Shown here in pieces: positions 1-64,000 of a DNA stretch of 64,000 bases (positions are counted from its first letter, which is position 1; each line of letters opens with the position of its first letter). A program made the translations under genes and the position numbers. A model generated the notes under the pieces. It saw nothing but the letters and a program-made list of their open reading frames with translations, had not been told where the DNA came from and made no database searches. The DNA comes from a virus (Duplodnaviria; Caudoviricetes), in IMG/VR virus record IMGVR_UViG_3300025314_000014, positions 4,371 to 68,370 of that record. One strand, written 5' to 3'.

Positions 1-22
1 TAAGGCATTATAACCTCCTTAT

Positions 23-80
23 GGGCAATATTGGGGAGAGGGTTGCCCCGGACCTCCACGACCTCTCCCCTCTATTGCCC
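23..80 (-). terminator. Long imperfect stem-loop downstream of capsid operon A (terminator, attenuator or processing site)
   Basis: GGGCAATA(23-30)/TATTGCCC(73-80) and GGGGAGAGG(33-41)/CCTCTCCCC(62-70); no clear U-tract. Confidence 0.5.
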
Positions 81-93
81 TATAAGAATAGGC

Positions 94-519
94 CTACGTG
101 AGTTTGGCTAGACCTGACGCCAACTGCTCGTCTACGGCAGGTACACCCAGACTTACCATTGGCTCCAGGTATACTGTGGTATCATTGCACACAGGAGTTG
201 TGCCTGAAACAGTATACTGCAACCTGACCTTGGTAATGGTCTGTCCAGATGCGGGTCTGGGAATGTAGACAGGCCGTGCTATCTCGATATTGTCATCGGC
301 ACCATCCAACTGAGGGAAGGAACCTATCTTGAAGTAGGTTGAACCTCCATCAATTGAGGCCTCGATGTCAAAATCGAATAGTGGGGTAGTGCCTGTGATG
401 AGGGCATTGTTCAGCCTGGCTATGGCGAAGAATCCACCCTCAGTATCTACCGCTGTCTGCTGACCTGTGGCAGTAAGGTCTGCTGCGTTAGCCAGCCTCA
501 GGTTAATATCTCTTGCCAC
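94..519 (-). CDS. Putative capsid cement/decoration protein
   Basis: 141 aa, beta-strand-rich, AGGAGG SD, two genes downstream of the major capsid gene; function inferred from position. Confidence 0.5.
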   Translation of the reverse strand: MARDINLRLANAADLTATGQQTAVDTEGGFFAIARLNNALITGTTPLFDFDIEASIDGGSTYFKIGSFPQLDGADDNIEIARPVYIPRPASGQTITKVRLQYTVSGTTPVCNDTTVYLEPMVSLGVPAVDEQLASGLAKLT

Positions 520-528
520 TTGGACCTC

Positions 529-828
529 CTATGAATGAACTATTCTGACTGATGAGGAACGCTTTTCCTGCTCCTCAATTGGAAGGGGAGAGGCATGAGA
601 GCCATCAGCCATAATGGAATCAGTATCACGGTCCTTCTCCAGCTTGTAGCCGCTGAGTATCCACCCTAGTTCTAAGTGGTAAAAGTCCCAACGGAGAGCC
701 TGTGCCTCCTCTAAAGTCCTGGCAACAGGACGCTCTGACTCCCACTCCTCACCTGCGGATACTCTTTTGACCTTCCGATACAGATTGCCATTACGCTCAT
801 AAACCTCTGGTAGCTCTCCCGATTCCAT
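529..828 (-). CDS. Hypothetical protein
   Basis: 99 aa ORF with AGGAG SD in the capsid operon. Confidence 0.6.
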   Translation of the reverse strand: MESGELPEVYERNGNLYRKVKRVSAGEEWESERPVARTLEEAQALRWDFYHLELGWILSGYKLEKDRDTDSIMADGSHASPLPIEEQEKRSSSVRIVHS

Positions 829-840
829 ATTGTCCTCCTA

Positions 841-1767
841 CTATGCGTCAAGGATTCCGTAGAGCCTCGCAGCGCCACGAGGATGCTTGACTACGACACC
901 ACAGTACCACTCAATCCTACCCAAGTGGTAGGGGCCAGCCTGAACCTCTCCAAAGTCCTTGACTGAGGGGAGGCTCTTTGACTGGATACCGTGAACATGG
1001 TCAGAACTGAACCTAATACAGTAGACACTAGCTGTATCCGAGGTGCCGTCCCCAGGGTCCTCATCGTAGCCCAAGAAGGTGCTACCATCATCCTCACGCC
1101 GGACAATCCTAATGGGAGTACCAGCATAGGCTATCTGCTGCTTACCGAAAGCATCCTGGGTGAAGCTGATGAGGCTGGAACCAGTCTGAGCACGAACAAG
1201 GGCAGTCAGCTTACGGCGGACTGTAGGACTCATAAAGAGAACCTTATCGGCACCATCGCCTACAACTGCATCTAGGAGTGTATCCAGACTCGCAAGTGTC
1301 AGGGCACCTCCACCGCTGGCTTGCAGAATCTTCTGTCCTCCAATCAGGCGCTTACGGATACCATCGAAGGAGAATGCATCGACCACCGTGTCGCCTTCGA
1401 AGAAGGACTCCGAGAACTTAATTCCTGCTTGACGAGCCTTCATCCGGTACTTCTCAGCTTTGAGGTTGAGCAGGTTAGACATAACCTCGACCTCGAAGTT
1501 GTCAACCTTGACCTCACCACCGAGAATAACCAGAGGCTCAAACTCTGGATTGATTACACCTGCGTCAGGCGTGTATGTGCCGCCAACACCACGGAAGGCC
1601 ACTGTGCCTAGCGTTCGCTCCTTGTGGTAGCGGAACGCAGGGCCATTAATGGTCTTCATAGGTAGATATTCTAGGATTGGAGAGGTCTCTACGATAATCT
1701 TTGTGACTGCCCTCTCCAACTCATCCTGACTATGCTTGGCAGCCTCTAGAAGTGTTATGTCCGCCAT
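841..1767 (-). CDS. Major capsid protein A (HK97 fold, epsilon15 gp7-like family)
   Basis: Motifs TLLEAAK, SPILEYLP, ILGGEVKVD, FFEGD...FDGIRKRL and C-terminal AARLYGI; follows the scaffold gene; strong SD. Confidence 0.85.
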   Translation of the reverse strand: MADITLLEAAKHSQDELERAVTKIIVETSPILEYLPMKTINGPAFRYHKERTLGTVAFRGVGGTYTPDAGVINPEFEPLVILGGEVKVDNFEVEVMSNLLNLKAEKYRMKARQAGIKFSESFFEGDTVVDAFSFDGIRKRLIGGQKILQASGGGALTLASLDTLLDAVVGDGADKVLFMSPTVRRKLTALVRAQTGSSLISFTQDAFGKQQIAYAGTPIRIVRREDDGSTFLGYDEDPGDGTSDTASVYCIRFSSDHVHGIQSKSLPSVKDFGEVQAGPYHLGRIEWYCGVVVKHPRGAARLYGILDA

Positions 1768-1776
1768 AGCTTCCTC

Positions 1777-2664
1777 CTATTTCTTCTCAGACTTCGACAA
1801 TGCACTCTCTAGTAGCTCGTTAGAGGGTGTGCCTAGAAGGTCAGGTGTAGCGCCTGTCCTTCGACCTGATGTTAGTGGGGGCCTATCCTGCTCTAACTCT
1901 GCAAGCTGCTCCTGCTTGTGAGTCTCCCACTTCTCGGCTAGTAGCTCCTGAGCGCGTGCTTCTACTCGGCTATCAATAATGGCCTGGCCAATAGCCTGAC
2001 CCCAGGATACAAGGCCATCGACTCCCATATGAGTAAAGTTCTCAGGTTTTAGCTCTGCCTTTACAACATCGTCTAAGCCTGAGTTCTCTAACATATGAGA
2101 GTATACAGCAACCTGGGCCGCATTGGAGTAGACCTCTGAGGCACGAGCAACAGCCTCTGGACTGAGACCACCACCAGATTGTTTACGCTCCTGGTATTGA
2201 GCATAGGCAGAGGCAGCCTTAGAGTCAGCCGAAATCTCCTCCCCAATTTCCTCTTGAGTCATTGAGGAGAAGTGCTCATCCCAGAGCGCGTGGTCAGCCC
2301 GTTCTCGCTCAGTTTGAGCAATAGCAGGCCGCTCACGTTCCAGGACTGCTGCTACCTGGGCTGCCCCTGCCCTATCCGCCCATGACTGGAGCATTGGACC
2401 TAATGCTGGATGTGCTAGAAGTTGCTGAATGTTGAGGTCCTTGAGAGGGTCAGGAGCTTCCTCCTCCTCCCCTTTCTCCTCTTCTCCAGCCCCTCCCTCA
2501 CCATCACCAGTTCCAGCACCGGTTAGGCCAGGCTTGCTCTCCTTCTCAGAAGTGCTATCACCTGCACCATCGGCACTTTTATCTCCAGCACCCTTGGATT
2601 GAGGGGGAGCTACGGTTCCCTCAATCTCATGGGCTAAGGCGGCTATGTCAGGGTCAGTAGGCAT
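1777..2664 (-). CDS. Capsid scaffolding protein A
   Basis: Acidic, disordered N-terminus, helical body, directly upstream of MCP. Confidence 0.7.
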   Translation of the reverse strand: MPTDPDIAALAHEIEGTVAPPQSKGAGDKSADGAGDSTSEKESKPGLTGAGTGDGEGGAGEEEKGEEEEAPDPLKDLNIQQLLAHPALGPMLQSWADRAGAAQVAAVLERERPAIAQTERERADHALWDEHFSSMTQEEIGEEISADSKAASAYAQYQERKQSGGGLSPEAVARASEVYSNAAQVAVYSHMLENSGLDDVVKAELKPENFTHMGVDGLVSWGQAIGQAIIDSRVEARAQELLAEKWETHKQEQLAELEQDRPPLTSGRRTGATPDLLGTPSNELLESALSKSEKK

Positions 2665-2686
2665 AATTTATCTCCCCAATCTGGTA

Positions 2687-2965
2687 TCACGTTACCATAT
2701 CTGTCTGAACGTTGTCAATACCCATCTGGGGCGCTGCCCAGATACGATTTACGTTGGTCTGGCTCATCTCGAACAACTCCGCAACAGCAGCCACAGGTAA
2801 GATTCCTTCCAGAGCCTTTATCTTAGGATTACGTTCTCGGTTTCTAATACCCCTTACCCCACCCTCAGACTCATATCGGCATTGTGCTAGAGGGCAGTTA
2901 AGGCAGCAGGATGATACTTCGCAGCCGCAGGAGCCGTGATGGTTGCAGGTAATTACGGGCTTCAT
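2687..2965 (-). CDS. Cys-cluster plus helix-turn-helix DNA-binding protein
   Basis: GCEVSSCCLNCPLAQCRYE followed by HTH VAAVAELFEMSQTNVNRI. Confidence 0.65.
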   Translation of the reverse strand: MKPVITCNHHGSCGCEVSSCCLNCPLAQCRYESEGGVRGIRNRERNPKIKALEGILPVAAVAELFEMSQTNVNRIWAAPQMGIDNVQTDMVT

Positions 2966-5900
2966 CGGGAGCGCCTCTTATGCCTACCCTGCATAAAGAT
3001 AGGAGTTGCTCCAAACCATTTGGCAAGGGCAGCGTCGGCCTCTGGATTAGCAAACCTGTAACGCTCTTTGAGGTCACTGACTATGGATTCAACCTGACGA
3101 AGAACTGGCAAGTCAGAGGCTATAGATGCAGCCTGCTCAAGTGGATACCCCTGCTTGACGAGACCTTGGACTATTGAGAACACATAGTCATCGGTAGTCT
3201 CATAGGGGCTTAGTTCAGGTGAACCTTTCCTGATTGTATCCCAGACTGAATCCTCTAGCTCGAAGTAGGGTCTAAGAGTTCTAATTGCCTTCTTGTATTC
3301 CTTTGTGAGTGGAGTGTCTCGGAGGCCTGTGTTATCCTCAACATAACGTTTCTGCTCAGGCGTCCAGGAGTCCTCTAAGTCGTTCAGACTAACAGCCAGC
3401 TTCTCAGGGTCTATGTTACCCCAAGGTGTGCGGGCATTGATGAAGGCATCTCGTTGCTGTTGAAGTGCCAAGTCATTAGGATTATCAGGTACTTGAAGCC
3501 TACCCGCTGCCTCTGGATGGTCACGTTCCCACTGGTCAAAGGCTCCTGCACGGGCAGCATTGATACGCTGGTACTCGGCTCTCCATTCAGGACCAGCCAT
3601 ACCTGCTGAGTCAAGTGCCTTCATCTGAGTCTCATAAGTATCAAGCAGAGTGGTGCGGGCCTCAAGCGCCTTGCCATATTCACTTGTGGCTTCTGGACGC
3701 TTCAATTCTGGCCTAGCCCTCTCAAGCTCAAACTTCTGCCTAGGCTCAAGGTCAGGCCAATTCTTCTGGAATGACTCCTGAGCGGCCTCATTACGACGGT
3801 TAGCAAGGTTCTCATAAGCTGTAAGAGGAGCAGCCTTTGTACCAAGTATTTGGAGAGCAGAGGCTCCAATCTCCTGTGGAGTCTTGGGAATACCCTCTTC
3901 ACCTGCCTGTTGGAGAGAGATAGGCCCTAGCTGCTTTGTAAGCTGTCCAAGACTAACCAGAACCTCCTCAGCATTACCCCATTTGAGGTCAGCACCTTGG
4001 ATTGTGTGGCCCTGAATGAGGTCATAAATGCGGGCAACTGCAGGAGAAGCCTTGGTACGTGCAATATAGCTAGTGCCTTGAATAGGATTCGTGGCCCCTA
4101 TATAGATAGCCTTCACAAGTGAATCCCAGGGGCCAAAGACGCTAATATCACGGCCAAGTGCTCGTATCCTTAGGAAGTTAGAGCTAGAGGGATTGAAGTC
4201 AGTCTTGTTGCCCAGAACCTCATTGAGAGAGTACGTAAGGGCCGTACCCAAGATAACCAGCTTGGATATTGCCTTAGCTGCCTCATTCCCTCCTAGTGTC
4301 CTCTTCGTCAAGCCATCTGAAACTAGACCTATCTGGGAGCGGAAGAATCTGGGGGCGAACAGCATTGCAGTCTCCAGGCTGGTAGCCTTCCCACCGGTGT
4401 AGCCTGTTGCAAGGTTAACCATACGGGCTAGGCCCTCTAGGTCTTTAGTTGATGCACCAGCCTTAGCCGCTGACTCAAACATCTCCAGACGCAGGCTATT
4501 CCCGAAACGGGTGAACCAAGTATTTGACAGTCTGGCAGCCTTACCAAATCCAGGAAGTTTCTCAGGCCAGCCTGAGAAGAGGAACTCACCCATATCGTTG
4601 CGGGCTGCGAAGTGACCTCCACTCTTGAGGAAGTTATCGAGTAGGCCACTAGCCTGGTGTGCTGCAATCCTCTCATCATAGGCAGTAGTAAAGGCATATC
4701 TAAGGGATTGTATATAGGCTTTAGGGTTATGAGCAGCACCTATTAGGCCCTGGACACCCATAAAGGATGCATCAGCAGTCGCCATCAGGGGCCTGATAAG
4801 GTTGTTGAACCTGTTAACAGTTGACTCCAAGAGGCCAGAAGCCTTAGGACTGTCGAAGTCTAGGAGCCTTTCACCAACCTGCTCGGAATAGAACTTGCCT
4901 CGGAAACGTTTAGGAAACTCTCTTGTACCGCCAGCGGTTAGTTCCCGCATAATAGTAGCTCGACGGGCCTTAATAGGTTGGAGTTCAGCACGAGCAGTTC
5001 TAAGTAGGCCCCTAGCTTCCTCTTGGATTCCAGCTAGAGTAGCTTGGCGGCCAGCCTTCAGAGGTAGTCCAGAGGCCTCCTTTGCTCTCTTACCAAGGGC
5101 CACAAGGTCATTCTCAACAAGTTTTCCTGGCATACGGAAGGCCCATCTACTGCCTACACGTTTGGCAATGGTTGCCTCACGCTCTAGGGACTGTAGACGC
5201 CTAATCCTCTGTACTAGAGCGACTCCCTGCTTAAGTAGGTCTGGAGCCTGTTGGCCCAGTAACTCAGTAACACTAAACCCATAGGGCCTAAGTGCTGCCT
5301 CAAGCCATTTGTCTGCGACACGGTTATAACCCTGAACTATACGGGCCTGTTGAGCATCAGCAAACCCCATATACTCCAGGCCAGCTTCAATACCTTCAGC
5401 CTTAGTAGAGACACTACGGGGCTTCTCGAAGGCCTGCTTAGCACCTAGCTTCTCCTTGACAACAGGGCCTACTGGGACTGTCTCCTCAAGCTGTGTCAAG
5501 GATTTTGGGTCAGTGATATTCACTGGGCGGCGGATTACCTGACGGTGAGTATAAATGCCACGAGGAGTAGGTATGTCATGGACTTTAAGGCCAGCAGCCT
5601 TTTCAGTTTGGCGGAGGATACTTAGCTGTTCATTGACCAGCTTGACTGCGCCTATCTGTTGGGGGTTGAGCTTGAAGTCCTTATAGGTCTCAATTACATC
5701 ATCAATATAAGGCTGACCTGGGAGGTCTAAGACTCTCCCCTCATTGTTAAGCCTAAAAGTCTTGCTTACAGCCGCACGTATTAGGTCATTAGAGCGGGCA
5801 GCAGCATTGTGACCAAAGGCTCTAATCCTGCCATACTCATGGAGGAGCATTCCCATATCATCATCGATAAGACGGACTCCTCGACCTTCTAGCCAACGCG

Positions 5901-6768
5901 TAACTGAGCCTGGAAGGGAGTTGCCTATTACCCTCCTACCAAACTGAGTAAGAGAGAGATTCTGACGGGCATCGATGATGACTTCCTCTGCTGTATGGAC
6001 TCCAAACTTATCTAGGGTAGTTCCCCTCATACCCTGGATAATACGCTCCATCTCAGGGGATTCAGCAGCACCCCCAGAGATTGCAGGAAGGATATTCTTA
6101 AGGGCAGCCCTACTACCTATACCTGAGAAGAGTGCGTCTAGGACTGGAAGCCTAGCAGCAGTCCTAGCACCAATCTTGCCAACTGCTCCTGTCCCCCCCA
6201 AAATCAAGCCTGGATAATTGAGAGGGTCAAACACAGTATAAGCTGTAGCCTCTGCTGCTATCTCATGCTCTAGCTCAGGCGAGATTGGTATTGGCCTCTT
6301 CCTAAATACATCAGAAACACCTGGGATACCGCTTTTCCCTAGGAGGCCTCCGCCTGCCCCTATATCAGCATACTTCTCTCCAAGTGGCCTACCAACCTCC
6401 CTGTAAGATAGGTCCATTAGCTGCTTCACTGGCCGGAGAACATCCCAGGGCTCTCTAACCTTACCTCGGAATACAGCAGAGGATACATCATCTACTGCAC
6501 CCAAAACAGGAGAAGCAATCTTACCAAGGATACCTCCACCGCCGCCTTTGGACTTAGTATCAGGCTGAATCTCATCCGCCTGGATACGAGTCATTAGAGG
6601 ACCTTCTGGACTCCCTAGCTGGGGGAAGAGATTAGGGTCAAGGCCACGGCGTGCCATCTCACCACGGGCCTGACGCCTAAATGCTATACGTTCAGCAGAG
6701 GCTCTGAAGGCCCTACCCTCACGCCTGGACCTAACGTCCCTGGGCTCGGACTCCCACCAGTTAGGCAT
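2962..6768 (-). CDS. Large internal virion (ejection) protein A
   Basis: 1268 aa between portal and scaffold as in podoviruses; shares motifs with 45285..50315. Confidence 0.65.
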   Translation of the reverse strand: MPNWWESEPRDVRSRREGRAFRASAERIAFRRQARGEMARRGLDPNLFPQLGSPEGPLMTRIQADEIQPDTKSKGGGGGILGKIASPVLGAVDDVSSAVFRGKVREPWDVLRPVKQLMDLSYREVGRPLGEKYADIGAGGGLLGKSGIPGVSDVFRKRPIPISPELEHEIAAEATAYTVFDPLNYPGLILGGTGAVGKIGARTAARLPVLDALFSGIGSRAALKNILPAISGGAAESPEMERIIQGMRGTTLDKFGVHTAEEVIIDARQNLSLTQFGRRVIGNSLPGSVTRWLEGRGVRLIDDDMGMLLHEYGRIRAFGHNAAARSNDLIRAAVSKTFRLNNEGRVLDLPGQPYIDDVIETYKDFKLNPQQIGAVKLVNEQLSILRQTEKAAGLKVHDIPTPRGIYTHRQVIRRPVNITDPKSLTQLEETVPVGPVVKEKLGAKQAFEKPRSVSTKAEGIEAGLEYMGFADAQQARIVQGYNRVADKWLEAALRPYGFSVTELLGQQAPDLLKQGVALVQRIRRLQSLEREATIAKRVGSRWAFRMPGKLVENDLVALGKRAKEASGLPLKAGRQATLAGIQEEARGLLRTARAELQPIKARRATIMRELTAGGTREFPKRFRGKFYSEQVGERLLDFDSPKASGLLESTVNRFNNLIRPLMATADASFMGVQGLIGAAHNPKAYIQSLRYAFTTAYDERIAAHQASGLLDNFLKSGGHFAARNDMGEFLFSGWPEKLPGFGKAARLSNTWFTRFGNSLRLEMFESAAKAGASTKDLEGLARMVNLATGYTGGKATSLETAMLFAPRFFRSQIGLVSDGLTKRTLGGNEAAKAISKLVILGTALTYSLNEVLGNKTDFNPSSSNFLRIRALGRDISVFGPWDSLVKAIYIGATNPIQGTSYIARTKASPAVARIYDLIQGHTIQGADLKWGNAEEVLVSLGQLTKQLGPISLQQAGEEGIPKTPQEIGASALQILGTKAAPLTAYENLANRRNEAAQESFQKNWPDLEPRQKFELERARPELKRPEATSEYGKALEARTTLLDTYETQMKALDSAGMAGPEWRAEYQRINAARAGAFDQWERDHPEAAGRLQVPDNPNDLALQQQRDAFINARTPWGNIDPEKLAVSLNDLEDSWTPEQKRYVEDNTGLRDTPLTKEYKKAIRTLRPYFELEDSVWDTIRKGSPELSPYETTDDYVFSIVQGLVKQGYPLEQAASIASDLPVLRQVESIVSDLKERYRFANPEADAALAKWFGATPIFMQGRHKRRSR

Positions 6769-6770
6769 AT

Positions 6771-7085
6771 CTATGAACTCAGGTATCCGCTATCCACTGA
6801 CTTCCTGCGCCGCTGATTCTGCTGGCCGAATGCTCTGCTCTGGGCAGTAGGACTAGCTTGAGAAGGTAGACTAAACTCCTGGATTATCCTCTTCATAACT
6901 GCCTGACCCTGAGGAGAGTTCTGGAAGTCAGTAGGTCTCATTAGGTCTCCCTGCTGGCCAAATGCCCTTGACTGGGCTGTAGAGCTAGCCTGGGAAGGCA
7001 GTCTCTTAGGTCTCTTAGCCGACTGCATAAACTCCAAGGCTAGTCGAGTGTGCCTAGGGTCTACTGATATTTGCATATGTGGCAT
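6771..7085 (-). CDS. Hypothetical protein with internal 17-aa repeat
   Basis: LPSQAS(S/P)TAQSRAFGQQ occurs twice. Confidence 0.6.
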   Translation of the reverse strand: MPHMQISVDPRHTRLALEFMQSAKRPKRLPSQASSTAQSRAFGQQGDLMRPTDFQNSPQGQAVMKRIIQEFSLPSQASPTAQSRAFGQQNQRRRKSVDSGYLSS

Positions 7086-7094
7086 TGCAGCCTC

Positions 7095-7865
7095 CTAGAA
7101 GGAATACTGTGTCGCACCAGTGTTGACATAGGGAATAAAGCCTTCCTGCAATTTCTGGAAATAGTCCTCTGGATTAATACCGACCCGTGTACCTCCCTGT
7201 TGAACACCACCCTTGAGAAAGCTCGAAAGAATAGCAAGGTCAGTCGGGTCAAAGGTTTGGAACTGGCTCCTACTAACAGATTGAGTAGTGGGAATGTTGA
7301 CTCCAAACTGGCCTATACCAGCGGAGACTTCAGGAGCAGCACCTATAATGGAGTTGAACATAGCCTGGATGTCAGCATCAGACCTGACAGCCCCAGTTTG
7401 AGGGGCAAGCCCTTGCTCCTGCAGTTTTCTCTTATACAGTTCGTAGGCCACAAAGTCAGCAGGATTAGCGGACAGTTGCGCCTCGGTAGTGTAACGTTGC
7501 TGTTTGAGGTTCTCTCGGTCTATTGTAGCCTGGAGGTCGGTTGCATACTTCTGAGCCGCAATCAGTTTGTCCTGGAGATTCATATAGGACCCAGGGTCTA
7601 TAAATAGGCTGCTAGGGTATCCGGTGGGTGCTGGTGCAGCAGGGGCTGGTGCTGCAGGGGCTGGAGCAGGTGCTGGTGCTGCTGCGCCTACAATCTGTCC
7701 TGGTCTCCAACCTCCAAGGAGTGCCTTCTGGAGAGCCACATTGCCTGCTGCCGACCCAACAGGAGCAGTAATCCCAATCTGTCCATAAAGAGTTTTAAGC
7801 TCTGCCATTCCTGGCCAGTTGCGGCCTACAAGTCTTGCATAAGTCTGATACGGGTACTCAGCCAC
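7095..7865 (-). CDS. Putative internal virion protein
   Basis: GTG start at 7865 after GGAGG SD; Pro/Ala linker and Gln-rich coiled coil; positional counterpart of 50370..51161. Confidence 0.55.
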   Translation of the reverse strand: MAEYPYQTYARLVGRNWPGMAELKTLYGQIGITAPVGSAAGNVALQKALLGGWRPGQIVGAAAPAPAPAPAAPAPAAPAPTGYPSSLFIDPGSYMNLQDKLIAAQKYATDLQATIDRENLKQQRYTTEAQLSANPADFVAYELYKRKLQEQGLAPQTGAVRSDADIQAMFNSIIGAAPEVSAGIGQFGVNIPTTQSVSRSQFQTFDPTDLAILSSFLKGGVQQGGTRVGINPEDYFQKLQEGFIPYVNTGATQYSF

Positions 7866-7867
7866 AG

Positions 7868-8059
7868 TTACACCTCCGACCCTACAGGAGCACACATAGC
7901 GCACAGAAGAACAGGCATGGAAGTCTGTATCCAGTTGATAGGATTCTTAACCTGTGGATATATTTGCTCTTGAGGTATAAATACAACCTGCGTTAGGCCT
8001 CTCACAGCCTGAGAATATTCCTTCCAATGTTGACATCCTGGACAGAAAAAGATTTGCAT
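7868..8059 (-). CDS. Small putative zinc-binding protein
   Basis: CPGC...CAMC; fills the gap between two operon genes. Confidence 0.5.
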   Translation of the reverse strand: MQIFFCPGCQHWKEYSQAVRGLTQVVFIPQEQIYPQVKNPINWIQTSMPVLLCAMCAPVGSEV

Positions 8060-8839
8060 CTAGAGGAACCTCTTGGCTAAGTCAATAGCCTGCTGAATCT
8101 GGCTTGTATCAGGGACTCCTACAGCATAAGGACTGGGAGTGGTTTGTATTAGGTTGAGGGCGATTGCAAACGGGTCATAGGCAATTGGCTTGGACTCTCG
8201 CGGCTGGAGGCCGAGACTTGTTGCTAGGCCCCCAGGCTCAAAACCTGTAGAGTACTTGGAGCCTTCTGGGATTGTGAACTGCTGAATACCCTCGAACCGT
8301 TCACCTGCCTCTGAGATGGCATCCAGTTGCCTATTGAACTCCTGCATAGCTTGGTCTGAGCGGAGACGGCGAGCCTCAACCTCAGTACCAAGGCCCTCAA
8401 TGACTGCACTCAGGTAGTTGGACATTCGTTGGTTAGCAGCAGAGGCGGCAGCGGCGGCACTAGAGGCCCCTCCATCCCCAGAATCACCCTCTGTCAGATT
8501 CCTATATGCAGCTACATCCTTATAGTACGAGGAGTAGTCACGACCTATAACCTTACCATATTCGTCCAGTAGGTCATAGGCAGGGTCATTGATATTAGGT
8601 ATAGGAATATCTCCAGGCCCATACCTAGTAGTAGTACCAGTGGGTTGACTTACTCCAGGCTCAGTGAATGGAAAGGTTGCAGGAGCGGAGGTACTTGCCC
8701 ATATAGCCTTACCAGAGGAGTCATATCCAATAATCTTCTTGGGAGTAATGGGTGGAGGTGTCACAGGGTAAGCAGGCCTAGGAGTAGGTGTTGGAGTTGG
8801 CCCTGGAGTTAGCCTCGGTAAAGGTTTAGGTTGTGTCAT
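8060..8839 (-). CDS. Putative internal virion protein
   Basis: Pro-rich N-terminus, coupled to neighbours in the morphogenesis operon. Confidence 0.5.
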   Translation of the reverse strand: MTQPKPLPRLTPGPTPTPTPRPAYPVTPPPITPKKIIGYDSSGKAIWASTSAPATFPFTEPGVSQPTGTTTRYGPGDIPIPNINDPAYDLLDEYGKVIGRDYSSYYKDVAAYRNLTEGDSGDGGASSAAAAASAANQRMSNYLSAVIEGLGTEVEARRLRSDQAMQEFNRQLDAISEAGERFEGIQQFTIPEGSKYSTGFEPGGLATSLGLQPRESKPIAYDPFAIALNLIQTTPSPYAVGVPDTSQIQQAIDLAKRFL

Positions 8840-9141
8840 GCCATACCTCGATTCACAGATAGCCTTGTAATGTGAGTAACGAAGTCCTGAATGTCCTTCT
8901 TAACTAGCTCCTCTTGGTCAGGCATTCCACGGTATTTGTTAGCGAGCCGTTGAGCAACCTCTTGCCAGTCCTCAGGAGTCATTGTAAGAAACTTCTCTAG
9001 CTGCTCATCAGGAGAAAGAGGAACTGAACCATAGGTGTATTCGGCCTCTAGCTCCTTGATAAGCCGCTGCCTCATATCGAAGTACCACTCCTCTACCTCA
9101 GTCCTAAGCTTATCAAGTCGAGGGCCAGAGAGAATAGGCAT
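8836..9141 (-). CDS. Conserved portal-adjacent protein
   Basis: YGSVPLSPDEQLEKFL resembles FGGEDMTEDEAFNEYL in 51161..51451, at the same position. Confidence 0.6.
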   Translation of the reverse strand: MPILSGPRLDKLRTEVEEWYFDMRQRLIKELEAEYTYGSVPLSPDEQLEKFLTMTPEDWQEVAQRLANKYRGMPDQEELVKKDIQDFVTHITRLSVNRGMA

Positions 9142-10994
9142 TATGCCCTTTCCCTCATTCCAGGTGGAAACGCTCCTGCTGCCTCCGGCGGTTGTCTCGA
9201 CTGACCCGCACGAGTGTAACCTCCAGCAGCCTGAGCAGCCTCACCAGTTGGAGAACGACCATTACCCTTCAAGGCTGCCATTAGCTCTTGGACGCCTCCT
9301 GGACCTCCTCTTGGAGCCAAGGAGTTGCTACTAATAGGCTGACCATCTGGACCTACAAGGCCAGCCTCAGGAGGTGGAAGTATTCCCACTGTCTCCAAGA
9401 CATCCTTATAGAGACTAGGCTTGAGAAGCTCCTGTAGGTCCTCCTTCATCCTCTCGTATTCAATCTCCTCTGGCTGCTCCAATCTCATCCCACTCTCAAG
9501 CACTATCCGACGAGGGATATGGCCGCGAGCGTGCATCCTGTCATAGAACTGACCCTCAGCGATGATGTTCTGTGGGAGCATAGGGTCAACTTCGACTGTA
9601 ATAACAGCAGGAAACTCTTTAATATCCTTAGGAGATAGAGAAAGGTCATCAATCCAAATTTCCTGACGGGCACTCCTAACAAGCTCTGACTCTAACCACC
9701 TTACTAACTCTGCAAGGGCTAGTTCATAGGAGTCCACAAGATATTGGAATTGGCTACGAGCCATCAGGTATAGAGAGTTGTCACGGTATCCAGAGCCTAC
9801 TGCCCCAGGTGGAACACCCTTGAATATAGGTGAAACTCCGTGCTGACCCATGAGCCGAAGCATTAGCTCAATAAAAGGAAGAGCAGCAAAGGCATTCTCA
9901 GCACCTGCAAATGGGTCTTGAATCTTAGCACCAGCAGGAAGTGCCTCAGCCTGGTCACCCTTGAACTTCCAGGTTCGAGGAACGAGGTTATTATCCTCTC
10001 CCGTCTCGAAACCCTCAGTGGAGCCCTCTGGAAGCTCTATGGTGAGGCGCTTGCGAACAACAATCTCCACTGCCTCAGCAACCCTTGTAAGAGCACGATT
10101 AATAATGGGCTCATTATGGCGGAATATCTCTGCTACAGAGATGCCATACTTGTCAGGGTCACGGCTAACCGTAGTCCGGCCTATTGCAACAAAGTAGTGA
10201 ACAGAGGGGTCTGCCTCCTCATACATCAGTTTCCCATTAATGTATATCTGATACCACTCCTTAGACCAGTATTCAGTTACTAAGGTCAGAGTCTCGGTGC
10301 TTGTACCATAGGGAAGAGGTTGTATCTCCTCAATTGGCATACCTGGGGTAGCAGAGACAATAGCACTAGAAGAGGGAGTCCCAAAGGCAGCCTCAGTCTC
10401 TCTCTTTGGACGCCAAGAGTGCTCCAAAGCCTCTACAATCTCATCTCCTGGACCGAGCCGATAGAAGAACGTAAGAGGGTGAACTGGGACAACCTTGAAT
10501 GGAGGCCCCCAGAAACGCTTTAGTGCTCTCTGGCGGTCATTGAACTCAGCATCAGTCTCCTTCACACCGTTGGTAATAAGACGTTTCCTATCAGTCTTAG
10601 GCCAAGGGTAGAAGGCAGCCTTAAGAATACCCATACCAAGACCAGCCTGACCGTCCACAGTCTCATTGAGCATCCGGCCTATTTTCTTGAGATAAGCGTT
10701 CCAGAACTTCTCACGCTTGGAGGAATTAGGCTGGGCAGTTGCAGAAGTCCTCAATGGAGCTACTCTAACCTGTGGAAGATTAGTTGTAAGAGATGCTTTA
10801 ACATTCTCGATTAGCTCAGATGCGGCACCAATACGTATTTCAAGCCCTGATGGACGCTCCTCATCAGAGAGCTTTACAGGGTCCTCTAGATGCCTAACAA
10901 GCTCAATCTCAGAGATACGCTTATGGAGACCCTCAAGATTCCTCTTTAGCTCATAGAGCAGCTTGGTTATATAGGTAGAATCAGGAGCTTCCAT
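9141..10994 (-). CDS. Portal protein A
   Basis: 617 aa downstream of TerL, helical, disordered C-terminal tail; similarity to the portal candidate of module B. Confidence 0.75.
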   Translation of the reverse strand: MEAPDSTYITKLLYELKRNLEGLHKRISEIELVRHLEDPVKLSDEERPSGLEIRIGAASELIENVKASLTTNLPQVRVAPLRTSATAQPNSSKREKFWNAYLKKIGRMLNETVDGQAGLGMGILKAAFYPWPKTDRKRLITNGVKETDAEFNDRQRALKRFWGPPFKVVPVHPLTFFYRLGPGDEIVEALEHSWRPKRETEAAFGTPSSSAIVSATPGMPIEEIQPLPYGTSTETLTLVTEYWSKEWYQIYINGKLMYEEADPSVHYFVAIGRTTVSRDPDKYGISVAEIFRHNEPIINRALTRVAEAVEIVVRKRLTIELPEGSTEGFETGEDNNLVPRTWKFKGDQAEALPAGAKIQDPFAGAENAFAALPFIELMLRLMGQHGVSPIFKGVPPGAVGSGYRDNSLYLMARSQFQYLVDSYELALAELVRWLESELVRSARQEIWIDDLSLSPKDIKEFPAVITVEVDPMLPQNIIAEGQFYDRMHARGHIPRRIVLESGMRLEQPEEIEYERMKEDLQELLKPSLYKDVLETVGILPPPEAGLVGPDGQPISSNSLAPRGGPGGVQELMAALKGNGRSPTGEAAQAAGGYTRAGQSRQPPEAAGAFPPGMRERA

Positions 10995-11166
10995 TAGAAC
11001 CTCGAATAGTCACAAAGTAAAAGTAACCAAGGAAGAGATACGCAAAGAAGGCTAGTCCTAAGAGAGGGACAACCTGTAGAGTTCCAAAAAAGAGAATCAT
11101 TCCTATCATCCAGCAGAGATTTCTTAGTCCTAAGCTCCTGTGCCACCACCGAGGTTGTATCTTCAC
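10981..11166 (-). CDS. Small membrane protein
   Basis: 61 aa, two hydrophobic segments, between terL and portal. Confidence 0.5.
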   Translation of the reverse strand: MKIQPRWWHRSLGLRNLCWMIGMILFFGTLQVVPLLGLAFFAYLFLGYFYFVTIRGSNGSS

Positions 11167-11169
11167 AGC

Positions 11170-12591
11170 CTAAAATCCCTTTATAGAAACGAACCGTCTG
11201 GGAGTAGAGTGGGCATCCGCCAGGATGCAAGCAAAGGCGAGCGCATCCAAGCGGTCATCATGCTTACCAAAGGGTACTGCACATAGCTCCGACTCAACTG
11301 AGACTCCATCAACAGTAGGCAAACCTTTCGGGAGCAGTAGCCTACCACTGGCAAACTCCGAAGAAAGATACATAGCACGGCCAACCTTATCGCGGTCGAG
11401 CCCTACTACCTTGTGCATTACCTGTCGACGAGTCCTATAGGGAATCTCTCTGAATGGGAGATTAAACCTTCGCTTCATGGATTGGAGTATATGGGCCTGG
11501 AAGCCTATGGTCTCTATACCAATCGCTCGAAGCCCTGCAGTTCTCTGTGCCCTCTTGACTATCTCTAACTCACCTTGGCTAACCTCACACCTAACTGCCG
11601 AGAGTTCCAGCACATACTTGATATTGCGCTGTATAGAGAGGCCCACAGAGGCAAATCCCCAGTAGTCGGAATAACTCTTTGCCGTAGCTGCAGGGTCAAT
11701 TCCCATAAAGATATGAAGAGGAGTATTGGGGATTGTGTCCTTATCCCAGTAATGAATCTCCTCACGGCGGATGATGTTGCCCTCAGCGGCCTCCGGCTGA
11801 CACATGAAGGTGAGCGCAAAGAGCATATCACCCTTGTCCTGGCGTTTGGCCTCAATCACTTCAGGAGTGAACCGAGTTGGGGAGAGGGTAGGCCCCCAAG
11901 GATAGTCCCCAGCAACAGGCATCACTATGATTGTGAATCCCATGTCCTCAAAGGTGGGAACCAGGTCTTCAACTCCCCATCGAGTTAGAAGGCCAACAAT
12001 CCTTCCACCTTCAAGAAGCCTATCAATAATTACTCCTCTAACCTTGCTCCTTTGAAGCTCCATTGTAGTAGGACTACGAACATCCTCTTGGTTGGTAGGG
12101 TCGTCGATGATGATAATGTCAAAGTGAAGGCCCTGATAGGGGCCATTCATGCCTGTGGCCATTAGAGTTGGCTCAGGGTCAGTAATGTCTCGCTTTACAT
12201 ACAGGACAGATTTAGTCCACTGTTTCTCAGAATCCTCTTGGACTCCAAAGGCTGACCTGTAGACATTATTAGACTTAATGGTTTGGCTGATAGCCATTAG
12301 CTGCTTCTCAGCCTGCTCACCAGCATTCATTAGCCAGAGGATTCTAACGTTACAATTATGCCCAATCGCCCTCTCCACAAAATGTCTAACAGTTGTAGAC
12401 TTAAAGGTATCAGGAGGACAAACGATAAGGGTCCTATGGAGAGTTTCTAAACCCTCAGCCCATGCCTCCTGATATAGCTCATATGTGTAGTGGTGGACAG
12501 CCTGAGCATAGGTTGCCTGGTCACCTATTTGAGCAGCCATGACCCTGGCAGCAAACTCCGAGTCAACCCCAGAGGGAGCCTCAACTACCAT
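11170..12591 (-). CDS. terL: Terminase large subunit A
   Basis: Deviant Walker A CPPDTFKST, Walker B IIIDDP, coupling motif TRW, nuclease GIDPA...IGIE...HDDRLDA. Confidence 0.9.
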   Translation of the reverse strand: MVVEAPSGVDSEFAARVMAAQIGDQATYAQAVHHYTYELYQEAWAEGLETLHRTLIVCPPDTFKSTTVRHFVERAIGHNCNVRILWLMNAGEQAEKQLMAISQTIKSNNVYRSAFGVQEDSEKQWTKSVLYVKRDITDPEPTLMATGMNGPYQGLHFDIIIIDDPTNQEDVRSPTTMELQRSKVRGVIIDRLLEGGRIVGLLTRWGVEDLVPTFEDMGFTIIVMPVAGDYPWGPTLSPTRFTPEVIEAKRQDKGDMLFALTFMCQPEAAEGNIIRREEIHYWDKDTIPNTPLHIFMGIDPAATAKSYSDYWGFASVGLSIQRNIKYVLELSAVRCEVSQGELEIVKRAQRTAGLRAIGIETIGFQAHILQSMKRRFNLPFREIPYRTRRQVMHKVVGLDRDKVGRAMYLSSEFASGRLLLPKGLPTVDGVSVESELCAVPFGKHDDRLDALAFACILADAHSTPRRFVSIKGF

Positions 12592-13261
12592 CAGACTCCA
12601 CCACAGAAGTCTCGATTAGTCCTTGCTCCTGTGCAAACTTTCCATTGGAGGTGAACCTATCCAGCAGCCTCCTAGCAGCAACCCTCTTAGCCTCCTCAGA
12701 TTCTACTTCCCTTCCGTCAACAATAAACACACCCTTCTCTACGTGAATAGGAGCACGTTCACCATGCTCAGGCTCCAATGCCTTCTCTAATGCGAGTAGG
12801 TCCGATGGCCCATAAAGCCTACGAATAACTTTGAGGTAGTCATACTCAGTCTCCGTAAGAGAGTTGAAGTTATAGGCCGCCCTGTATAGAATCTTAAAGT
12901 CACGGCGGAGAGCCAACCTAAAGTTCCTCATGAACTCCATACGCAGGATGTCTCTACTGAGAGAGTGCTGAAGGAAGCTGAGCTTAGGCCCCTCTAGCTC
13001 CTTGAACTCAGGGTCGTCACGTCTCCACTTGTTTACCGTATGTTGAGAAACCTCGGCCATAGTGCAGGCCTCACGGACTGAGAACCCACAGGCACGATAG
13101 CTCAAATAGGATGCCTTCCGAGGGTGATTAGATGCTGGCAATCTAGCTTGAAGCATCTCCTCCAGGTCATTCGGCTCTATGTCGAGAGTGCCGGACTCAA
13201 CCTGTTCAACCTCGTGTAGCTCCTGCTTGGGACCTATGACAAAGATTTGTTCAGATACCAT
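12581..13261 (-). CDS. terS: Terminase small subunit A (start revised to 13261)
   Basis: HTH (SVREACTMAEVSQHTVNKWRRDDPEF) upstream of and overlapping terL; ATG at 13261 follows a GAGGA SD downstream of a consensus promoter. Confidence 0.75.
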   Translation of the reverse strand: MVSEQIFVIGPKQELHEVEQVESGTLDIEPNDLEEMLQARLPASNHPRKASYLSYRACGFSVREACTMAEVSQHTVNKWRRDDPEFKELEGPKLSFLQHSLSRDILRMEFMRNFRLALRRDFKILYRAAYNFNSLTETEYDYLKVIRRLYGPSDLLALEKALEPEHGERAPIHVEKGVFIVDGREVESEEAKRVAARRLLDRFTSNGKFAQEQGLIETSVVESDGS

Positions 13262-13277
13262 TTGATTCCTCACCATC

Positions 13278-13306
13278 ATTATAACATAAGACAATAAGCT
13301 TGTCAA
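13278..13306 (-). promoter_or_regulatory. Sigma70-type promoter of morphogenesis operon A
   Basis: TTGACA-17-TATAAT with extended TGn. Confidence 0.85.
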
Positions 13307-13321
13307 GTGCACCGAGGGTAA

Positions 13322-13363
13322 TTTGAGTATATAGTTTGGTATAGTTGTGTGTTTGAGTATATA
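13322..13363. repeat. 12-bp direct repeat between divergent promoters
   Basis: TTTGAGTATATA at 13322-13333 and 13352-13363. Confidence 0.8.
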
Positions 13364-13375
13364 TAAGATTTGCAC

Positions 13376-13405
13376 TTGACAAAAACACACCACACTTGCT
13401 ATAAT
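13376..13405 (+). promoter_or_regulatory. Sigma70-type promoter of early/replication operon A
   Basis: TTGACA-18-TATAAT with extended TGn. Confidence 0.8.
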
Positions 13406-13432
13406 AATAGTGAATAACCAATAAGGAGAGCT

Positions 13433-13663
13433 ATGGAAATTGACCGCAAGGTATACACCGTCAAAGAGGTCGCTGCACAGTTAGGGATAAGTCCCGAATC
13501 CGTTTACAGGGCTGTACGAAGAGGTACGATACCGTCTGTATGGATAGGTGGACGTGTGCTTATTCCTATAGAGGCTTTTGAGAGGCTGCTGGAACCTATA
13601 AGAGCTTACCAGGAGAAAGAGAAGGCCTTTAGAGCGGGTGACGGCCAATCAGGTTCCATATGA
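13433..13663 (+). CDS. Excisionase-like (HTH_17) DNA-binding protein
   Basis: YTVKEVAAQLGISPESVYRAVRRGTIPSVWIGGRVLIP. Confidence 0.85.
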   Translation: MEIDRKVYTVKEVAAQLGISPESVYRAVRRGTIPSVWIGGRVLIPIEAFERLLEPIRAYQEKEKAFRAGDGQSGSI

Positions 13664-14766
13664 CCTCATATAAAGACATAGACAGGGTTTTCCGCGAAAC
13701 CTTCCTCATGGAAGACCCTTATGTGCTACCTGTAGTGCTCGCCACAGTTCTGTCCCACTATACAAAAGGAGACCCTATCTGGCTAATGCTCATTGCGGAG
13801 GCAGGTTCGGGAAAAACAGAGCTACTGAGTTCTTTGGAGGGTATACCACAGGTACAACCTCTAGATACCATCTCACCTAGGACCTTCCTCTCAGGATATG
13901 AACGTTCTGATAAGGGACAAACTAGCCTACTCAAGCGCCTTGGAAACCCCATATTTACAATAGAGGATTTCAGCACAGTTCTTTCCGAACATGCCCCTGA
14001 CCAGAGAAACATAATGGGGCAGTTACGAAAGATATATGATGGGAGATATGTTAAGGATGTAGGAAGCGAGAAGGAATCTATCACCTGGAGAGGAAAGGTC
14101 ACCCTTATTGCCGGCTGCACGCCCGCTATAGACGGTAAACAAGGAGGAATGGCAAGCCAGGAACTAGGAGAGCGCTTCCTAGACTATCGATACCATATTT
14201 CTAATCCTCTTGCTACAACAGAAGCAGCACTTCGACAGAATGGAACTGAGGCTGAAACAAGAAGGCAGAGAATGGAACTTGTAGGACAATTTGTTGAGGG
14301 CTATAACCTCAAGATGTTATTTCCCCAGATTCAGGGCCCTAAACTTCCACCTGATATTATGAAGAGATTGCCTGCTCTAGCAGATTATACCGCCCTATGT
14401 AGGTCAGAGGTGTCAAGAGAACCTTATACCCACGAAATAACCAGACTCCCTCAGAGGGAAACTGGAACACGATTGGTGAAGCAGCTAGGCAAACTCGGAG
14501 AGTCACTTCTACTTGTTGACCAATCCCTCAACATATGGTCAATCCTATACAAAGTTGCAATGGACAGTATTCCTCCTCTTCGCCTTGCAGTCCTCCAAGC
14601 CCTTACAGAGCCCAGGAAAACAAGCGAAACCGCAAGACTGCTGAGGTTGCCAAATGTGAGTGTCCTAAGGGTACTCCAGGACCTTGAAGCATTGGATGTT
14701 GTTGAGTCATCAGGAACCGAGGTAGGAGGATATGTTTGGAGGAGACTGCTGTGGATTGAAAATTAG
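13660..14766 (+). CDS. MCM-like AAA+ ATPase / putative replicative helicase with C-terminal winged helix
   Basis: Walker A AEAGSGKT, Walker B-like IEDFS, RKIYDG, GCTP, Arg-finger ERF, C-terminal wHTH. Confidence 0.65.
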   Translation: MTSYKDIDRVFRETFLMEDPYVLPVVLATVLSHYTKGDPIWLMLIAEAGSGKTELLSSLEGIPQVQPLDTISPRTFLSGYERSDKGQTSLLKRLGNPIFTIEDFSTVLSEHAPDQRNIMGQLRKIYDGRYVKDVGSEKESITWRGKVTLIAGCTPAIDGKQGGMASQELGERFLDYRYHISNPLATTEAALRQNGTEAETRRQRMELVGQFVEGYNLKMLFPQIQGPKLPPDIMKRLPALADYTALCRSEVSREPYTHEITRLPQRETGTRLVKQLGKLGESLLLVDQSLNIWSILYKVAMDSIPPLRLAVLQALTEPRKTSETARLLRLPNVSVLRVLQDLEALDVVESSGTEVGGYVWRRLLWIEN

Positions 14767-14822
14767 AACAGAATTAGAACGCATATCCCATCTTCTATAT
14801 TACACACATTACTATAGTAAGG

Positions 14823-15674
14823 GTGTCACCCCAAGTCTGGGATTCACCAACTGATAAGAAGATTATACACATGAGCAAACCCATCCGCTATCGTCGCTGT
14901 CCTGTCTGCCACACAACTATGCCTGCAAACCGCCTACTATATGTAGACACATTGGGTAAAAGAAACTGGAACCATATTGGTAGAGCCCTACGTCAGTGCC
15001 CTGAGTGTGGTAGCTCAGGTCCTACGTGTGACTTTCCTATTGTTCGTGATGGTGAGATGGCTAGTCTATTGCAGGAGTATGAGGAGTCCCTAGGAGGTTA
15101 ATTGTGGCTGATTGCAGCAAATCCTCTACTGGTGCTCACTACTGGATTATCTCAGGTCAGAATGGCGCTAAGGTTCCTGGCAAGTGCAAATACTGTGGAG
15201 AGGAGCGGCTATTTAAGAATACCTTTGAGCCGGAAGGAAATCCCACTATTGGAAAATACAGGTACCGCGACCCTATCAGCGAGAGAGCCAGAAGGGATTA
15301 CGGATGATTGCAGGCTATCTCAGGCGCCTCAATAGGAAGTGCTCTGTTTGCGGTTCTAGGCTTTACCTCCCAGATATTACATTCTGGATTTGCCTTAGAT
15401 GCTATTTGGAGGCCTAATGGTCCTATATTGCGCTCACCACTTTACAGCCCCATTTGTTCGCGTTACTGAGGTCAAATGTCCTAGTTGTGGACTGCTCTGG
15501 ACTTATACCTGTGACTCATGTGGCTTCCAACGTAGTGTTCCCTTTGTAGCCTCAGTGATGGATTATGTAACTATCTCGAAGACAGACGAGTCTGACCACC
15601 TCTGTGGGTGTGGGGAGCCTGTGTTAATTGCCTCTGAGCCAACTGTTGAGGTTCTTTTCCCCCAATTTTCCTAA
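14823..15674 (+). other. Three small Cys-rich (zinc-ribbon) ORFs
   Basis: ORFs 14823..15101, 15104..15307 and 15399..15674 with CxxC pairs. Confidence 0.55.
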
Positions 15675-15903
15675 AAATATGGTTAGAAGGCAGAAAGCAA
15701 AGGAATGACTGTCGCGCGTAGGGGCATAGCTTAGGCCACACTTGCGCAATTCGGCTGTAGGATGGTTCTCATTGGTGGTGCTGTAATGGGCCAATGGTTT
15801 ACCCCAGAAAAGAAAATGGAGGCCTCTGTTGGGCCACACAATGCGTCTGGTGTCATGTGAGATGGTTGCCAGCACTGAGGATGACACCAATGGTTACCAA
15901 AGG

Positions 15904-15951
15904 AAAAAGAAAGCCCCCCATCAGTGGCCGGGCATTCACGATGGAGGGCTT
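15904..15951 (-). terminator. Rho-independent terminator of the moron-like gene
   Basis: AAGCCCTCCATC...GATGGGGGGCTT followed by TCTTTTT on the minus strand. Confidence 0.7.
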
Positions 15952-15973
15952 ATCGCTCTATTGGGAGTGTGGT

Positions 15974-16642
15974 CTAGCCGCTTACAGTGTGGCCGGCAGT
16001 CGCCAGCTTGCTAATGATACTGGCGCGATTCAATGGGCCGGAGTCTGGGAAGAACACTTTGCAGGCAGCGCTGGCGCTGGGGTATTCCGTCCCGTTGACA
16101 GTCAGTGGAACGGACTTCGCGCCACCACGACCTGCGCCACCACGCTTGACGCCTTTGGGCGCAGTCGGGATGTTCGGGCCCTGCCACTTAGCGGGCGAGA
16201 TGACCAGTTCTGGCGTCCCGATACCACTAGCCGCCGACGTGAAACCAGTAACGTTGAACTTCTTCAGCACATCGGAGCAGGCACTAAGCGCATCCCGAAT
16301 GGCACTGGCAATGAGTGTACCAGCTTCGCGCAGTTCAGCCGTGGTGACTTCCCATTCGGCAACCTGGATGCGCTTCCGAGCCACGTCGATACTGGCGTTC
16401 ACGGTGTCAACGGCTTTCTGGGCATCGCGCACGTAGCCTGCCATCTCTAGCAGTTCATCAACGCTTGCTGACTTCTGGGCTTTGCCGAATGTGGACTTAG
16501 CACTGTCCAAGTCGCGCTGTGCCTGAGCCAAATCGCCAGTGGTAAGCCGCTCGACTTGGGCGTTCAGGTCTTCCACTGTTGGGGGAACCGACCCAGCAGC
16601 TTTGAGTCCAGCGTTTCGGTCTTTTTCCAGTTCTGTGACCAT
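15974..16642 (-). CDS. Coiled-coil protein with putative C-terminal DNA-binding domain (start revised to 16642)
   Basis: AAAGGAG SD before ATG at 16642; coiled coil, KRGGAGRGG linker, VNGTEYPSASAACK (NUMOD1/RAMA-like motif). Confidence 0.65.
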   Translation of the reverse strand: MVTELEKDRNAGLKAAGSVPPTVEDLNAQVERLTTGDLAQAQRDLDSAKSTFGKAQKSASVDELLEMAGYVRDAQKAVDTVNASIDVARKRIQVAEWEVTTAELREAGTLIASAIRDALSACSDVLKKFNVTGFTSAASGIGTPELVISPAKWQGPNIPTAPKGVKRGGAGRGGAKSVPLTVNGTEYPSASAACKVFFPDSGPLNRASIISKLATAGHTVSG

Positions 16643-16692
16643 TCGATTATCTCCTTTCAATGGTCTGATTTTGCTGCCCGACCACTACATTC

Positions 16693-16720
16693 AATATACC
16701 ATGACCCTGCACAATGTCAA
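16693..16720 (-). promoter_or_regulatory. Promoter of the moron-like gene
   Basis: TTGACA-16-TATATT with TGn. Confidence 0.55.
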
Positions 16721-16882
16721 TAGCCTGGTTGTGAAGATTTCAATATTACACGGTAACGTGTAGTGGAGAATTGATTAGGCTAATTAGCAGTTCTTGGGCT
16801 GGCAGGAATTGTTTAGCTGTATAAGCTAATGCACATCATACAACTAGCACACAAGTTCTATGCCCAAGTTGACATAACTAGC

Positions 16883-16911
16883 TTGACAACGCCAAGCATC
16901 CTATGTATAAT
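16883..16911 (+). promoter_or_regulatory. Sigma70-type early promoter
   Basis: TTGACA-17-TATAAT. Confidence 0.85.
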
Positions 16912-16922
16912 GGATAGGACAG

Positions 16923-19900
16923 ATGGGGAGCAGAGCCATAGAGGAGATACAGGCCATCATGGGTAAGGTTCTACCGTTTAAGAGAGTGAGCGACCCCGCT
17001 CTGGTTTGCAGGGACTGCGGGCAACCGACAAGAGGAACGAGAATCCTCTGTGCCGGCTGCATATTCGGACGTATGGGAGAGAGTGCAGCCAGGGAGATGA
17101 GTGCTGACGAGGAAGGGCATCCTTCAAGTCCGTAGGCATGGTAGCTACCATGTGAGCGGACAGCCACGGGGTGCAGGCGTGTCAACAACATGTTTCGCCT
17201 GCAATGCATCGAAGTTGACCGATGCCTTCCCCCGCCAGCACTTGAGGAAGGGGAGCAGATGGACAAGCTAGTTGACGAGGACGGTGAATATTGCCGCCTA
17301 ACGAGGAATGAACGGAGGGTGCTCCAACGTGAACTGAACATGATGGGCTATCGCTACCTAGGTGGTGAGAAGCCTTCTCTAAAGGAACGACGGCGTATCA
17401 GGGAAATCCAGGCACTCCTCAGTTCTGACGTGGGGATGTGGGAACGCATTAGCAGAGCGCGTTAGAGCCTCTGAGCACTTAGAGAGGAAAGGAGGTGATA
17501 CAGATGGCAACTCCAGCCGAACGCAAGCTCATAGAGGACTGGCTAGACGAGGAAAGCCAGAGCCTCGATACACAGCCTGGTCAGACGGCGCTAAAGATGG
17601 CACTGTTTAGTGCCATTGACGATGATGGGGATTGGCTGTATAACCAGCTAGGCAGGACGGCCAAGCGAATCGACCCGCGACTGTTCGAGCCAGACCGCTA
17701 GCACCTCAGTGAGGAGAGGAGGTGATTACAAATGGAAATGCCTGACGACAATATCCTAGAGAAGATTCGTGCGTTACTCCGACTGGCGAATGACCATGCG
17801 GCTACAGAGGCCGAGGCATCACTGGCAATGGAGCGAGCGCAGGCATTACTCCTCAAGCATAACCTCGATATGTTGGATGTCAAGCTGGACGAGGATAACT
17901 TCTCATTTGAGGTTCTAGATGAGGAGTTCAACATCGGACGGGCTGACTGGAGGAGCACTCTGCTAGGTGTAATAGCTAGGCAGAACTTCTGCCGTGTCAT
18001 TACCCATAGGGCATTTGGTCGGCATCCTAGCATCATTGGTAGGAAATACAACATTGAGGTTGTGCAGGAGCTATCGCTGTGGCTCGCAGGCCAGCTTGAC
18101 ACCCTGGTCATGGCCGACATCAATGCGCGAGAGTTCCTAGGTGAGACCGTTGACCGCACCTGGAAGGATTCATTCCTCTATGGCGCGATTAACCGAATCA
18201 AGGAGCGGCTTATCGAGGTTAGCTCACAGAACAATGGGCAGACACAGGCTCTTGTGGTGTGCCTGGATGAGGAAAACGATGCCTTCATCAAGCAGGCATA
18301 TCCCAATCTAGGACATGGTAGGACATACTCCATCGATGCAAGGGCTTACCAGGCTGGTGTGTCTGCAGGTAACACAGTGTCAGTCCTACCAAGCCGGCGA
18401 CAAGTCAGATAGGATAGGAGATAATGATAACAGGTGAAATGATAGATGAGGCTCTAGCAAAGTCGCCCGTTAAAGAGGGCAGTAGGGTCAGAGTTGACGG
18501 AGTTGAGGGGATAGTCCTCTATGTGTATTATAATGGGTATGCGCTAGTGGAGTTCCCTGACACCCCTATCACTGGTGGCATCCTCAACAATAATAGCACC
18601 TACAAATGGAACAGATTGGAGGTGATTACAAATGCCTAAGGCACTAGAGCAATACCTACTCAGGAAGTTGGCCTGGATGAACATCGGGCCGGAAGAGGTT
18701 ACTCTCCTCGAGGTCAGGAAACATTCGGTTGTGATGCTCTTTGAGCGCCGCGATGTGACGGCCAAGAGGATAGTGTTTCACATTGAAGGATAGGAGGACG
18801 AAGTGAGCACAGTCATTCAGGATGACGAGTATGAGGACAGGGAATCGGCAGACATAGTGGCCTCAGGCTATGAGACTGCCTGCCCTAATTGTGACCATCT
18901 TGTTCAACTGATAGAGGTGCCTCGATATGGGTACTCTATCGTTTGCATCTGTGGTTACACCTTCAAGACAAGCCTGCCAGAGCACGCCTATGCCTGACGT
19001 AAGCATCGAAATCCTGCAAGTGTATGGCCACAGTCACAACAGGCCAATTGCTCCCATACAGGCGCGAGGTAGAGTTCAGGGTGAGTCTGAGGCCTACAAT
19101 ATAGTAGCCCGAAGGATTCTAGAGGTTCCTAGGGCTATTCTAGTCCGCCGTTCCTCATGGGCTGCACGTTATGGGGATGGTGGCGACCTACCATTCTAAC
19201 CATGCCTGACCTATCCCACCACGACCTCACCGTAACCATACGCCACCTGCGGTCTCAGCCTGTAGATGACCTATGTGACCTGCGAGCCGAGCTATGGTGG
19301 TTCACAGCGGAGTATCTAGGTGACATCTGCTGTCTACCAGGATGGGGAGACCTTACGAGGAGTGCAGCACAGACAGCGGCCCACGCCAATGGTAACCTTC
19401 CAGAATACTGGAATGAATAGGAGGACATAAAATGGAACGGACTGAGCTAACCTTTACATTCGAGCGTTCCACTAAGAACACTCAGAGGTATCAGGAAGTA
19501 GCCGAGTACGACCCGCCTGCTGTTGGTACACTCTATATCCATAAGTCAGTTGCAGGCAGCAATCCTCCTCAGACATTGAGGGTAGTGATTGAGGTAGTGT
19601 AGCTATGAAACCCCTACAATTCTGTATTTGTGGTCACACCAAGGTATCGCACATGAATCATAGAGACATTGCACCTTATGAACCATACCTCGGTTGGTGC
19701 GTAACGGAAAAATGCCCCTGCAAAAAGTGGATACCAGATGAATGAGCCAACCTCTGAGCTAAGTCAGTACCACAGGCAAACCTGTCGGTGTACCCACAGT
19801 AGGGGCCTACACTCCAAAGTCATAGGGATGAAGGAGCGAAACGGGGCCTGCTGTGCTCACTTTCCTGACAGGTGTGCCTGTATCAGATTTCACATGGGAG

Positions 19901-21306
19901 CAGGTGAGGACCTCCCTCATGCCGCACCCCCGCTGCATAGAACCTCATCTGCTCCCTCCATTTCTCCATATGAGGTCATACTGAAAGGAGAATCCTAATG
20001 GAAAGCATTATCATCTTGGCCTTTGTGCCCTGGGTAGCGGGTTTTATCCTAGTAGTCCTATTCTGGCTGGTTGCAGCCATTATGGGAATGAAGGAGTAAC
20101 ATGAAGGTAAGACTTCACGCAGGCACAAGAGAGGAATGGATTGTTGAGACAGGGTACCTCTGTATAAAAGATTCCTGTACCATCTTTGAGGGTCTACCTC
20201 CTGACTTCGACCTCTCTATTCCCATATCTATGAGGGAATTAAAGGTTGTTGCGAAAGGACTCTTTATAGGGGCGGTTAATCCTAATGGCAAGTAATTACC
20301 CACCAGGAGTAACAGGCAACGAGTTTGCCATTGCAGGGCCTGACTACGAAAGAGAGTCAGACCTACCCTGTGGTAAGTGTGGAGGCCCTACGATGGAGTT
20401 AGGCTATCGACACGAACATTGGATAGCCTGTCAATGCGGTTGGACTACTGACTTAGAGGAGAGAGAGCCTGACCCAGACCGTGCCTATGATGAGGCTGTT
20501 GAACGCAGATTATTCGGAGAGGAGTACCATGAGTAGCGAGGTAGAGATGCAAGAGGAGAGCCGCAGAGAAAACTTCCGTCATGTTATTTCAGAATTGAAG
20601 AGAGGATTACAGAGGCTAGATGGCTCATGTAGGACATCTGCCTCTGGCAATATTAGGGCCATACATGTCCTCTTGAATAACATTCTTGAGGAGGAAACGA
20701 GATATAATTGATGTTTAGCCTTAGACATTTAGTTCACAAGCTGAGGGACTTAAACTGTCCTGACCCTATTGCCCATGTCAGGATGCTGCGAACCTTTTGC
20801 GGTACACCTGACCGAAGATACTTTCAATGCGTAGCAGTCTGCAATCCCAAGTGTCAGGTGCCTGATAGGATTGCATCTGATATGTGGCAGGAGCTACAGG
20901 AAAGGAGACTGACTCGTGTGTGATGAGCAATACTGTAACTATGTGGATAGTAGACTAGAGGAGTTAGGGGAGAAACTCCATAGGATAGAGGATTATATCC
21001 GTGGGATTGAGCGCCAGCATAACGATGAGACCTATGACCTCCGGTGTGACCTCGATAAGGTAGTCAGCGATATTAGAGACATTGAAGGGAGAATCCGCTA
21101 TGTCTGAACCTTTGTTCACCGAAAGACACTATAAAGTCATTGCTGCTACCCTCGACAAGGCATGGACTGATGGAGCCACAGTTGATGATGAGGAAATCCT
21201 TAACTTCATCGTCGATAAGCTGATTGAAATGTTCAAGGAGGATAATCCTAGCTTCAATGAGGAGATGTTCCTTGATGCACTAGGCTATGCAGAGGAGAAG
21301 TCCTAA
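16923..21306 (+). other. Array of about 20 short early ORFs of unknown function
   Basis: Tightly packed ORFs of about 30-90 aa with strong SDs, many with CxxC; includes an unlisted 56-aa ORF at 19432..19602 (MERTELTFTFERSTKNT...). Confidence 0.7.
17732..18412 (+). CDS. DUF2786-domain protein
   Basis: ILEKIRALLRLANDHAATEAEASLAMERAQALLLKHNL; later SFLYGA and AYQAG motifs. Confidence 0.85.
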   Translation: MEMPDDNILEKIRALLRLANDHAATEAEASLAMERAQALLLKHNLDMLDVKLDEDNFSFEVLDEEFNIGRADWRSTLLGVIARQNFCRVITHRAFGRHPSIIGRKYNIEVVQELSLWLAGQLDTLVMADINAREFLGETVDRTWKDSFLYGAINRIKERLIEVSSQNNGQTQALVVCLDEENDAFIKQAYPNLGHGRTYSIDARAYQAGVSAGNTVSVLPSRRQVR

Positions 21307-21309
21307 ACC

Positions 21310-21576
21310 TTGAGCACACCTCATTTCAAGGAAAGGCTCAGGCGCCAGATACTCGAACGGCATGGATTAGTTCGAGCAGGTCAGGGGCATCTGGAATCTG
21401 AGCCTAGGCCTCCTCCCAATAGCCATAAGACTCTGGCAATGCGCTTGCTTGAGCAGCAATTCAAGAGGCCAATTGAGGAGTTACTAATGGAGGGTTCACT
21501 TGAGGAGGTAGGGAAGAGGTTGAGCATTCACTTCTCTACTGTTAGTCATTGGAGGGAAAGGCTAGGTTTGAGATGA
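21310..21576 (+). CDS. HTH DNA-binding protein
   Basis: SLEEVGKRLSIHFSTVSHWRERLGL. Confidence 0.65.
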   Translation: MSTPHFKERLRRQILERHGLVRAGQGHLESEPRPPPNSHKTLAMRLLEQQFKRPIEELLMEGSLEEVGKRLSIHFSTVSHWRERLGLR

Positions 21577-21606
21577 GATAGTTTTCGTTTGAGTCTGTAG
21601 TGGAAA

Positions 21607-22335
21607 TTGATTCAGTCTAGGAAAGGGAAACCGCAATTGACACAGGAACCGGTTCGCCTAAGTACGGCTGCACCCACAGGGCAAAGCCCTCTACGTAGGT
21701 TCAAAGGTATACTAGGCCAGTACGCTCCAGAAAAGGTTGAGTTCTCAAGACAGGATGGGACTCCTGGCTCCTTTATGGTTGCCGTATTCGACTTCAAGGA
21801 AGTGGAGGTCATAGAGTCTACTGAGCCATACCCGTTCCCCATAGCTCAGGTGAGGATAGGCTACGCCCCTCCAACCTCATCGTTTGGGAAGTCAAGATGG
21901 GAGGCCCTTGCTAGTTCCGTCCGCAAGCTGGTGCCTGATGGGGAGTTGGATGCTCTAGTAGGGAAGAGACAGGAGTGGGCTGTTCTCCCTTGCACACTTA
22001 ACCAGAGGCTTACAGATGAGGATGGCAACGTTATTCTCAACGAGAAAGGCCGTCCCAAGTATGGTGATGTGGAGGGTGAGTCCTGGCAAATTGTCTCTGT
22101 GGATGGCCTAGGGTCAGTAGCTCAGGTTGATGCTGACTTCAATGCCTACCTCTCAGCACTAGCCGATGGCAAGACAGAGCAGCAGTTCTATGAGGCAGCA
22201 CTTACTGACCAGCAGGTTATCACTAAGCCTACTGTAGTCAAGGCTCTAACTGATAGGGTTCTCCTGGATACCCTCATTGCAGCAGAGCGGATAACTAGGG
22301 ACACAGAGGGTGTCCTACACAAGGTACAGTCATGA
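21607..22335 (+). CDS. Hypothetical protein, possibly ssDNA-binding/recombination
   Basis: Beta-rich N-domain next to nuclease and ATPase genes; function from context only. Confidence 0.4.
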   Translation: MIQSRKGKPQLTQEPVRLSTAAPTGQSPLRRFKGILGQYAPEKVEFSRQDGTPGSFMVAVFDFKEVEVIESTEPYPFPIAQVRIGYAPPTSSFGKSRWEALASSVRKLVPDGELDALVGKRQEWAVLPCTLNQRLTDEDGNVILNEKGRPKYGDVEGESWQIVSVDGLGSVAQVDADFNAYLSALADGKTEQQFYEAALTDQQVITKPTVVKALTDRVLLDTLIAAERITRDTEGVLHKVQS

Positions 22336-22661
22336 GGCAGGGAGTAGAATTAGCTAACCAGCTTGATGCTGACGGCAATCCTAGTGGAGGATATGTCTCT
22401 GGAACAGGTCTGCGTATAGATTGGCAGGATGGACCTCTAGGAAGAGATGCCGACAGGCAAGAGCCGAATGGTGCTTTTGTGGAGGATGTAATCTATGCCT
22501 GTGTAGAACGTATCAGATTCTACAATACAACCAGTGAGGGTAAGTTTGCCTGTCGCCAGAACTCCCTAGCTATCACCAAGCTAGAGGAAGCCTTGATGTG
22601 GTTGGATAATCGCACTAGGGAAAGAGAATCCAGAGGAGTGGAGGGGACTCATATCCCCTAG
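22332..22661 (+). CDS. tad1: Tad1-family anti-defence nucleotide-sponge protein
   Basis: IDWQDG...NGAFVEDVI...RIRFYN...FACRQNSLAITKLEEALMWLDNRTRERESRGVEGT matches the Tad1 pattern as I recall it (FQxG, D-L/V, RxNxxAxTxxEEALMWxxxRxxxRxxRxVxGT). Confidence 0.85.
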   Translation: MRQGVELANQLDADGNPSGGYVSGTGLRIDWQDGPLGRDADRQEPNGAFVEDVIYACVERIRFYNTTSEGKFACRQNSLAITKLEEALMWLDNRTRERESRGVEGTHIP

Positions 22662-22676
22662 AAAGGAGTAATTCCT

Positions 22677-23333
22677 ATGGAGTGGGTTGAGGATACGCAT
22701 CTTGCCAACCGTATGATAGGGGACTTAGCCGAGGAGATTAGGATAGATAAGCCTCTACCACACCTCACGGAGCTAATCTATTGCCTCACTAGGTCCTGGT
22801 ATAACCGCAAGAAGCCTCTTCAACCCACTCCAAGGGAAACTATGCTCTTTGTTGTAGGTGTGGGCCTAGAGCAGGTATTGCTCAAGCAGCATAGGCAGCA
22901 TATCGGAGGAGTCCATGACGGTATCTACTATGACATAGACTTCCTGGACTATGAGGGAGAGACAGGAGAATTGAAGTCCACTAGGATTTCAGGTGAGAAG
23001 TTCCTAGAACGTATTCCCTCTACTTGGATTAAGCAGGTATTAGGTTATCTCAAGGTCAGAGGTAGAACACAAATAACCCTACCAGCTATGCACCTAATGG
23101 GGGACTACAAGCCACCATTTCCTGAGCTTAGAGTGTGGAAAGGAACTGCCACCCAAGAGGAGATAGATGACAACTGGAGGTGGATGTTACAGAGACGTAA
23201 TGTCTACCTTGACCATATTGAGAGGGATGAACCACCTAAACAGTTCATCTACAACGAGAAGTGGGAGTGTGACTATTGCCCATACAAACTCCTCTGTGAT
23301 GCTAGAGAGTCAATGAAAGGAGAGACAGGATGA
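22677..23333 (+). CDS. Cas4-like PD-(D/E)XK exonuclease
   Basis: N-terminal Cys (ELIYC), DIDF...ELKS catalytic motif, QxxxY, C-terminal CDYCPYKLLC. Confidence 0.8.
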   Translation: MEWVEDTHLANRMIGDLAEEIRIDKPLPHLTELIYCLTRSWYNRKKPLQPTPRETMLFVVGVGLEQVLLKQHRQHIGGVHDGIYYDIDFLDYEGETGELKSTRISGEKFLERIPSTWIKQVLGYLKVRGRTQITLPAMHLMGDYKPPFPELRVWKGTATQEEIDDNWRWMLQRRNVYLDHIERDEPPKQFIYNEKWECDYCPYKLLCDARESMKGETG

Positions 23334-23923
23334 CTACTCACTCACCTCACCCTGATATGCACACTCACGGCCTAGCTGATGGTTGTGACCGATGTGCAGA
23401 GCACGCTGATAGGCCTCTTGATAGCCTTGATGATGAGAACCTTGATAACCTCGTTCAACGTGTGTTAGGGAAGGCTCCGCCTCGAAGCCTTAACGAGGGC
23501 ATAGCTATGACCCATGTTGCAGAGGCATTGGGCTATGCACGGAAGTTATCTTCATTCCTTAGTCATGGGCAGTAAGCGTAGAGTGCGCCGACGCTCCTGC
23601 CAGACTAAGGCTAGGTATGATACCTATGCCTCTGCTAATGGAGCGGCTAAGGCACTCTCACGCCCTATGTACCAGATGCATCCTTACAAGTGTAGTTTCT
23701 GCCAGGCCTTCCACATTGGTAGGCCTCGAAAGGAGACATAATGCCTGACATCTATAAGCGAGCCTGGGAGCTACTCCGAATTAGGATAGAACGCAGCCGA
23801 AGGCAAACAGTAACCAAGGTAGAGTTGAGGCTCTGGGCCTTACAAGCACTAGAGCAGGCAGTAAGGGAGGTAGATAATGTCGTCATCAGTTGATGGAGCA
23901 CTACAAAACATTGAGGCTCTCCG

Positions 23924-24778
23924 ATGATACTAAGCCTCGAAGGTGAGGAATCCGTTGGCAAAACAACCTTAGCCTATTCTGCACCCCTGCCCATTGTAGG
24001 ATTTGGATTTGACCTAGGAGCAGAGCGAGCTATTTATGGAGGTAGATTCAAGGAACTGTTCGAGGGTCTTAGAATTAATATGGTGCCATACACTAGGAAC
24101 GAACCCCCTAGTAGTGCATCCTGGCAAGACTCTGACATTACCATATTCGAGTTACCTCCCCCAATCCAACTGGACTCAATACGGGTGAAGGGCTGCCATG
24201 CCCTCTGGAACTACTTTATCCAGGCACTAGCTGAGGTAGTGGTAGACCCTCTTATATCCTCCATAGTCATAGACACAATGACTGTAGCAAGACGGATAAA
24301 GGCTGATGCCTACCTGGAAAGCCTACAGGATAAAGCCTTTGATACTAATGGAATAAGAAAGCTCGGAGTAGAATTGAGGGAACGCCTGCTCCAAATAGAA
24401 TGGGGTCAGGCCAACGACCCTGTGAGGAATATCTACACCACCTGTGCAGGAGTCAAGAAAAACCTCATTGCTGTCCACCACCTCACGGATGAGTATAAGG
24501 AAGTTATAGGCCGCGACGGCAAGGTAGAGACAGCTATGACTGGTAATAGGAAACTTGAGGGCCTGAGTCAGACTTACCGTTTCGTGGACGTAGCAATCAG
24601 GATGAGTAAGTCAGGAGGTATTCCCTCTGGCAAGCTACATAAGTGCGGATACAATATGCAGCTTGAAGGAACTATGATGGAGAGTCCATCCTGGGATTCT
24701 ATTGTAGACCTTATAGCACTTGGGTCTGGTGAGAGGATACAATTGGAGAGAAGAGCGAAGGCCCAGGTCTCCTCATGA
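23924..24778 (+). CDS. P-loop ATPase (AAA_24/Sak4-like recombination ATPase)
   Basis: GEESVGKTT, VIDTMT. Confidence 0.7.
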   Translation: MILSLEGEESVGKTTLAYSAPLPIVGFGFDLGAERAIYGGRFKELFEGLRINMVPYTRNEPPSSASWQDSDITIFELPPPIQLDSIRVKGCHALWNYFIQALAEVVVDPLISSIVIDTMTVARRIKADAYLESLQDKAFDTNGIRKLGVELRERLLQIEWGQANDPVRNIYTTCAGVKKNLIAVHHLTDEYKEVIGRDGKVETAMTGNRKLEGLSQTYRFVDVAIRMSKSGGIPSGKLHKCGYNMQLEGTMMESPSWDSIVDLIALGSGERIQLERRAKAQVSS

Positions 24779-25026
24779 GTTGCACCTGGTTGACTGTCAA
24801 AGAGGCCGCTGACTTCCTCAAGATTAACCCCAACACTATGCACAGGTATATCAGAGAAGGCCGCCTACTAGCTAACCGCCCTGGGGGTAGGATAATCCGC
24901 ATTTGCCTAGAAGTCCTTAACGATATGGATGCTCCTCCTAGGTGTAAGGTTTGCAATAAAGCCTTCAAGCTCAATAGTGAGGGCCTCTGCTCTGACTGCA
25001 ACTGGCTCAAGCAGAGGAGCGCCTGA
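24775..25026 (+). CDS. Excisionase-like HTH_17 protein with zinc finger
   Basis: LTVKEAADFLKINPNTMHRYIREGRL plus CKVC...CSDC. Confidence 0.75.
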   Translation: MSCTWLTVKEAADFLKINPNTMHRYIREGRLLANRPGGRIIRICLEVLNDMDAPPRCKVCNKAFKLNSEGLCSDCNWLKQRSA

Positions 25027-25724
25027 TGCTTGCAGATAACCATGAACCCTCAGAAGTCATATCACTACTCCAACAAGCACTCTCAGTTGAGGTTGTACCC
25101 TTGAATGAGCAAGGCCATGCTGATTACCTTTGGCAGGGTATAGGTGGTCAACAACAGGCAGAGCGTAAGACCTGGAATGACCTACTCTCCAACCTGGATA
25201 GTGTAGAGGACTTGCTACGCCGACAAATGGCAGCACATCCTGAGACTAGGCTTATGCTTGTAGTTGAGGGGATTGCAACACCCTCTATGCTTGGTACTGA
25301 TGTATGGACTCCTACACATGGCAAAGCCAGGCTAATGGTGCCTCGCAAGAACTTCCATCTGCCAATACAGACCGTGTATGCATGGCTCTACCAGGTAGAG
25401 AAGTTCATTGAGGTCTACCAGACACCTAATATCTTTGCTACTGCTAGGCTGCTAACATCCTTCTACCGTGCTGACCAGAAGGAAGACCATTCTACCTTTG
25501 AGCGATACCTTAAAACTGCCAGTTTCCATCCTAATCCACAGGTAGCAAAGCTGATGAGTGTAGGTGACGGTATAGGGCCTACACGAGCCCAAGCGTTAAT
25601 TAACCGCTTCGGCACAGTCTGGGGAGTCCTCAAAGCCACACCAGGGGAGTTGTCTGAGGTAGAAGGAATGGGATTGAATACTGCTAGGAAACTTCTAAGA
25701 CAGGTAGGGAGGCCAGATGTTTAG
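25026..25724 (+). CDS. ERCC4/XPF-family structure-specific nuclease with HhH motifs
   Basis: ADNHE, ADY, AERKTWNDL (ERKxxxD), LVVEG; GIGPTRA and GMGLNTA HhH motifs. Confidence 0.8.
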   Translation: MLADNHEPSEVISLLQQALSVEVVPLNEQGHADYLWQGIGGQQQAERKTWNDLLSNLDSVEDLLRRQMAAHPETRLMLVVEGIATPSMLGTDVWTPTHGKARLMVPRKNFHLPIQTVYAWLYQVEKFIEVYQTPNIFATARLLTSFYRADQKEDHSTFERYLKTASFHPNPQVAKLMSVGDGIGPTRAQALINRFGTVWGVLKATPGELSEVEGMGLNTARKLLRQVGRPDV

Positions 25725-26254
25725 CTACAAGTCCTTAGGTGATTTACTGAACAAGAAAGGGTGCCACACACCATATAGGCATATAGCTCTTATGGAATGG
25801 AGGCAGAAAGCACTAACCTGTTATGAGGCGGGAAAAGCCCTTTGGTTTTGGGAGAGGAGATACTATGGCTGACTTCTGTGCACAATGTAGTGATGACCTA
25901 GGAGCACCAGAAGGTTGGTCTGACCTTAAGGGTATAGGCCCTGGAGTTGAGGTTCTCTGCGAGGGTTGTGGCTACATCCAGGTAAGTGATACTGGAGAAT
26001 GTTTAGGGTGTGCTCAACATCCTATAGTAGCAAAGGAGGAAGATGATGAGGAGTATCGGTAAGCCAAAGCGGAGTGTATTCCTCTGAGTTGGAGAACACT
26101 AGGCTGTCTTTCAATTCTAGTAATCCTGAGCAGCCTAGTCTCTCTCAAGTTTCATGGAGGTGATGATGCCACAGTTCTCAATAGAGAGATTCCTACAGGA
26201 TGGCAGAGTCCATTACGGACACCTGACCAAGTTACTGCTGATAGGCGACTGGCT

Positions 26255-26650
26255 GTGGGAGATGTGCCTGACCTGTCGCTGCGACGTGAATTTTACAAGG
26301 ACCTATGGAAGCGAGAACTGGAAGTAGCAAATGCTCCTACGCCAGCCCCAATCCCAGATACGATTCCCCCCACTGAGAGCCCCAAGATGCCCATGTACGT
26401 CACATTCTACAGTTGTCCCCCCTACTGTGGCGACCCATCTGGGCCGCTCCCACTCGGTGAAGGCCAGGCCGCCTGCGACTGGGCCTACATGGGAAGACGG
26501 TTCACGTTAAATGGACAGGAGTGGATATGCAATGATACCGGCGGGCTCGTTCGTGGCAACCACGTAGACCTCTTTTTCTGGGACGTAAATAATGGCTGGG
26601 CTTATCTGGCCCGATATGGAACGGAGGGGATTCTGACATGGATACCGTAG
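26255..26650 (+). CDS. 3D-domain (peptidoglycan-active) protein; N-terminus probably extends upstream
   Basis: VTFY...AACD...CNDTGG...HVDLF; frame open from 26063 with a hydrophobic segment. Confidence 0.7.
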   Translation: MGDVPDLSLRREFYKDLWKRELEVANAPTPAPIPDTIPPTESPKMPMYVTFYSCPPYCGDPSGPLPLGEGQAACDWAYMGRRFTLNGQEWICNDTGGLVRGNHVDLFFWDVNNGWAYLARYGTEGILTWIP

Positions 26651-27198
26651 ATTGGAAGGACCGGCTGACGGAGGATGAGCGGGAGGCAGAGAAACGGCAC
26701 TTCGAGAGTTTCAAGGGGCGTATCTGCAATCAGTGTGGCGAAGGATGGCCATGCGTAACAAAGGGCACTTACGGTTCCCTCACCCGCGCCCGCCTTGAGG
26801 TCGCAGCGAAGGAATCCGAGTTGTCGGTTGTTCAGCGAGACTTGAACGGTGCGAATGCCTACATCGAGGAGGTTCGCAATCAACGAGACAGAGTGGAGGC
26901 TGAGGTGGCAGCATACAAAGCGGCGCGAGACTGCACTATCAACAACGGCTGGTTACAGGAGGGTTTAGAGTGTAGTGTAGATGGTGACCCTGCTTGTGGC
27001 CTTCATCTAAAAATGCAGTTGGATGCATCGCGGGCGCTGGTGGCGGAGCAGAGGAGAGCGATGGGTGTAATTGAGCCTCGCTTTGTTCCGCGCGGAGGCT
27101 GCGACTCTCCTGGGCATGCCAGCCCAGACATTTGCTGGTGGTTGGATACCCTTGCTCTTACCGAAGCTGATATGTTGGAGCGGATGGAGGTGAAGTAA
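26638..27198 (+). CDS. Mosaic coiled-coil accessory protein
   Basis: CxxC...WPC then coiled coil; contains the tract identical to the end of the window. Confidence 0.6.
   Translation: MDTVDWKDRLTEDEREAEKRHFESFKGRICNQCGEGWPCVTKGTYGSLTRARLEVAAKESELSVVQRDLNGANAYIEEVRNQRDRVEAEVAAYKAARDCTINNGWLQEGLECSVDGDPACGLHLKMQLDASRALVAEQRRAMGVIEPRFVPRGGCDSPGHASPDICWWLDTLALTEADMLERMEVK
26794..26874 (+). repeat. 81-bp exact repeat, copy 1 (copy 2 at 63920..64000)
   Basis: CTTGAGGTCGCAGCG...CATCGAGGAGGTT identical in both places. Confidence 0.95.
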
Positions 27199-27984
27199 TT
27201 GCCTAAAGAGTTTGCTCCCCAATACGAGCGCAACGAGCAGGGATGGATTCTTTTCCCTAGAGACTCTGCCGAGCGGAAGGAGCTATTCCCTGATGGGGTA
27301 TTTGAGCATCCTGCTAAGATGCAGCTACATCTCACAAGGGCTCTAATTGAATACCTTACAGAGCCTGGAGATAGCGTCCTAGACCCCTTTGGGGGAACAG
27401 GAACTACTGCTATAGGACTCCTCATGGGCCGGAATGTAGTCCTTATTGAGCTAGAATCCCACTTCATTGAAATCCTGGTAGAGCTACACAAGAGATGGGA
27501 AGGTAGACACCAACAGAAACTCTATGTGATGGCAGGTGATTGCAGGCAAGTCATGGCTGACCTGCCATTCCTCTGTGATGTGGCAATATTTAGCCCTCCA
27601 TATGCTCTCATCAAAGGTAAGGGTTTTAAAGAGGCAGACAGGTACACAGTGGAGGCAGTCAAGAAGTATATAGGCGGCCCTCTGAATATGTCCAACCTCA
27701 ATCAATTCCAGTTTGTGCAGGGGATGAACCTTGTCTACGAGCGCCTGTATGCTAAGTTAGTTCCTAAGGCCAGAATAGCTGTTGTTACTAAGGATACCAT
27801 GAAAGGCCCTGAGAGACAGTTACTCTCTGCTCAAGTTATTAAACAAGCTGGAAAGTGTGGATTTGCCTTTGAAGAATGGTATAAATGGAAGGCACCTGGC
27901 TCTATGGGTCAAGCAGTTGCCCACAGTAAAGGTAGTATGGTAGTTGAGGATGAGGACATTCTTATCTTCAGGAAGGAGACATAG
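27199..27984 (+). CDS. Orphan DNA amino-methyltransferase (probably N4-cytosine)
   Basis: HPAKM, motif I LDPFGGTGTT, motif IV FSPPY. Confidence 0.85.
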   Translation: MPKEFAPQYERNEQGWILFPRDSAERKELFPDGVFEHPAKMQLHLTRALIEYLTEPGDSVLDPFGGTGTTAIGLLMGRNVVLIELESHFIEILVELHKRWEGRHQQKLYVMAGDCRQVMADLPFLCDVAIFSPPYALIKGKGFKEADRYTVEAVKKYIGGPLNMSNLNQFQFVQGMNLVYERLYAKLVPKARIAVVTKDTMKGPERQLLSAQVIKQAGKCGFAFEEWYKWKAPGSMGQAVAHSKGSMVVEDEDILIFRKET

Positions 27985-28174
27985 AAATGGATTACATACT
28001 TAGAGAGATTAGAATCTCCACAGCCTTTATGCTTGAGCTTCTAAGGGAAACGCTACCATCAGACTTTGAGCCTCAAGTAAAGAGAATCACAGGAGTCGCC
28101 TTCCAGGTAGGCCTGAATGATGAGATAGTATTTCAGGTCGAGGTAGATGAGCCTGTAGAGCACAGGACACAACC

Positions 28175-28570
28175 TTGACTCGTAGGCGCTTGCCTGTAAC
28201 TAGAGACTCAATCACCCACCGTGTTGCCATCACGGATAATGGAGGAAACATATTTGACCTCTACATCATTGTGGGCCTTTATACACAATCGAAACGTGAT
28301 AAAGGAAAGCGTAGACCTGGAGAGATGTTCCTGAATATAGGTAAGGTTGGCTCTACTCTCCGAGGTATGCTGGATGTGTTAGGCATCCAGACCAGCCTGT
28401 TGCTACAAAATGGGGTCAGCCTGGAAAGTATTTGTGGTAAGATGGAGGGAGTCTCCTTTGAGCCTAATGGGTCTACGGATAATCCTGAAATACCGACCTG
28501 CTCCTCTCTCATTGATTATGTCTTCCACTGGCTAAGAAATACCTTCAATGAACATCCTCAATCTCGTTAA
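28175..28570 (+). CDS. Stand-alone TSCPD-like domain (class II ribonucleotide reductase C-terminal region)
   Basis: RRRLP...SITHRV...PGEMFL...GK.GSTLRG...SLLLQNGV...FEPNG...SSLIDYVF. Confidence 0.75.
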   Translation: MTRRRLPVTRDSITHRVAITDNGGNIFDLYIIVGLYTQSKRDKGKRRPGEMFLNIGKVGSTLRGMLDVLGIQTSLLLQNGVSLESICGKMEGVSFEPNGSTDNPEIPTCSSLIDYVFHWLRNTFNEHPQSR

Positions 28571-28782
28571 GCAGTATATTAGGGATAATGGTTGGCCTGA
28601 GCGACCAATCAATTTGGGTCCAGCCACCTGTGGTGACAAGTGTAGGAAACTCCATGCTTACTCTCAGGCTATTAAAGCTCAGATTGGTAGTGAAACCTTC
28701 TACTCCTTTATCTACCAAAGACCCTGTAATGAGCATGAGGCTGTAAGGAAAAGTATGCTGAAAGATAAGCGTTGGATAGAAA

Positions 28783-30573
28783 GTGCCTAAGATAGCCTAC
28801 TGGGGACCACACGACTACACTATAGAACAACTTGTTGAACGCCTCAAGACTGAGACTCCTGAATACTTCTCAGTTGACACAGAGACTATTTCCCTTAAGG
28901 ATAGGTCACTCATAGGTGTTGGTATAGGGCTCAATCAACAGGAAGCCGTATACTTTCCTGTTCTACCAGAAACATCACCTCACCTGAATCTACTCTGGAG
29001 GCTACTCTCTCTTCCCTCTGTAAAGGTATTCCACAATAGCCTCTATGACCTCATAGCCCTCAGTGACTATTGGGCAGAACAAACAGGAGAGAGCCCTATT
29101 GTTGAGTCTAATGGGCTCTATATTGGCCCTGTCCAGACTGGCTCTCGTATCCAGCCCTGCATAGCTGATACCTCTATCATGGGGCAAGTGCAGGGACTAC
29201 CTAATATAAAGTTGGCGGAAATGTCAGCCTCATATCTAGGATGGCAAATAGATGAGATTGCAGATATACTGCCTGCTCGACACAATATGCTAGACCTAGA
29301 AACAGAGGTAGTAGCAAGGAAATGCCTACATGACTGCCTTGCTACTATGCGCCTATTCTATAAGATGGATGGTCCTAAGTGGTGGGATGAGGATGGTCAC
29401 ACCTGGAACTATGAGCCTAGTCTGTATCTAGGATTTGACCCGACAGAGCCAGCCTCATATTATGTATCCTCCCAGATGAAGGACTGCTACCAGACTGATA
29501 TGAGGCTTGCCCCTCTCCTTATGAAGATGTCCTGGAGAGGAATGGCTATACGACAGCCTGAGTTGAGATACTGGTACGACCACTATAGCAAAGCCAAGCT
29601 GGTCTATGAGGACATTTGCTCCAAGGAAGGATTTAACCCTGCAAGCCCACAACAGGTAGGATATATCCTGGCATCTAGAGGAAACTTTCTACCTTTCACC
29701 AGGACAGGGCGCCAGTTAAAGACTGATGATGAGGCTCTGTCTGCACTGCCAGACCCTCTAGCAGCCGTAGTATTATCTTATAGGAAAGTTGCCAAGCTAA
29801 AGAGCACATATCTTGAGCCTTGGCTGGACGCTGAGAGGGCCTACACACACTTTAGACAGGATTTGAGTACCATGAGGTTAGCCTCATTTGGGAGAAATCT
29901 CCAAAATATACCTCCAGAGATAAGGAATATCTTTGCACCTGATAATGGAGTTTGGTCAGTCACAGACGCCAATGAAATTGAGATGCGGATATTTGCCTAT
30001 ATCACTAAAGACCCTGTTATGCTAGCTGCCTATGCTAACGGCTCCAGTGTCCACACGGATACCCAATTAGCCCTCTGGCCTGGGTCAGACCCAGATGACA
30101 AAGCTGCTCGCCTACCTGCAAAGACATTTGGGTTCGCAATGGTGTTCAATGCTTCAATAGAGACTCTAGCCTCTCACACTAAACTGCCTCTTAAAACCTG
30201 TAAAAGGTTCCGTGAAATATGGATGATGAGGTATAATGTAGCAGCAGATTGGATGGCAACCCAAATGGAGGAAGCACCATATAGAGGCTGGCAGGAATCC
30301 CTATTTGGTAGAAGAATGAGACTACCAGCTATAGGTGCAGCCAACTTCGAGCATATCCAGAAGTGCGCCTTGAACTACATCCCACAGGGAAGCGCAGCGG
30401 ATATAGTTAAGAGAGGAATGCTAATGTGTGAGGAGCTTGGAATGGATATAGCCCTACAAGTTCACGATGAAATTCTGGTAGACGGTTCTGTGGAGTTTCC
30501 TAAGGAGTTGGCCCATATCTGCCCTGGCCTGGAGACACCTTTTAAGTCTTACCAGAGTCCTGTTTGGCGTTAG
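28783..30573 (+). CDS. polA: Family A DNA polymerase with 3'-5' exonuclease
   Basis: Exo I VDTET, FHN...D, NLQNIP, motif A DANEIEMR, motif B RLPAKTFGF, QGSAAD, motif C QVHDE. Confidence 0.92.
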   Translation: MPKIAYWGPHDYTIEQLVERLKTETPEYFSVDTETISLKDRSLIGVGIGLNQQEAVYFPVLPETSPHLNLLWRLLSLPSVKVFHNSLYDLIALSDYWAEQTGESPIVESNGLYIGPVQTGSRIQPCIADTSIMGQVQGLPNIKLAEMSASYLGWQIDEIADILPARHNMLDLETEVVARKCLHDCLATMRLFYKMDGPKWWDEDGHTWNYEPSLYLGFDPTEPASYYVSSQMKDCYQTDMRLAPLLMKMSWRGMAIRQPELRYWYDHYSKAKLVYEDICSKEGFNPASPQQVGYILASRGNFLPFTRTGRQLKTDDEALSALPDPLAAVVLSYRKVAKLKSTYLEPWLDAERAYTHFRQDLSTMRLASFGRNLQNIPPEIRNIFAPDNGVWSVTDANEIEMRIFAYITKDPVMLAAYANGSSVHTDTQLALWPGSDPDDKAARLPAKTFGFAMVFNASIETLASHTKLPLKTCKRFREIWMMRYNVAADWMATQMEEAPYRGWQESLFGRRMRLPAIGAANFEHIQKCALNYIPQGSAADIVKRGMLMCEELGMDIALQVHDEILVDGSVEFPKELAHICPGLETPFKSYQSPVWR

Positions 30574-30583
30574 AACCAAGACA

Positions 30584-30636
30584 GGATTTCCCCAAGTAAT
30601 CTTCCGAAGGAGATTATAAGGTGAAACAGGAAATCC
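30584..30636. terminator. Hairpin between convergent polA and lysis genes
   Basis: TAATCTTC-CGAA-GGAGATTA inside outer GGATTTCC/GGAAATCC. Confidence 0.55.
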
Positions 30637-30640
30637 AGTA

Positions 30641-30943
30641 TCACCTGTTCATCCTATCCGAGAGATGGTCTAATCTGTCGGCTATCCTATCGAGTGTTCC
30701 TGCTACTCCTGTTAGCGTCATGCTAACCTGAGAGAGTATCCGCCCCTGTTCACCCTGGGCATCTATGAGCCTGGCAATGTTTGCCTCTCGTGCTCGGAAA
30801 GTTTCCCAGAGTTCGTCTCGTTTGACTATCACAGGACCATTCTTGTTATTACTCCTACCATTGCGCCTATAGATTAGGCCAATAAGAGCAACTGAGATGG
30901 GCATTGCTAGGCCCACAAGGATAACAGCATAAATCTCTGTCAC
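30641..30943 (-). CDS. Membrane-anchored coiled-coil lysis-region protein (start revised to 30943)
   Basis: GTG overlapping the holin stop (GTGA); one TM helix then coiled coil. Confidence 0.55.
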   Translation of the reverse strand: MTEIYAVILVGLAMPISVALIGLIYRRNGRSNNKNGPVIVKRDELWETFRAREANIARLIDAQGEQGRILSQVSMTLTGVAGTLDRIADRLDHLSDRMNR

Positions 30944-31155
30944 AGTCTTGGCTTTGCATACTTGTCGAAGGCACCGGCTAGGATAAGTGCTACGAACTGG
31001 ATGGGAACCTCTAGTAGTGCAAGCTCCTCTGTAGTGAGCCAATCCCATCGGAGAACAGTGAAGGCTACAAGGGCATTAACCGCACCTAACCATGCGCCTC
31101 TAGTGATGCCATCCTGGATTGCATTACCTGTTGAACCACTGGCAGTTCTAATCAC
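30940..31155 (-). CDS. Putative holin
   Basis: 71 aa, two TM segments, basic C-terminus, next to endolysin. Confidence 0.65.
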   Translation of the reverse strand: MIRTASGSTGNAIQDGITRGAWLGAVNALVAFTVLRWDWLTTEELALLEVPIQFVALILAGAFDKYAKPRL

Positions 31156-31165
31156 TGTATACCCC

Positions 31166-32107
31166 CTATGGAATAGTGAGAACCATTCCTGGCTGGATGA
31201 GGTTGGGATTGGGACCTATGACTGCCTTGTTCAGGGTGTAGAGTGCATCCAGGCTGACGCCGAACTTGGTGGCTATCCTTGTCAGGTTGTCGCCTGAGAC
31301 CACAGTATAGGTGCGCTGAGTGGAAGTAGGAGTTGGCGCAGTGCCGCCCGCTGGACCTGCAGGACCTGTTGCGCCTGTCGGACCTGGAATCGGCGTAGGC
31401 AATGTCTTGGCCTGCTCTACCTCAGCCTCGACCGTGCGCCCTAGAGCCGCAAAATCGTCTGCTATCTTACCCATGAGAACCTCCTTTGGGCTGGGTACTG
31501 GCGCTGGAACAGGCGTAGCCCTCAGCCAATCTGCGTCAAAGACGTTGAAGTCCACCGTAGTCCCATAGGCGGACGTGCTCCCTGTATACTGGTGCCCAAT
31601 GATAGGTCCATAACCTGGCCTGGTAGGAATGCTCAGGTTTGGAATACCGTTATAGACTGCCAGCCAAACGGGAGGCGCACCAATGATAGGATAGTGCCCT
31701 AGCTCAGAGCGCCAAATATCCCAGAACCAGTTGCCAGTATATAGGATAAATCGCTTGTCGAGTCTCTCTACCTCAGCGAAGGCATCCTTCAGAATTGCCT
31801 CTGTCACACCTCTTATTTCTACATCTGGGCTAACAAAGAGAAGATGAGGCCACTCATCACCAACAGCTACCTTCGCCTGCTGCACTGACCAAGCACCAGG
31901 CCTGTTGTTGATAACAGCATAGATAGCGGTGCTCAGGTCTATACTACGGCTTCGCTTCAGGACAGAATGCACATAAGGGTTTGCATCGAGGCCATGCCAG
32001 GCTCCAACACAGATACCCTGAACACCGTCCGCTTTCATTGCCCTCAGGGAAGTATCACTGACATTTCCCTGCCACTTTGAGAGGTCAACCCACTTCTCAA
32101 GTATCAT
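31166..32107 (-). CDS. Endolysin: GH25-like muramidase plus LysM
   Basis: VDLSKWQG, DVE, ILYTG, WLAVY, HQYT, VDFN; C-terminal LysM YTVVSGDNLTRIA...PNLIQPGMVLTIP. Confidence 0.9.
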   Translation of the reverse strand: MILEKWVDLSKWQGNVSDTSLRAMKADGVQGICVGAWHGLDANPYVHSVLKRSRSIDLSTAIYAVINNRPGAWSVQQAKVAVGDEWPHLLFVSPDVEIRGVTEAILKDAFAEVERLDKRFILYTGNWFWDIWRSELGHYPIIGAPPVWLAVYNGIPNLSIPTRPGYGPIIGHQYTGSTSAYGTTVDFNVFDADWLRATPVPAPVPSPKEVLMGKIADDFAALGRTVEAEVEQAKTLPTPIPGPTGATGPAGPAGGTAPTPTSTQRTYTVVSGDNLTRIATKFGVSLDALYTLNKAVIGPNPNLIQPGMVLTIP

Positions 32108-32114
32108 GGCACTC

Positions 32115-32215
32115 CTACTTTAGCCCTAGCACCCTAAGTATATCCAATATGAGGCCCCTCTAGTGATGCCATCTTGGATGGAATTGCCTGTTGAGCCACT
32201 TGCTGTTTTCAGCAT
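32115..32215 (-). pseudogene. Remnant of a second holin copy
   Basis: MLKTASGSTGNSIQDGITRGA is 18/21 identical to the holin N-terminus, then an early stop; hydrophobic GLILDILRVLGLK-stop in another frame. Confidence 0.7.
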
Positions 32216-32976
32216 TATGACCAGCCTCCTGGCTTTAGACTTACCCAGATTGCAGGAGAGATGGCATCCTTAAATGCCCCAAGGGGAAACACGTCTGGCA
32301 AGGGTCCGTAGGTGGTTGGTTTACGCCAAGCACAATATGCCACATCAGGTATTGTGGACGAATATCCAAGGATTATCCAAGTACCAGCCTGAGTGCTCTC
32401 TACGGAGCGGAACTGAGCCCCTGGTGGAACTGTAGTGTTCGCCGTCATTGCAAGCCAACTAAGTCCTCTCGCCGTCCTTTCACCGGCAGTCTGCGCCTCC
32501 TTAAATCCCGTCGTTCCTACACTGACCTCGCCAGAACCATAAATAAGCCTATCTGGGTAGACATCGCCTGTATCGGTATATATTCCTATACGGGCATTTT
32601 TGCCTGCTTCAAGTGCCGTTACCTCTACCATTAACTTATCTAAAAGGCTCCCAACTCCGAGGTATATGGGAAGGGCGTAGATATCTCCACTTGCGGACGG
32701 CCTAGTTGATGCGACAGACTTCGTTGTCAGCACACCGGCCAGGTAGAAATCTCCATCCTCCCTCCTTAATGTTTGTGAAGAGTCCGCTCCAGGGAATGAC
32801 CCAAGTAGTGTACTTCCTAGAGAGCGGTCCTCCACCAACCTACCCAGCAACGCACTATGCTGGTCAACCACAGCCTTCAGGTCACCATCTCCACCAACGA
32901 GGCCTAGCTTGAGTAGTCGCTCCAACTCTCGGACTCGCTTTTCCAGGACTGCAACCTTCCGGTCTAGCTCTGGCAT
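32215..32976 (-). CDS. Putative tail needle/fibre protein
   Basis: N-terminal coiled coil plus beta-sandwich-like C-domain downstream of tail genes. Confidence 0.5.
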   Translation of the reverse strand: MPELDRKVAVLEKRVRELERLLKLGLVGGDGDLKAVVDQHSALLGRLVEDRSLGSTLLGSFPGADSSQTLRREDGDFYLAGVLTTKSVASTRPSASGDIYALPIYLGVGSLLDKLMVEVTALEAGKNARIGIYTDTGDVYPDRLIYGSGEVSVGTTGFKEAQTAGERTARGLSWLAMTANTTVPPGAQFRSVESTQAGTWIILGYSSTIPDVAYCAWRKPTTYGPLPDVFPLGAFKDAISPAIWVSLKPGGWS

Positions 32977-34793
32977 TAGGCCACTTCCCTCTCCTGAAGC
33001 TCAACCGTTACCATATACTCCGGCTCTACATCAGGCTCCTGTATCACTTCTACAAGCTGTAGAGACCTCACTACCATATCTTTGTTCTCACCCCAAGGGC
33101 CACTTGCCTTCACAGTTGTTGCACTCTCATTCAGAGCGGCTAGGTCACTAAGCTGTTCAGCAGAAGACCTATACTCCTTCCCAATATCTAGGCTAGAGTC
33201 TCTAGCCAAATGAAGCTGTACTATATAGGCAGGAAGTTTCCTGCTTTGAGGAACCGCAAAAGGCTCAAAGTAGACTATCTCGCCTGCTGTCGTACTAACA
33301 TCTCCAATGTAAGACAAGCGGTACTGTATCTCTCTGCCGACGGCAGTTAGGGGTAGGAAGAAGGTTTGGCGTCCGTCACTGATTATCGACATAGTAATGC
33401 CATTTATATCTAGGGATGAGAATGCACCTCCATCCACACTATAGGCCAACTCCCAGCGCCTGATAGCCGTGAGATTTTTACCTACTAGGACCACCTTGGG
33501 AAAGTCCTTAAGACCCCAATCACCAAAGTTATATTTATTGCTGTAGAGCGAGCCTACAGTCGAGAACCTATAGTCGGCATCAGATACATCAGGTGCTCCT
33601 CCTGAATTGGATAGCTTTAGGTAGTATATATTGTTGCCTTTACCGAACCAAAGCCTAGGAGGTGATGTCAAAGTAGATAGATGCAGGGCCTGACTAGGGA
33701 ATGTCACCATAACCCAAGTGTGCCAGACAAGAGGCCCAAATCCAGGTTCACCACTCCCTCTATCTCTGGCAATCACAATCCAAGAGACTGTCGAAAGGTT
33801 TAATATACCAAAGAGCCATTGGTTATCGGTAGCAAAGTCCATGAACCTGCCCTTGACAAGGCTCTCATTCATGGTTTCCTTCTCAAGGCCTATGCTCTCA
33901 ACCAGTCCTGGAAGGAATCTATACGTACCCCTACTATGAGGGATAATAGCATAGGGTTCATGCACCCTCATGCCTTGGCAGTTGGTAGCATCTCGTATCA
34001 TACGCTTAATGAGAGGGACACCCTTACCTTCGGGGCTCACTCCAAAGAGGCCCTCTGGCTTACCTACCAGAACAGTTTTCTCAAAGGCCAATAGTCCAGT
34101 AGGCTTAGTATCAACTTCCCCACATTGTATCCTGTCAGCCCAGTTAATCGCTGCTAGAGGATTGAGACCAGATACCACGTTCCTAAGGAGGCCATCGGCC
34201 TGGACACCAAACAGTCGGTCTATACCTGCTGCCAACTTATATGGTTTGATACCAACAGCAGCCTGAGTCCAAGTGTCAGGTGAGCCTATAGCCGAGACCT
34301 CCCATAGCGACTGGTCGGCAGCATCAGTAGTGACCAGGCCTTTATTGCTCTCCCATTTTAAGCCATCAACTCCGAGAACACCTGCTCCGAAGTCCTTGGA
34401 CTCCACAACAGCATCAGTAGCAGGGTCTATCCTGAAGACACGCCTTCCTGCCACAACGAATATGTAGCCTAGCGCCTCGAAGATTCGGGTGGGAGGGGAT
34501 ACACTACCTGTGAGAGTAAGTGCAGTCAGTAGCGGACCAGGCAAAAGCCTGAATGGAAACCTTGTGTCGGTATTGACACCGTATTCATATGTACCTGGTA
34601 TGCCTTGCCGTGTCTTAAAACCTCCTAGGTGCCATGTCTCTGAGGGCTCAGAAAGCATTGCTGGTAGGCCATCAGCCCAGGGGGGCTCATGTAGGAATTG
34701 CTTTTGCCAGGCTTGCCTATCCTCAGTCTCAGCCAGCAGATAAGACTCAGCCCCTATCTTCACCGTCCCTATATGCTTGGGTCTACTGACCAT
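32976..34793 (-). CDS. Putative tail nozzle/hub protein
   Basis: 605 aa, beta-propeller-like composition, follows the adaptor gene; podoviral order. Confidence 0.55.
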   Translation of the reverse strand: MVSRPKHIGTVKIGAESYLLAETEDRQAWQKQFLHEPPWADGLPAMLSEPSETWHLGGFKTRQGIPGTYEYGVNTDTRFPFRLLPGPLLTALTLTGSVSPPTRIFEALGYIFVVAGRRVFRIDPATDAVVESKDFGAGVLGVDGLKWESNKGLVTTDAADQSLWEVSAIGSPDTWTQAAVGIKPYKLAAGIDRLFGVQADGLLRNVVSGLNPLAAINWADRIQCGEVDTKPTGLLAFEKTVLVGKPEGLFGVSPEGKGVPLIKRMIRDATNCQGMRVHEPYAIIPHSRGTYRFLPGLVESIGLEKETMNESLVKGRFMDFATDNQWLFGILNLSTVSWIVIARDRGSGEPGFGPLVWHTWVMVTFPSQALHLSTLTSPPRLWFGKGNNIYYLKLSNSGGAPDVSDADYRFSTVGSLYSNKYNFGDWGLKDFPKVVLVGKNLTAIRRWELAYSVDGGAFSSLDINGITMSIISDGRQTFFLPLTAVGREIQYRLSYIGDVSTTAGEIVYFEPFAVPQSRKLPAYIVQLHLARDSSLDIGKEYRSSAEQLSDLAALNESATTVKASGPWGENKDMVVRSLQLVEVIQEPDVEPEYMVTVELQEREVA

Positions 34794-34796
34794 CAG

Positions 34797-35936
34797 TTAC
34801 CTCGATTGGAAAGGCTGCGGAACTACAGGTGGGAAGGGCAATTGAGCAGGACCAACTCTAGGCTTAGGTCGATGTCTAACCAATAGCTTATGCAACTCCG
34901 AGGTATGAACAGCCCTAGCCTTAATCCAAGAGCCCCTCTCCTCTGCTGACCCACGACTAGGACGGCTAAGATAGGCTAGTACCTCATCATAGATTAACGC
35001 CACCACTAGCTCCTCTGCTGCAACAGCAGGTAGGGCAGAAGCATCGGTGTAGACTGGAAGCATAGGCCTTGTCGTCTCTAAATACAGCACTGTAGAAGTA
35101 TCAATTGCAGGGCTAATAGAGAGAGTGAGAATACCCTTATCCTGTCGAACCCTCCACCACCTGCCATTACCTGCCCAGGAGTGGTCTACTCCATCATCTA
35201 TACTACTGGCACGCCTGGGATAGTATCTTACATCGTGTACCTGTCCCTGGTCAATGAGCCAGGGAATGCCAGATAGGTCATACTCATCCTGGTTGGCAAC
35301 ACCATTGATAGGAACCCTATCTAGGAAGTAGTATCTAGCTAGTCCCCTATTCATAGCATCTTCCCAAATGATAGGGTCTGCAAGCCAATGCCATTCTATT
35401 TCCTCTCCACTAGCAGGAGTTGCACTCCAAGCAGGAAGAACTGTGAACTTTCCTGTAGTGGGGTTACTTGCTGATATTATCCTAACTAGCCCAGCCTGAG
35501 TACCTGTAGTGGGGAGCAGCCATGAACCTTTGCCACGGTCAGCCCTGAATAGGCTAGTCTTGACTCTGTAGTCTACTGTACCTAACTCTCCACCACTGGC
35601 ACCTGTACCATCGGAGGCAAGTACCATTCCTGCCCCATACTTGAGCAGTGCAGCTTGCCTAGCTCTGAGCCTAGTTACTCCATCAACTCGGAATGGGTCA
35701 GAGTAGTCAGAGTTAACAGGCCCAACAGCATGGTGGAACCTGTAGCGATACCACTTGTTAAGGTCACCTGTGGAATCGTTAATAGTATAGTAATAGGTAT
35801 TGGCCACAAGAGCTTTAGTTGTTACCTGTGCGTAAGTACCACCTACTGTAGCTGCTCTTTCTAGCTCGATTGTGGTATAGGTTGCAATTATAGTTGCTAT
35901 ATCCTCAACGACAACTCGGACATCAACTCCTGCCAT
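34797..35936 (-). CDS. Putative head-tail adaptor protein
   Basis: 379 aa; NQDEYDL-type motif and helical C-terminus typical of podoviral adaptors; AGGAGG SD. Confidence 0.5.
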   Translation of the reverse strand: MAGVDVRVVVEDIATIIATYTTIELERAATVGGTYAQVTTKALVANTYYYTINDSTGDLNKWYRYRFHHAVGPVNSDYSDPFRVDGVTRLRARQAALLKYGAGMVLASDGTGASGGELGTVDYRVKTSLFRADRGKGSWLLPTTGTQAGLVRIISASNPTTGKFTVLPAWSATPASGEEIEWHWLADPIIWEDAMNRGLARYYFLDRVPINGVANQDEYDLSGIPWLIDQGQVHDVRYYPRRASSIDDGVDHSWAGNGRWWRVRQDKGILTLSISPAIDTSTVLYLETTRPMLPVYTDASALPAVAAEELVVALIYDEVLAYLSRPSRGSAEERGSWIKARAVHTSELHKLLVRHRPKPRVGPAQLPFPPVVPQPFQSR

Positions 35937-35945
35937 GCTAACCTC

Positions 35946-36116
35946 CTATGGCTGAAACCCGTAGTTCCTTTTTCCGCTCCCAGGGGACGGAGGCTTCTGT
36001 GTAGCTCCTGTAGGGGCAGTAGGCTTAGCCTGTCCTCGGCTTGAACCTATAGCTGGTGCGGCCCTCTTACCAGCCTTGCCAATACTAGGATTTAATTGCT
36101 TATTTGCCTTAGCCAT
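35946..36116 (-). CDS. Small basic protein (56 aa, not in ORF track)
   Basis: MAKANKQLNPSIGKAGKRAAP...; GGGAG SD. Confidence 0.55.
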   Translation of the reverse strand: MAKANKQLNPSIGKAGKRAAPAIGSSRGQAKPTAPTGATQKPPSPGSGKRNYGFQP

Positions 36117-36273
36117 TTATCTCCCTTTGCACATAGCTGGTAGCTACTGGCGGCTTAGTCTGGGCTCTTGGGATAGCCTCTCTAGGGAACCGAAATGGTA
36201 CAGCAGGTTCCCCTGTTTGGAAAGCACTATTCTGGAAGGCATTTGGTTGAAAGGCGATTGGTGTTCCAGCCAT
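36109..36273 (-). CDS. Small virion-type protein (54 aa, not in ORF track)
   Basis: MAGTPIAFQPNAFQNSAFQTG... with AFQ repeats. Confidence 0.55.
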   Translation of the reverse strand: MAGTPIAFQPNAFQNSAFQTGEPAVPFRFPREAIPRAQTKPPVATSYVQREING

Positions 36274-36326
36274 TAACCACTACCCTCTAAGAGTATCCTT
36301 TACCGCCTCTTTTGCCTGGTTCACTG

Positions 36327-37688
36327 TCATACCACCATCCCAAACCTGCGCCGTTCAGCGGGTGCTGCCCCTGGAGGGTCTTCCCAAAGAGGGTCTCCAG
36401 GTGGGGTTGGCGTATCGGCAGGAGCATCGATATAGTCCCCAATGGGGATGGCATAGAACTCCCCCATCTCCTCGGTGTTCCGCGACTTCAGACCAGCCTG
36501 GAGGGCGTTGAACAGGGTCGGCGTCCAGGCGGAGCCCTCCGGCGTGGTACGCATCAGACGGGAGAACCAAAGCCGCGAAGGCGTGCCATTGGCATTATAG
36601 CCGCTACCGTAATCGCCGCTGAGGTCGGTCAGGCTGCTGCTGGTAGTGCGGGCGTGGGGGTAGTGGCCCTCATAGGCAGGAGCAAAACCTTCACCCCTAA
36701 AGGTCGATATGACCTGCTCCCAGCACAGCAGCACGGCCTCCACCGTGGCTGTCTGTCCAGCCTCGTCCACCAGGTCGGGAAAGCCGAATATCTCAAGCTG
36801 GTCGGCGGCCCCAGGGGTGCAAACGTTGGTGTCGGTGTTGGCATCCCCCACGCCTGCGTCCTTCTCGTCATCCACGTCCAGGTGCGAGCCCGTCCAGGCG
36901 TTCTCGCCCGTGACGTTCTTGCGGGCCTGGTAACATATCGTCCGTAGATTCAGCCCTGGGCGGTCGGCCTCAGCGTCTCCCTCGGCGCTGCACCAGTCAT
37001 CGGCCACCACTTGCATACCAGTATCAGCACCCTTAGCGCCCGCAACCTTTCGGGAGTCAGGCAGGAGATGGCCAGAGGTGCGAACAGTGCCGGAGGTAAC
37101 AGCCGCTCCCGCCGTCCCGTCCACCCATAGCTTGCAGTTGTCTGTCCCGCCCGCTGTGTTCAGGGCCAGGACGATATAGCGTACCGTCGTCCCGGCTGTG
37201 AAGGTAGCACTGTTGCCGCCCAGTTTAACATCGAAGGCACCAGTGTTGGTGAAACGCTGGATGGTGAATTGGAAGGTGGCGGGCGGGCCAGCCGAGACGA
37301 TAGCGACACCTACACCCAGGTATTTGTCCCCAGTGGCCGGTGCCCAATGCTCAGTACAACGGGCAGCAAGGTAATCATTGCCGACAGTTGGGGGTGTGTC
37401 AAAGCCGATGATGGCCACGGGGACAACCCAGAATAACCAGTCCTTGGTGCGGGCGAACACATGGCCACAGCGGGCGTCAATGCCAGACGAGAAACCGCCG
37501 CCGAGCATCCGATGAGCGAAGTAGCCACTGCGCTTAGTGGACTTCTCAGGAGCGGGAGGGCCAGACCCCCCTACGTTCCAGTTGGGGCCTGTGATGAACG
37601 TCTTTGTCTGCGTGTCATTGGCGGAATAGAGATAGCGGATGGGGCCATGCTCCCAGCCGCCCCCTACGTGTAGCCAGCTACGGCTCAT
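36327..37688 (-). CDS. Putative tail/receptor-binding protein
   Basis: 453 aa, beta-rich lectin/LamG-like pattern, GC-rich. Confidence 0.55.
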   Translation of the reverse strand: MSRSWLHVGGGWEHGPIRYLYSANDTQTKTFITGPNWNVGGSGPPAPEKSTKRSGYFAHRMLGGGFSSGIDARCGHVFARTKDWLFWVVPVAIIGFDTPPTVGNDYLAARCTEHWAPATGDKYLGVGVAIVSAGPPATFQFTIQRFTNTGAFDVKLGGNSATFTAGTTVRYIVLALNTAGGTDNCKLWVDGTAGAAVTSGTVRTSGHLLPDSRKVAGAKGADTGMQVVADDWCSAEGDAEADRPGLNLRTICYQARKNVTGENAWTGSHLDVDDEKDAGVGDANTDTNVCTPGAADQLEIFGFPDLVDEAGQTATVEAVLLCWEQVISTFRGEGFAPAYEGHYPHARTTSSSLTDLSGDYGSGYNANGTPSRLWFSRLMRTTPEGSAWTPTLFNALQAGLKSRNTEEMGEFYAIPIGDYIDAPADTPTPPGDPLWEDPPGAAPAERRRFGMVV

Positions 37689-37689
37689 C

Positions 37690-38475
37690 CTAGTACCCCC
37701 GCCAATGCCAGCCTGGGTTCAGCCAGTCATCAGGTTGGGGTAGGGGCCGCACGATTGGAGGTAGAGCAGAGTAGACAAAACAGTGATGGGGGGCGGGCTG
37801 TTGCAAGTCAGCTTGGGCCTCCAGCCAGCGGGCCAGCGCATAGCGGCTGGGCTCAGGTAGAGCGGGTAGGTTCATAGCGTCCAGATGAATGCTAGCTCCG
37901 TCCGGCCACGACACGTCCGTCGCCAGGGGCGCGCCCTGGAATAGCGGTGTCCCCTCCTTGAGTGCCTTGACCAACTCCTCAAACCGCTCGGCCAACCCAG
38001 GGTAAGGTTGGAACACCAGACGGAAGGCTGCTGCCAGTTTCTCCCTCTGCGTGACCGTAAGCCCGTCCCACCAGTAGGTCTTGGAGGTGTCCCAGGAGGC
38101 TCTGGCATAATCGCCCCCCAACACGTAGCTAGCAACGGCTATGACCTTGGGCCTGGCAGTAGCAGCGACTAGGGCCACCCTGTCTCTGATGATGGTGCCC
38201 ACGGGCTCGTGGTGTAGAGACCCGATGTCGGCGGGCCACAGAGAGCCGGAGAGGTTCTGATTGCCCCGCCAGTAACAACTATAGGTCTGGGCGGCTCGCC
38301 AATCAGCAGGGCCGGTGTTGCCTATGAAGTCCGTACCGCGAATGTCCCCCACAAAACGAGTGCCGAGGTCGAACGTGCAACCCCGAACCAGAGACTCGCG
38401 GGCATGACCGTCCGGTCGTGTGGAGGCGTCAAGTACCTGGCCGGTCAAGTCTTGGTTAGTGAGAACTACTCTCAT
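37690..38475 (-). CDS. Hypothetical protein in the fibre cluster
   Basis: 261 aa, translationally coupled to neighbours. Confidence 0.6.
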   Translation of the reverse strand: MRVVLTNQDLTGQVLDASTRPDGHARESLVRGCTFDLGTRFVGDIRGTDFIGNTGPADWRAAQTYSCYWRGNQNLSGSLWPADIGSLHHEPVGTIIRDRVALVAATARPKVIAVASYVLGGDYARASWDTSKTYWWDGLTVTQREKLAAAFRLVFQPYPGLAERFEELVKALKEGTPLFQGAPLATDVSWPDGASIHLDAMNLPALPEPSRYALARWLEAQADLQQPAPHHCFVYSALPPIVRPLPQPDDWLNPGWHWRGY

Positions 38476-39752
38476 GTCTTCCTTATTCTAAGTGCTACGG
38501 TACACATCTGTGCTGTGGCAGGAGCGCCCGTCACATCAAATTCGAGGATGCTCTTGTCGGGTATCGCGGCGGAAAGCCCCGTGGCTTCGTTTTTCTGCAC
38601 ACCCGTTGTGGACGGCGCTACTAAATTGTTCCCCACCGTGGGGAAGTTCGCGTAGGTGTCATAGTCAATGTCCACGGTGATGTTCTCGGCAGCCGATAGC
38701 AGGATGCGCCACTCTTCCAGTACCCCAGGCCCAGGAACCTCAGCCCAGCCCTTGACTCCAGTTGTGATAGCCGCGCCGCCGCCATTGATGATGAAGTTGA
38801 TGGTGTAGTAGTCTGCCTCAAAGGCATAGGTTGTCACCCCAGTCTGCCGCATGAAGTGGCCGTCCACGCCTGAAGATGTGGTGTGGTCGGACGCGCCTTC
38901 GAGGTCGTGGGAGCGGGTGTGGTCATTAGCGTGGGCCGTACTGTGTGTCGTTACGGTGGTACTTGTGTGCCCGTGACTATCATCAGCGATAACCAACGCC
39001 CCTAGTGTTCCCGTAGCGTCTCCCCCCGCAGCCGAGGCCGAGTGCAAGAGCGTATTCGCCCCCGCACCATGGACTCCAGTTGTCGCAACGTCGTGCGCTC
39101 CTACGTCCACCCCATCTACGTTACCGGAGACAACAATGTTCCCCGTCACATCCAGGCCGCCGAGCGCGTACAGTTTGCCGTCCTGGTCTAGCCGCATCTT
39201 CACCGCCGCTGTCGGCGAGCCGTTAGGACAGACCCAGAACTCAAGTTTGGTGCCGTAATTAAGAACACCAAACGCTTCAGTCGCTATGGCGTACAGCGCC
39301 GCCCCCGTCCCGTAGGCAGGGACTTCAGTAGCGCCTCCAGCCCACTGAAACCCTCCCAGGTAGTCGCCCGCTGTTACAATGTAAGTTGGGGTGCCGTCTC
39401 TGGCCCTACGGAGAACGAAAAATGGGGCCAAGCTGGGTGTATCTGACCCAGAATAAGTACCTATGAACTTAGTCGGTGACGTAGGTGTGGTGGCGAAACT
39501 GACTGCTGTAAGCTGACCGACCCCCGTAACGTTACCTCCGGCATCGCAAAGGACAAGGGAATCCTGAACACCCCTAGCCCCACCTGAGCCGCGAACCAGC
39601 GCGGTGTCGGCGAGGACAGCAGCAGCGGTAACATCGTTGGTGTTGGAGTGGTGCCCAGACGGAGTAGTGCCCCCGTGGTCAGCAGTCAAGACATAGATAG
39701 AGTGGGTATGTCCTGACGTGGCGAAGTAAGATGGAAGTTTCTTGAGTCTCAT
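38472..39752 (-). CDS. Tail fibre protein
   Basis: Gly/Thr/His-rich with HxH motifs (HTH, HGH, HAN); mosaic fibre-like segments. Confidence 0.7.
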   Translation of the reverse strand: MRLKKLPSYFATSGHTHSIYVLTADHGGTTPSGHHSNTNDVTAAAVLADTALVRGSGGARGVQDSLVLCDAGGNVTGVGQLTAVSFATTPTSPTKFIGTYSGSDTPSLAPFFVLRRARDGTPTYIVTAGDYLGGFQWAGGATEVPAYGTGAALYAIATEAFGVLNYGTKLEFWVCPNGSPTAAVKMRLDQDGKLYALGGLDVTGNIVVSGNVDGVDVGAHDVATTGVHGAGANTLLHSASAAGGDATGTLGALVIADDSHGHTSTTVTTHSTAHANDHTRSHDLEGASDHTTSSGVDGHFMRQTGVTTYAFEADYYTINFIINGGGAAITTGVKGWAEVPGPGVLEEWRILLSAAENITVDIDYDTYANFPTVGNNLVAPSTTGVQKNEATGLSAAIPDKSILEFDVTGAPATAQMCTVALRIRKT

Positions 39753-39781
39753 CTATAAAGACCCCCGCCGTATACAGCTTT

Positions 39782-39810
39782 ATTATAACACATTTTCACT
39801 AGTTTGTCAA
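39782..39810 (-). promoter_or_regulatory. Sigma70-type promoter of the fibre cluster
   Basis: TTGACA-17-TATAAT with TGn; flanks nearly identical to the promoter at 45243. Confidence 0.85.
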
Positions 39811-39814
39811 GTCC

Positions 39815-40850
39815 CTAATTGATTAGTGTTTGAACCACACAGCGATAAGCTGAGTCTGTTCCTGAGTAGGTGATTCGTACTAGTCCAATTTCTCCCTCAA
39901 ACTCCACTACCTCAGCAGTCTTTAAGGTGAATTGGTCTTCATAACCAGTGCCAAATCTGGCCATTTCTATGAGTATGTTGCCTGTCCCATCGCAGGCAAT
40001 GTAGCCCTTGACAGGGGGGTACTTGTGCAGAGTGGAGTCCGCGTTGATTGTTATAACGTGAGGACTATCACCTACAACAAAGCTTGTGTCTTCATCAACT
40101 ACCCACGCCATTATCCACCAACCACCATACCATCTGCAGAAAGAGGACTCCAGCGAGCGTAGAAGTCTATATCACCAGCCGTTAGAGCAGCTGTAGCAAT
40201 GGTGAGTATTACATCTTGGCCATTAGCCACAATCCATGTTCTGGGTATTGCAGCTGGGTCTAGTATCTCCTTCGTCAGAGTGGGAGTAGCGTCTATCCAC
40301 ACCTCATCAGCAAGCAAGTCTGTTCCAGTAGTTAGGGCTACAAATGCCGCTGTGTCACCAGAGACACCAAGTTGAATTGTAGCTGTTGCCCCAGTTAGGC
40401 TGACATTACAGATACCAAAGGTCTGGATTAATACATCTCCAGTGACGGTGAAAATAGTATATGCTCCAGTAGCACCAGTGTCATCTGTAAAGTTCCAGTT
40501 TCCACGGGCTACGTAAGTTGGGGCTCCTGGTGCTGAACGTTCTATCTTCATCGCTAGTTCCCGTAACTCACTTGAATTGTGCCACTAGTCGCACCCACAC
40601 GGATGAATTGTGCTTGTGTAATCTGTTCAGCACTGTCGAGAGTGAGAACGTCCCCAGGCTCTAGCAAGTGCCCCACAGTAGCAGTGGGTGTAGTTCCGTC
40701 TAATGTGAACCTTATCTGTGCGGTCTCAACAGTAATTGTAGCAAAAGTGGCATTAAGTTTAGTAGCGTCCGTTAACTCCACTGCTGTTCCAGCAACAGTC
40801 ACAGTTTCATACGCGTGGTAATCTCCTGGTGTCATTGAAAATCGAGCCAT
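39815..40850 (-). other. Three small beta-rich putative virion proteins
   Basis: ORFs 39815..40111, 40111..40551 and 40554..40850. Confidence 0.6.
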
Positions 40851-40853
40851 AAT

Positions 40854-41447
40854 TTACCCTCTATTCGCTAGAATCTCTAGCAGTTTGCGACGCTCTTCAC
40901 GGTCTTGCGCCTCGATGTCATCTCGCTGTGAGTCCTTCTCGCGCCTCAGCATATCCTTAATGATTGCAAACTCCGTGTTGTGCCTCTTCTCAGCGTGTCG
41001 GTCTCGCTGGTATTCCGACTGTAGACTACCTGCAGGACACACCGCAAAGCCATACTTGTCAAACTCAGCCCGACGGGGATGGTCAGCGTGTAGCCAACAG
41101 AGTTCCGTACCCTTCGGAGGTCGGAAACCAGGGTCACGAAGAGTGAATACTAGCTCCCCTGTGAACGGCCCATCGTTATACCGCTGCTTCAGTTTGGGTG
41201 ACAAGTTGTTAATGTTGATAATACTGGGGTCACCCGTCTGACGATTGTACAGAGTTACATACCCCGCACTCTCAACAGACGCCACCACACTTGGGAAGGG
41301 AGTTTCCTCACTCTTTCCTGTGTCTACAATAGTTCCAGGCGGCATATCCCCTGGTTCCTGTGCCCTGTCCATGTCTCCCTGAAGGAAGGCAATGATTTCC
41401 TCGTTGTCGTCGGAGTCAGGTGCCATGTTCTGATTGTCCTTAGGCAT
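40854..41447 (-). CDS. Hypothetical protein
   Basis: 197 aa; C/H cluster (CWLH...C...H...H) and charged C-terminus. Confidence 0.6.
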   Translation of the reverse strand: MPKDNQNMAPDSDDNEEIIAFLQGDMDRAQEPGDMPPGTIVDTGKSEETPFPSVVASVESAGYVTLYNRQTGDPSIININNLSPKLKQRYNDGPFTGELVFTLRDPGFRPPKGTELCWLHADHPRRAEFDKYGFAVCPAGSLQSEYQRDRHAEKRHNTEFAIIKDMLRREKDSQRDDIEAQDREERRKLLEILANRG

Positions 41448-41844
41448 AGTGCTTTTTCCCCTTTCTGTATGCCCTAATTCCCTCGTTCAAGTCGTTGTAC
41501 CTTCGCCAGAACTTCTCGGAATCTGGCACTGGTATCGCCTCGTGCAAGTAACTTGGCTCGTTCAGTCGCAGGGTTTCAGCCATTTCCTTTAGCTCTCCCA
41601 CTGTATGTACCCAAAAGCTGGGAATACGGAACTGAATAGCGTCGAAGTCTGAGGCCAAACCCAAGTCCTCTCGGTATTCAGCCAATTGGTCGTTACGATT
41701 TACTATGATGATTTGGTAGCGGCGCATTGTCTGCCCCACTCCCGTGATGGCATCCGACAGAGGAGAGAGGAGGTTAACTTCGGATAGACCGTATGCCAAT
41801 TCGTCGGCGTACACTACGGTCGCTGGAAACGTAAGCCCTTCCAC
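41440..41844 (-). CDS. Hypothetical protein
   Basis: 134 aa in the structural operon. Confidence 0.55.
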   Translation of the reverse strand: MEGLTFPATVVYADELAYGLSEVNLLSPLSDAITGVGQTMRRYQIIIVNRNDQLAEYREDLGLASDFDAIQFRIPSFWVHTVGELKEMAETLRLNEPSYLHEAIPVPDSEKFWRRYNDLNEGIRAYRKGKKHYA

Positions 41845-42082
41845 CGTTTTTCTCCCTTATCCTTTCATCTAAGTTTTGCCTAGTTTTGAGTAGTTTCTCT
41901 TCACGTTTGAGAATCTCGGCTAGGCGAGCCTCATCCTCCTCTGTCGCTACCTCGAAGAACACTATTCTTCCTTTTCTTTCTCTGGCTCGGACAACCTAAG
42001 AATTTCATTTTCCAATAGACGGATTTTGACCATAGCCTCACCATATAGTTGAAATAGAAACTCTATAGGTACGTTCATGATA

Positions 42083-42631
42083 TTAACTAACCATCGTCTC
42101 AAGCTTGGCAATCTTCTCGTTCAGAGCCTTGATAGCCAAAACGGTGTACCCAAACGTGTTGATGGGGTTAAGAATCCGCCCCTTGTAATGTGTTGCCCAC
42201 GGAGCTTCGTCAGCCATGATTCCCGTGTATGTAGTGGTTAGGTCGCCCGTAGAGATAACATGCTCATCACTCTCAGCCTTACTCTTGTACTGGAAGTCAT
42301 ACACAGGAGTTGCAATTATCTGAGAGAGCACTTCCTGTGCATCGGTTCGTTCCCCCTGAACATTCTTATATTCACGGAGGCAGGCGGCAGCGGCCCAATC
42401 ACACTCGGCAGCAGCACCACCAGAGGTAAGCTGCTCCCCATCTGCACCAACACCATCTGCACCAGCAGTAATGGTTAGTTCAAATTTAACATCAGCCGAA
42501 AAGATAGCGGCAACTGCTACGTCCAAATCGTTTGCATCAAAGTCAAAAACCTCAGTGCCGTTGTAAACAGCCGCGAGGCGACCATTATGAATATCACGCA
42601 ACCATCCCTTATGAACAGGACTTGTTGCCAT
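42083..42631 (-). CDS. Short fibre protein with peptidase S74-like intramolecular chaperone domain
   Basis: CLREYKNV...PVYDFQYK...GIMADE...LAIKALNEKIAKLE. Confidence 0.7.
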   Translation of the reverse strand: MATSPVHKGWLRDIHNGRLAAVYNGTEVFDFDANDLDVAVAAIFSADVKFELTITAGADGVGADGEQLTSGGAAAECDWAAAACLREYKNVQGERTDAQEVLSQIIATPVYDFQYKSKAESDEHVISTGDLTTTYTGIMADEAPWATHYKGRILNPINTFGYTVLAIKALNEKIAKLETMVS

Positions 42632-42646
42632 TTCGTTTTCCTTTCC

Positions 42647-42715
42647 TAGCAGCTAAGGCTGCACTTGATAGGTGAGGGGTGATTTCACTAGGCTCACCCC
42701 TCGTAAGCCTTGCTA
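42647..42715 (-). terminator. Imperfect stem-loop downstream of capsid genes B
   Basis: GAGGGGTGA(42674-82)/TCACCCCTC(42694-702) with outer AAGGCT/AGCCTT. Confidence 0.5.
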
Positions 42716-42723
42716 TTCAATTG

Positions 42724-43524
42724 TTACGTAGTCCACTCACGGAAGCCCCGTGCCCAGAAGTAGTCACACTCCAGAAGAGGGTCACCTGTAGATTCCGCCA
42801 GGAGATACAGCACGGGGTAAACTAGCGCCGTCTGGTCGAAAGTACCTGCCCTAAGTTCGGCAACAGGGGTCAACCCAAGCTGGTTCCCCATCCCAGGCCC
42901 ACCGAAGTAGCCAGAGCACTTACCGCTAGGAGCAATCTCGACCTTAGCGACGTACCACGAATCTGCAGTGATAGTGCAACCAGCGCGGATACCCAAGGCA
43001 CCAAGCGTGGTCGAGCCCTCACGAGCAAAATCGAGGGCAGCGGTCGTGGCCTCTGCCCCGTCCAGTGAGTAGTGGAATCTGAAGTCATCCGTGGTGGCAC
43101 CCGTGTCAGCGTAGAAACCAACCGCGTTACCAGCATCGTTTGAAGTCAGAGTCGAGCCACTCAGAGTGAACGGGTTAATGGGCTCGGCCAAGGCAACCGT
43201 CTCGGCCCAACCCACGAATACACGCAGGTCTGTCGCTGAGGCACCCTTGAACCGCGCACCCATACTAATAGTACCGTTGGTGGAGGGCTGCATCGGCGCA
43301 CCGAACATAGCAATACCGTCACCGGCTCCGGCAGCGCCACTGAAGGAAGCAACACCACCGGACTCGTCTACTGTGTTGATGAAGTCAACAGCACCGCTCA
43401 CGGCAACCAAAGAGATTTGGTTATACCGTGTGCCCGCTGTTGCGTCTGCAATTGAGGCGGTGGCATTATAACCACCAAAGTCCTCGAAAAATCCTATTCG
43501 GCCAAATTCGTCCTGAATGGCCAT
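42724..43524 (-). CDS. Putative capsid-associated protein
   Basis: 266 aa beta-rich protein directly after MCP B. Confidence 0.5.
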   Translation of the reverse strand: MAIQDEFGRIGFFEDFGGYNATASIADATAGTRYNQISLVAVSGAVDFINTVDESGGVASFSGAAGAGDGIAMFGAPMQPSTNGTISMGARFKGASATDLRVFVGWAETVALAEPINPFTLSGSTLTSNDAGNAVGFYADTGATTDDFRFHYSLDGAEATTAALDFAREGSTTLGALGIRAGCTITADSWYVAKVEIAPSGKCSGYFGGPGMGNQLGLTPVAELRAGTFDQTALVYPVLYLLAESTGDPLLECDYFWARGFREWTT

Positions 43525-43564
43525 TATTTAGTTGTCCTTTCTACCTCGTCCTGAGGTGATTGGG

Positions 43565-44443
43565 TTACGACGTGGGTGCGGTAGCATCACTCATGATTTC
43601 GTACAGCCAGTTGCCAACTGAACGTTCGCCATAGGCGTACTCATCGTAGAGGATGACTTCGTCGGCACCACCGCCGAGCTTTTCGTTACGCAGGTTAACC
43701 ATCCGAGGAGAGCGACCCTGCACGAGAATAATCGCTTCCTTGGCGAAGACACCACCCTTGACATCTGGAGTTGCGTCCGCTGCCAGAAGGTTGTCCTCGA
43801 AAATCTGAACACCGGAGATGGAACCTCTAAAGCCTTCCTTGAAGACACGGGCGGTTTCACCTTCGGGGATGTTGTATGTACCAACACCAGCCGTCACCAC
43901 ATCGAACAGGTCTTTAATCTGATAGGGGTGAAGGACAGCGTAGTGTGGGGGGTTGGAGGGTTCTGCTGTTCCGCCAAGGCGGGCACGGGAGGCCGCAGCC
44001 GCAATGTGGCCAGAAGTGAGAGTGTTACCAGTACCAGGGAGAGAGGTCGTAGCACCGTCGAGCATTGTGTGCCCGTCCTGTGCCTTCTTCCTCTCAACCG
44101 CGTTCTGAGCCAGCCCACCAATCTTCGCAAGAGCGTTCTTGGCGATGCGAGCCTTCACTCGGTCGGTAACGACTGTGTGAATTCCGATAACGGACGGGGT
44201 GACGGAGATGAGAGCGTCCGAAAGCTGCTGAGGGTTATCCAACTGTGTCGTTTCAGTGATATTCTGACTTGCCAGAGCAGCGAAACTAACCTCACGCCAG
44301 GACAACCCAGTCCCTTCTCCGAGAGTCTGGTTCTCTACGAGCCGCTGCACCGTGCCCTCGTACTCTCGCACGATACGGGCCGAGGCAACCATCGTAGGTA
44401 GACTATCGCCTAGAGAACCAGTATTGGTTTCTCCTGATGCCAT
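43565..44443 (-). CDS. Major capsid protein B (HK97 fold, different family from MCP A)
   Basis: 292 aa after the scaffold; VLHPYQ..DL, G.ISGV.IFE, terminal YAYGE motifs. Confidence 0.8.
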   Translation of the reverse strand: MASGETNTGSLGDSLPTMVASARIVREYEGTVQRLVENQTLGEGTGLSWREVSFAALASQNITETTQLDNPQQLSDALISVTPSVIGIHTVVTDRVKARIAKNALAKIGGLAQNAVERKKAQDGHTMLDGATTSLPGTGNTLTSGHIAAAASRARLGGTAEPSNPPHYAVLHPYQIKDLFDVVTAGVGTYNIPEGETARVFKEGFRGSISGVQIFEDNLLAADATPDVKGGVFAKEAIILVQGRSPRMVNLRNEKLGGGADEVILYDEYAYGERSVGNWLYEIMSDATAPTS

Positions 44444-44458
44444 TTCTATTTTCCTTTA

Positions 44459-45199
44459 TTAAGTTTGTATCCCCCGCTTGGCAAGAATTTCCTTGAGGAC
44501 TTTGGTTGGTGTGTTCGGGTTTTCGAGGAGTGCATCCTCGTCAGCCGTTGCCACATTACCTGTGGCTCCTGACACATTTTCGTCAGGCCCGCCCTCTTTG
44601 TCTCTGCGAGAGAGTCCATATTCTGTTAGTTTGGCATCCAATTCTGCAGCAAAAGCTTTTTGAGCCGTGGCGATGGACACCTCTATCGCCTGTGATTCCC
44701 GTGCCTTAGATAGACCAATCATGAAATCTACCACGTTGCCTTGCTTATCAATGACATCTTGGTAAACCTCATCAATCCTGTCTTGTCCTAACCCACGGAA
44801 TTCAGGGTGTTCCTTTAGAATACCCTCTAGCGCACCTGAGAACTGCACTGCTGCATCCTGCATACTCCTTGTACTTTGGAGAGTCTGGGCAGTGCGCTTA
44901 CCTAAACCCTCATAGTCCTCATCGTCAACTAAGGACAGCAACTCATCCTGTTCGCGCTGTGCTTTGGAAGCAGCAAGCCTTTGGCTCTGCTCCACTCGCA
45001 TACGCTTCTCGATAGTCGCAGCCCTCTTGTCGGCCTCGGACTGAATTATTTTTGCGAGCCGTTCATCCTTAACCAAAGAAGCAATCTGCTCATCGGTCAA
45101 TGTTACGGTCTTATCCGTCGCATCGGATGTAGTCTCGTCGGTTGTCTCTTTCGTCTGGTCGGTAGACTCCTCGGTGGAAGTCGTATCCTCGTCCAGCAT
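44459..45199 (-). CDS. Capsid scaffolding protein B
   Basis: Acidic N-terminus, coiled coil (IQSEADKRA), upstream of MCP. Confidence 0.7.
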   Translation of the reverse strand: MLDEDTTSTEESTDQTKETTDETTSDATDKTVTLTDEQIASLVKDERLAKIIQSEADKRAATIEKRMRVEQSQRLAASKAQREQDELLSLVDDEDYEGLGKRTAQTLQSTRSMQDAAVQFSGALEGILKEHPEFRGLGQDRIDEVYQDVIDKQGNVVDFMIGLSKARESQAIEVSIATAQKAFAAELDAKLTEYGLSRRDKEGGPDENVSGATGNVATADEDALLENPNTPTKVLKEILAKRGIQT

Positions 45200-45242
45200 G
45201 GAAACCTCCTGTCTTGAAACTAATCATTCTTACCTAATCTTC

Positions 45243-45271
45243 ATTATAACACACTTAGGCAAGTTTGTCAA
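45243..45271 (-). promoter_or_regulatory. Sigma70-type promoter of scaffold-capsid operon B
   Basis: TTGACA-17-TATAAT with TGn. Confidence 0.85.
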
Positions 45272-45284
45272 GTCCTGCACAGAA

Positions 45285-48200
45285 TTATCTCATTCCATAC
45301 AGTTTTGCCCAGTCTACCTTGAGTTCGTCAGATAAATCTTCGTAGGTGAATGGGTAGAAAACTGCCAAATCCCCGTTGGACATCGTTATCTTTTCCTGCT
45401 CATCGCTGAGAACCATACTCTTCAGACCCTCGAAGGTAGCGAAGAAGGCGACAGCAGCAAGCTTAGAATATTGAGGAATAGACCCCATCATTGCTATAAT
45501 CTTTCGGCGGTCGATGGATACACCGGATAGAGTTGCCATGTCGTGTAGAGTAGAGGCCCACTCAAGGAGTTGGTCAACCTGTTTACTTTCGTCTCCAGTG
45601 AGTCCCTTATATTTCGGAGCATCAAACCACCGTCGAAGGTCAGTACGAGTAGAAATTAGGCGAGTATTTGCGTCTTTACCCTTCCTTGACGTAATCCTAC
45701 CATCCTTGCCAGACTCAATGAAGCCTCTCATAGCAGGGGACATCTGGTTCAGGATACTCTGTTGAGCAGCTTTGTACCCCTCTGGGTCGGGAGTAATTCC
45801 ATCCGCTGCCTTATAACTATCATAATTCAGTGCATGATAGTCTCGCAGAAGTTTGATGTCGTTCCCCTGTACTTCGGGCAAGTCATCTGGATTGAGCCCA
45901 AGGTCTAGAAGTGTCTGGTCGTTATATGAGTTCTTTCCAGCATAGGCTTCTGGCAGTACATCCTCTCGAAATGTTACCCCTCCGCCAGCGCGACCCCATT
46001 GAATTTCCTTAGCCCCATCTTCAATATCCTTCTGGAATTGATTATCATTATAACTCTGTCGCTTATCAGAATATTCCTGCCACTTTGAACCAGTCTCTCG
46101 CTGCCACGCATCTACCTCTTCTTGTGCCTTCATAGTACGCGGATAGTTCTCAGGGTCACTCATGAAGACTTGGGGATTTATGTAGTTGTCTACAATATAC
46201 TCGTCAGTCTCCTTGGATTGTGGATTATTTAGACGATACTCTTCCACTCCGATTTCATTACGGAGGGTCTTCTTGGAGACAGGGAACGACCGACCTCCGA
46301 GAAGTGTCCCTATTACATTGGTAGGATTCAATTCCTCTGGGAGTCTCCAATCTCCAGATAGTCCCCTTGCTAGCGTTTCCCGAAGCATATCTTGGCCCAC
46401 AAAGGGGACAAAACGACTGGCTAAATATGCAAGGATGGAATTACGAGTGTCAAGCTTGCGCCCTATGTAATCCGCACGATTGATGAATAGGTCTGAGGCA
46501 AAGGATAGGGCCGGAGATTGCTTGCTGCGGACGAACCTCTCAGTAATATCAAAAACATCTTGAGGACTTTTTGCTTCTGACAGTCTGCCCCCATAGAGCA
46601 TAAGCTGCTGCAATACACCACCAAATCCCACGTTCTGATTTCCCAAACGCACAGTAAGAATCTGGGAGCCATACTTCGTGGGGTCTAGTTTTGGTTCCTG
46701 TCCTAGTATATAAGATAGAGCAACATAACCACCAATAGCTGTAGTTGCCCATCCTGCTAGGAGACGACGCCCAAGATTGCCACGAATTCCTAATCGCCGT
46801 GCGTCCATAATGAGCCGTAAGTACGACTCAAAGTATTGTCCGGCGAATAGAATAGAGTCAGATAGAAGCCTCATTCCTGGGCCACGGTGCATGAGGTCAT
46901 TGGCCGAGAGTCGTCCAGTACCGTGCGACACAACATCGGCCAAAGCACGTCTGGCAGAGGTTATGTCCTTGCCAACGATATTGGGGCCAAATGCTTTCTG
47001 GGCAAGATGTAGATAGTTGCTGTGACCAACCTCTTCCATAAGAGCACGATTCTGCTCATATAGAGAAGCACCAATCATGTTCACCGCCCTATTCCACATA
47101 TGGTTTCCACCCTTCATAAACCACAGTGGGGTGTACTTAGTGCTCCATTTTCCGGCAGTCTTCTCGATACGGTTTAGTAGGTCTGTTGCGCTGAGTTCGG
47201 TGCCCAACATGGGAACACCATCGTCAATCATATCCTGTAGAAGAGGTAAGTGCGAGTGAACCCAAGCATTGTACACGTCTCCATCGACTGCACTGGAGAA
47301 TGTGACTTTCATCATATCTGCGAAAGCAACAGGATTGACAGCAAGAGAGGGCAAGGTCTGTAGCCCGATGAATGACATGTCCGCGCTAGCCCAGACAGGC
47401 TTGAATACTTTGTTGACTTCCCGCAGAAGCTCAAGGCCCTTGACAGCTGTGCCATAGACAATACCACGGTGGTTTAGGCGGAGAGTTCGTTCAACTGTAT
47501 CTGCTACAGACTTAGGGTAGAGCTTGCCTCCAGCAAACGGCTCACGGATTCCTTGTAGCTCTATGTTGATAGAACGGAAAGTCTTTTTCTCGTAAGCAAC
47601 TGTCTTTTGCAGTCGCTTGGCCTGAGAGCGGGCAGTCTTTAGCTCCTTGTTGGTTTGGTCAAGGTCTAGTTCAATAGCTGTAAGATTGCTTCGCAGACGT
47701 TCAGCATTCTTTACCTCACCCGCTGCCTCAGCTAAACGTTCCTCATCAAGCATAACCAGACGAGTTCGGGTCAAGTCCTCTAACTGTGTGGAGAGACTCT
47801 GTGCCTTCTCTCGTGCCTCATCATAAGCCACACGGGTTGCTTGCTGTGCGTGGGGAGTGACCGCGTACTTCTCTAGGTCGTTGGCTAGTTCCTTGACAGC
47901 TATTCGATAGTTTACCTCTTCAATGAATTCTGCTAGGGCCGCAGATGGATTATTTAGATAGACAACTTCCGGTCTCCCTGCCTCGTCGATAGTCTCCCTT
48001 GTGCGAGGCATTTGGTGAGACTGTTTCTGCCCAAGAGGGCCATGACGAGAGGAACGGCGAAGCTCGATGACTTCCCCATCCTGTTCGATAGAGATAGCCA
48101 CGCGGTGGACGTATCGCTTGCCATCAGGTTTGATGAAATTTAAGAAGGCATCATCAAATATACCAGCCCTTACTCCGTCCTCGACGGATTGAAAGGTGAA

Positions 48201-50315
48201 TAGGTTGTAGCTCCGTATAGCTTTTTCAATGTCCGAAGCCTCAGCCCCAACAAAATCATACTTGTCGGGGTCAGACAAGACTTCGGCCCAGTGTGTGCTA
48301 GATACTCCATCCTTTGGGGTGGCAGTTCGGATTAGTCCTGTTTCCAAATCTACATCTAGCGCCCGCATCTCGTGTTCCATCGCGCTCTGGACAACGGCTG
48401 TCCACGATTGAGTGCGGCGTATCTTATCAATGACACGGTACATCGCTTCCCGCGCCTCTTTAGTCATCACCTTATCGGGAATCTTGTCAGGATGAGGAAT
48501 CGCGGGGTCAGACGATGGGCGGACAGGCTCTCCTGTAACTTCGTCGGCACCTAGGTCGGCAGAGCGTTGGGCACGGGCAGCATTGTCAGATTCATCAAGG
48601 ATAGAACTGATGTTAGTGTGAACACCAATATCGTCCACCTCAGAGGTAATCTTACCAGCTTGTTGTTCTATATCCTCAATAGCATCGAAGAACTTAGCCT
48701 GAAGGTCAGTTGTCTTCTTACCTACTCGAATCTTGTAAGAGTTTGTGACCTTGGTGTAGCTAGTGATTTTACCAGTTTGTCCACTAAGTGGGCCTTTAGT
48801 GATTGAGACTTGTGTTCCCTTGGGATAAAGATTCTCAGGGTCAGTGAGAAGCCTAGCTACATCTTCAGGAATTCCAGCTTTAGAAAGTGAATCAGAGACA
48901 TCTCCGACCTCTTCACCAGCAAGCCTAGGACTCTCAGCAATACGTGCTGTCGTTTCGTCCAGAAGCTCCTCGGCAGTTTTACCTGCCTTTATCTCGTCCT
49001 CAATCTGTACTCTCATGGGAGACTTAATAGTAGGAGGTTCCTGAGTAGGACGGCCAGTGAGGGGGTTGATTTCCTTCTCTTGAATAAGGTCTGTCAGAGT
49101 GCGTTGACGCGCAGCAAGGTCTTCGACATTGGTAACGGCAGTTTCCACGCCTGAGTTGGTGGCTCTGGCCCACTTGACTCCAGCCTCATACGGGTCATCC
49201 TCGTTCATAACCCATCGAGAGAAGGCCAATCCCTGTGCTTTCGGGTCAGCTTCCCCTAAGATTCCCGCAGCTAGTCGCGTGCCTCGTTCTTTCTCAAGGG
49301 TTTGAACAGTGCCCTTAGCAAGACCACGAAGCGTTGCCCGAAGAGTGCCTTTGCCAATAGCGCGGAAACCTTTGTAGAAGCCAACGGCTGCACCAGGCTC
49401 TAATCCAGTAGCAACAAGTTGTGATATTACATCCGCTGTTGCTCTAGCACCGGAAACTCCTGGTCGTAGACTTAGGAAAGGCAAAGCGGATACAAGATAA
49501 ATCGGATTAAGTAACTCAGCCCCAACTTCTGTGACTGCACGGCTTCGTACTGCGCGTGATAAGACATTCTCCCTACCCCCTCGTCCCTCCAGAGTTCGGG
49601 CTAACGCCTCTTGTGCTCCTAGAACCACTGGGCGAGAAAGAACTTTAGCCTCATCAGCAGCATCAAGGCGAGCCTGCAATTCTCTGCTTATATCCAGAGA
49701 AGGGCCAAAGTGCTCCTCAGCCTCCCTCTCTGTCATAAAGGGCTCCTCACCTTTTAGGAGTGGTAGGACACCCTTGAAGCGACGAGTCCTATTGAAAGCA
49801 CTCTCAATATCGTGCACAGTGTCCCTAATTGCTACATCGGCAATGAAGTCTCCCTCTTTGAGAAGAGCACCGCCAAGCTTACTCCAGAATCCTCTATTCC
49901 TTTCAGCTTCATCCCTAGCATACTTTTCAGGTATACCGTGGGCTACAGCGTTTTGTACTGCCTCATCAATAGCACTATCAAAGTCCAATCCCTGTCGGGC
50001 ACGGATGCCCGCATAGTTGAGGATAAAGTGCTGAGTGCGTTGTTCAGGAGTCTCTAGGTCTGGTGGTACTTTTCCTTGTACTGATAGTGTAGCGTGTTCC
50101 CGCAGTTTCTTGAGTCTCTCTATCCCCTCACGGGCATAGTCAGGGTCTTCTCGCTGAAATGAAAGGTCAAAGGGAGTTCCAGCAGCAGTGCGGGTGGAAA
50201 AGGGAACAAGACGGCGGGGCTGAGTCTGTTGCTCAACCTGCCTAAATGTACGCATGGCAGCCTCAGTCTGAAGCTGCTTTGCTCGTTTCTTCTTGGATGC
50301 GAAACCAGGTAACAT
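45285..50315 (-). CDS. Large internal virion (ejection) protein B
   Basis: 1676 aa; ASADMSFIGLQ, RYVHR and RSKQSP match ATADASFMGVQ, IYTHR and RTKASP of 2962..6768. Confidence 0.65.
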   Translation of the reverse strand: MLPGFASKKKRAKQLQTEAAMRTFRQVEQQTQPRRLVPFSTRTAAGTPFDLSFQREDPDYAREGIERLKKLREHATLSVQGKVPPDLETPEQRTQHFILNYAGIRARQGLDFDSAIDEAVQNAVAHGIPEKYARDEAERNRGFWSKLGGALLKEGDFIADVAIRDTVHDIESAFNRTRRFKGVLPLLKGEEPFMTEREAEEHFGPSLDISRELQARLDAADEAKVLSRPVVLGAQEALARTLEGRGGRENVLSRAVRSRAVTEVGAELLNPIYLVSALPFLSLRPGVSGARATADVISQLVATGLEPGAAVGFYKGFRAIGKGTLRATLRGLAKGTVQTLEKERGTRLAAGILGEADPKAQGLAFSRWVMNEDDPYEAGVKWARATNSGVETAVTNVEDLAARQRTLTDLIQEKEINPLTGRPTQEPPTIKSPMRVQIEDEIKAGKTAEELLDETTARIAESPRLAGEEVGDVSDSLSKAGIPEDVARLLTDPENLYPKGTQVSITKGPLSGQTGKITSYTKVTNSYKIRVGKKTTDLQAKFFDAIEDIEQQAGKITSEVDDIGVHTNISSILDESDNAARAQRSADLGADEVTGEPVRPSSDPAIPHPDKIPDKVMTKEAREAMYRVIDKIRRTQSWTAVVQSAMEHEMRALDVDLETGLIRTATPKDGVSSTHWAEVLSDPDKYDFVGAEASDIEKAIRSYNLFTFQSVEDGVRAGIFDDAFLNFIKPDGKRYVHRVAISIEQDGEVIELRRSSRHGPLGQKQSHQMPRTRETIDEAGRPEVVYLNNPSAALAEFIEEVNYRIAVKELANDLEKYAVTPHAQQATRVAYDEAREKAQSLSTQLEDLTRTRLVMLDEERLAEAAGEVKNAERLRSNLTAIELDLDQTNKELKTARSQAKRLQKTVAYEKKTFRSINIELQGIREPFAGGKLYPKSVADTVERTLRLNHRGIVYGTAVKGLELLREVNKVFKPVWASADMSFIGLQTLPSLAVNPVAFADMMKVTFSSAVDGDVYNAWVHSHLPLLQDMIDDGVPMLGTELSATDLLNRIEKTAGKWSTKYTPLWFMKGGNHMWNRAVNMIGASLYEQNRALMEEVGHSNYLHLAQKAFGPNIVGKDITSARRALADVVSHGTGRLSANDLMHRGPGMRLLSDSILFAGQYFESYLRLIMDARRLGIRGNLGRRLLAGWATTAIGGYVALSYILGQEPKLDPTKYGSQILTVRLGNQNVGFGGVLQQLMLYGGRLSEAKSPQDVFDITERFVRSKQSPALSFASDLFINRADYIGRKLDTRNSILAYLASRFVPFVGQDMLRETLARGLSGDWRLPEELNPTNVIGTLLGGRSFPVSKKTLRNEIGVEEYRLNNPQSKETDEYIVDNYINPQVFMSDPENYPRTMKAQEEVDAWQRETGSKWQEYSDKRQSYNDNQFQKDIEDGAKEIQWGRAGGGVTFREDVLPEAYAGKNSYNDQTLLDLGLNPDDLPEVQGNDIKLLRDYHALNYDSYKAADGITPDPEGYKAAQQSILNQMSPAMRGFIESGKDGRITSRKGKDANTRLISTRTDLRRWFDAPKYKGLTGDESKQVDQLLEWASTLHDMATLSGVSIDRRKIIAMMGSIPQYSKLAAVAFFATFEGLKSMVLSDEQEKITMSNGDLAVFYPFTYEDLSDELKVDWAKLYGMR

Positions 50316-50369
50316 TATGGGAAGTGGGGGCCGGAGCCGGAGAGAAAGCTCGACGGCCCCCGAAATTGT

Positions 50370-51161
50370 CTAACGACCACCAAACACACCTGTCGGAGTG
50401 ACGGACTGTATTCTCTTGCCAAACTCTTCAGCACTAACTCCACCACCTAGTGCCTCGTTGCCTACCCCGAAAGCTGAACGAAGGAGTGTGGTCACTGCAT
50501 CTCCGCCCTGCTGGGCTTGTCGAGCAGTCTGGTAAACACTGGGCAGTCCTAGGACACCCTGTCCCGTAATGTCAATATTTCCGCCTGTTATCCCCCTCAA
50601 TGCCTGCTCTGTACTCTGCTCAAACTGTTGAGCACCCTGCATAGCTGGTAGGGCCTTGAACTCACCACCAACTCCACCTAGAGCTTGTCCTCCCATGCCC
50701 GTTGCAAGAAGGACTGCACGCACAGGGTCAGTACCTAGCATTTGAGCAAACATCTGTTGTCGCCCAAATTCCAACTCCTGCAACTTCTGCTTCTCCGCAA
50801 ATGCCTGTCTCATCTGCTCAAGTTCTTTAGCATTTGCACCTTGTAGTTGAGCGAGGGCATAATCGGCGTCGAACTGGAGTTTCTGCTGAAGCTGGATTTG
50901 CTTTAGCTGTTCGGCTCCCTGTAGCTGGATTTGCTTTAGCTGTTCTCCTGCAGCAAATTGTGCTCCTGCTTGAGTTTGAGTGTAAGGAGTTGGGGCAGCG
51001 CCTCCACCGCCTCCACCACTCGCTTGCCCCTGTAGGAATGACTGAAATAACGCCATCAACTCTGGCGGAATACCACCAGTAGGTGTTGTTGTTCCAGTCT
51101 TAGGCTTTCCCCATATATCAAGACCCTGTTGGGCCAGAAATAGGTCAGGAGTTAATACCAT
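50370..51161 (-). CDS. Putative internal virion protein
   Basis: Gln/Gly-rich; 23-bp repeat with 33-bp period (50890-50912, 50923-50945) encoding EQLKQIQLQ twice. Confidence 0.55.
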   Translation of the reverse strand: MVLTPDLFLAQQGLDIWGKPKTGTTTPTGGIPPELMALFQSFLQGQASGGGGGGAAPTPYTQTQAGAQFAAGEQLKQIQLQGAEQLKQIQLQQKLQFDADYALAQLQGANAKELEQMRQAFAEKQKLQELEFGRQQMFAQMLGTDPVRAVLLATGMGGQALGGVGGEFKALPAMQGAQQFEQSTEQALRGITGGNIDITGQGVLGLPSVYQTARQAQQGGDAVTTLLRSAFGVGNEALGGGVSAEEFGKRIQSVTPTGVFGGR

Positions 51162-51451
51162 TATCTCTGTCCTTCCTTTATCTTTGTCTCCATCTTTATG
51201 ATAGCCTCAACTACTTCTTTCCTGATGAGCGAACGACCATCCCTGCCCATCTTCATGTTATCTTGGAGCATCTTCTGAAAGGCTGCTGGGTTTATACGAA
51301 GGGCCAGGTATTCATTGAATGCCTCATCCTCGGTCATATCCTCACCACCAAAGGGTTTGACCCCCATTGCCTTCCGCAACTCCTGTTTCTGCTTGTAGAT
51401 ACGTTCAGCAGCCAACTTGGGGGCTTCTTCTAGCATTGTTACTTTGTCCAT
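51161..51451 (-). CDS. Conserved portal-adjacent protein
   Basis: Positional and motif counterpart of 8836..9141. Confidence 0.6.
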   Translation of the reverse strand: MDKVTMLEEAPKLAAERIYKQKQELRKAMGVKPFGGEDMTEDEAFNEYLALRINPAAFQKMLQDNMKMGRDGRSLIRKEVVEAIIKMETKIKEGQR

Positions 51452-53319
51452 TACTGCACCAGTCCTGTTCCTATTTGGGGAGTCCCTGGCATTGGTTGCT
51501 CCTTCTGTGTCGTTAGCCCTCTCCCGCCCTGTATTGATTGAGGAGCGCCGCCTGTGGGGAATGGCCCATTGCCCAAGCCCATCATTCCGCCAAGCATGTC
51601 TTGGAGTTCAGGTGGTAGAGCACTTTGTAGAGCGCTCATGTCTGTAAACTCATTAACATTCTCAAGAAGGTCGAATTCGTCTAACACCTCTTGCATCATC
51701 TTGGCCTGTACAGGGGGCAGCTTCTCTAGTTCACCAACTAGCTTCTCCATCCGCAGCATGGCTGGGTTCTCCACGTCAAGGATATTCTCAACAATCCAAT
51801 CCCACGGCATCCCGAACTGGAGGAACATATTGGCCGTGCCAATGTCCTGAGCACGGTCAACCGGCCCCTTGGGTTCAATACTTGCGTTCATGCGCCCACG
51901 GGCAGCCTTAGCCATTGCCACAGTACATTCATGTCCGTCTACAACAATACTCTCACCAAGCTGTTCAACTCCACGGAAGAACAAGTCCATAACATTTGTG
52001 ATGCCTTGGGCCATGTGCTGGGAGATGGGAGTCAATTTGGAACGTGCGACGTTGATTCGTAGGTTGACTTGGAACGCGGGTGCCGAACCCTGAACACGCC
52101 CGAACAGTACATCCTCAAGGGTATGGCGCTGAATAAGGTCATCTACCTCTGTGATAAGCTTTTCAGCATCGAAGAGACCCTGTGGGTATGGAAGCATTTG
52201 CAATAGTTCGTCTGAGTAGGTTGCTGTAACGCCCCCAAGCCTGACTTGGAACTTGGGGCGAGTCTTTCCACCCTGCGCTACTCCAGACTCAGGCAGCTTC
52301 AGTTCATATGAGGGTAGGTAATAGGCTCCTACCATAGTTGCCAGACGAGAGATGAGTAGGTCGTAAACCTCTAAAGCCTCGTGAGCGTCGGCCAAAAAGC
52401 TTTTGTACCTATCTGTGTAATCCCGCATCTCCGTTTTAATCCCTGGGAACATGACAACGGGACATTTACCTAGACCATGCTGCCACGATTTGAGTAGTTT
52501 GTAGTCACCCTTTGGGGTTGCGGTGATGGGGAGTTGAACGTGTGCCTGCTCAGGAGAGGTATTGACTAGGTAATACTGTACATAATTGTAGTCCGTGTAC
52601 TCAACAACACTTACTTCATCAAACCATTTAAGAGCACCAGAGGCCATGAGACCCTTAATATCAGAAGAGTTCATTCCATTCTTGTCGGCAAGGATACCCG
52701 CGACAACCCTCTTCTCTTCAATAGTGGCGATTGTGTTGTCCTCTGCATCGAGAAGAGGCAGAATACTCATGGTTGGTATGTGTTGCATGACGAAGGGGAA
52801 CTTGGCCTCAGACGACTTCCACTTCTTAATAACCTCTAGGTAATCCTCTGGGGATTGCCGAGCCTTTCTGACTGGATAGCCAGCTTGGGCTGTCCAGACT
52901 GAGGGGAGTGGAAGTGCCTTGAGGAAGGCACGACCATAGATTAGTACATCTTTGGCTATACTCGGCCAAAAATCAGTACGTAGAAGCTGCTGCTCAAACA
53001 CCTTGGCAGCAACAAGCTCGGTTGCTTCAGCCAATGCCTTGTCGTCTGTCTTTGGAGTCAGTGGTTCCATAGACCACGATGGCATTGCCATGACAAGACC
53101 GGCGGCATGCTCTATGATACCCCCAGCGCGTCCTGAATGTACCTCGAAGGGCTGGATATTGCGGTCAGGGTCATCCTCCAAGACTTCAATCTTGTTTCGG
53201 CGGTGTACAAGGTCACGAATAACCTCATTTTCCGCGATAGTGGGCGACCAATCTGTGATAAGTTTGTCGTGAAGCTCTTGCACGGTCTCAGCCGTGGGCT
53301 TTGGTAGGTTCATAGTCAT
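51451..53319 (-). CDS. Portal protein B (start revised to about 53319)
   Basis: Downstream of TerL; WQHGLGKCPVV motif typical of podoviral portals; ATG overlaps the upstream stop (TAATG). Confidence 0.8.
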   Translation of the reverse strand: MTMNLPKPTAETVQELHDKLITDWSPTIAENEVIRDLVHRRNKIEVLEDDPDRNIQPFEVHSGRAGGIIEHAAGLVMAMPSWSMEPLTPKTDDKALAEATELVAAKVFEQQLLRTDFWPSIAKDVLIYGRAFLKALPLPSVWTAQAGYPVRKARQSPEDYLEVIKKWKSSEAKFPFVMQHIPTMSILPLLDAEDNTIATIEEKRVVAGILADKNGMNSSDIKGLMASGALKWFDEVSVVEYTDYNYVQYYLVNTSPEQAHVQLPITATPKGDYKLLKSWQHGLGKCPVVMFPGIKTEMRDYTDRYKSFLADAHEALEVYDLLISRLATMVGAYYLPSYELKLPESGVAQGGKTRPKFQVRLGGVTATYSDELLQMLPYPQGLFDAEKLITEVDDLIQRHTLEDVLFGRVQGSAPAFQVNLRINVARSKLTPISQHMAQGITNVMDLFFRGVEQLGESIVVDGHECTVAMAKAARGRMNASIEPKGPVDRAQDIGTANMFLQFGMPWDWIVENILDVENPAMLRMEKLVGELEKLPPVQAKMMQEVLDEFDLLENVNEFTDMSALQSALPPELQDMLGGMMGLGNGPFPTGGAPQSIQGGRGLTTQKEQPMPGTPQIGTGLVQ

Positions 53320-53477
53320 TAGTTGACCTTTATCAGCGCCGGAGTGGTCAGTACACGGTGCACTTTGTCCTCTTTGCTGCAAGTGGGGCACCCAACAGGG
53401 ACATCGCGGTGCTGCATTAGTCTAATTTCATCCCATTCCGTGCCGTCGCGGTCACACTTGTACGTATAGAAAGCTAT
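53319..53477 (-). CDS. FmdB-like zinc-ribbon protein with apparent ATA start (not in ORF track)
   Basis: (I/M)AFYTYKCDRDGTEWDEIRLMQHRDVPVGCPTCSKEDKVHRVLTTP; GGAGG 9 nt upstream of ATA. Confidence 0.65.
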   Translation of the reverse strand: MAFYTYKCDRDGTEWDEIRLMQHRDVPVGCPTCSKEDKVHRVLTTPALIKVN

Positions 53478-53479
53478 GA

Positions 53480-53839
53480 CTACTGCCCTCCTAACCATGA
53501 AGCAAGTTTCTGTAGCTTCATACTGTAATCTTTACACTGCTCTACGATATCTAGAACTTCTGCTCTACGCCGCAAATTCCAATGAAATATAAGCTTATTC
53601 CCTAACCCTTTGGGCCATATCGCTGATATGGAACCAGCACCTACTTTCCGTAGAAGAACTGATATCACTTCTGGGTCGGTGTTAGAAACACCAACGTAGG
53701 GGTAGAGAACAGGAGTTTGGCCATTGGTTCTGTAACTAGCATGTCCCTCTCCCTCTATCAAGGCTCCTATCCAGGCTCTTTCGACCTCTGTCATAGATAG
53801 AACACGACTAGACATACAGTTCTTAGGTTTTATAGACAT
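53480..53839 (-). CDS. Free-standing single-motif LAGLIDADG homing endonuclease-like protein
   Basis: ERAWIGALIEGEG, VGVSNTDPEVI. Confidence 0.8.
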   Translation of the reverse strand: MSIKPKNCMSSRVLSMTEVERAWIGALIEGEGHASYRTNGQTPVLYPYVGVSNTDPEVISVLLRKVGAGSISAIWPKGLGNKLIFHWNLRRRAEVLDIVEQCKDYSMKLQKLASWLGGQ

Positions 53840-53842
53840 AGC

Positions 53843-55249
53843 TCACCGCATCTCCATAATTATCCTTGGTCGATTGAGGATTGTTGAAGGATGCCTCATT
53901 TTGGTAAGGTTGTCAATGAGTAAAAAAAGTGCGTCCAAGTCGTCATCGTGCCCTGTGTTCGGGTAATGAGTCAATTGGTACTCACAATCAGGGAACCACT
54001 CCTCTCCAGAAGGGAAAAGTACGTGTCCACCGTGCAAAAACGGTGCAATTGCGTGGGCGCGGGTCATTTTCCCACCTTTGTAGGGCATTGCTTGGACTGG
54101 AAGCATCGAGTGGGCCATCAAAGTCTGTACAGCGGGAGTTCCAGAGGCCGCATCTTCGACCCAAATGGCAAATTCGTTCCATTTTTGGGCAGATTCAGCG
54201 ATTTGGTCGAGCAAACCAGGAAGTCCCCAGCGTCCTTTGATGCGGTCAAGGATGTAAATACGTCCGTGCTTGTCCATCCCCCCAATATACCCAACTGTGA
54301 AATCGTTTTGTTCCTTCTCTTTGAACGCTGTATCCCACGAAGAGGCCACAAGTAGGTCAAGCTCATCCCTTATATACTTCGGAGGACGACTGTAGCTGTC
54401 CCAAGTGTGCAGTTTACGGATGATTTGGGCCTCTCCACCCTTGGTATCACCCATATATTGCATGGCAAACATGGCCGGAGATTGGTAACGCTTGTTAATC
54501 AGGAACTCAGCGGGATAAGCCTCCTCCCAATATGACTTGTCACCGCGCAAAAGTGCGGCAGTGTGCAAGACTTTTACTCCCTTTTGGCTCAATTTCCGAC
54601 CGATAAAGTCGGCATCACTCCACCTAGTGCCAATTACTACTTCCCAAGCGTCTGAGGTGAGGCGCGTGGAGATTGCGTTGTCGTAGTTTTCCCAAACTTT
54701 GTCTAGGTTTGCCTTGGTTCCTGAGTTCTTTTGGTCGTGGGGGTCGTCAATGACCAATCCATTGAGTCTATATGCCACGACTGCCGAAGTAGTGCCACCA
54801 GCCCTAAGAGTTGGGTGTGGGTCAGCGAGGTCTGTTCTAGAGACTTGGAACTCACTGGTGCCCCATCTTCGCTTGTCAGGTCGGACTTCTGGGAAGGTAA
54901 TGCGATAGGGGAGACTAGACTCGATGAGATTCCTAATGGCGTAACTACGACTCCAGCCAACGGAGTCCGCGTAGGAGAGAAGTCCGTAATGTCTGTCCGG
55001 TAGCCTACCAAGCATCCATGCAGTAAATCCCACACCGACAAGCTGGGTCTTTCCACTACCAGGGGGAGCGATGATGATAAGTTTCCGCCCATTTGGGTCA
55101 TCTCCTATCTTTTGTAGTTCTTCAATCCACTGTTTTTGGTGCGCTGCGGGGTTGAATCCAAGTACAAAGCGGCAAAACTCGGCAAAATTCTGCCTAGCAC
55201 GTTCCCCTCGCTTTATTAACTTTTCTGTTTTACTACTTCCCTCTATCAA
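53843..55249 (-). CDS. terL: Terminase large subunit B
   Basis: Walker A APPGSGKT, Walker B LVIDDP, GTRW, SWDTAFK, VED, HDDDLDA. Confidence 0.93.
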   Translation of the reverse strand: MIEGSSKTEKLIKRGERARQNFAEFCRFVLGFNPAAHQKQWIEELQKIGDDPNGRKLIIIAPPGSGKTQLVGVGFTAWMLGRLPDRHYGLLSYADSVGWSRSYAIRNLIESSLPYRITFPEVRPDKRRWGTSEFQVSRTDLADPHPTLRAGGTTSAVVAYRLNGLVIDDPHDQKNSGTKANLDKVWENYDNAISTRLTSDAWEVVIGTRWSDADFIGRKLSQKGVKVLHTAALLRGDKSYWEEAYPAEFLINKRYQSPAMFAMQYMGDTKGGEAQIIRKLHTWDSYSRPPKYIRDELDLLVASSWDTAFKEKEQNDFTVGYIGGMDKHGRIYILDRIKGRWGLPGLLDQIAESAQKWNEFAIWVEDAASGTPAVQTLMAHSMLPVQAMPYKGGKMTRAHAIAPFLHGGHVLFPSGEEWFPDCEYQLTHYPNTGHDDDLDALFLLIDNLTKMRHPSTILNRPRIIMEMR

Positions 55250-55661
55250 GCAACTCCTGCAACTCTTCCTCTGGTTGCTTTAGAAGAGTAGATTCAACAG
55301 ATTTAACCGCTCTAGTTGAACGCGTAGCGGTTTCCTCTGCTGATTTGCCGAGCACCTTGTCGATTGCCCATAGTGCGGCCTTTAATTGTGAGCTAACCAC
55401 TCCTGGTTCGCCGCCTTGTTTCGCAATCTTCAAGACTATCTCGGTATTCTCAACTACGCTTTCGCGTAGCAAGGTGACGGCCTGACTTGTCAGGTCTACT
55501 CGAAGTTCGTCAATCCTTGCTGTAAAGTCCTCCTCCTTCATCCACCGACTGACAGTCTGTGGGTAAACTCCCATCTCACGGGCTACGTCTACCTGTTTCC
55601 ATCCCTCAGCGATGAGGAGGGCTGCTTTCTCTTTTCGGGGGTCAAGCTTGGTTACGGCCAT
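55233..55661 (-). CDS. terS: Terminase small subunit B
   Basis: N-terminal HTH (QVDVAREMGVYPQTVSRW) overlapping the terL start. Confidence 0.75.
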   Translation of the reverse strand: MAVTKLDPRKEKAALLIAEGWKQVDVAREMGVYPQTVSRWMKEEDFTARIDELRVDLTSQAVTLLRESVVENTEIVLKIAKQGGEPGVVSSQLKAALWAIDKVLGKSAEETATRSTRAVKSVESTLLKQPEEELQELLDRGK

Positions 55662-55698
55662 TTGTTATTATAAAGACCCCCTGCGCTCGTTCCTTGCT

Positions 55699-55727
55699 AT
55701 TATACACCATTTGAAAGAGTTTGTCAA
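55699..55727 (-). promoter_or_regulatory. Sigma70-type promoter of morphogenesis operon B
   Basis: TTGACA-17-TATAAT. Confidence 0.85.
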
Positions 55728-55748
55728 GATGTGAGGGAAAGTTATCAA

Positions 55749-55967
55749 TTACATCTTCTCAACGAACTTCTTGTGCATAGTTGTATAACACTTACAACAC
55801 TGTAGATGGTCATTGGAGTATTCACTGCAGTAACAGTGCTCACAGGCAAAAGGTCTATAATTAATGTAACAAGAGCACGGATACCTATTACAATAAGTAC
55901 ACAAGACAAAGGACGAATTGCTCCCGCTCATTGACTGCATCTTTCCCTCCTCCATAACATTACTCAT
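55749..55967 (-). CDS. Small Cys-rich protein
   Basis: Multiple CxxC/CxC; own promoter upstream; AT-rich. Confidence 0.55.
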   Translation of the reverse strand: MSNVMEEGKMQSMSGSNSSFVLCTYCNRYPCSCYINYRPFACEHCYCSEYSNDHLQCCKCYTTMHKKFVEKM

Positions 55968-55977
55968 CTTTGCCTAC

Positions 55978-56006
55978 ATTATAACATATCCGCGCACCTT
56001 TGTCAA
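55978..56006 (-). promoter_or_regulatory. Sigma70-type promoter
   Basis: TTGACA-17-TATAAT with TGn. Confidence 0.8.
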
Positions 56007-56455
56007 GCCCCCACACTATTTTATATTTCTGCCTATTTATAACACCCCCTTTTGACCACCCTTTGCAGAAAATCCCGCTCTCGATTTAAGTACCTACCCC
56101 CCTATTAATTCTTGATACCATAGAAAGTTAAGGGTCTGGTTTCGCGGGCCGTGCCTTGTCCGATGGACATCCTATCCCTCGCGCCTGCCTGTGCACGTGC
56201 GGCGTACGATGGGCATACCCCCAGGGGGTATATGAAGTCGTATCTGAGGATGAGCTATTCTGAGATGCCCCTATCTGACGTGGGAGTATTTGGGTGCATT
56301 TGGGCTGTGATAGGAACGCGACGCAAGTTGACAAACGCCGAATGAACGGAGTACCCTCATCATAGTACATTCACATAGCGCCCACATATCAGGCGCACGG
56401 CGGACAAGCTGGCAGCAAAAGTCCCCCACCGTGACTTCCAGAGCCGCCGCAATAC

Positions 56456-56797
56456 GAATCAATGCCCTAACCTGACTGTCGGGCAGAGAGTGAGCTCCCG
56501 ATGGCCAAGCTATACCGCCTGACATTCAACGTATCGGGAAGCGGATACTTCCCCTTTGACATGCTTAGGTATGACGCATGCTTTCCCTGTACAAGCGAGG
56601 ATTGCGTGGAGCTAACGCGCAAAGGCGAACGACGGATAGGGCTCGTTCGCGTCTTTCACGGCAACAAAGCCAATGCATCCTATCAGGTGACTCCTGGGAG
56701 GTGGCGGTCATTCGGCTGGCGTCTTAGTGACCTAAGCAATCCGCAAGAGATTTCCTGACTGACAATTCGCCCGACAGTCAAGCTAGGGCATTGATTC
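56456..56797. repeat. 29-bp inverted repeat pair (27/29) flanking one ORF
   Basis: GAATCAATGCCCTAACCTGACTGTCGGGC (56456-56484) vs GCCCGACAGTCAAGCTAGGGCATTGATTC (56769-56797). Confidence 0.92.
56501..56758 (+). CDS. Hypothetical phage protein inside the inverted repeats
   Basis: 85 aa; FNVSGSGYFPFDMLRYDACFP...TPGRWRSFGW. Confidence 0.7.
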   Translation: MAKLYRLTFNVSGSGYFPFDMLRYDACFPCTSEDCVELTRKGERRIGLVRVFHGNKANASYQVTPGRWRSFGWRLSDLSNPQEIS

Positions 56798-57078
56798 ACA
56801 ATCCAAACCGCTTTCACTAGCGGTTTAGAATGCTTCTGCGCGTTGTCGGGAAGGATACTCCCATGACAGTACCGAGCTATTGCATCGGTACAGCAGACCC
56901 TGAGCTATCGCCAGATGAGCGGGAATATCTAGTCTCTTATTTGAGCGATTGGCTGAGGCATGGGCATGACATTTACTGCGCAGACTGTTCGCAGTCTGTC
57001 CGAGATGTAGTGCTCACAGATGATGGGCAGTTTGTATGTCGCCCGTGTTACGGTGACAAGGAAGGGAAGTAGACTCCA

Positions 57079-57429
57079 ATGACAACACGAGGCAAGGGTA
57101 AGACAACGGGGCTGGCGATACGTCTGTTTATCCTCAAGCTGATTGCGGTCAACGCAAAGCAAACGGGATTCAACGGCGTACACTGCAATTTCCCGCTTGT
57201 GTGGGCTGGCAATCTGTCATTCAACAAGCTGGTTAGTGCGGAGTTTGGCATCGATACCCAAGCTGTTCGGGCCGTGACCGATGCCATGACTGACACGGGC
57301 GAGATAGTCCGTCTACCCGCAAAAGGCGGCGTTCGGTTCTACCTACCGGACAAGGCCCCGGCTAGCTCGCCTGCGACAGTAAGCGCCAATGCCCTAACGG
57401 TGGCTACTAAGCTACTCCAGGCGAAGTAA
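57079..57429 (+). CDS. Hypothetical early protein
   Basis: 116 aa ORF in early arm B. Confidence 0.55.
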   Translation: MTTRGKGKTTGLAIRLFILKLIAVNAKQTGFNGVHCNFPLVWAGNLSFNKLVSAEFGIDTQAVRAVTDAMTDTGEIVRLPAKGGVRFYLPDKAPASSPATVSANALTVATKLLQAK

Positions 57430-57466
57430 CGAACGCATAGTGAGTAGATAGCGCGTAGATAGCATC

Positions 57467-57814
57467 CTAGACCGCTAGGGACAGCCGTTCGGGTTCCCAG
57501 GTTTTAATACGGTGGCAGATTGCACATAGGACAGTGCATTTTGCCACCTCTTTTTTTAGTCTGTTGAGGGTGTAGCTACCCACCATCGCACTGACCGGAG
57601 CAAACTTAGTGGATGGGTCAATGTGGTCTAAGTCCAAAGCGTAGGCATGCTCGTTGTATCCACAATGTTGACACCCTAGAGACAATATGACATGGGACAC
57701 ATTGTACGCGCCAACAGACGGCGCGTTTTTTGTTGCCCATACCCCAACAGCGGCCCCATATCTGTTGACCGCACATGCGCGTGCTGGCGACCCTCTGACA
57801 GCCGAAACGCGCAA
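57467..57814 (-). CDS. HNH endonuclease (N-terminus uncertain, possibly truncated)
   Basis: GCQHCG...LDLDHIDP...EVAKCTVLCAICHRIKT. Confidence 0.75.
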   Translation of the reverse strand: MRVSAVRGSPARACAVNRYGAAVGVWATKNAPSVGAYNVSHVILSLGCQHCGYNEHAYALDLDHIDPSTKFAPVSAMVGSYTLNRLKKEVAKCTVLCAICHRIKTWEPERLSLAV

Positions 57815-57977
57815 ATCTCACGGCTCAAGGCTAGGGTAAGGGCTAAGGGTAAACTCGCCTGTCGGTATGCGTTATTTTGGTAGACAGTCGGCGAGAAACT
57901 GTGCAAAGCTGGGCAATTCTCTCTCCGACTAAGTGATAGGCCGTGCCTTAATAAGACTCCCGCGAATCACTGCTTCT

Positions 57978-58006
57978 AGCATAACATATTTAAGCAAGTT
58001 TGTCAA
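57978..58006 (-). promoter_or_regulatory. Sigma70-type promoter upstream of the HNH region
   Basis: TTGACA-17-TATGCT with TGn; flanks similar to the promoter at 55978. Confidence 0.65.
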
Positions 58007-58108
58007 GCCCCAAGCACAGGCGTAAGGCATAAGGGTAGACTGTGGGTGCGTAAGGGGTTATTGAGAAAGGCAGGGGCGAAGTATCTATAGGCAAGCGATA
58101 GTCTGGGG

Positions 58109-58136
58109 TTGACATCGGGTGCGGTTGTGGTAAAAT
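58109..58136 (+). promoter_or_regulatory. Early promoter B1
   Basis: TCTGGGG-TTGACA-16-TAAAAT with TGn. Confidence 0.65.
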
Positions 58137-58380
58137 GATGGTGGCCGACTGGAGAGCGGTCACTAGAGAGAGGAGAAGAAATGAGAGACCAAGCTGGCAA
58201 GATTGTTGATTACAATATCCGATTTCAAGATGGGGCTATAGTCTTGGAGTTTGTACCTTACATAGACAAGACTAAGTATTACTATATTGGGATGTCAGAT
58301 GATGATGTTGTAAGACTTATCTCAGACTTATCTAAGGCACTAGCAAGGAGGTGAGCACCTATCTCTGAGCCTATCTGGGG

Positions 58381-58409
58381 TTGACACGATTCTCGGAGTG
58401 TGCGATAAT
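58381..58409 (+). promoter_or_regulatory. Early promoter B2
   Basis: TCTGGGG-TTGACA-17-GATAAT with TGn. Confidence 0.65.
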
Positions 58410-58740
58410 AGTCGTGGCCGCTCCGAATGGGGCGGCAAGGAGAGAAAAGGAGAGACAGCAATGGCAACAGAGCTAGAACTTCTCGAACACAAAGCACTAA
58501 TGCGTAAGCTCGCAGGACAGAAGGCCGCACGTACACGAGCAAGGAGGGCAAAGAAGGTAGAGTATCCTAATCCCCTGAGCACGGCGATTGTTATTCATGG
58601 TAGGGAGTATATCCCTTATCGGAATTCGAGGAGTTAACATGATGATATGTGACGTATGCTTTACAGATTCTTGGGGCCAATGCATAGACAACCGCGCCGC
58701 TATCGCCGCCGTGAAAGAGATAGACCAACAGGAGTAAAGC

Positions 58741-60111
58741 ATGAACGCACCTCAATGCATCTTTGGACATGGTGTTGCTGTTGTTACTTGGACTCTTTCA
58801 GAACCGCGTAACATAAAACAATACAAGGAGGATGTTTATCTCTGTAAGGACTGCTACAACGAAATAATCAGATTAGCAGGAACATTAGGATATGCGGATG
58901 CACCATTTATGTATATGGTACAAATGCATGATGCCCTTGTCTCTGCCCATTCTCTGTCTTGTGTAATCTGTCTATTTGAGGGAACGAGAAGTATCGAGGG
59001 CTTGTATTGGTGTGCGAAGCATTACCAAACTGCCGAAAAGGTAGCACAATCTACTGGGGAGACTTTTGACCTATTATCGGCTGTGCAAAGATTCCTGTGG
59101 AAACTGCAATTAGAGTGTGAGGAATGCAAGGAAGATACTAATAGGTGTCCAAATTGTGCGGAGTGTGAGTGTGAGGGGTGCGACCATTGGTGTTCAGACT
59201 GCAATGAGTTCGTGAGGGGGTTTTCGGTTTGCGGGGACTGTGGAGTTCGGAGTTGTTCTAGCTGCGCCTCTTGGTGTGGCGATTGTGGCACCTGTACTGA
59301 TTGCTGCCACTCATGCAGACGTTGTGGTGAGTGTACTAGCAGCGCCTCTTGGTGTGGCGATTGTGGCACCTGTACTGATTGCTGCCACTCATGCAGACGT
59401 TGTGGTGAGTGTACTAGCAGCGGTGCATGTGACTGCGGGCACGATTCCGAATCTGATGTGGCTGTAGGAGATTGGGGGTTGCCCATTGTGTTTAAGCTAC
59501 ACCAAGCGGCGGCCACATTCTATACTCTAGCAACTATGGCCGAGCGTGACCCAAGCTACAAGCAAGAGTTTGAGAACTACGCGAAGGAACTGGCCGAAGT
59601 CTTTGCTCCTTATCTAGACATGGCTGTTGGTGGGGAGATTAGGTATGGGTCGGAGACGATTGGTGATGGTGAGGCTAAGAGACTGATGCCTAGAATACAC
59701 AAAAGGTATCGTAAGTATGGTAACATCAATCGAGGCAAGGCGTGGGCAGAGTGGAAAACCCTGCGCGATGAGTATGGCACTGACATTCTTAGAGAGGCGG
59801 AGTACGCTCTAGAAGAAGGCAAGTGGGGAAGGTCAGTAGGTGGTCATGCTTGGGCACAAGTGGCGGCCACACTCAGGCAGTTCGAGGAGGGTGAGATTAG
59901 TGTGGTCACATTTGTTGATACCGCTTTCGGACTGGAGCATAACAACGGCTGCATATTCAACAAACTGTGGACGACGTATGGGCTCAAAGATATACTCGAT
60001 GCCAACTTGGAGGGTAGAATAGAGTACGTTGAGAAGCATCTGCCGGAAGAAGAACCACACACTAAGCGTTATCATGCGTGGAAACAGTTTGGTTCCCACA
60101 CGTTTAGATAG
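58741..60111 (+). CDS. Cys-rich protein with helical C-terminal domain of unknown function
   Basis: Dense CxxC array; C-domain with GGHAWAQVA...FVD...EHNNG.IFNK. Confidence 0.7.
   Translation: MNAPQCIFGHGVAVVTWTLSEPRNIKQYKEDVYLCKDCYNEIIRLAGTLGYADAPFMYMVQMHDALVSAHSLSCVICLFEGTRSIEGLYWCAKHYQTAEKVAQSTGETFDLLSAVQRFLWKLQLECEECKEDTNRCPNCAECECEGCDHWCSDCNEFVRGFSVCGDCGVRSCSSCASWCGDCGTCTDCCHSCRRCGECTSSASWCGDCGTCTDCCHSCRRCGECTSSGACDCGHDSESDVAVGDWGLPIVFKLHQAAATFYTLATMAERDPSYKQEFENYAKELAEVFAPYLDMAVGGEIRYGSETIGDGEAKRLMPRIHKRYRKYGNINRGKAWAEWKTLRDEYGTDILREAEYALEEGKWGRSVGGHAWAQVAATLRQFEEGEISVVTFVDTAFGLEHNNGCIFNKLWTTYGLKDILDANLEGRIEYVEKHLPEEEPHTKRYHAWKQFGSHTFR
59264..59422 (+). repeat. Exact 78-bp tandem duplication (in frame, 26 aa)
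   Basis: Copies start at 59264 and 59342; encode ASWCGDCGTCTDCCHSCRRCGECTSS. Confidence 0.95.
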
Positions 60112-60119
60112 GAGAGCGA

Positions 60120-61676
60120 ATGACAATAACAAAACCAACTGAGGCGGTACACTGTAGGCTATGTAAGACAGAGATGAAAGTCGACGGGCTACTTTACTAT
60201 TGCAAGGAAACAAACTGTGACACATTCCCTGTCTGTGACTTGTGCCTATGTCATGATTGTGGCCGGTGTGATTTGTGCTGCACTTGTATAGAGCAAGAGG
60301 TATGGGCGGGAGGTAATCTATACTGTTTCACTTGTGGAAGTGTGGAATACCACGCACTAGAATCAGAAGACGGACTAGCAACCAACGCCGATGCTATCTG
60401 TGTGAAGTGTAAGACCACTTTCGGCAAGGACGTGAGCGTAGCTGACATTAGCATTGAGAAACTGTATTCAGATGGTGTAAATTTTGAGTTCCTTGTGTGG
60501 TGGGAGAAGAACGTGCTCAACATACCTGACACTACCGATGAGAACGACCCCGCTGATACAGAAGAAGAGGATGAGGATTACATCTTCTGTGCCAGATGTG
60601 GCACAAACCAACAGCACAAGTTTCTCTATCGTGTGGTCATGGGGACGACGAACAATACATCTCCTAAGTTAGAGTGCCTAGTTTGTGGGCAGACACGATT
60701 CCATAGATTTCGCAAAATGTCTGATGGTTCGTTCACTGAGGTTGGGACAGGGCAGGGCGTAACACCTAGTCTGGCAAGCACGTACCACCGGAGCAACGTA
60801 TACAATTATGGGAGATACGAGAACTCACAGTGGTACGGCGGAGGATTTCACAACTGCGACCACTGGCGTGACCCTGTGAAACTAGGAGAATACACTGTCT
60901 ATGCCTCTGCATCCTCCGATAAGAATAGTGCGAAGGACACGGACATACGACCGGACTATGGCTTCTACTTCTCTACTATCTCGTGGTCGCATAAACTGAC
61001 GGTGACGCCGGACTTCCCAAGAGAATTGGTAAAGATAGATGTGGCTTTCCCGTGCCTGTTCTACGACTGGACAGACATGAGCGCACCGCGTAGTCCATAC
61101 ATACTACACATTGTCAAGGCTGCGACAGAGCTAATAAAAGAGGGCAAGAAGGTAGACATTGGGTGCATGGGGGGACATGGCAGGACGGGCACGTTCATGG
61201 CACTGTTGGCGGTAGAGTTGTTAGAGATGACGGCGCTAGATGCTATCAACCTGGTGCGAAAGAACCACTGTCAAGAAGCCATCGAAACCTACGCACAACG
61301 AGCGTTCATCTACGGGTTTGCTGGTGAACCTACCCCGCCCGCTCCTGTCAGTCTTAGTGCATCAACTAATAAGAATCAAGGCACGAAATACAAGACGCGG
61401 GCTGAGAAGAAGGAAGGTAAGAAGCAGCGTAAGGCAAGACGAATAGCATTTAGGGAGAAGGTGAAGGAGGCACAGGGTCGAGGAGTCACTAGGCTTGCAG
61501 ATTTTGAGACTAATGGGTTCTACTGGCAGTGCAAGAGTTGTTGTACCATGCTACAGTCTATGATTGAACGACCACACGGAAGGAACGACACGACGGACGA
61601 CATTTACTGCACATCCTGTACAGAAAAGACACATCATGTGCGGCCAGCGATTCTATGGGAGGAGTTTAAGGCATGA
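60120..61676 (+). CDS. Zinc-finger-flanked protein-tyrosine/dual-specificity phosphatase-family protein
   Basis: P-loop GCMGGHGRTG (CX5R), acid loop WTDMSAP, Q-loop AIETYAQ; multiple CxxC pairs. Confidence 0.85.
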   Translation: MTITKPTEAVHCRLCKTEMKVDGLLYYCKETNCDTFPVCDLCLCHDCGRCDLCCTCIEQEVWAGGNLYCFTCGSVEYHALESEDGLATNADAICVKCKTTFGKDVSVADISIEKLYSDGVNFEFLVWWEKNVLNIPDTTDENDPADTEEEDEDYIFCARCGTNQQHKFLYRVVMGTTNNTSPKLECLVCGQTRFHRFRKMSDGSFTEVGTGQGVTPSLASTYHRSNVYNYGRYENSQWYGGGFHNCDHWRDPVKLGEYTVYASASSDKNSAKDTDIRPDYGFYFSTISWSHKLTVTPDFPRELVKIDVAFPCLFYDWTDMSAPRSPYILHIVKAATELIKEGKKVDIGCMGGHGRTGTFMALLAVELLEMTALDAINLVRKNHCQEAIETYAQRAFIYGFAGEPTPPAPVSLSASTNKNQGTKYKTRAEKKEGKKQRKARRIAFREKVKEAQGRGVTRLADFETNGFYWQCKSCCTMLQSMIERPHGRNDTTDDIYCTSCTEKTHHVRPAILWEEFKA

Positions 61677-62029
61677 AAGAACGTAAGAGCCGCCCGTCTC
61701 TACTGGTTTTGTCAGACCGTGATGCGCTACTGAAAAAACTATTGGCTGAATTTCAAAGGCATAACGTAGGTAAGGAACAGATTATTAATTTCCTACTTCA
61801 CATATTTGCACAGTGCGCCCACCCCCAAGAGACTCTAATATTGTGGGGAGGTACGGAATCGCTCAAAGCAATAGTGAAAATAAATAAGAAATTAGAAGAG
61901 GTAATACACAGCCTACAAACTAGAGTAATTGATGTAGATGGTACTGTGCGTAATATAGCGCTCTATAGTAGTTCGTGGGAGTTGTTTGCAGAGACCTTGA
62001 CAGGAGCTAAGGGTGAGGACGCCACTTAG
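61673..62029 (+). CDS. Hypothetical protein
   Basis: 118 aa, coupled to the phosphatase gene (ATGA). Confidence 0.5.
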   Translation: MKERKSRPSLLVLSDRDALLKKLLAEFQRHNVGKEQIINFLLHIFAQCAHPQETLILWGGTESLKAIVKINKKLEEVIHSLQTRVIDVDGTVRNIALYSSSWELFAETLTGAKGEDAT

Positions 62030-62270
62030 GTCTAGTCCGTTTCGGGCGGTAAAGGGGAGAGTCGAAAAGGTTTTGAGAAGTGAATAAGAAGATGTGTTGC
62101 CACGAGATGTGGAGGTTTAGAAAAGCTGAGGGATGTACCCCCCACCTATGGAATAACCTTATCTGGGGTTGTGACGACAATTTTGAGGTTCCTATAAGCT
62201 ACTGCCCGTGGTGTGGTACACAAATAAACCCAGACCCGCGAGATTTCCTCCCGTTGGAGTCTGGTCTACC

Positions 62271-63791
62271 ATGATAGAGGAAATTTTCGCCGGACTAGGG
62301 CCACGCTACGCTGAGGCACGAGAGATGCAAAGAAATATCTTAATTAAAATAGCCCGTGAATTGGGGACAATATCTTCAACTAAATTAGGCAGGCTTACTA
62401 TGCTAGAGCTGCCCACTGGAATCGGGAAGTCTGCAATTGCTATATCATTGGCAGAATTGATAGGTTCACCGTTCACTGTCATCAATACGGCCACCATATC
62501 TTTGCAGAACCAATACGATGCGGACTTCCCTCGTGTCTGCAAACTGGTAGGCAGGGATAACTTCGAGTGCACCCTGAGATACAAGACTACGGCAGCGAAC
62601 GCTCCGTGTGTAGCTGACTCGTCTATATCTTGTAACTCTGACTTTTATGCACAGGAGGAGGAGTACAGACGCTCGGCAGTAGTGGTAACAAACTATGCAT
62701 TGTATATGTCTGAGCTACTGAAGGGTAAGCGATGGCATGAGCGCCGTCCACACCTGTTAGTCTGTGATGAGGGGCACCGACTGTTAGATTTCCTCACTCA
62801 AGCAGAGACAATCACTGTTGACCGGAGATTGTGCGAGAAGCTTAACCTAAAGGTTCCAGCGTCCAACGAGATAGAACCTATGCAAACTTGGGCAAAGCTC
62901 AATGTAGACAAGGTTCGTAAACGTGCCTTCGGTCTGACGTTATCTGGCAGTAAATGGGCAAAGGCTTGGTTATCTCTTATGTACCAGCTACAGGGACTAG
63001 CCACAAGTCCGGCGGGGCTTATAGTAACCCGTGCCGATGACTTGTTTGAGGCTACTCCACTCTGGCCCCGTAAGAGCGCCGAATCTTTGCTCCAGTCTGC
63101 CAATCATGTATTAGTTATGTCAGCCACATTATGGGGAGGAGACTTTTTTGCAGAATTGTTAGGGTACAAGGATGACTACAAGTATATATCTGCACCGTCC
63201 CCATTTGACAAATGGCGCTGGCCGGTGTATTATAGACCCGTGGCTTCGATGAACAAGGATTCGTCCGTCAAGGACTGGGAAAGGATGGGGTTAGCATGTC
63301 ATGAATACATACACAGCAGAAGTGGGGATAAAGGAATCATCCACGTCGCCTCTGTATCTCAGGTGGATAGGCTGGCAAGGACAATCTTACGGTGTCAGGA
63401 CTGCCGGTCTAGGCTGGTACTTCTACGTCGTGGAGGGAAACGTGTTGAGACTCTTGACAGGTTTCGAGCAAGCAAGGCAGGATGGATTATACACCCATCA
63501 ATCGGAGAAGGAGAGTCCTTCGACGACGAGCAATGTCGAATCCAACTTATTGCCAAGATTAGATATCCAGACTTGGCTGACCCACTCGTCAATCTTCGTG
63601 CAAACGATGGGGGAATGGGACAAAAGTTTTATTTCAATTCCACTGCCGCCTACACTAGTCAAACTATTGGAAGAGGAATGCGAAGTGCCGATGATTACTG
63701 CGAAACCTACATTTTGGACGGGAGTTTTGCAAACCTGTATGACCGGAATAAAAAGGCTTTTCCTCAGTGGTTCCACGACCAACTGAGGTAG
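62271..63791 (+). CDS. DinG/XPD-family SF2 DNA helicase (start revised to 62271)
   Basis: Q-motif REMQ, ELPTGIGKS, LQNQY, GRDNFEC, DEGH, MSAT, QTIGRGMRSADD. Confidence 0.88.
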   Translation: MIEEIFAGLGPRYAEAREMQRNILIKIARELGTISSTKLGRLTMLELPTGIGKSAIAISLAELIGSPFTVINTATISLQNQYDADFPRVCKLVGRDNFECTLRYKTTAANAPCVADSSISCNSDFYAQEEEYRRSAVVVTNYALYMSELLKGKRWHERRPHLLVCDEGHRLLDFLTQAETITVDRRLCEKLNLKVPASNEIEPMQTWAKLNVDKVRKRAFGLTLSGSKWAKAWLSLMYQLQGLATSPAGLIVTRADDLFEATPLWPRKSAESLLQSANHVLVMSATLWGGDFFAELLGYKDDYKYISAPSPFDKWRWPVYYRPVASMNKDSSVKDWERMGLACHEYIHSRSGDKGIIHVASVSQVDRLARTILRCQDCRSRLVLLRRGGKRVETLDRFRASKAGWIIHPSIGEGESFDDEQCRIQLIAKIRYPDLADPLVNLRANDGGMGQKFYFNSTAAYTSQTIGRGMRSADDYCETYILDGSFANLYDRNKKAFPQWFHDQLR

Positions 63792-63808
63792 TGAAAGGAG
63801 ATGTGATA

Positions 63809-64000
63809 ATGGGGCTAAACACGAAATGTAAAGTTCACGGAAACGCACACCCTGACTTCATGTGCCCAGATGAGGATGAAGATACAACTTCTTTCGCCCG
63901 CTCCCTCGCTGCCGCCCGTCTTGAGGTCGCAGCGAAGGAATCCGAGTTGTCGGTTGTTCAGCGAGACTTGAACGGTGCGAATGCCTACATCGAGGAGGTT
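63809..64000 (+). CDS. Partial coiled-coil accessory protein sharing a segment with 26638..27198
   Basis: AAAGGAG SD; MGLNTKCKVHG...SLAAARLEVAAKESELSVVQRDLNGANAYIEEV runs off the window. Confidence 0.75.
   Translation, partial: MGLNTKCKVHGNAHPDFMCPDEDEDTTSFARSLAAARLEVAAKESELSVVQRDLNGANAYIEEV
63920..64000 (+). repeat. 81-bp exact repeat, copy 2 (may continue past the window)
   Basis: Identical to 26794..26874. Confidence 0.95.

Follow-up and report, generated by a model that had tools for sequence, protein, structure and literature searches.

Unrelated tailed phages are known to exchange tail-fibre or receptor-binding modules, a classical form of phage mosaicism. The stretch of DNA analyzed here (hereafter the window; 64,000 nt, bases 4371–68370 of a 68,370-bp virus record) consists of two parts, which we call A and B. 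The closest described systems for both of them are uncultured lineages from IMG/VR, namely, G001 (42,914 bp, terminal repeat of 121 nt), G002 (44,995 bp, terminal repeat of 108 nt), and G003 (43,837 bp), which are A-type, and the circle G004 (44,051 bp, terminal repeat of 127 nt), which is B-type and the closest complete relative of B. All four are 100% complete according to CheckV, share a colinear gene order with A and B, respectively, and resemble them in size (43–45 kb), in carrying a single head module and a family-A DNA polymerase, and in having early and late arms in divergent orientation. Protein identity is 30–77% between A and G001–G003 and 28–75% between B and G004; the fibre slot differs, holding unrelated genes in G001–G004. 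Cultured phages are distant: their best match to the A major capsid protein (MCP) is 37.8% identical, and that to the B large terminase subunit (TerL) about 30%.

The two types of relatives are clearly separated by their gene content. Matches to 25, 28, and 22 of the 46 A genes were observed in G001, G002, and G003, respectively, while each of these genomes matched only one of the 26 B genes, that of TerL, at 23–26% identity. Conversely, G004 matched 16 of the 26 B genes, in colinear order, and only three of the 46 A genes, at 23–25% identity. Similar to known cases of fibre-module mosaicism, A and B share an approximately 1.5-kb fibre module with 85–99% nucleotide identity in otherwise dissimilar genomes; as a difference, the receptor-binding role of their fibre proteins is putative; the 453-aa and 261/265-aa fibre-like proteins have no Pfam or PHROG match.

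Two Head/Packaging Modules

The original prediction described two head/packaging modules on the same strand and in the same order, each backed by a divergent early arm, and this layout is confirmed: the modules occupy 841–13393 (A) and 43565–55661 (B) of the minus strand, and the plus-strand early arms behind them 13660–30573 and approximately 56.5–64.0 kb, respectively (Table 1). The record contains two matches to the TerL family phrog_38. The modules had also been called highly diverged, and this agrees well with our comparisons. Only two pairs of proteins match between the modules in blastp, namely, the large internal proteins (23% identity, E 1.2e-12) and the two TerL (22% identity, E 1.6e-16); profile comparisons gave no significant match between the MCPs (probability 0.2%), between the portal candidates (0.6%), or between the A 379-aa protein and the B-type 435/503-aa proteins (2.9%). 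Overall, most A and B proteins have no detectable mutual similarity, and the three that do match are only 22–25% identical.

The 292-aa MCP candidate of B has no family match in PHROG or Pfam. Its AlphaFold model (pLDDT 65, pTM 0.60) matches HK97-fold capsid proteins (best structure match 8i4l_A, E 2.5e-10; 329 matches with E ≤ 0.001). Both portal candidates have the position and size expected of a portal, and matched neither Pfam nor PHROG families, nor, by tblastn, any of 50,697 phage records; the A candidate also had no PDB-sequence match, and the profiles of the B MCP and the A portal retrieved nothing meaningful from PDB sequences. The B-portal alignment comprised two rows only; L022 was left out due to an in-frame stop in the portal frame. 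The AlphaFold model of the A candidate, built from a six-sequence alignment, had pLDDT of 33 and was set aside; the ESM Atlas's own model of this protein aligns to SPP1/P22 portal clusters (TM 0.61–0.73), and the B candidate has Atlas feature matches of 0.94–0.97 to portal-bearing clusters, both of which we regard as leads only. Hence the weaker standing of the portal assignments, made from position and these leads, and of the scaffold assignments, made from position.

Table 1. Features of the window, in window coordinates, with the basis of their assignment.
Feature	Coordinates	Strand	Basis or remark
A late arm, first part	94–13393	-	PHROG (TerS, TerL, MCP), Atlas leads (portal), colinear homologues in G001–G003
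A MCP	841–1767	-	phrog_212, E 5.7e-63
A scaffold candidate	1777–2664	-	position only
A 1268-aa internal protein	2962–6768	-	
A portal candidate	9141–10994	-	position, ESM Atlas leads
A TerL	11170–12591	-	phrog_38, E 1.6e-65
A TerS	12581–13393	-	PHROG match
A 101-, 259-, 269-, and 104-aa proteins	within 94–13393	-	
A 99-aa and 141-aa proteins	within 94–13393	-	
A early/replication arm	13660–30573	+	Pfam; homologues in the same order in G001–G003
A AAA_24 protein	23924–24778	+	Pfam
A HHH nuclease-like protein	25026–25724	+	Pfam
A 186-aa early gene	26638–27198	+	
Shared region R2, A copy, inside the 186-aa gene	26776–26874	+	95% identical to the last 99 nt of the window, last 81 nt exact
A DNA methylase	27199–27984	+	Pfam
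A family-A DNA polymerase	28783–30573	+	Pfam
Tail-end and lysis cassette, assigned to A	30641–35936	-	homologues in G001–G003, Pfam lysin, tetranucleotide signature
A 135-aa gene	30641–31048	-	
A GH25+LysM lysin	31166–32107	-	Pfam
A 253-aa gene	32215–32976	-	
A 605-aa tail protein	32976–34793	-	
A 379-aa gene	34797–35936	-	
453-aa fibre-like ORF, probably chimeric as assembled	36327–37688	-	G009/L135 diverge from the window at 36375
Shared region R1, switch zone	36376–36966	.	identical to B-type contig L135 over 591 nt
B copy of the fibre module common to A	36902–38442	-	nucleotide match to record bases 1–1550
B genes between MCP and fibre module (266, 182, 134, 197, 98, 146, 98, 426 aa)	38472–43524	-	
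Predicted B-only consensus sigma-70-type promoter (CTTGACAAA-N13-TGTTATAAT)	39770–39815	-	repeat family D1
Three further predicted B-only sigma-70-type promoters	45231–45276, 55966–56011, 57966–58011		
B head/packaging module	43565–55661	-	PHROG, HK97 fold for MCP, Atlas lead for portal, colinear in G004
B MCP (292 aa)	43565–44443	-	predicted HK97 fold
B scaffold candidate	44459–45199	-	position only
B 1676-aa internal protein	45285–50315	-	
B 96-aa and 263-aa proteins	within 43565–55661	-	
B portal candidate	51451–53391	-	position, ESM Atlas lead
B HNH	53480–53839	-	
B TerL	53843–55249	-	phrog_38, E 2.8e-87
B TerS	55233–55661	-	PHROG match
B early arm, cut by the end of the record	56501–64000	+	Pfam; homologues in the same order in G004
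B early-arm genes (456-aa; 518-aa, phosphatase-like; 118-aa; 527-aa, helicase; start of its version of the 186-aa gene)	within 56501–64000	+	
Terminal B copy of shared region R2 (last 99 nt of the record)	63902–64000	+	

DNA Shared by A and B and the Position of the Join

Two stretches of DNA common to A and B had been overlooked in the original prediction: 983 nt with 90.7% identity plus 255 nt with 84.7% identity in the fibre genes, and 99 nt with 95% identity at the end of the window. In the fibre module, the former correspond to the comparison of record bases 1–982 with window 36902–37883 (90.7%) and of record bases 1296–1550 with window 38188–38442 (84.7%), and the 261-aa and 265-aa proteins of the module from the two phages are 66% identical. 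Shared region R1 is composed of at least 591 identical nucleotides (36376–36966), followed by about 91% identity for another 0.9 kb; its right-hand 65 nt (36902–36966) are an exact copy of the first 65 nt of the record, which belong to phage A. Shared region R2 occupies about 410 nt of a small early gene (A 26776–27186, the similarity reaching approximately 27186 as judged by G009), and the final 81 nt of the record are an exact copy of window 26794–26874. Since the ends of the record match A/B-common DNA exactly, both contig ends are situated in sequence of both phages. The exact runs at the two ends are unequal (65 and 81 nt), so the overlaps do not conform to one simple k-mer overlap, and a single assembler k-mer size was rejected as their source.

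The switch from A to B most likely occurs somewhere within 36376–36966, in sequence present in both source genomes (in A, the first 65 nt of the record; in B, contig L135). The junction had previously been placed at 36250–36350; instead, the break falls inside the 453-aa ORF, approximately 100–600 nt away. This ORF is most likely a hybrid, with the N-terminal part (37688 to approximately 36967) coming from B, and the last 46 nt (36372–36327), together with the downstream sequence, from A. The B–A join reads in frame, and a natural recombinant at this place would look alike.

The composition of the window changes in the same area. Tetranucleotide correlation is 0.97 between the halves of A, 0.95 between the halves of B, 0.94–0.96 between B and the separate contig G009 (see below), and 0.86–0.89 between A and either B or G009; the sliding profile passes from A-like at 31.6–37.6 kb to B-like at 37.6–43.6 kb, that is, the switch is near 37 kb. 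The promoter motif CTTGACAAA was found six times, compared to the 0.52 expected, with five out of six occurrences in the B part; it is enriched in G009 and G004 as well, and not in A or G001.

Phage A

Phage A is most likely complete, as record bases 1–41,271 (window −4369 to 36,901) appear to close as a circle of about 41.3 kb. To the left of the window, the late arm extends into record bases 1–4370 with genes of 103, 749, and 265 aa, followed by the N-terminus of the fibre gene, which is open at the start of the record; the 262 N-terminal amino acids present are 94% identical to those of B. The missing C-terminus is supplied in frame by 36901–36327, directly upstream of the 379-aa gene, and thus the A circle would be closed by its own fibre gene. 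The gene order predicted by the circle (MCP, 99 aa, 141 aa, variable fibres, 379 aa, 605 aa, 253 aa) is the one observed in G001–G003. No contig spanning this closure (A fibre N-terminus, R1, 379-aa gene) was found, and viral_contigs contained no exact copy of an A-specific 60-mer.

As judged from sequence comparisons, the tail-end and lysis cassette at 30641–35936 is that of phage A, not B. Homologues of the 379-aa and 605-aa proteins in G001–G003 (53–69% identity) are located after the MCP, 99-aa, and 141-aa genes and the variable fibre slot, and the tetranucleotide correlation of the cassette is 0.87–0.92 to A vs. 0.70–0.80 to B.

Phage B and Its Missing Arc

Phage B most likely represents a lineage unrelated to A with the same overall layout, only a 27-kb arc of which is present (window approximately 36.9–64.0 kb). 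G004 carries colinear homologues of five of the genes between the MCP and the fibre module (134, 197, 98, 146, and 98 aa), and further B-type fragments contain homologues of the 134-aa and 197-aa genes too. In a search for a contig bridging R2 in B, no close relative of the B helicase was found in viral_contigs.

The remaining arc of approximately 20 kb is, by its sequence matches, the separate 19.9-kb contig G009 (19,876 bp), both ends of which lie in the same two shared regions, R1 and R2. The first 122 nt of G009 match window 36494–36373 (99.2%) and then diverge. Its other end, expressed in A coordinates, begins 33 nt past the stop of the window, with the reading frame maintained; due to this offset, the last 301 nt of the window had no match in G009. 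The genes of G009 match exactly those G004 genes that are absent from the window (G004 9.8–24.0 kb), whereas the B part of the window matches G004 28.5–44 kb and 0.25–9.1 kb. G009 encodes an amidase lysin (Amidase_2), a DNA polymerase, and B's own counterpart of the 605-aa tail protein, namely, a 728-aa protein homologous to that of A (hhalign probability 92%, E 5e-7). Hence, the earlier claim of one adaptor/nozzle/lysis set stands within the window and fails beyond it, where B has its own set on G009; the single cassette in the window is explained by the incompleteness of phage B there.

An independent link is provided by the 1,854-bp contig L135. Its nucleotides 1–711 match window 37083–36373 with three mismatches, and nucleotides 590–1854 match G009 1–1265 with none; at the five sites discriminating A and B, it carries the B allele four times and the A allele once. 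Thus, L135 connects the B fibre gene (the N-terminal part and R1) to G009, contradicting the join in the window, and the parental B–B join is seen independently in another assembly. As G009 and L135 come from separate assemblies, the B strain behind them may differ slightly from that in the window.

Origin of the Record

The record is very probably a chimeric metagenomic contig of two phages from the same community. Both head/packaging modules are real but most likely owned by two separate phages, and the “dual-head” genome would, in all probability, have been created during assembly by stitching inside the common tail-fibre gene. An assembly join of two co-occurring phages had been one of the two readings offered by the original prediction, which considered it no less likely than the other, and it gains support from the contig ends and the switch lying in A/B-common DNA, from the stand-alone relatives of 43–45 kb, and from the continuation of B elsewhere. 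A graph-based assembler would have followed the path R1, A, R2, A, R1, exited at the second R1 onto the B branch, leaving the A circle unclosed, and proceeded through B until R2 was met again, where it would have stopped. Such an exit at R1 would make the 453-aa fibre ORF at the join a hybrid. The join was, we infer, made by the assembler and not in a cell. In general, this conforms well to chimeric contigs formed at DNA common to mosaic phage genomes, with the switch in near-identical DNA and the ends at shared stretches; here, each part matches stand-alone genomes, and the other arc was assembled apart, broken at the same two places. Unlike chimeric contigs of strain variants, A and B are different lineages sharing only the fibre module and a part of one early gene, and therefore the product has the look of a dual-head genome, not of mixed strains. 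The record is classified as 100% complete by CheckV and as linear by IMG/VR, neither of which is informative for or against a chimera.

The other reading was a real A::B cointegrate or dual-head replicon, in which recombination in the common fibre gene would have fused two circles into a molecule of about 88 kb, sampled in part by the contig. The join is in frame and lies within at least 591 nt of identity, a plausible recombination substrate, and A and B clearly exchanged DNA recently, given the fibre module with 91–99% identity while other proteins are mostly dissimilar. However, both module types were found together in none of the 11 large relatives (G001–G006, compared whole by tblastn, and G007, G008, and G010–G012, searched with phrog_212, for which a positive control was run), a test that concerns relatives of A and B rather than near-identical full-length genomes; the longest contig was 44,995 bp among 20 A-portal loci and 46,879 bp among 80 kept B-MCP loci. 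The A+B linkage thus does not recur in these relatives, and separate contigs, which the original prediction had named as a sign of an artefact, are observed instead, for A at the level of relatives, and for the missing arc of B at near-identity. Moreover, complete relatives are 43–45 kb, and a 68–88-kb molecule should exceed the capacity of either capsid; the B–B join is present on L135; and the record breaks off at a shared repeat on either side, in the manner of unresolved graph branches. A cointegrate has no positive support and is very unlikely, and just as improbable is a real join by which two unrelated phages of the same host recombined in the shared fibre gene, giving a cointegrate with two complete head/packaging modules that persisted at appreciable abundance, e.g., as an intracellular replicon.

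The same favorable points apply to a scarce but genuine molecule arising in co-infected cells, either a product of recombination or an intermediate of replication or concatemer formation, that would have been present beside both parents and picked up by the assembler; in addition, bulk metagenomes contain intracellular DNA, and the shared modules imply co-infection of one host. Such a product would nevertheless rarely decide an assembly path, and the same data are accounted for, with no extra molecule, if the assembler took one of the paths at an unresolved repeat, so we consider this origin highly improbable. Two phage genomes side by side on one strand could also suggest two prophages, or a prophage and a second element, adjoining in a bacterial chromosome. 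On the other hand, there are no tRNA genes; family searches of the scanned subset of ORFs revealed no host-like gene or integrase, all examined regions being phage-like; the relatives are stand-alone genomes, circular or terminally repeated; the A 605-aa protein has no relative in genome_contigs (one genome per species, 185,579 species); and the A part closes on itself. On these grounds, this arrangement was rejected, and we regard its probability as negligible.

Implications

Taking all this into account, the biological claim of a single genome carrying two head modules is not sustained. The public record is rated 100% complete, yet it most likely combines a complete phage with 27 kb of a second one, and if it is left as it stands, statistics on genome size, gene content, and clustering would come out inflated. 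It could be split by a cut at window 36376–36966, with A circularized at 41,271 bp and B completed by the arc represented by G009. The two uncultured lineages, having little protein similarity and sharing the fibre module and a part of an early gene, imply a shared host and recent exchange.

Two head/packaging modules in one record

The window spans bases 4371–68370 of the record, a single contig of 68,370 bp classed as linear in IMG/VR and 100% complete by CheckV; no tRNA genes were found. As in the original prediction, two head/packaging modules lie on the same strand in the same gene order, each followed by a plus-strand early arm, and PHROG matches bear out TerS and TerL in each module and the MCP in module A only (two phrog_38 TerL matches in the record). 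No relation as diverged copies can be detected between the modules: blastp links just two protein pairs, TerL (22% identity) and the 1268- and 1676-aa proteins encoded between the portal and scaffold candidates (window 2962–6768 and 45285–50315; 23% identity over ~680 aa). The latter two have no PHROG and no significant Pfam match; their homologues hold the same position in the complete relatives of A (G001–G003) and of B (G004). When the A and B profiles are compared, the MCPs reach a probability of 0.2% and the portal candidates one of 0.6%.

The 292-aa “MCP” of B has no family match; its predicted structure, built on 26 relatives (pLDDT 65, pTM 0.60), matches capsid proteins of HK97 fold with solved structures (329 matches at E ≤ 0.001, the best at 2.5e-10). 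For the portal candidates (617 and 646 aa), PHROG, Pfam and PDB sequences gave no match; the model of the A candidate failed (pLDDT 33), and ESM Atlas look-ups give leads to SPP1-, P22- and podovirus-type portals. In the near relative L038, the HNH homologue precedes rather than follows TerL; in L022, a near relative of B (84% identity), the frame of the portal candidate (2923–4860) contains one in-frame stop codon.

Features of the window and of contig G009
Feature	Location	Strand	Remark
Module A	window 841–13393	minus	gene order as in module B
Module B	window 43565–55661	minus	gene order as in module A
HNH endonuclease-like ORF of B	window 53480–53839		between TerL and portal candidate
Sigma-70-type promoter of B	window 39770–39815	minus	
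Sigma-70-type promoter of B	window 45231–45276	minus	
Sigma-70-type promoter of B	window 55966–56011	minus	
Sigma-70-type promoter of B	window 57966–58011	minus	
HNH-like ORF of G009	L134 1596–2063		directly past fibre gene
435-aa gene of G009			43% identity to 503-aa protein of G004
728-aa gene of G009			37% identity to 532-aa protein of G004
Amidase_2 lysin gene of G009			
Early arm of G009			matches that of G004; PolA 52% identity

Complete relatives of A and B

The A portal candidate retrieved 20 loci from IMG/VR, and the three longest contigs (42,914, 44,995 and 43,837 bp) are all 100% complete by CheckV, two of the three with direct terminal repeats, and carry one TerL each. They match 25, 28 and 22 of the 46 A genes; of the 26 B genes, TerL alone is matched (23–26% identity). 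In G003 (C1:30154–33414; L026–L028), TerL lies within a single 1093-aa frame matched by the 473-aa A TerL as three separated pieces, a pattern for which two in-frame insertions, inteins or others, would account.

The B-type MCP alignment search gave 298 loci; among the 80 retained, the longest contig is 46,879 bp. The closest complete relative of B, G004 (44,051 bp, 127-nt terminal repeat, 100% complete), has colinear matches to 16 of the 26 B genes, and it matches three of the 46 A genes at 23–25% identity. Past the small post-MCP genes it encodes 983-, 503-, 532- and 192-aa proteins, and its early arm a 720-aa PolA, none of which has a counterpart in B within the window. The MCP family of A (phrog_212) is present in G000 and G001 and in none of eight large B-type records searched.

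DNA common to both phages and the proposed closure of A

Self-comparison of the whole record aligns its bases 1–982 with window 36902–37883 (90.7% identity), bases 1296–1550 with 38188–38442 (84.7%), and its last 99 nt with 26776–26874 (95%). Its first 65 nt and last 81 nt each recur without mismatch in the interior; thus, both ends stop in DNA shared by A and B. Two fibre-like genes (453 aa; 265/261 aa; no Pfam or PHROG match) are common to A and B at 85–99% nucleotide identity (record bases 1–1586, L001, and window 36902–38475), and the fibre slot of G001–G004 holds unrelated genes.

The A copy of the 453-aa protein is open at the record start (262 residues, 94% identity to the B copy). If record bases 1–41,271 are closed into a circle, window 36901–36327 completes this gene in frame, and the 379-aa gene, 605-aa gene and lysis cassette follow. 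No contig spanning this closure was found; it is backed by synteny, as whole-record tblastn shows the same order in the A-type relatives (MCP, 99 aa, 141 aa, a variable slot for fibre genes, then 379, 605 and 253 aa, and last the early arm, which converges on them with its PolA end). The A GH25+LysM lysin gene is bracketed by direct repeats of 61 nt that are 82% identical (window 31094–31154, 32154–32214).

The missing arc of B and a bridging contig

With the 453-aa protein as query, IMG/VR yielded one contig, G009 (19,876 bp), from an assembly other than that of the record. Its first 122 nt match window 36494–36373 at 99.2%, and it diverges beyond; its far end matches A 27186–26907 (88.6% identity, first 99 nt exact), starts 33 nt past the window's end point in A coordinates, and continues the frame open there. 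The B part of the window and G009 tile the G004 circle without overlap, except for the variable fibre slot. The 728/532-aa family is homologous to the 605-aa family of A (hhalign probability 92%, E 5e-7, 281 columns). B therefore possesses a counterpart to the “nozzle” candidate and, in the Amidase_2 enzyme, a lysin of its own, neither of them in the window; the single adaptor/nozzle/lysis set originally described holds for the window only.

A metagenome search returned L135 (1,854 bp), again from another assembly. Its nt 1–711 correspond to window 37083–36373 with three mismatches (none over 36376–36966, the shared fibre-gene zone R1), and nt 590–1854 to G009 1–1265 with none; at five A/B-discriminating sites (36967–37074) it has the B allele at four and the A allele at one. 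Hence the B fibre N-terminus, R1 and B downstream sequence exist as one DNA piece, in conflict with the window, where the B fibre N-terminus and R1 lead into A downstream sequence.

Composition, promoters and early genes

Tetranucleotide correlation is 0.97 between the halves of A, 0.95 between those of B, 0.94–0.96 for B vs G009 and 0.86–0.89 for A vs B or G009. The sliding profile is A-like through 31.6–37.6 kb of the window, including the 30.6–35.9 kb cassette, B-like from 37.6 kb, and ambiguous over the record's initial 6 kb (shared fibre genes).

Four near-identical consensus sigma-70-type promoters occur in B (GGGRCTTGACAAA-N13-TGTTATAAT), and a GC-rich stretch resembling a hairpin precedes at least two of them; their −35 word is absent from the corresponding strand of A. 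The extended −35 word CTTGACAAA occurs six times in the window (0.52 expected), five of them in B, and is enriched also in G009 and G004, whereas A and G001 show no enrichment. B-type phages may therefore depend on strong promoters of the host type. Among the early genes of B, a 456-aa ORF (58741–60111; no Pfam match) contains two tandem 78-nt units (59254–59409, 97% identical), apparently cysteine-rich when translated by eye, and the 518-aa protein (60120–61676) weakly matches a protein-tyrosine/dual-specificity phosphatase family (PF22785, 2.5e-6, just above cut-off).

Chimeric contig or cointegrate

The shared-DNA ends, the stand-alone relatives and the contigs G009 and L135 support the reading, offered originally as an alternative, that two phages were joined in assembly: judged from sequence, the record is very probably a chimeric contig, and the dual-head genome as first described would not be a real feature. 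A true A::B cointegrate is highly improbable, as it would need 68–88 kb, compared with 43–45 kb for complete relatives of either type, and the A+B linkage has no precedent among the 11 large relatives examined. The simplest account of the chimeric record would be a path through the assembly graph: two circular genomes would share two nodes, R1 and R2 (the latter a stretch of a small early gene, A 26776–27186), the assembler would have followed R1, A, R2, A, R1, B, R2 and then stopped, and the leftover edge would have been assembled elsewhere as a G009-like contig. According to the Phables paper (PMC10563150), repeat regions give rise to fragmented and chimeric phage contigs.

The real biology that remains is ordinary mosaicism: two otherwise dissimilar phages have a fibre module and an early-gene segment in common. 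The fibre genes point to a recent, horizontal exchange, and from the shared fibre module and early-gene part we infer that A and B probably infect the same host.
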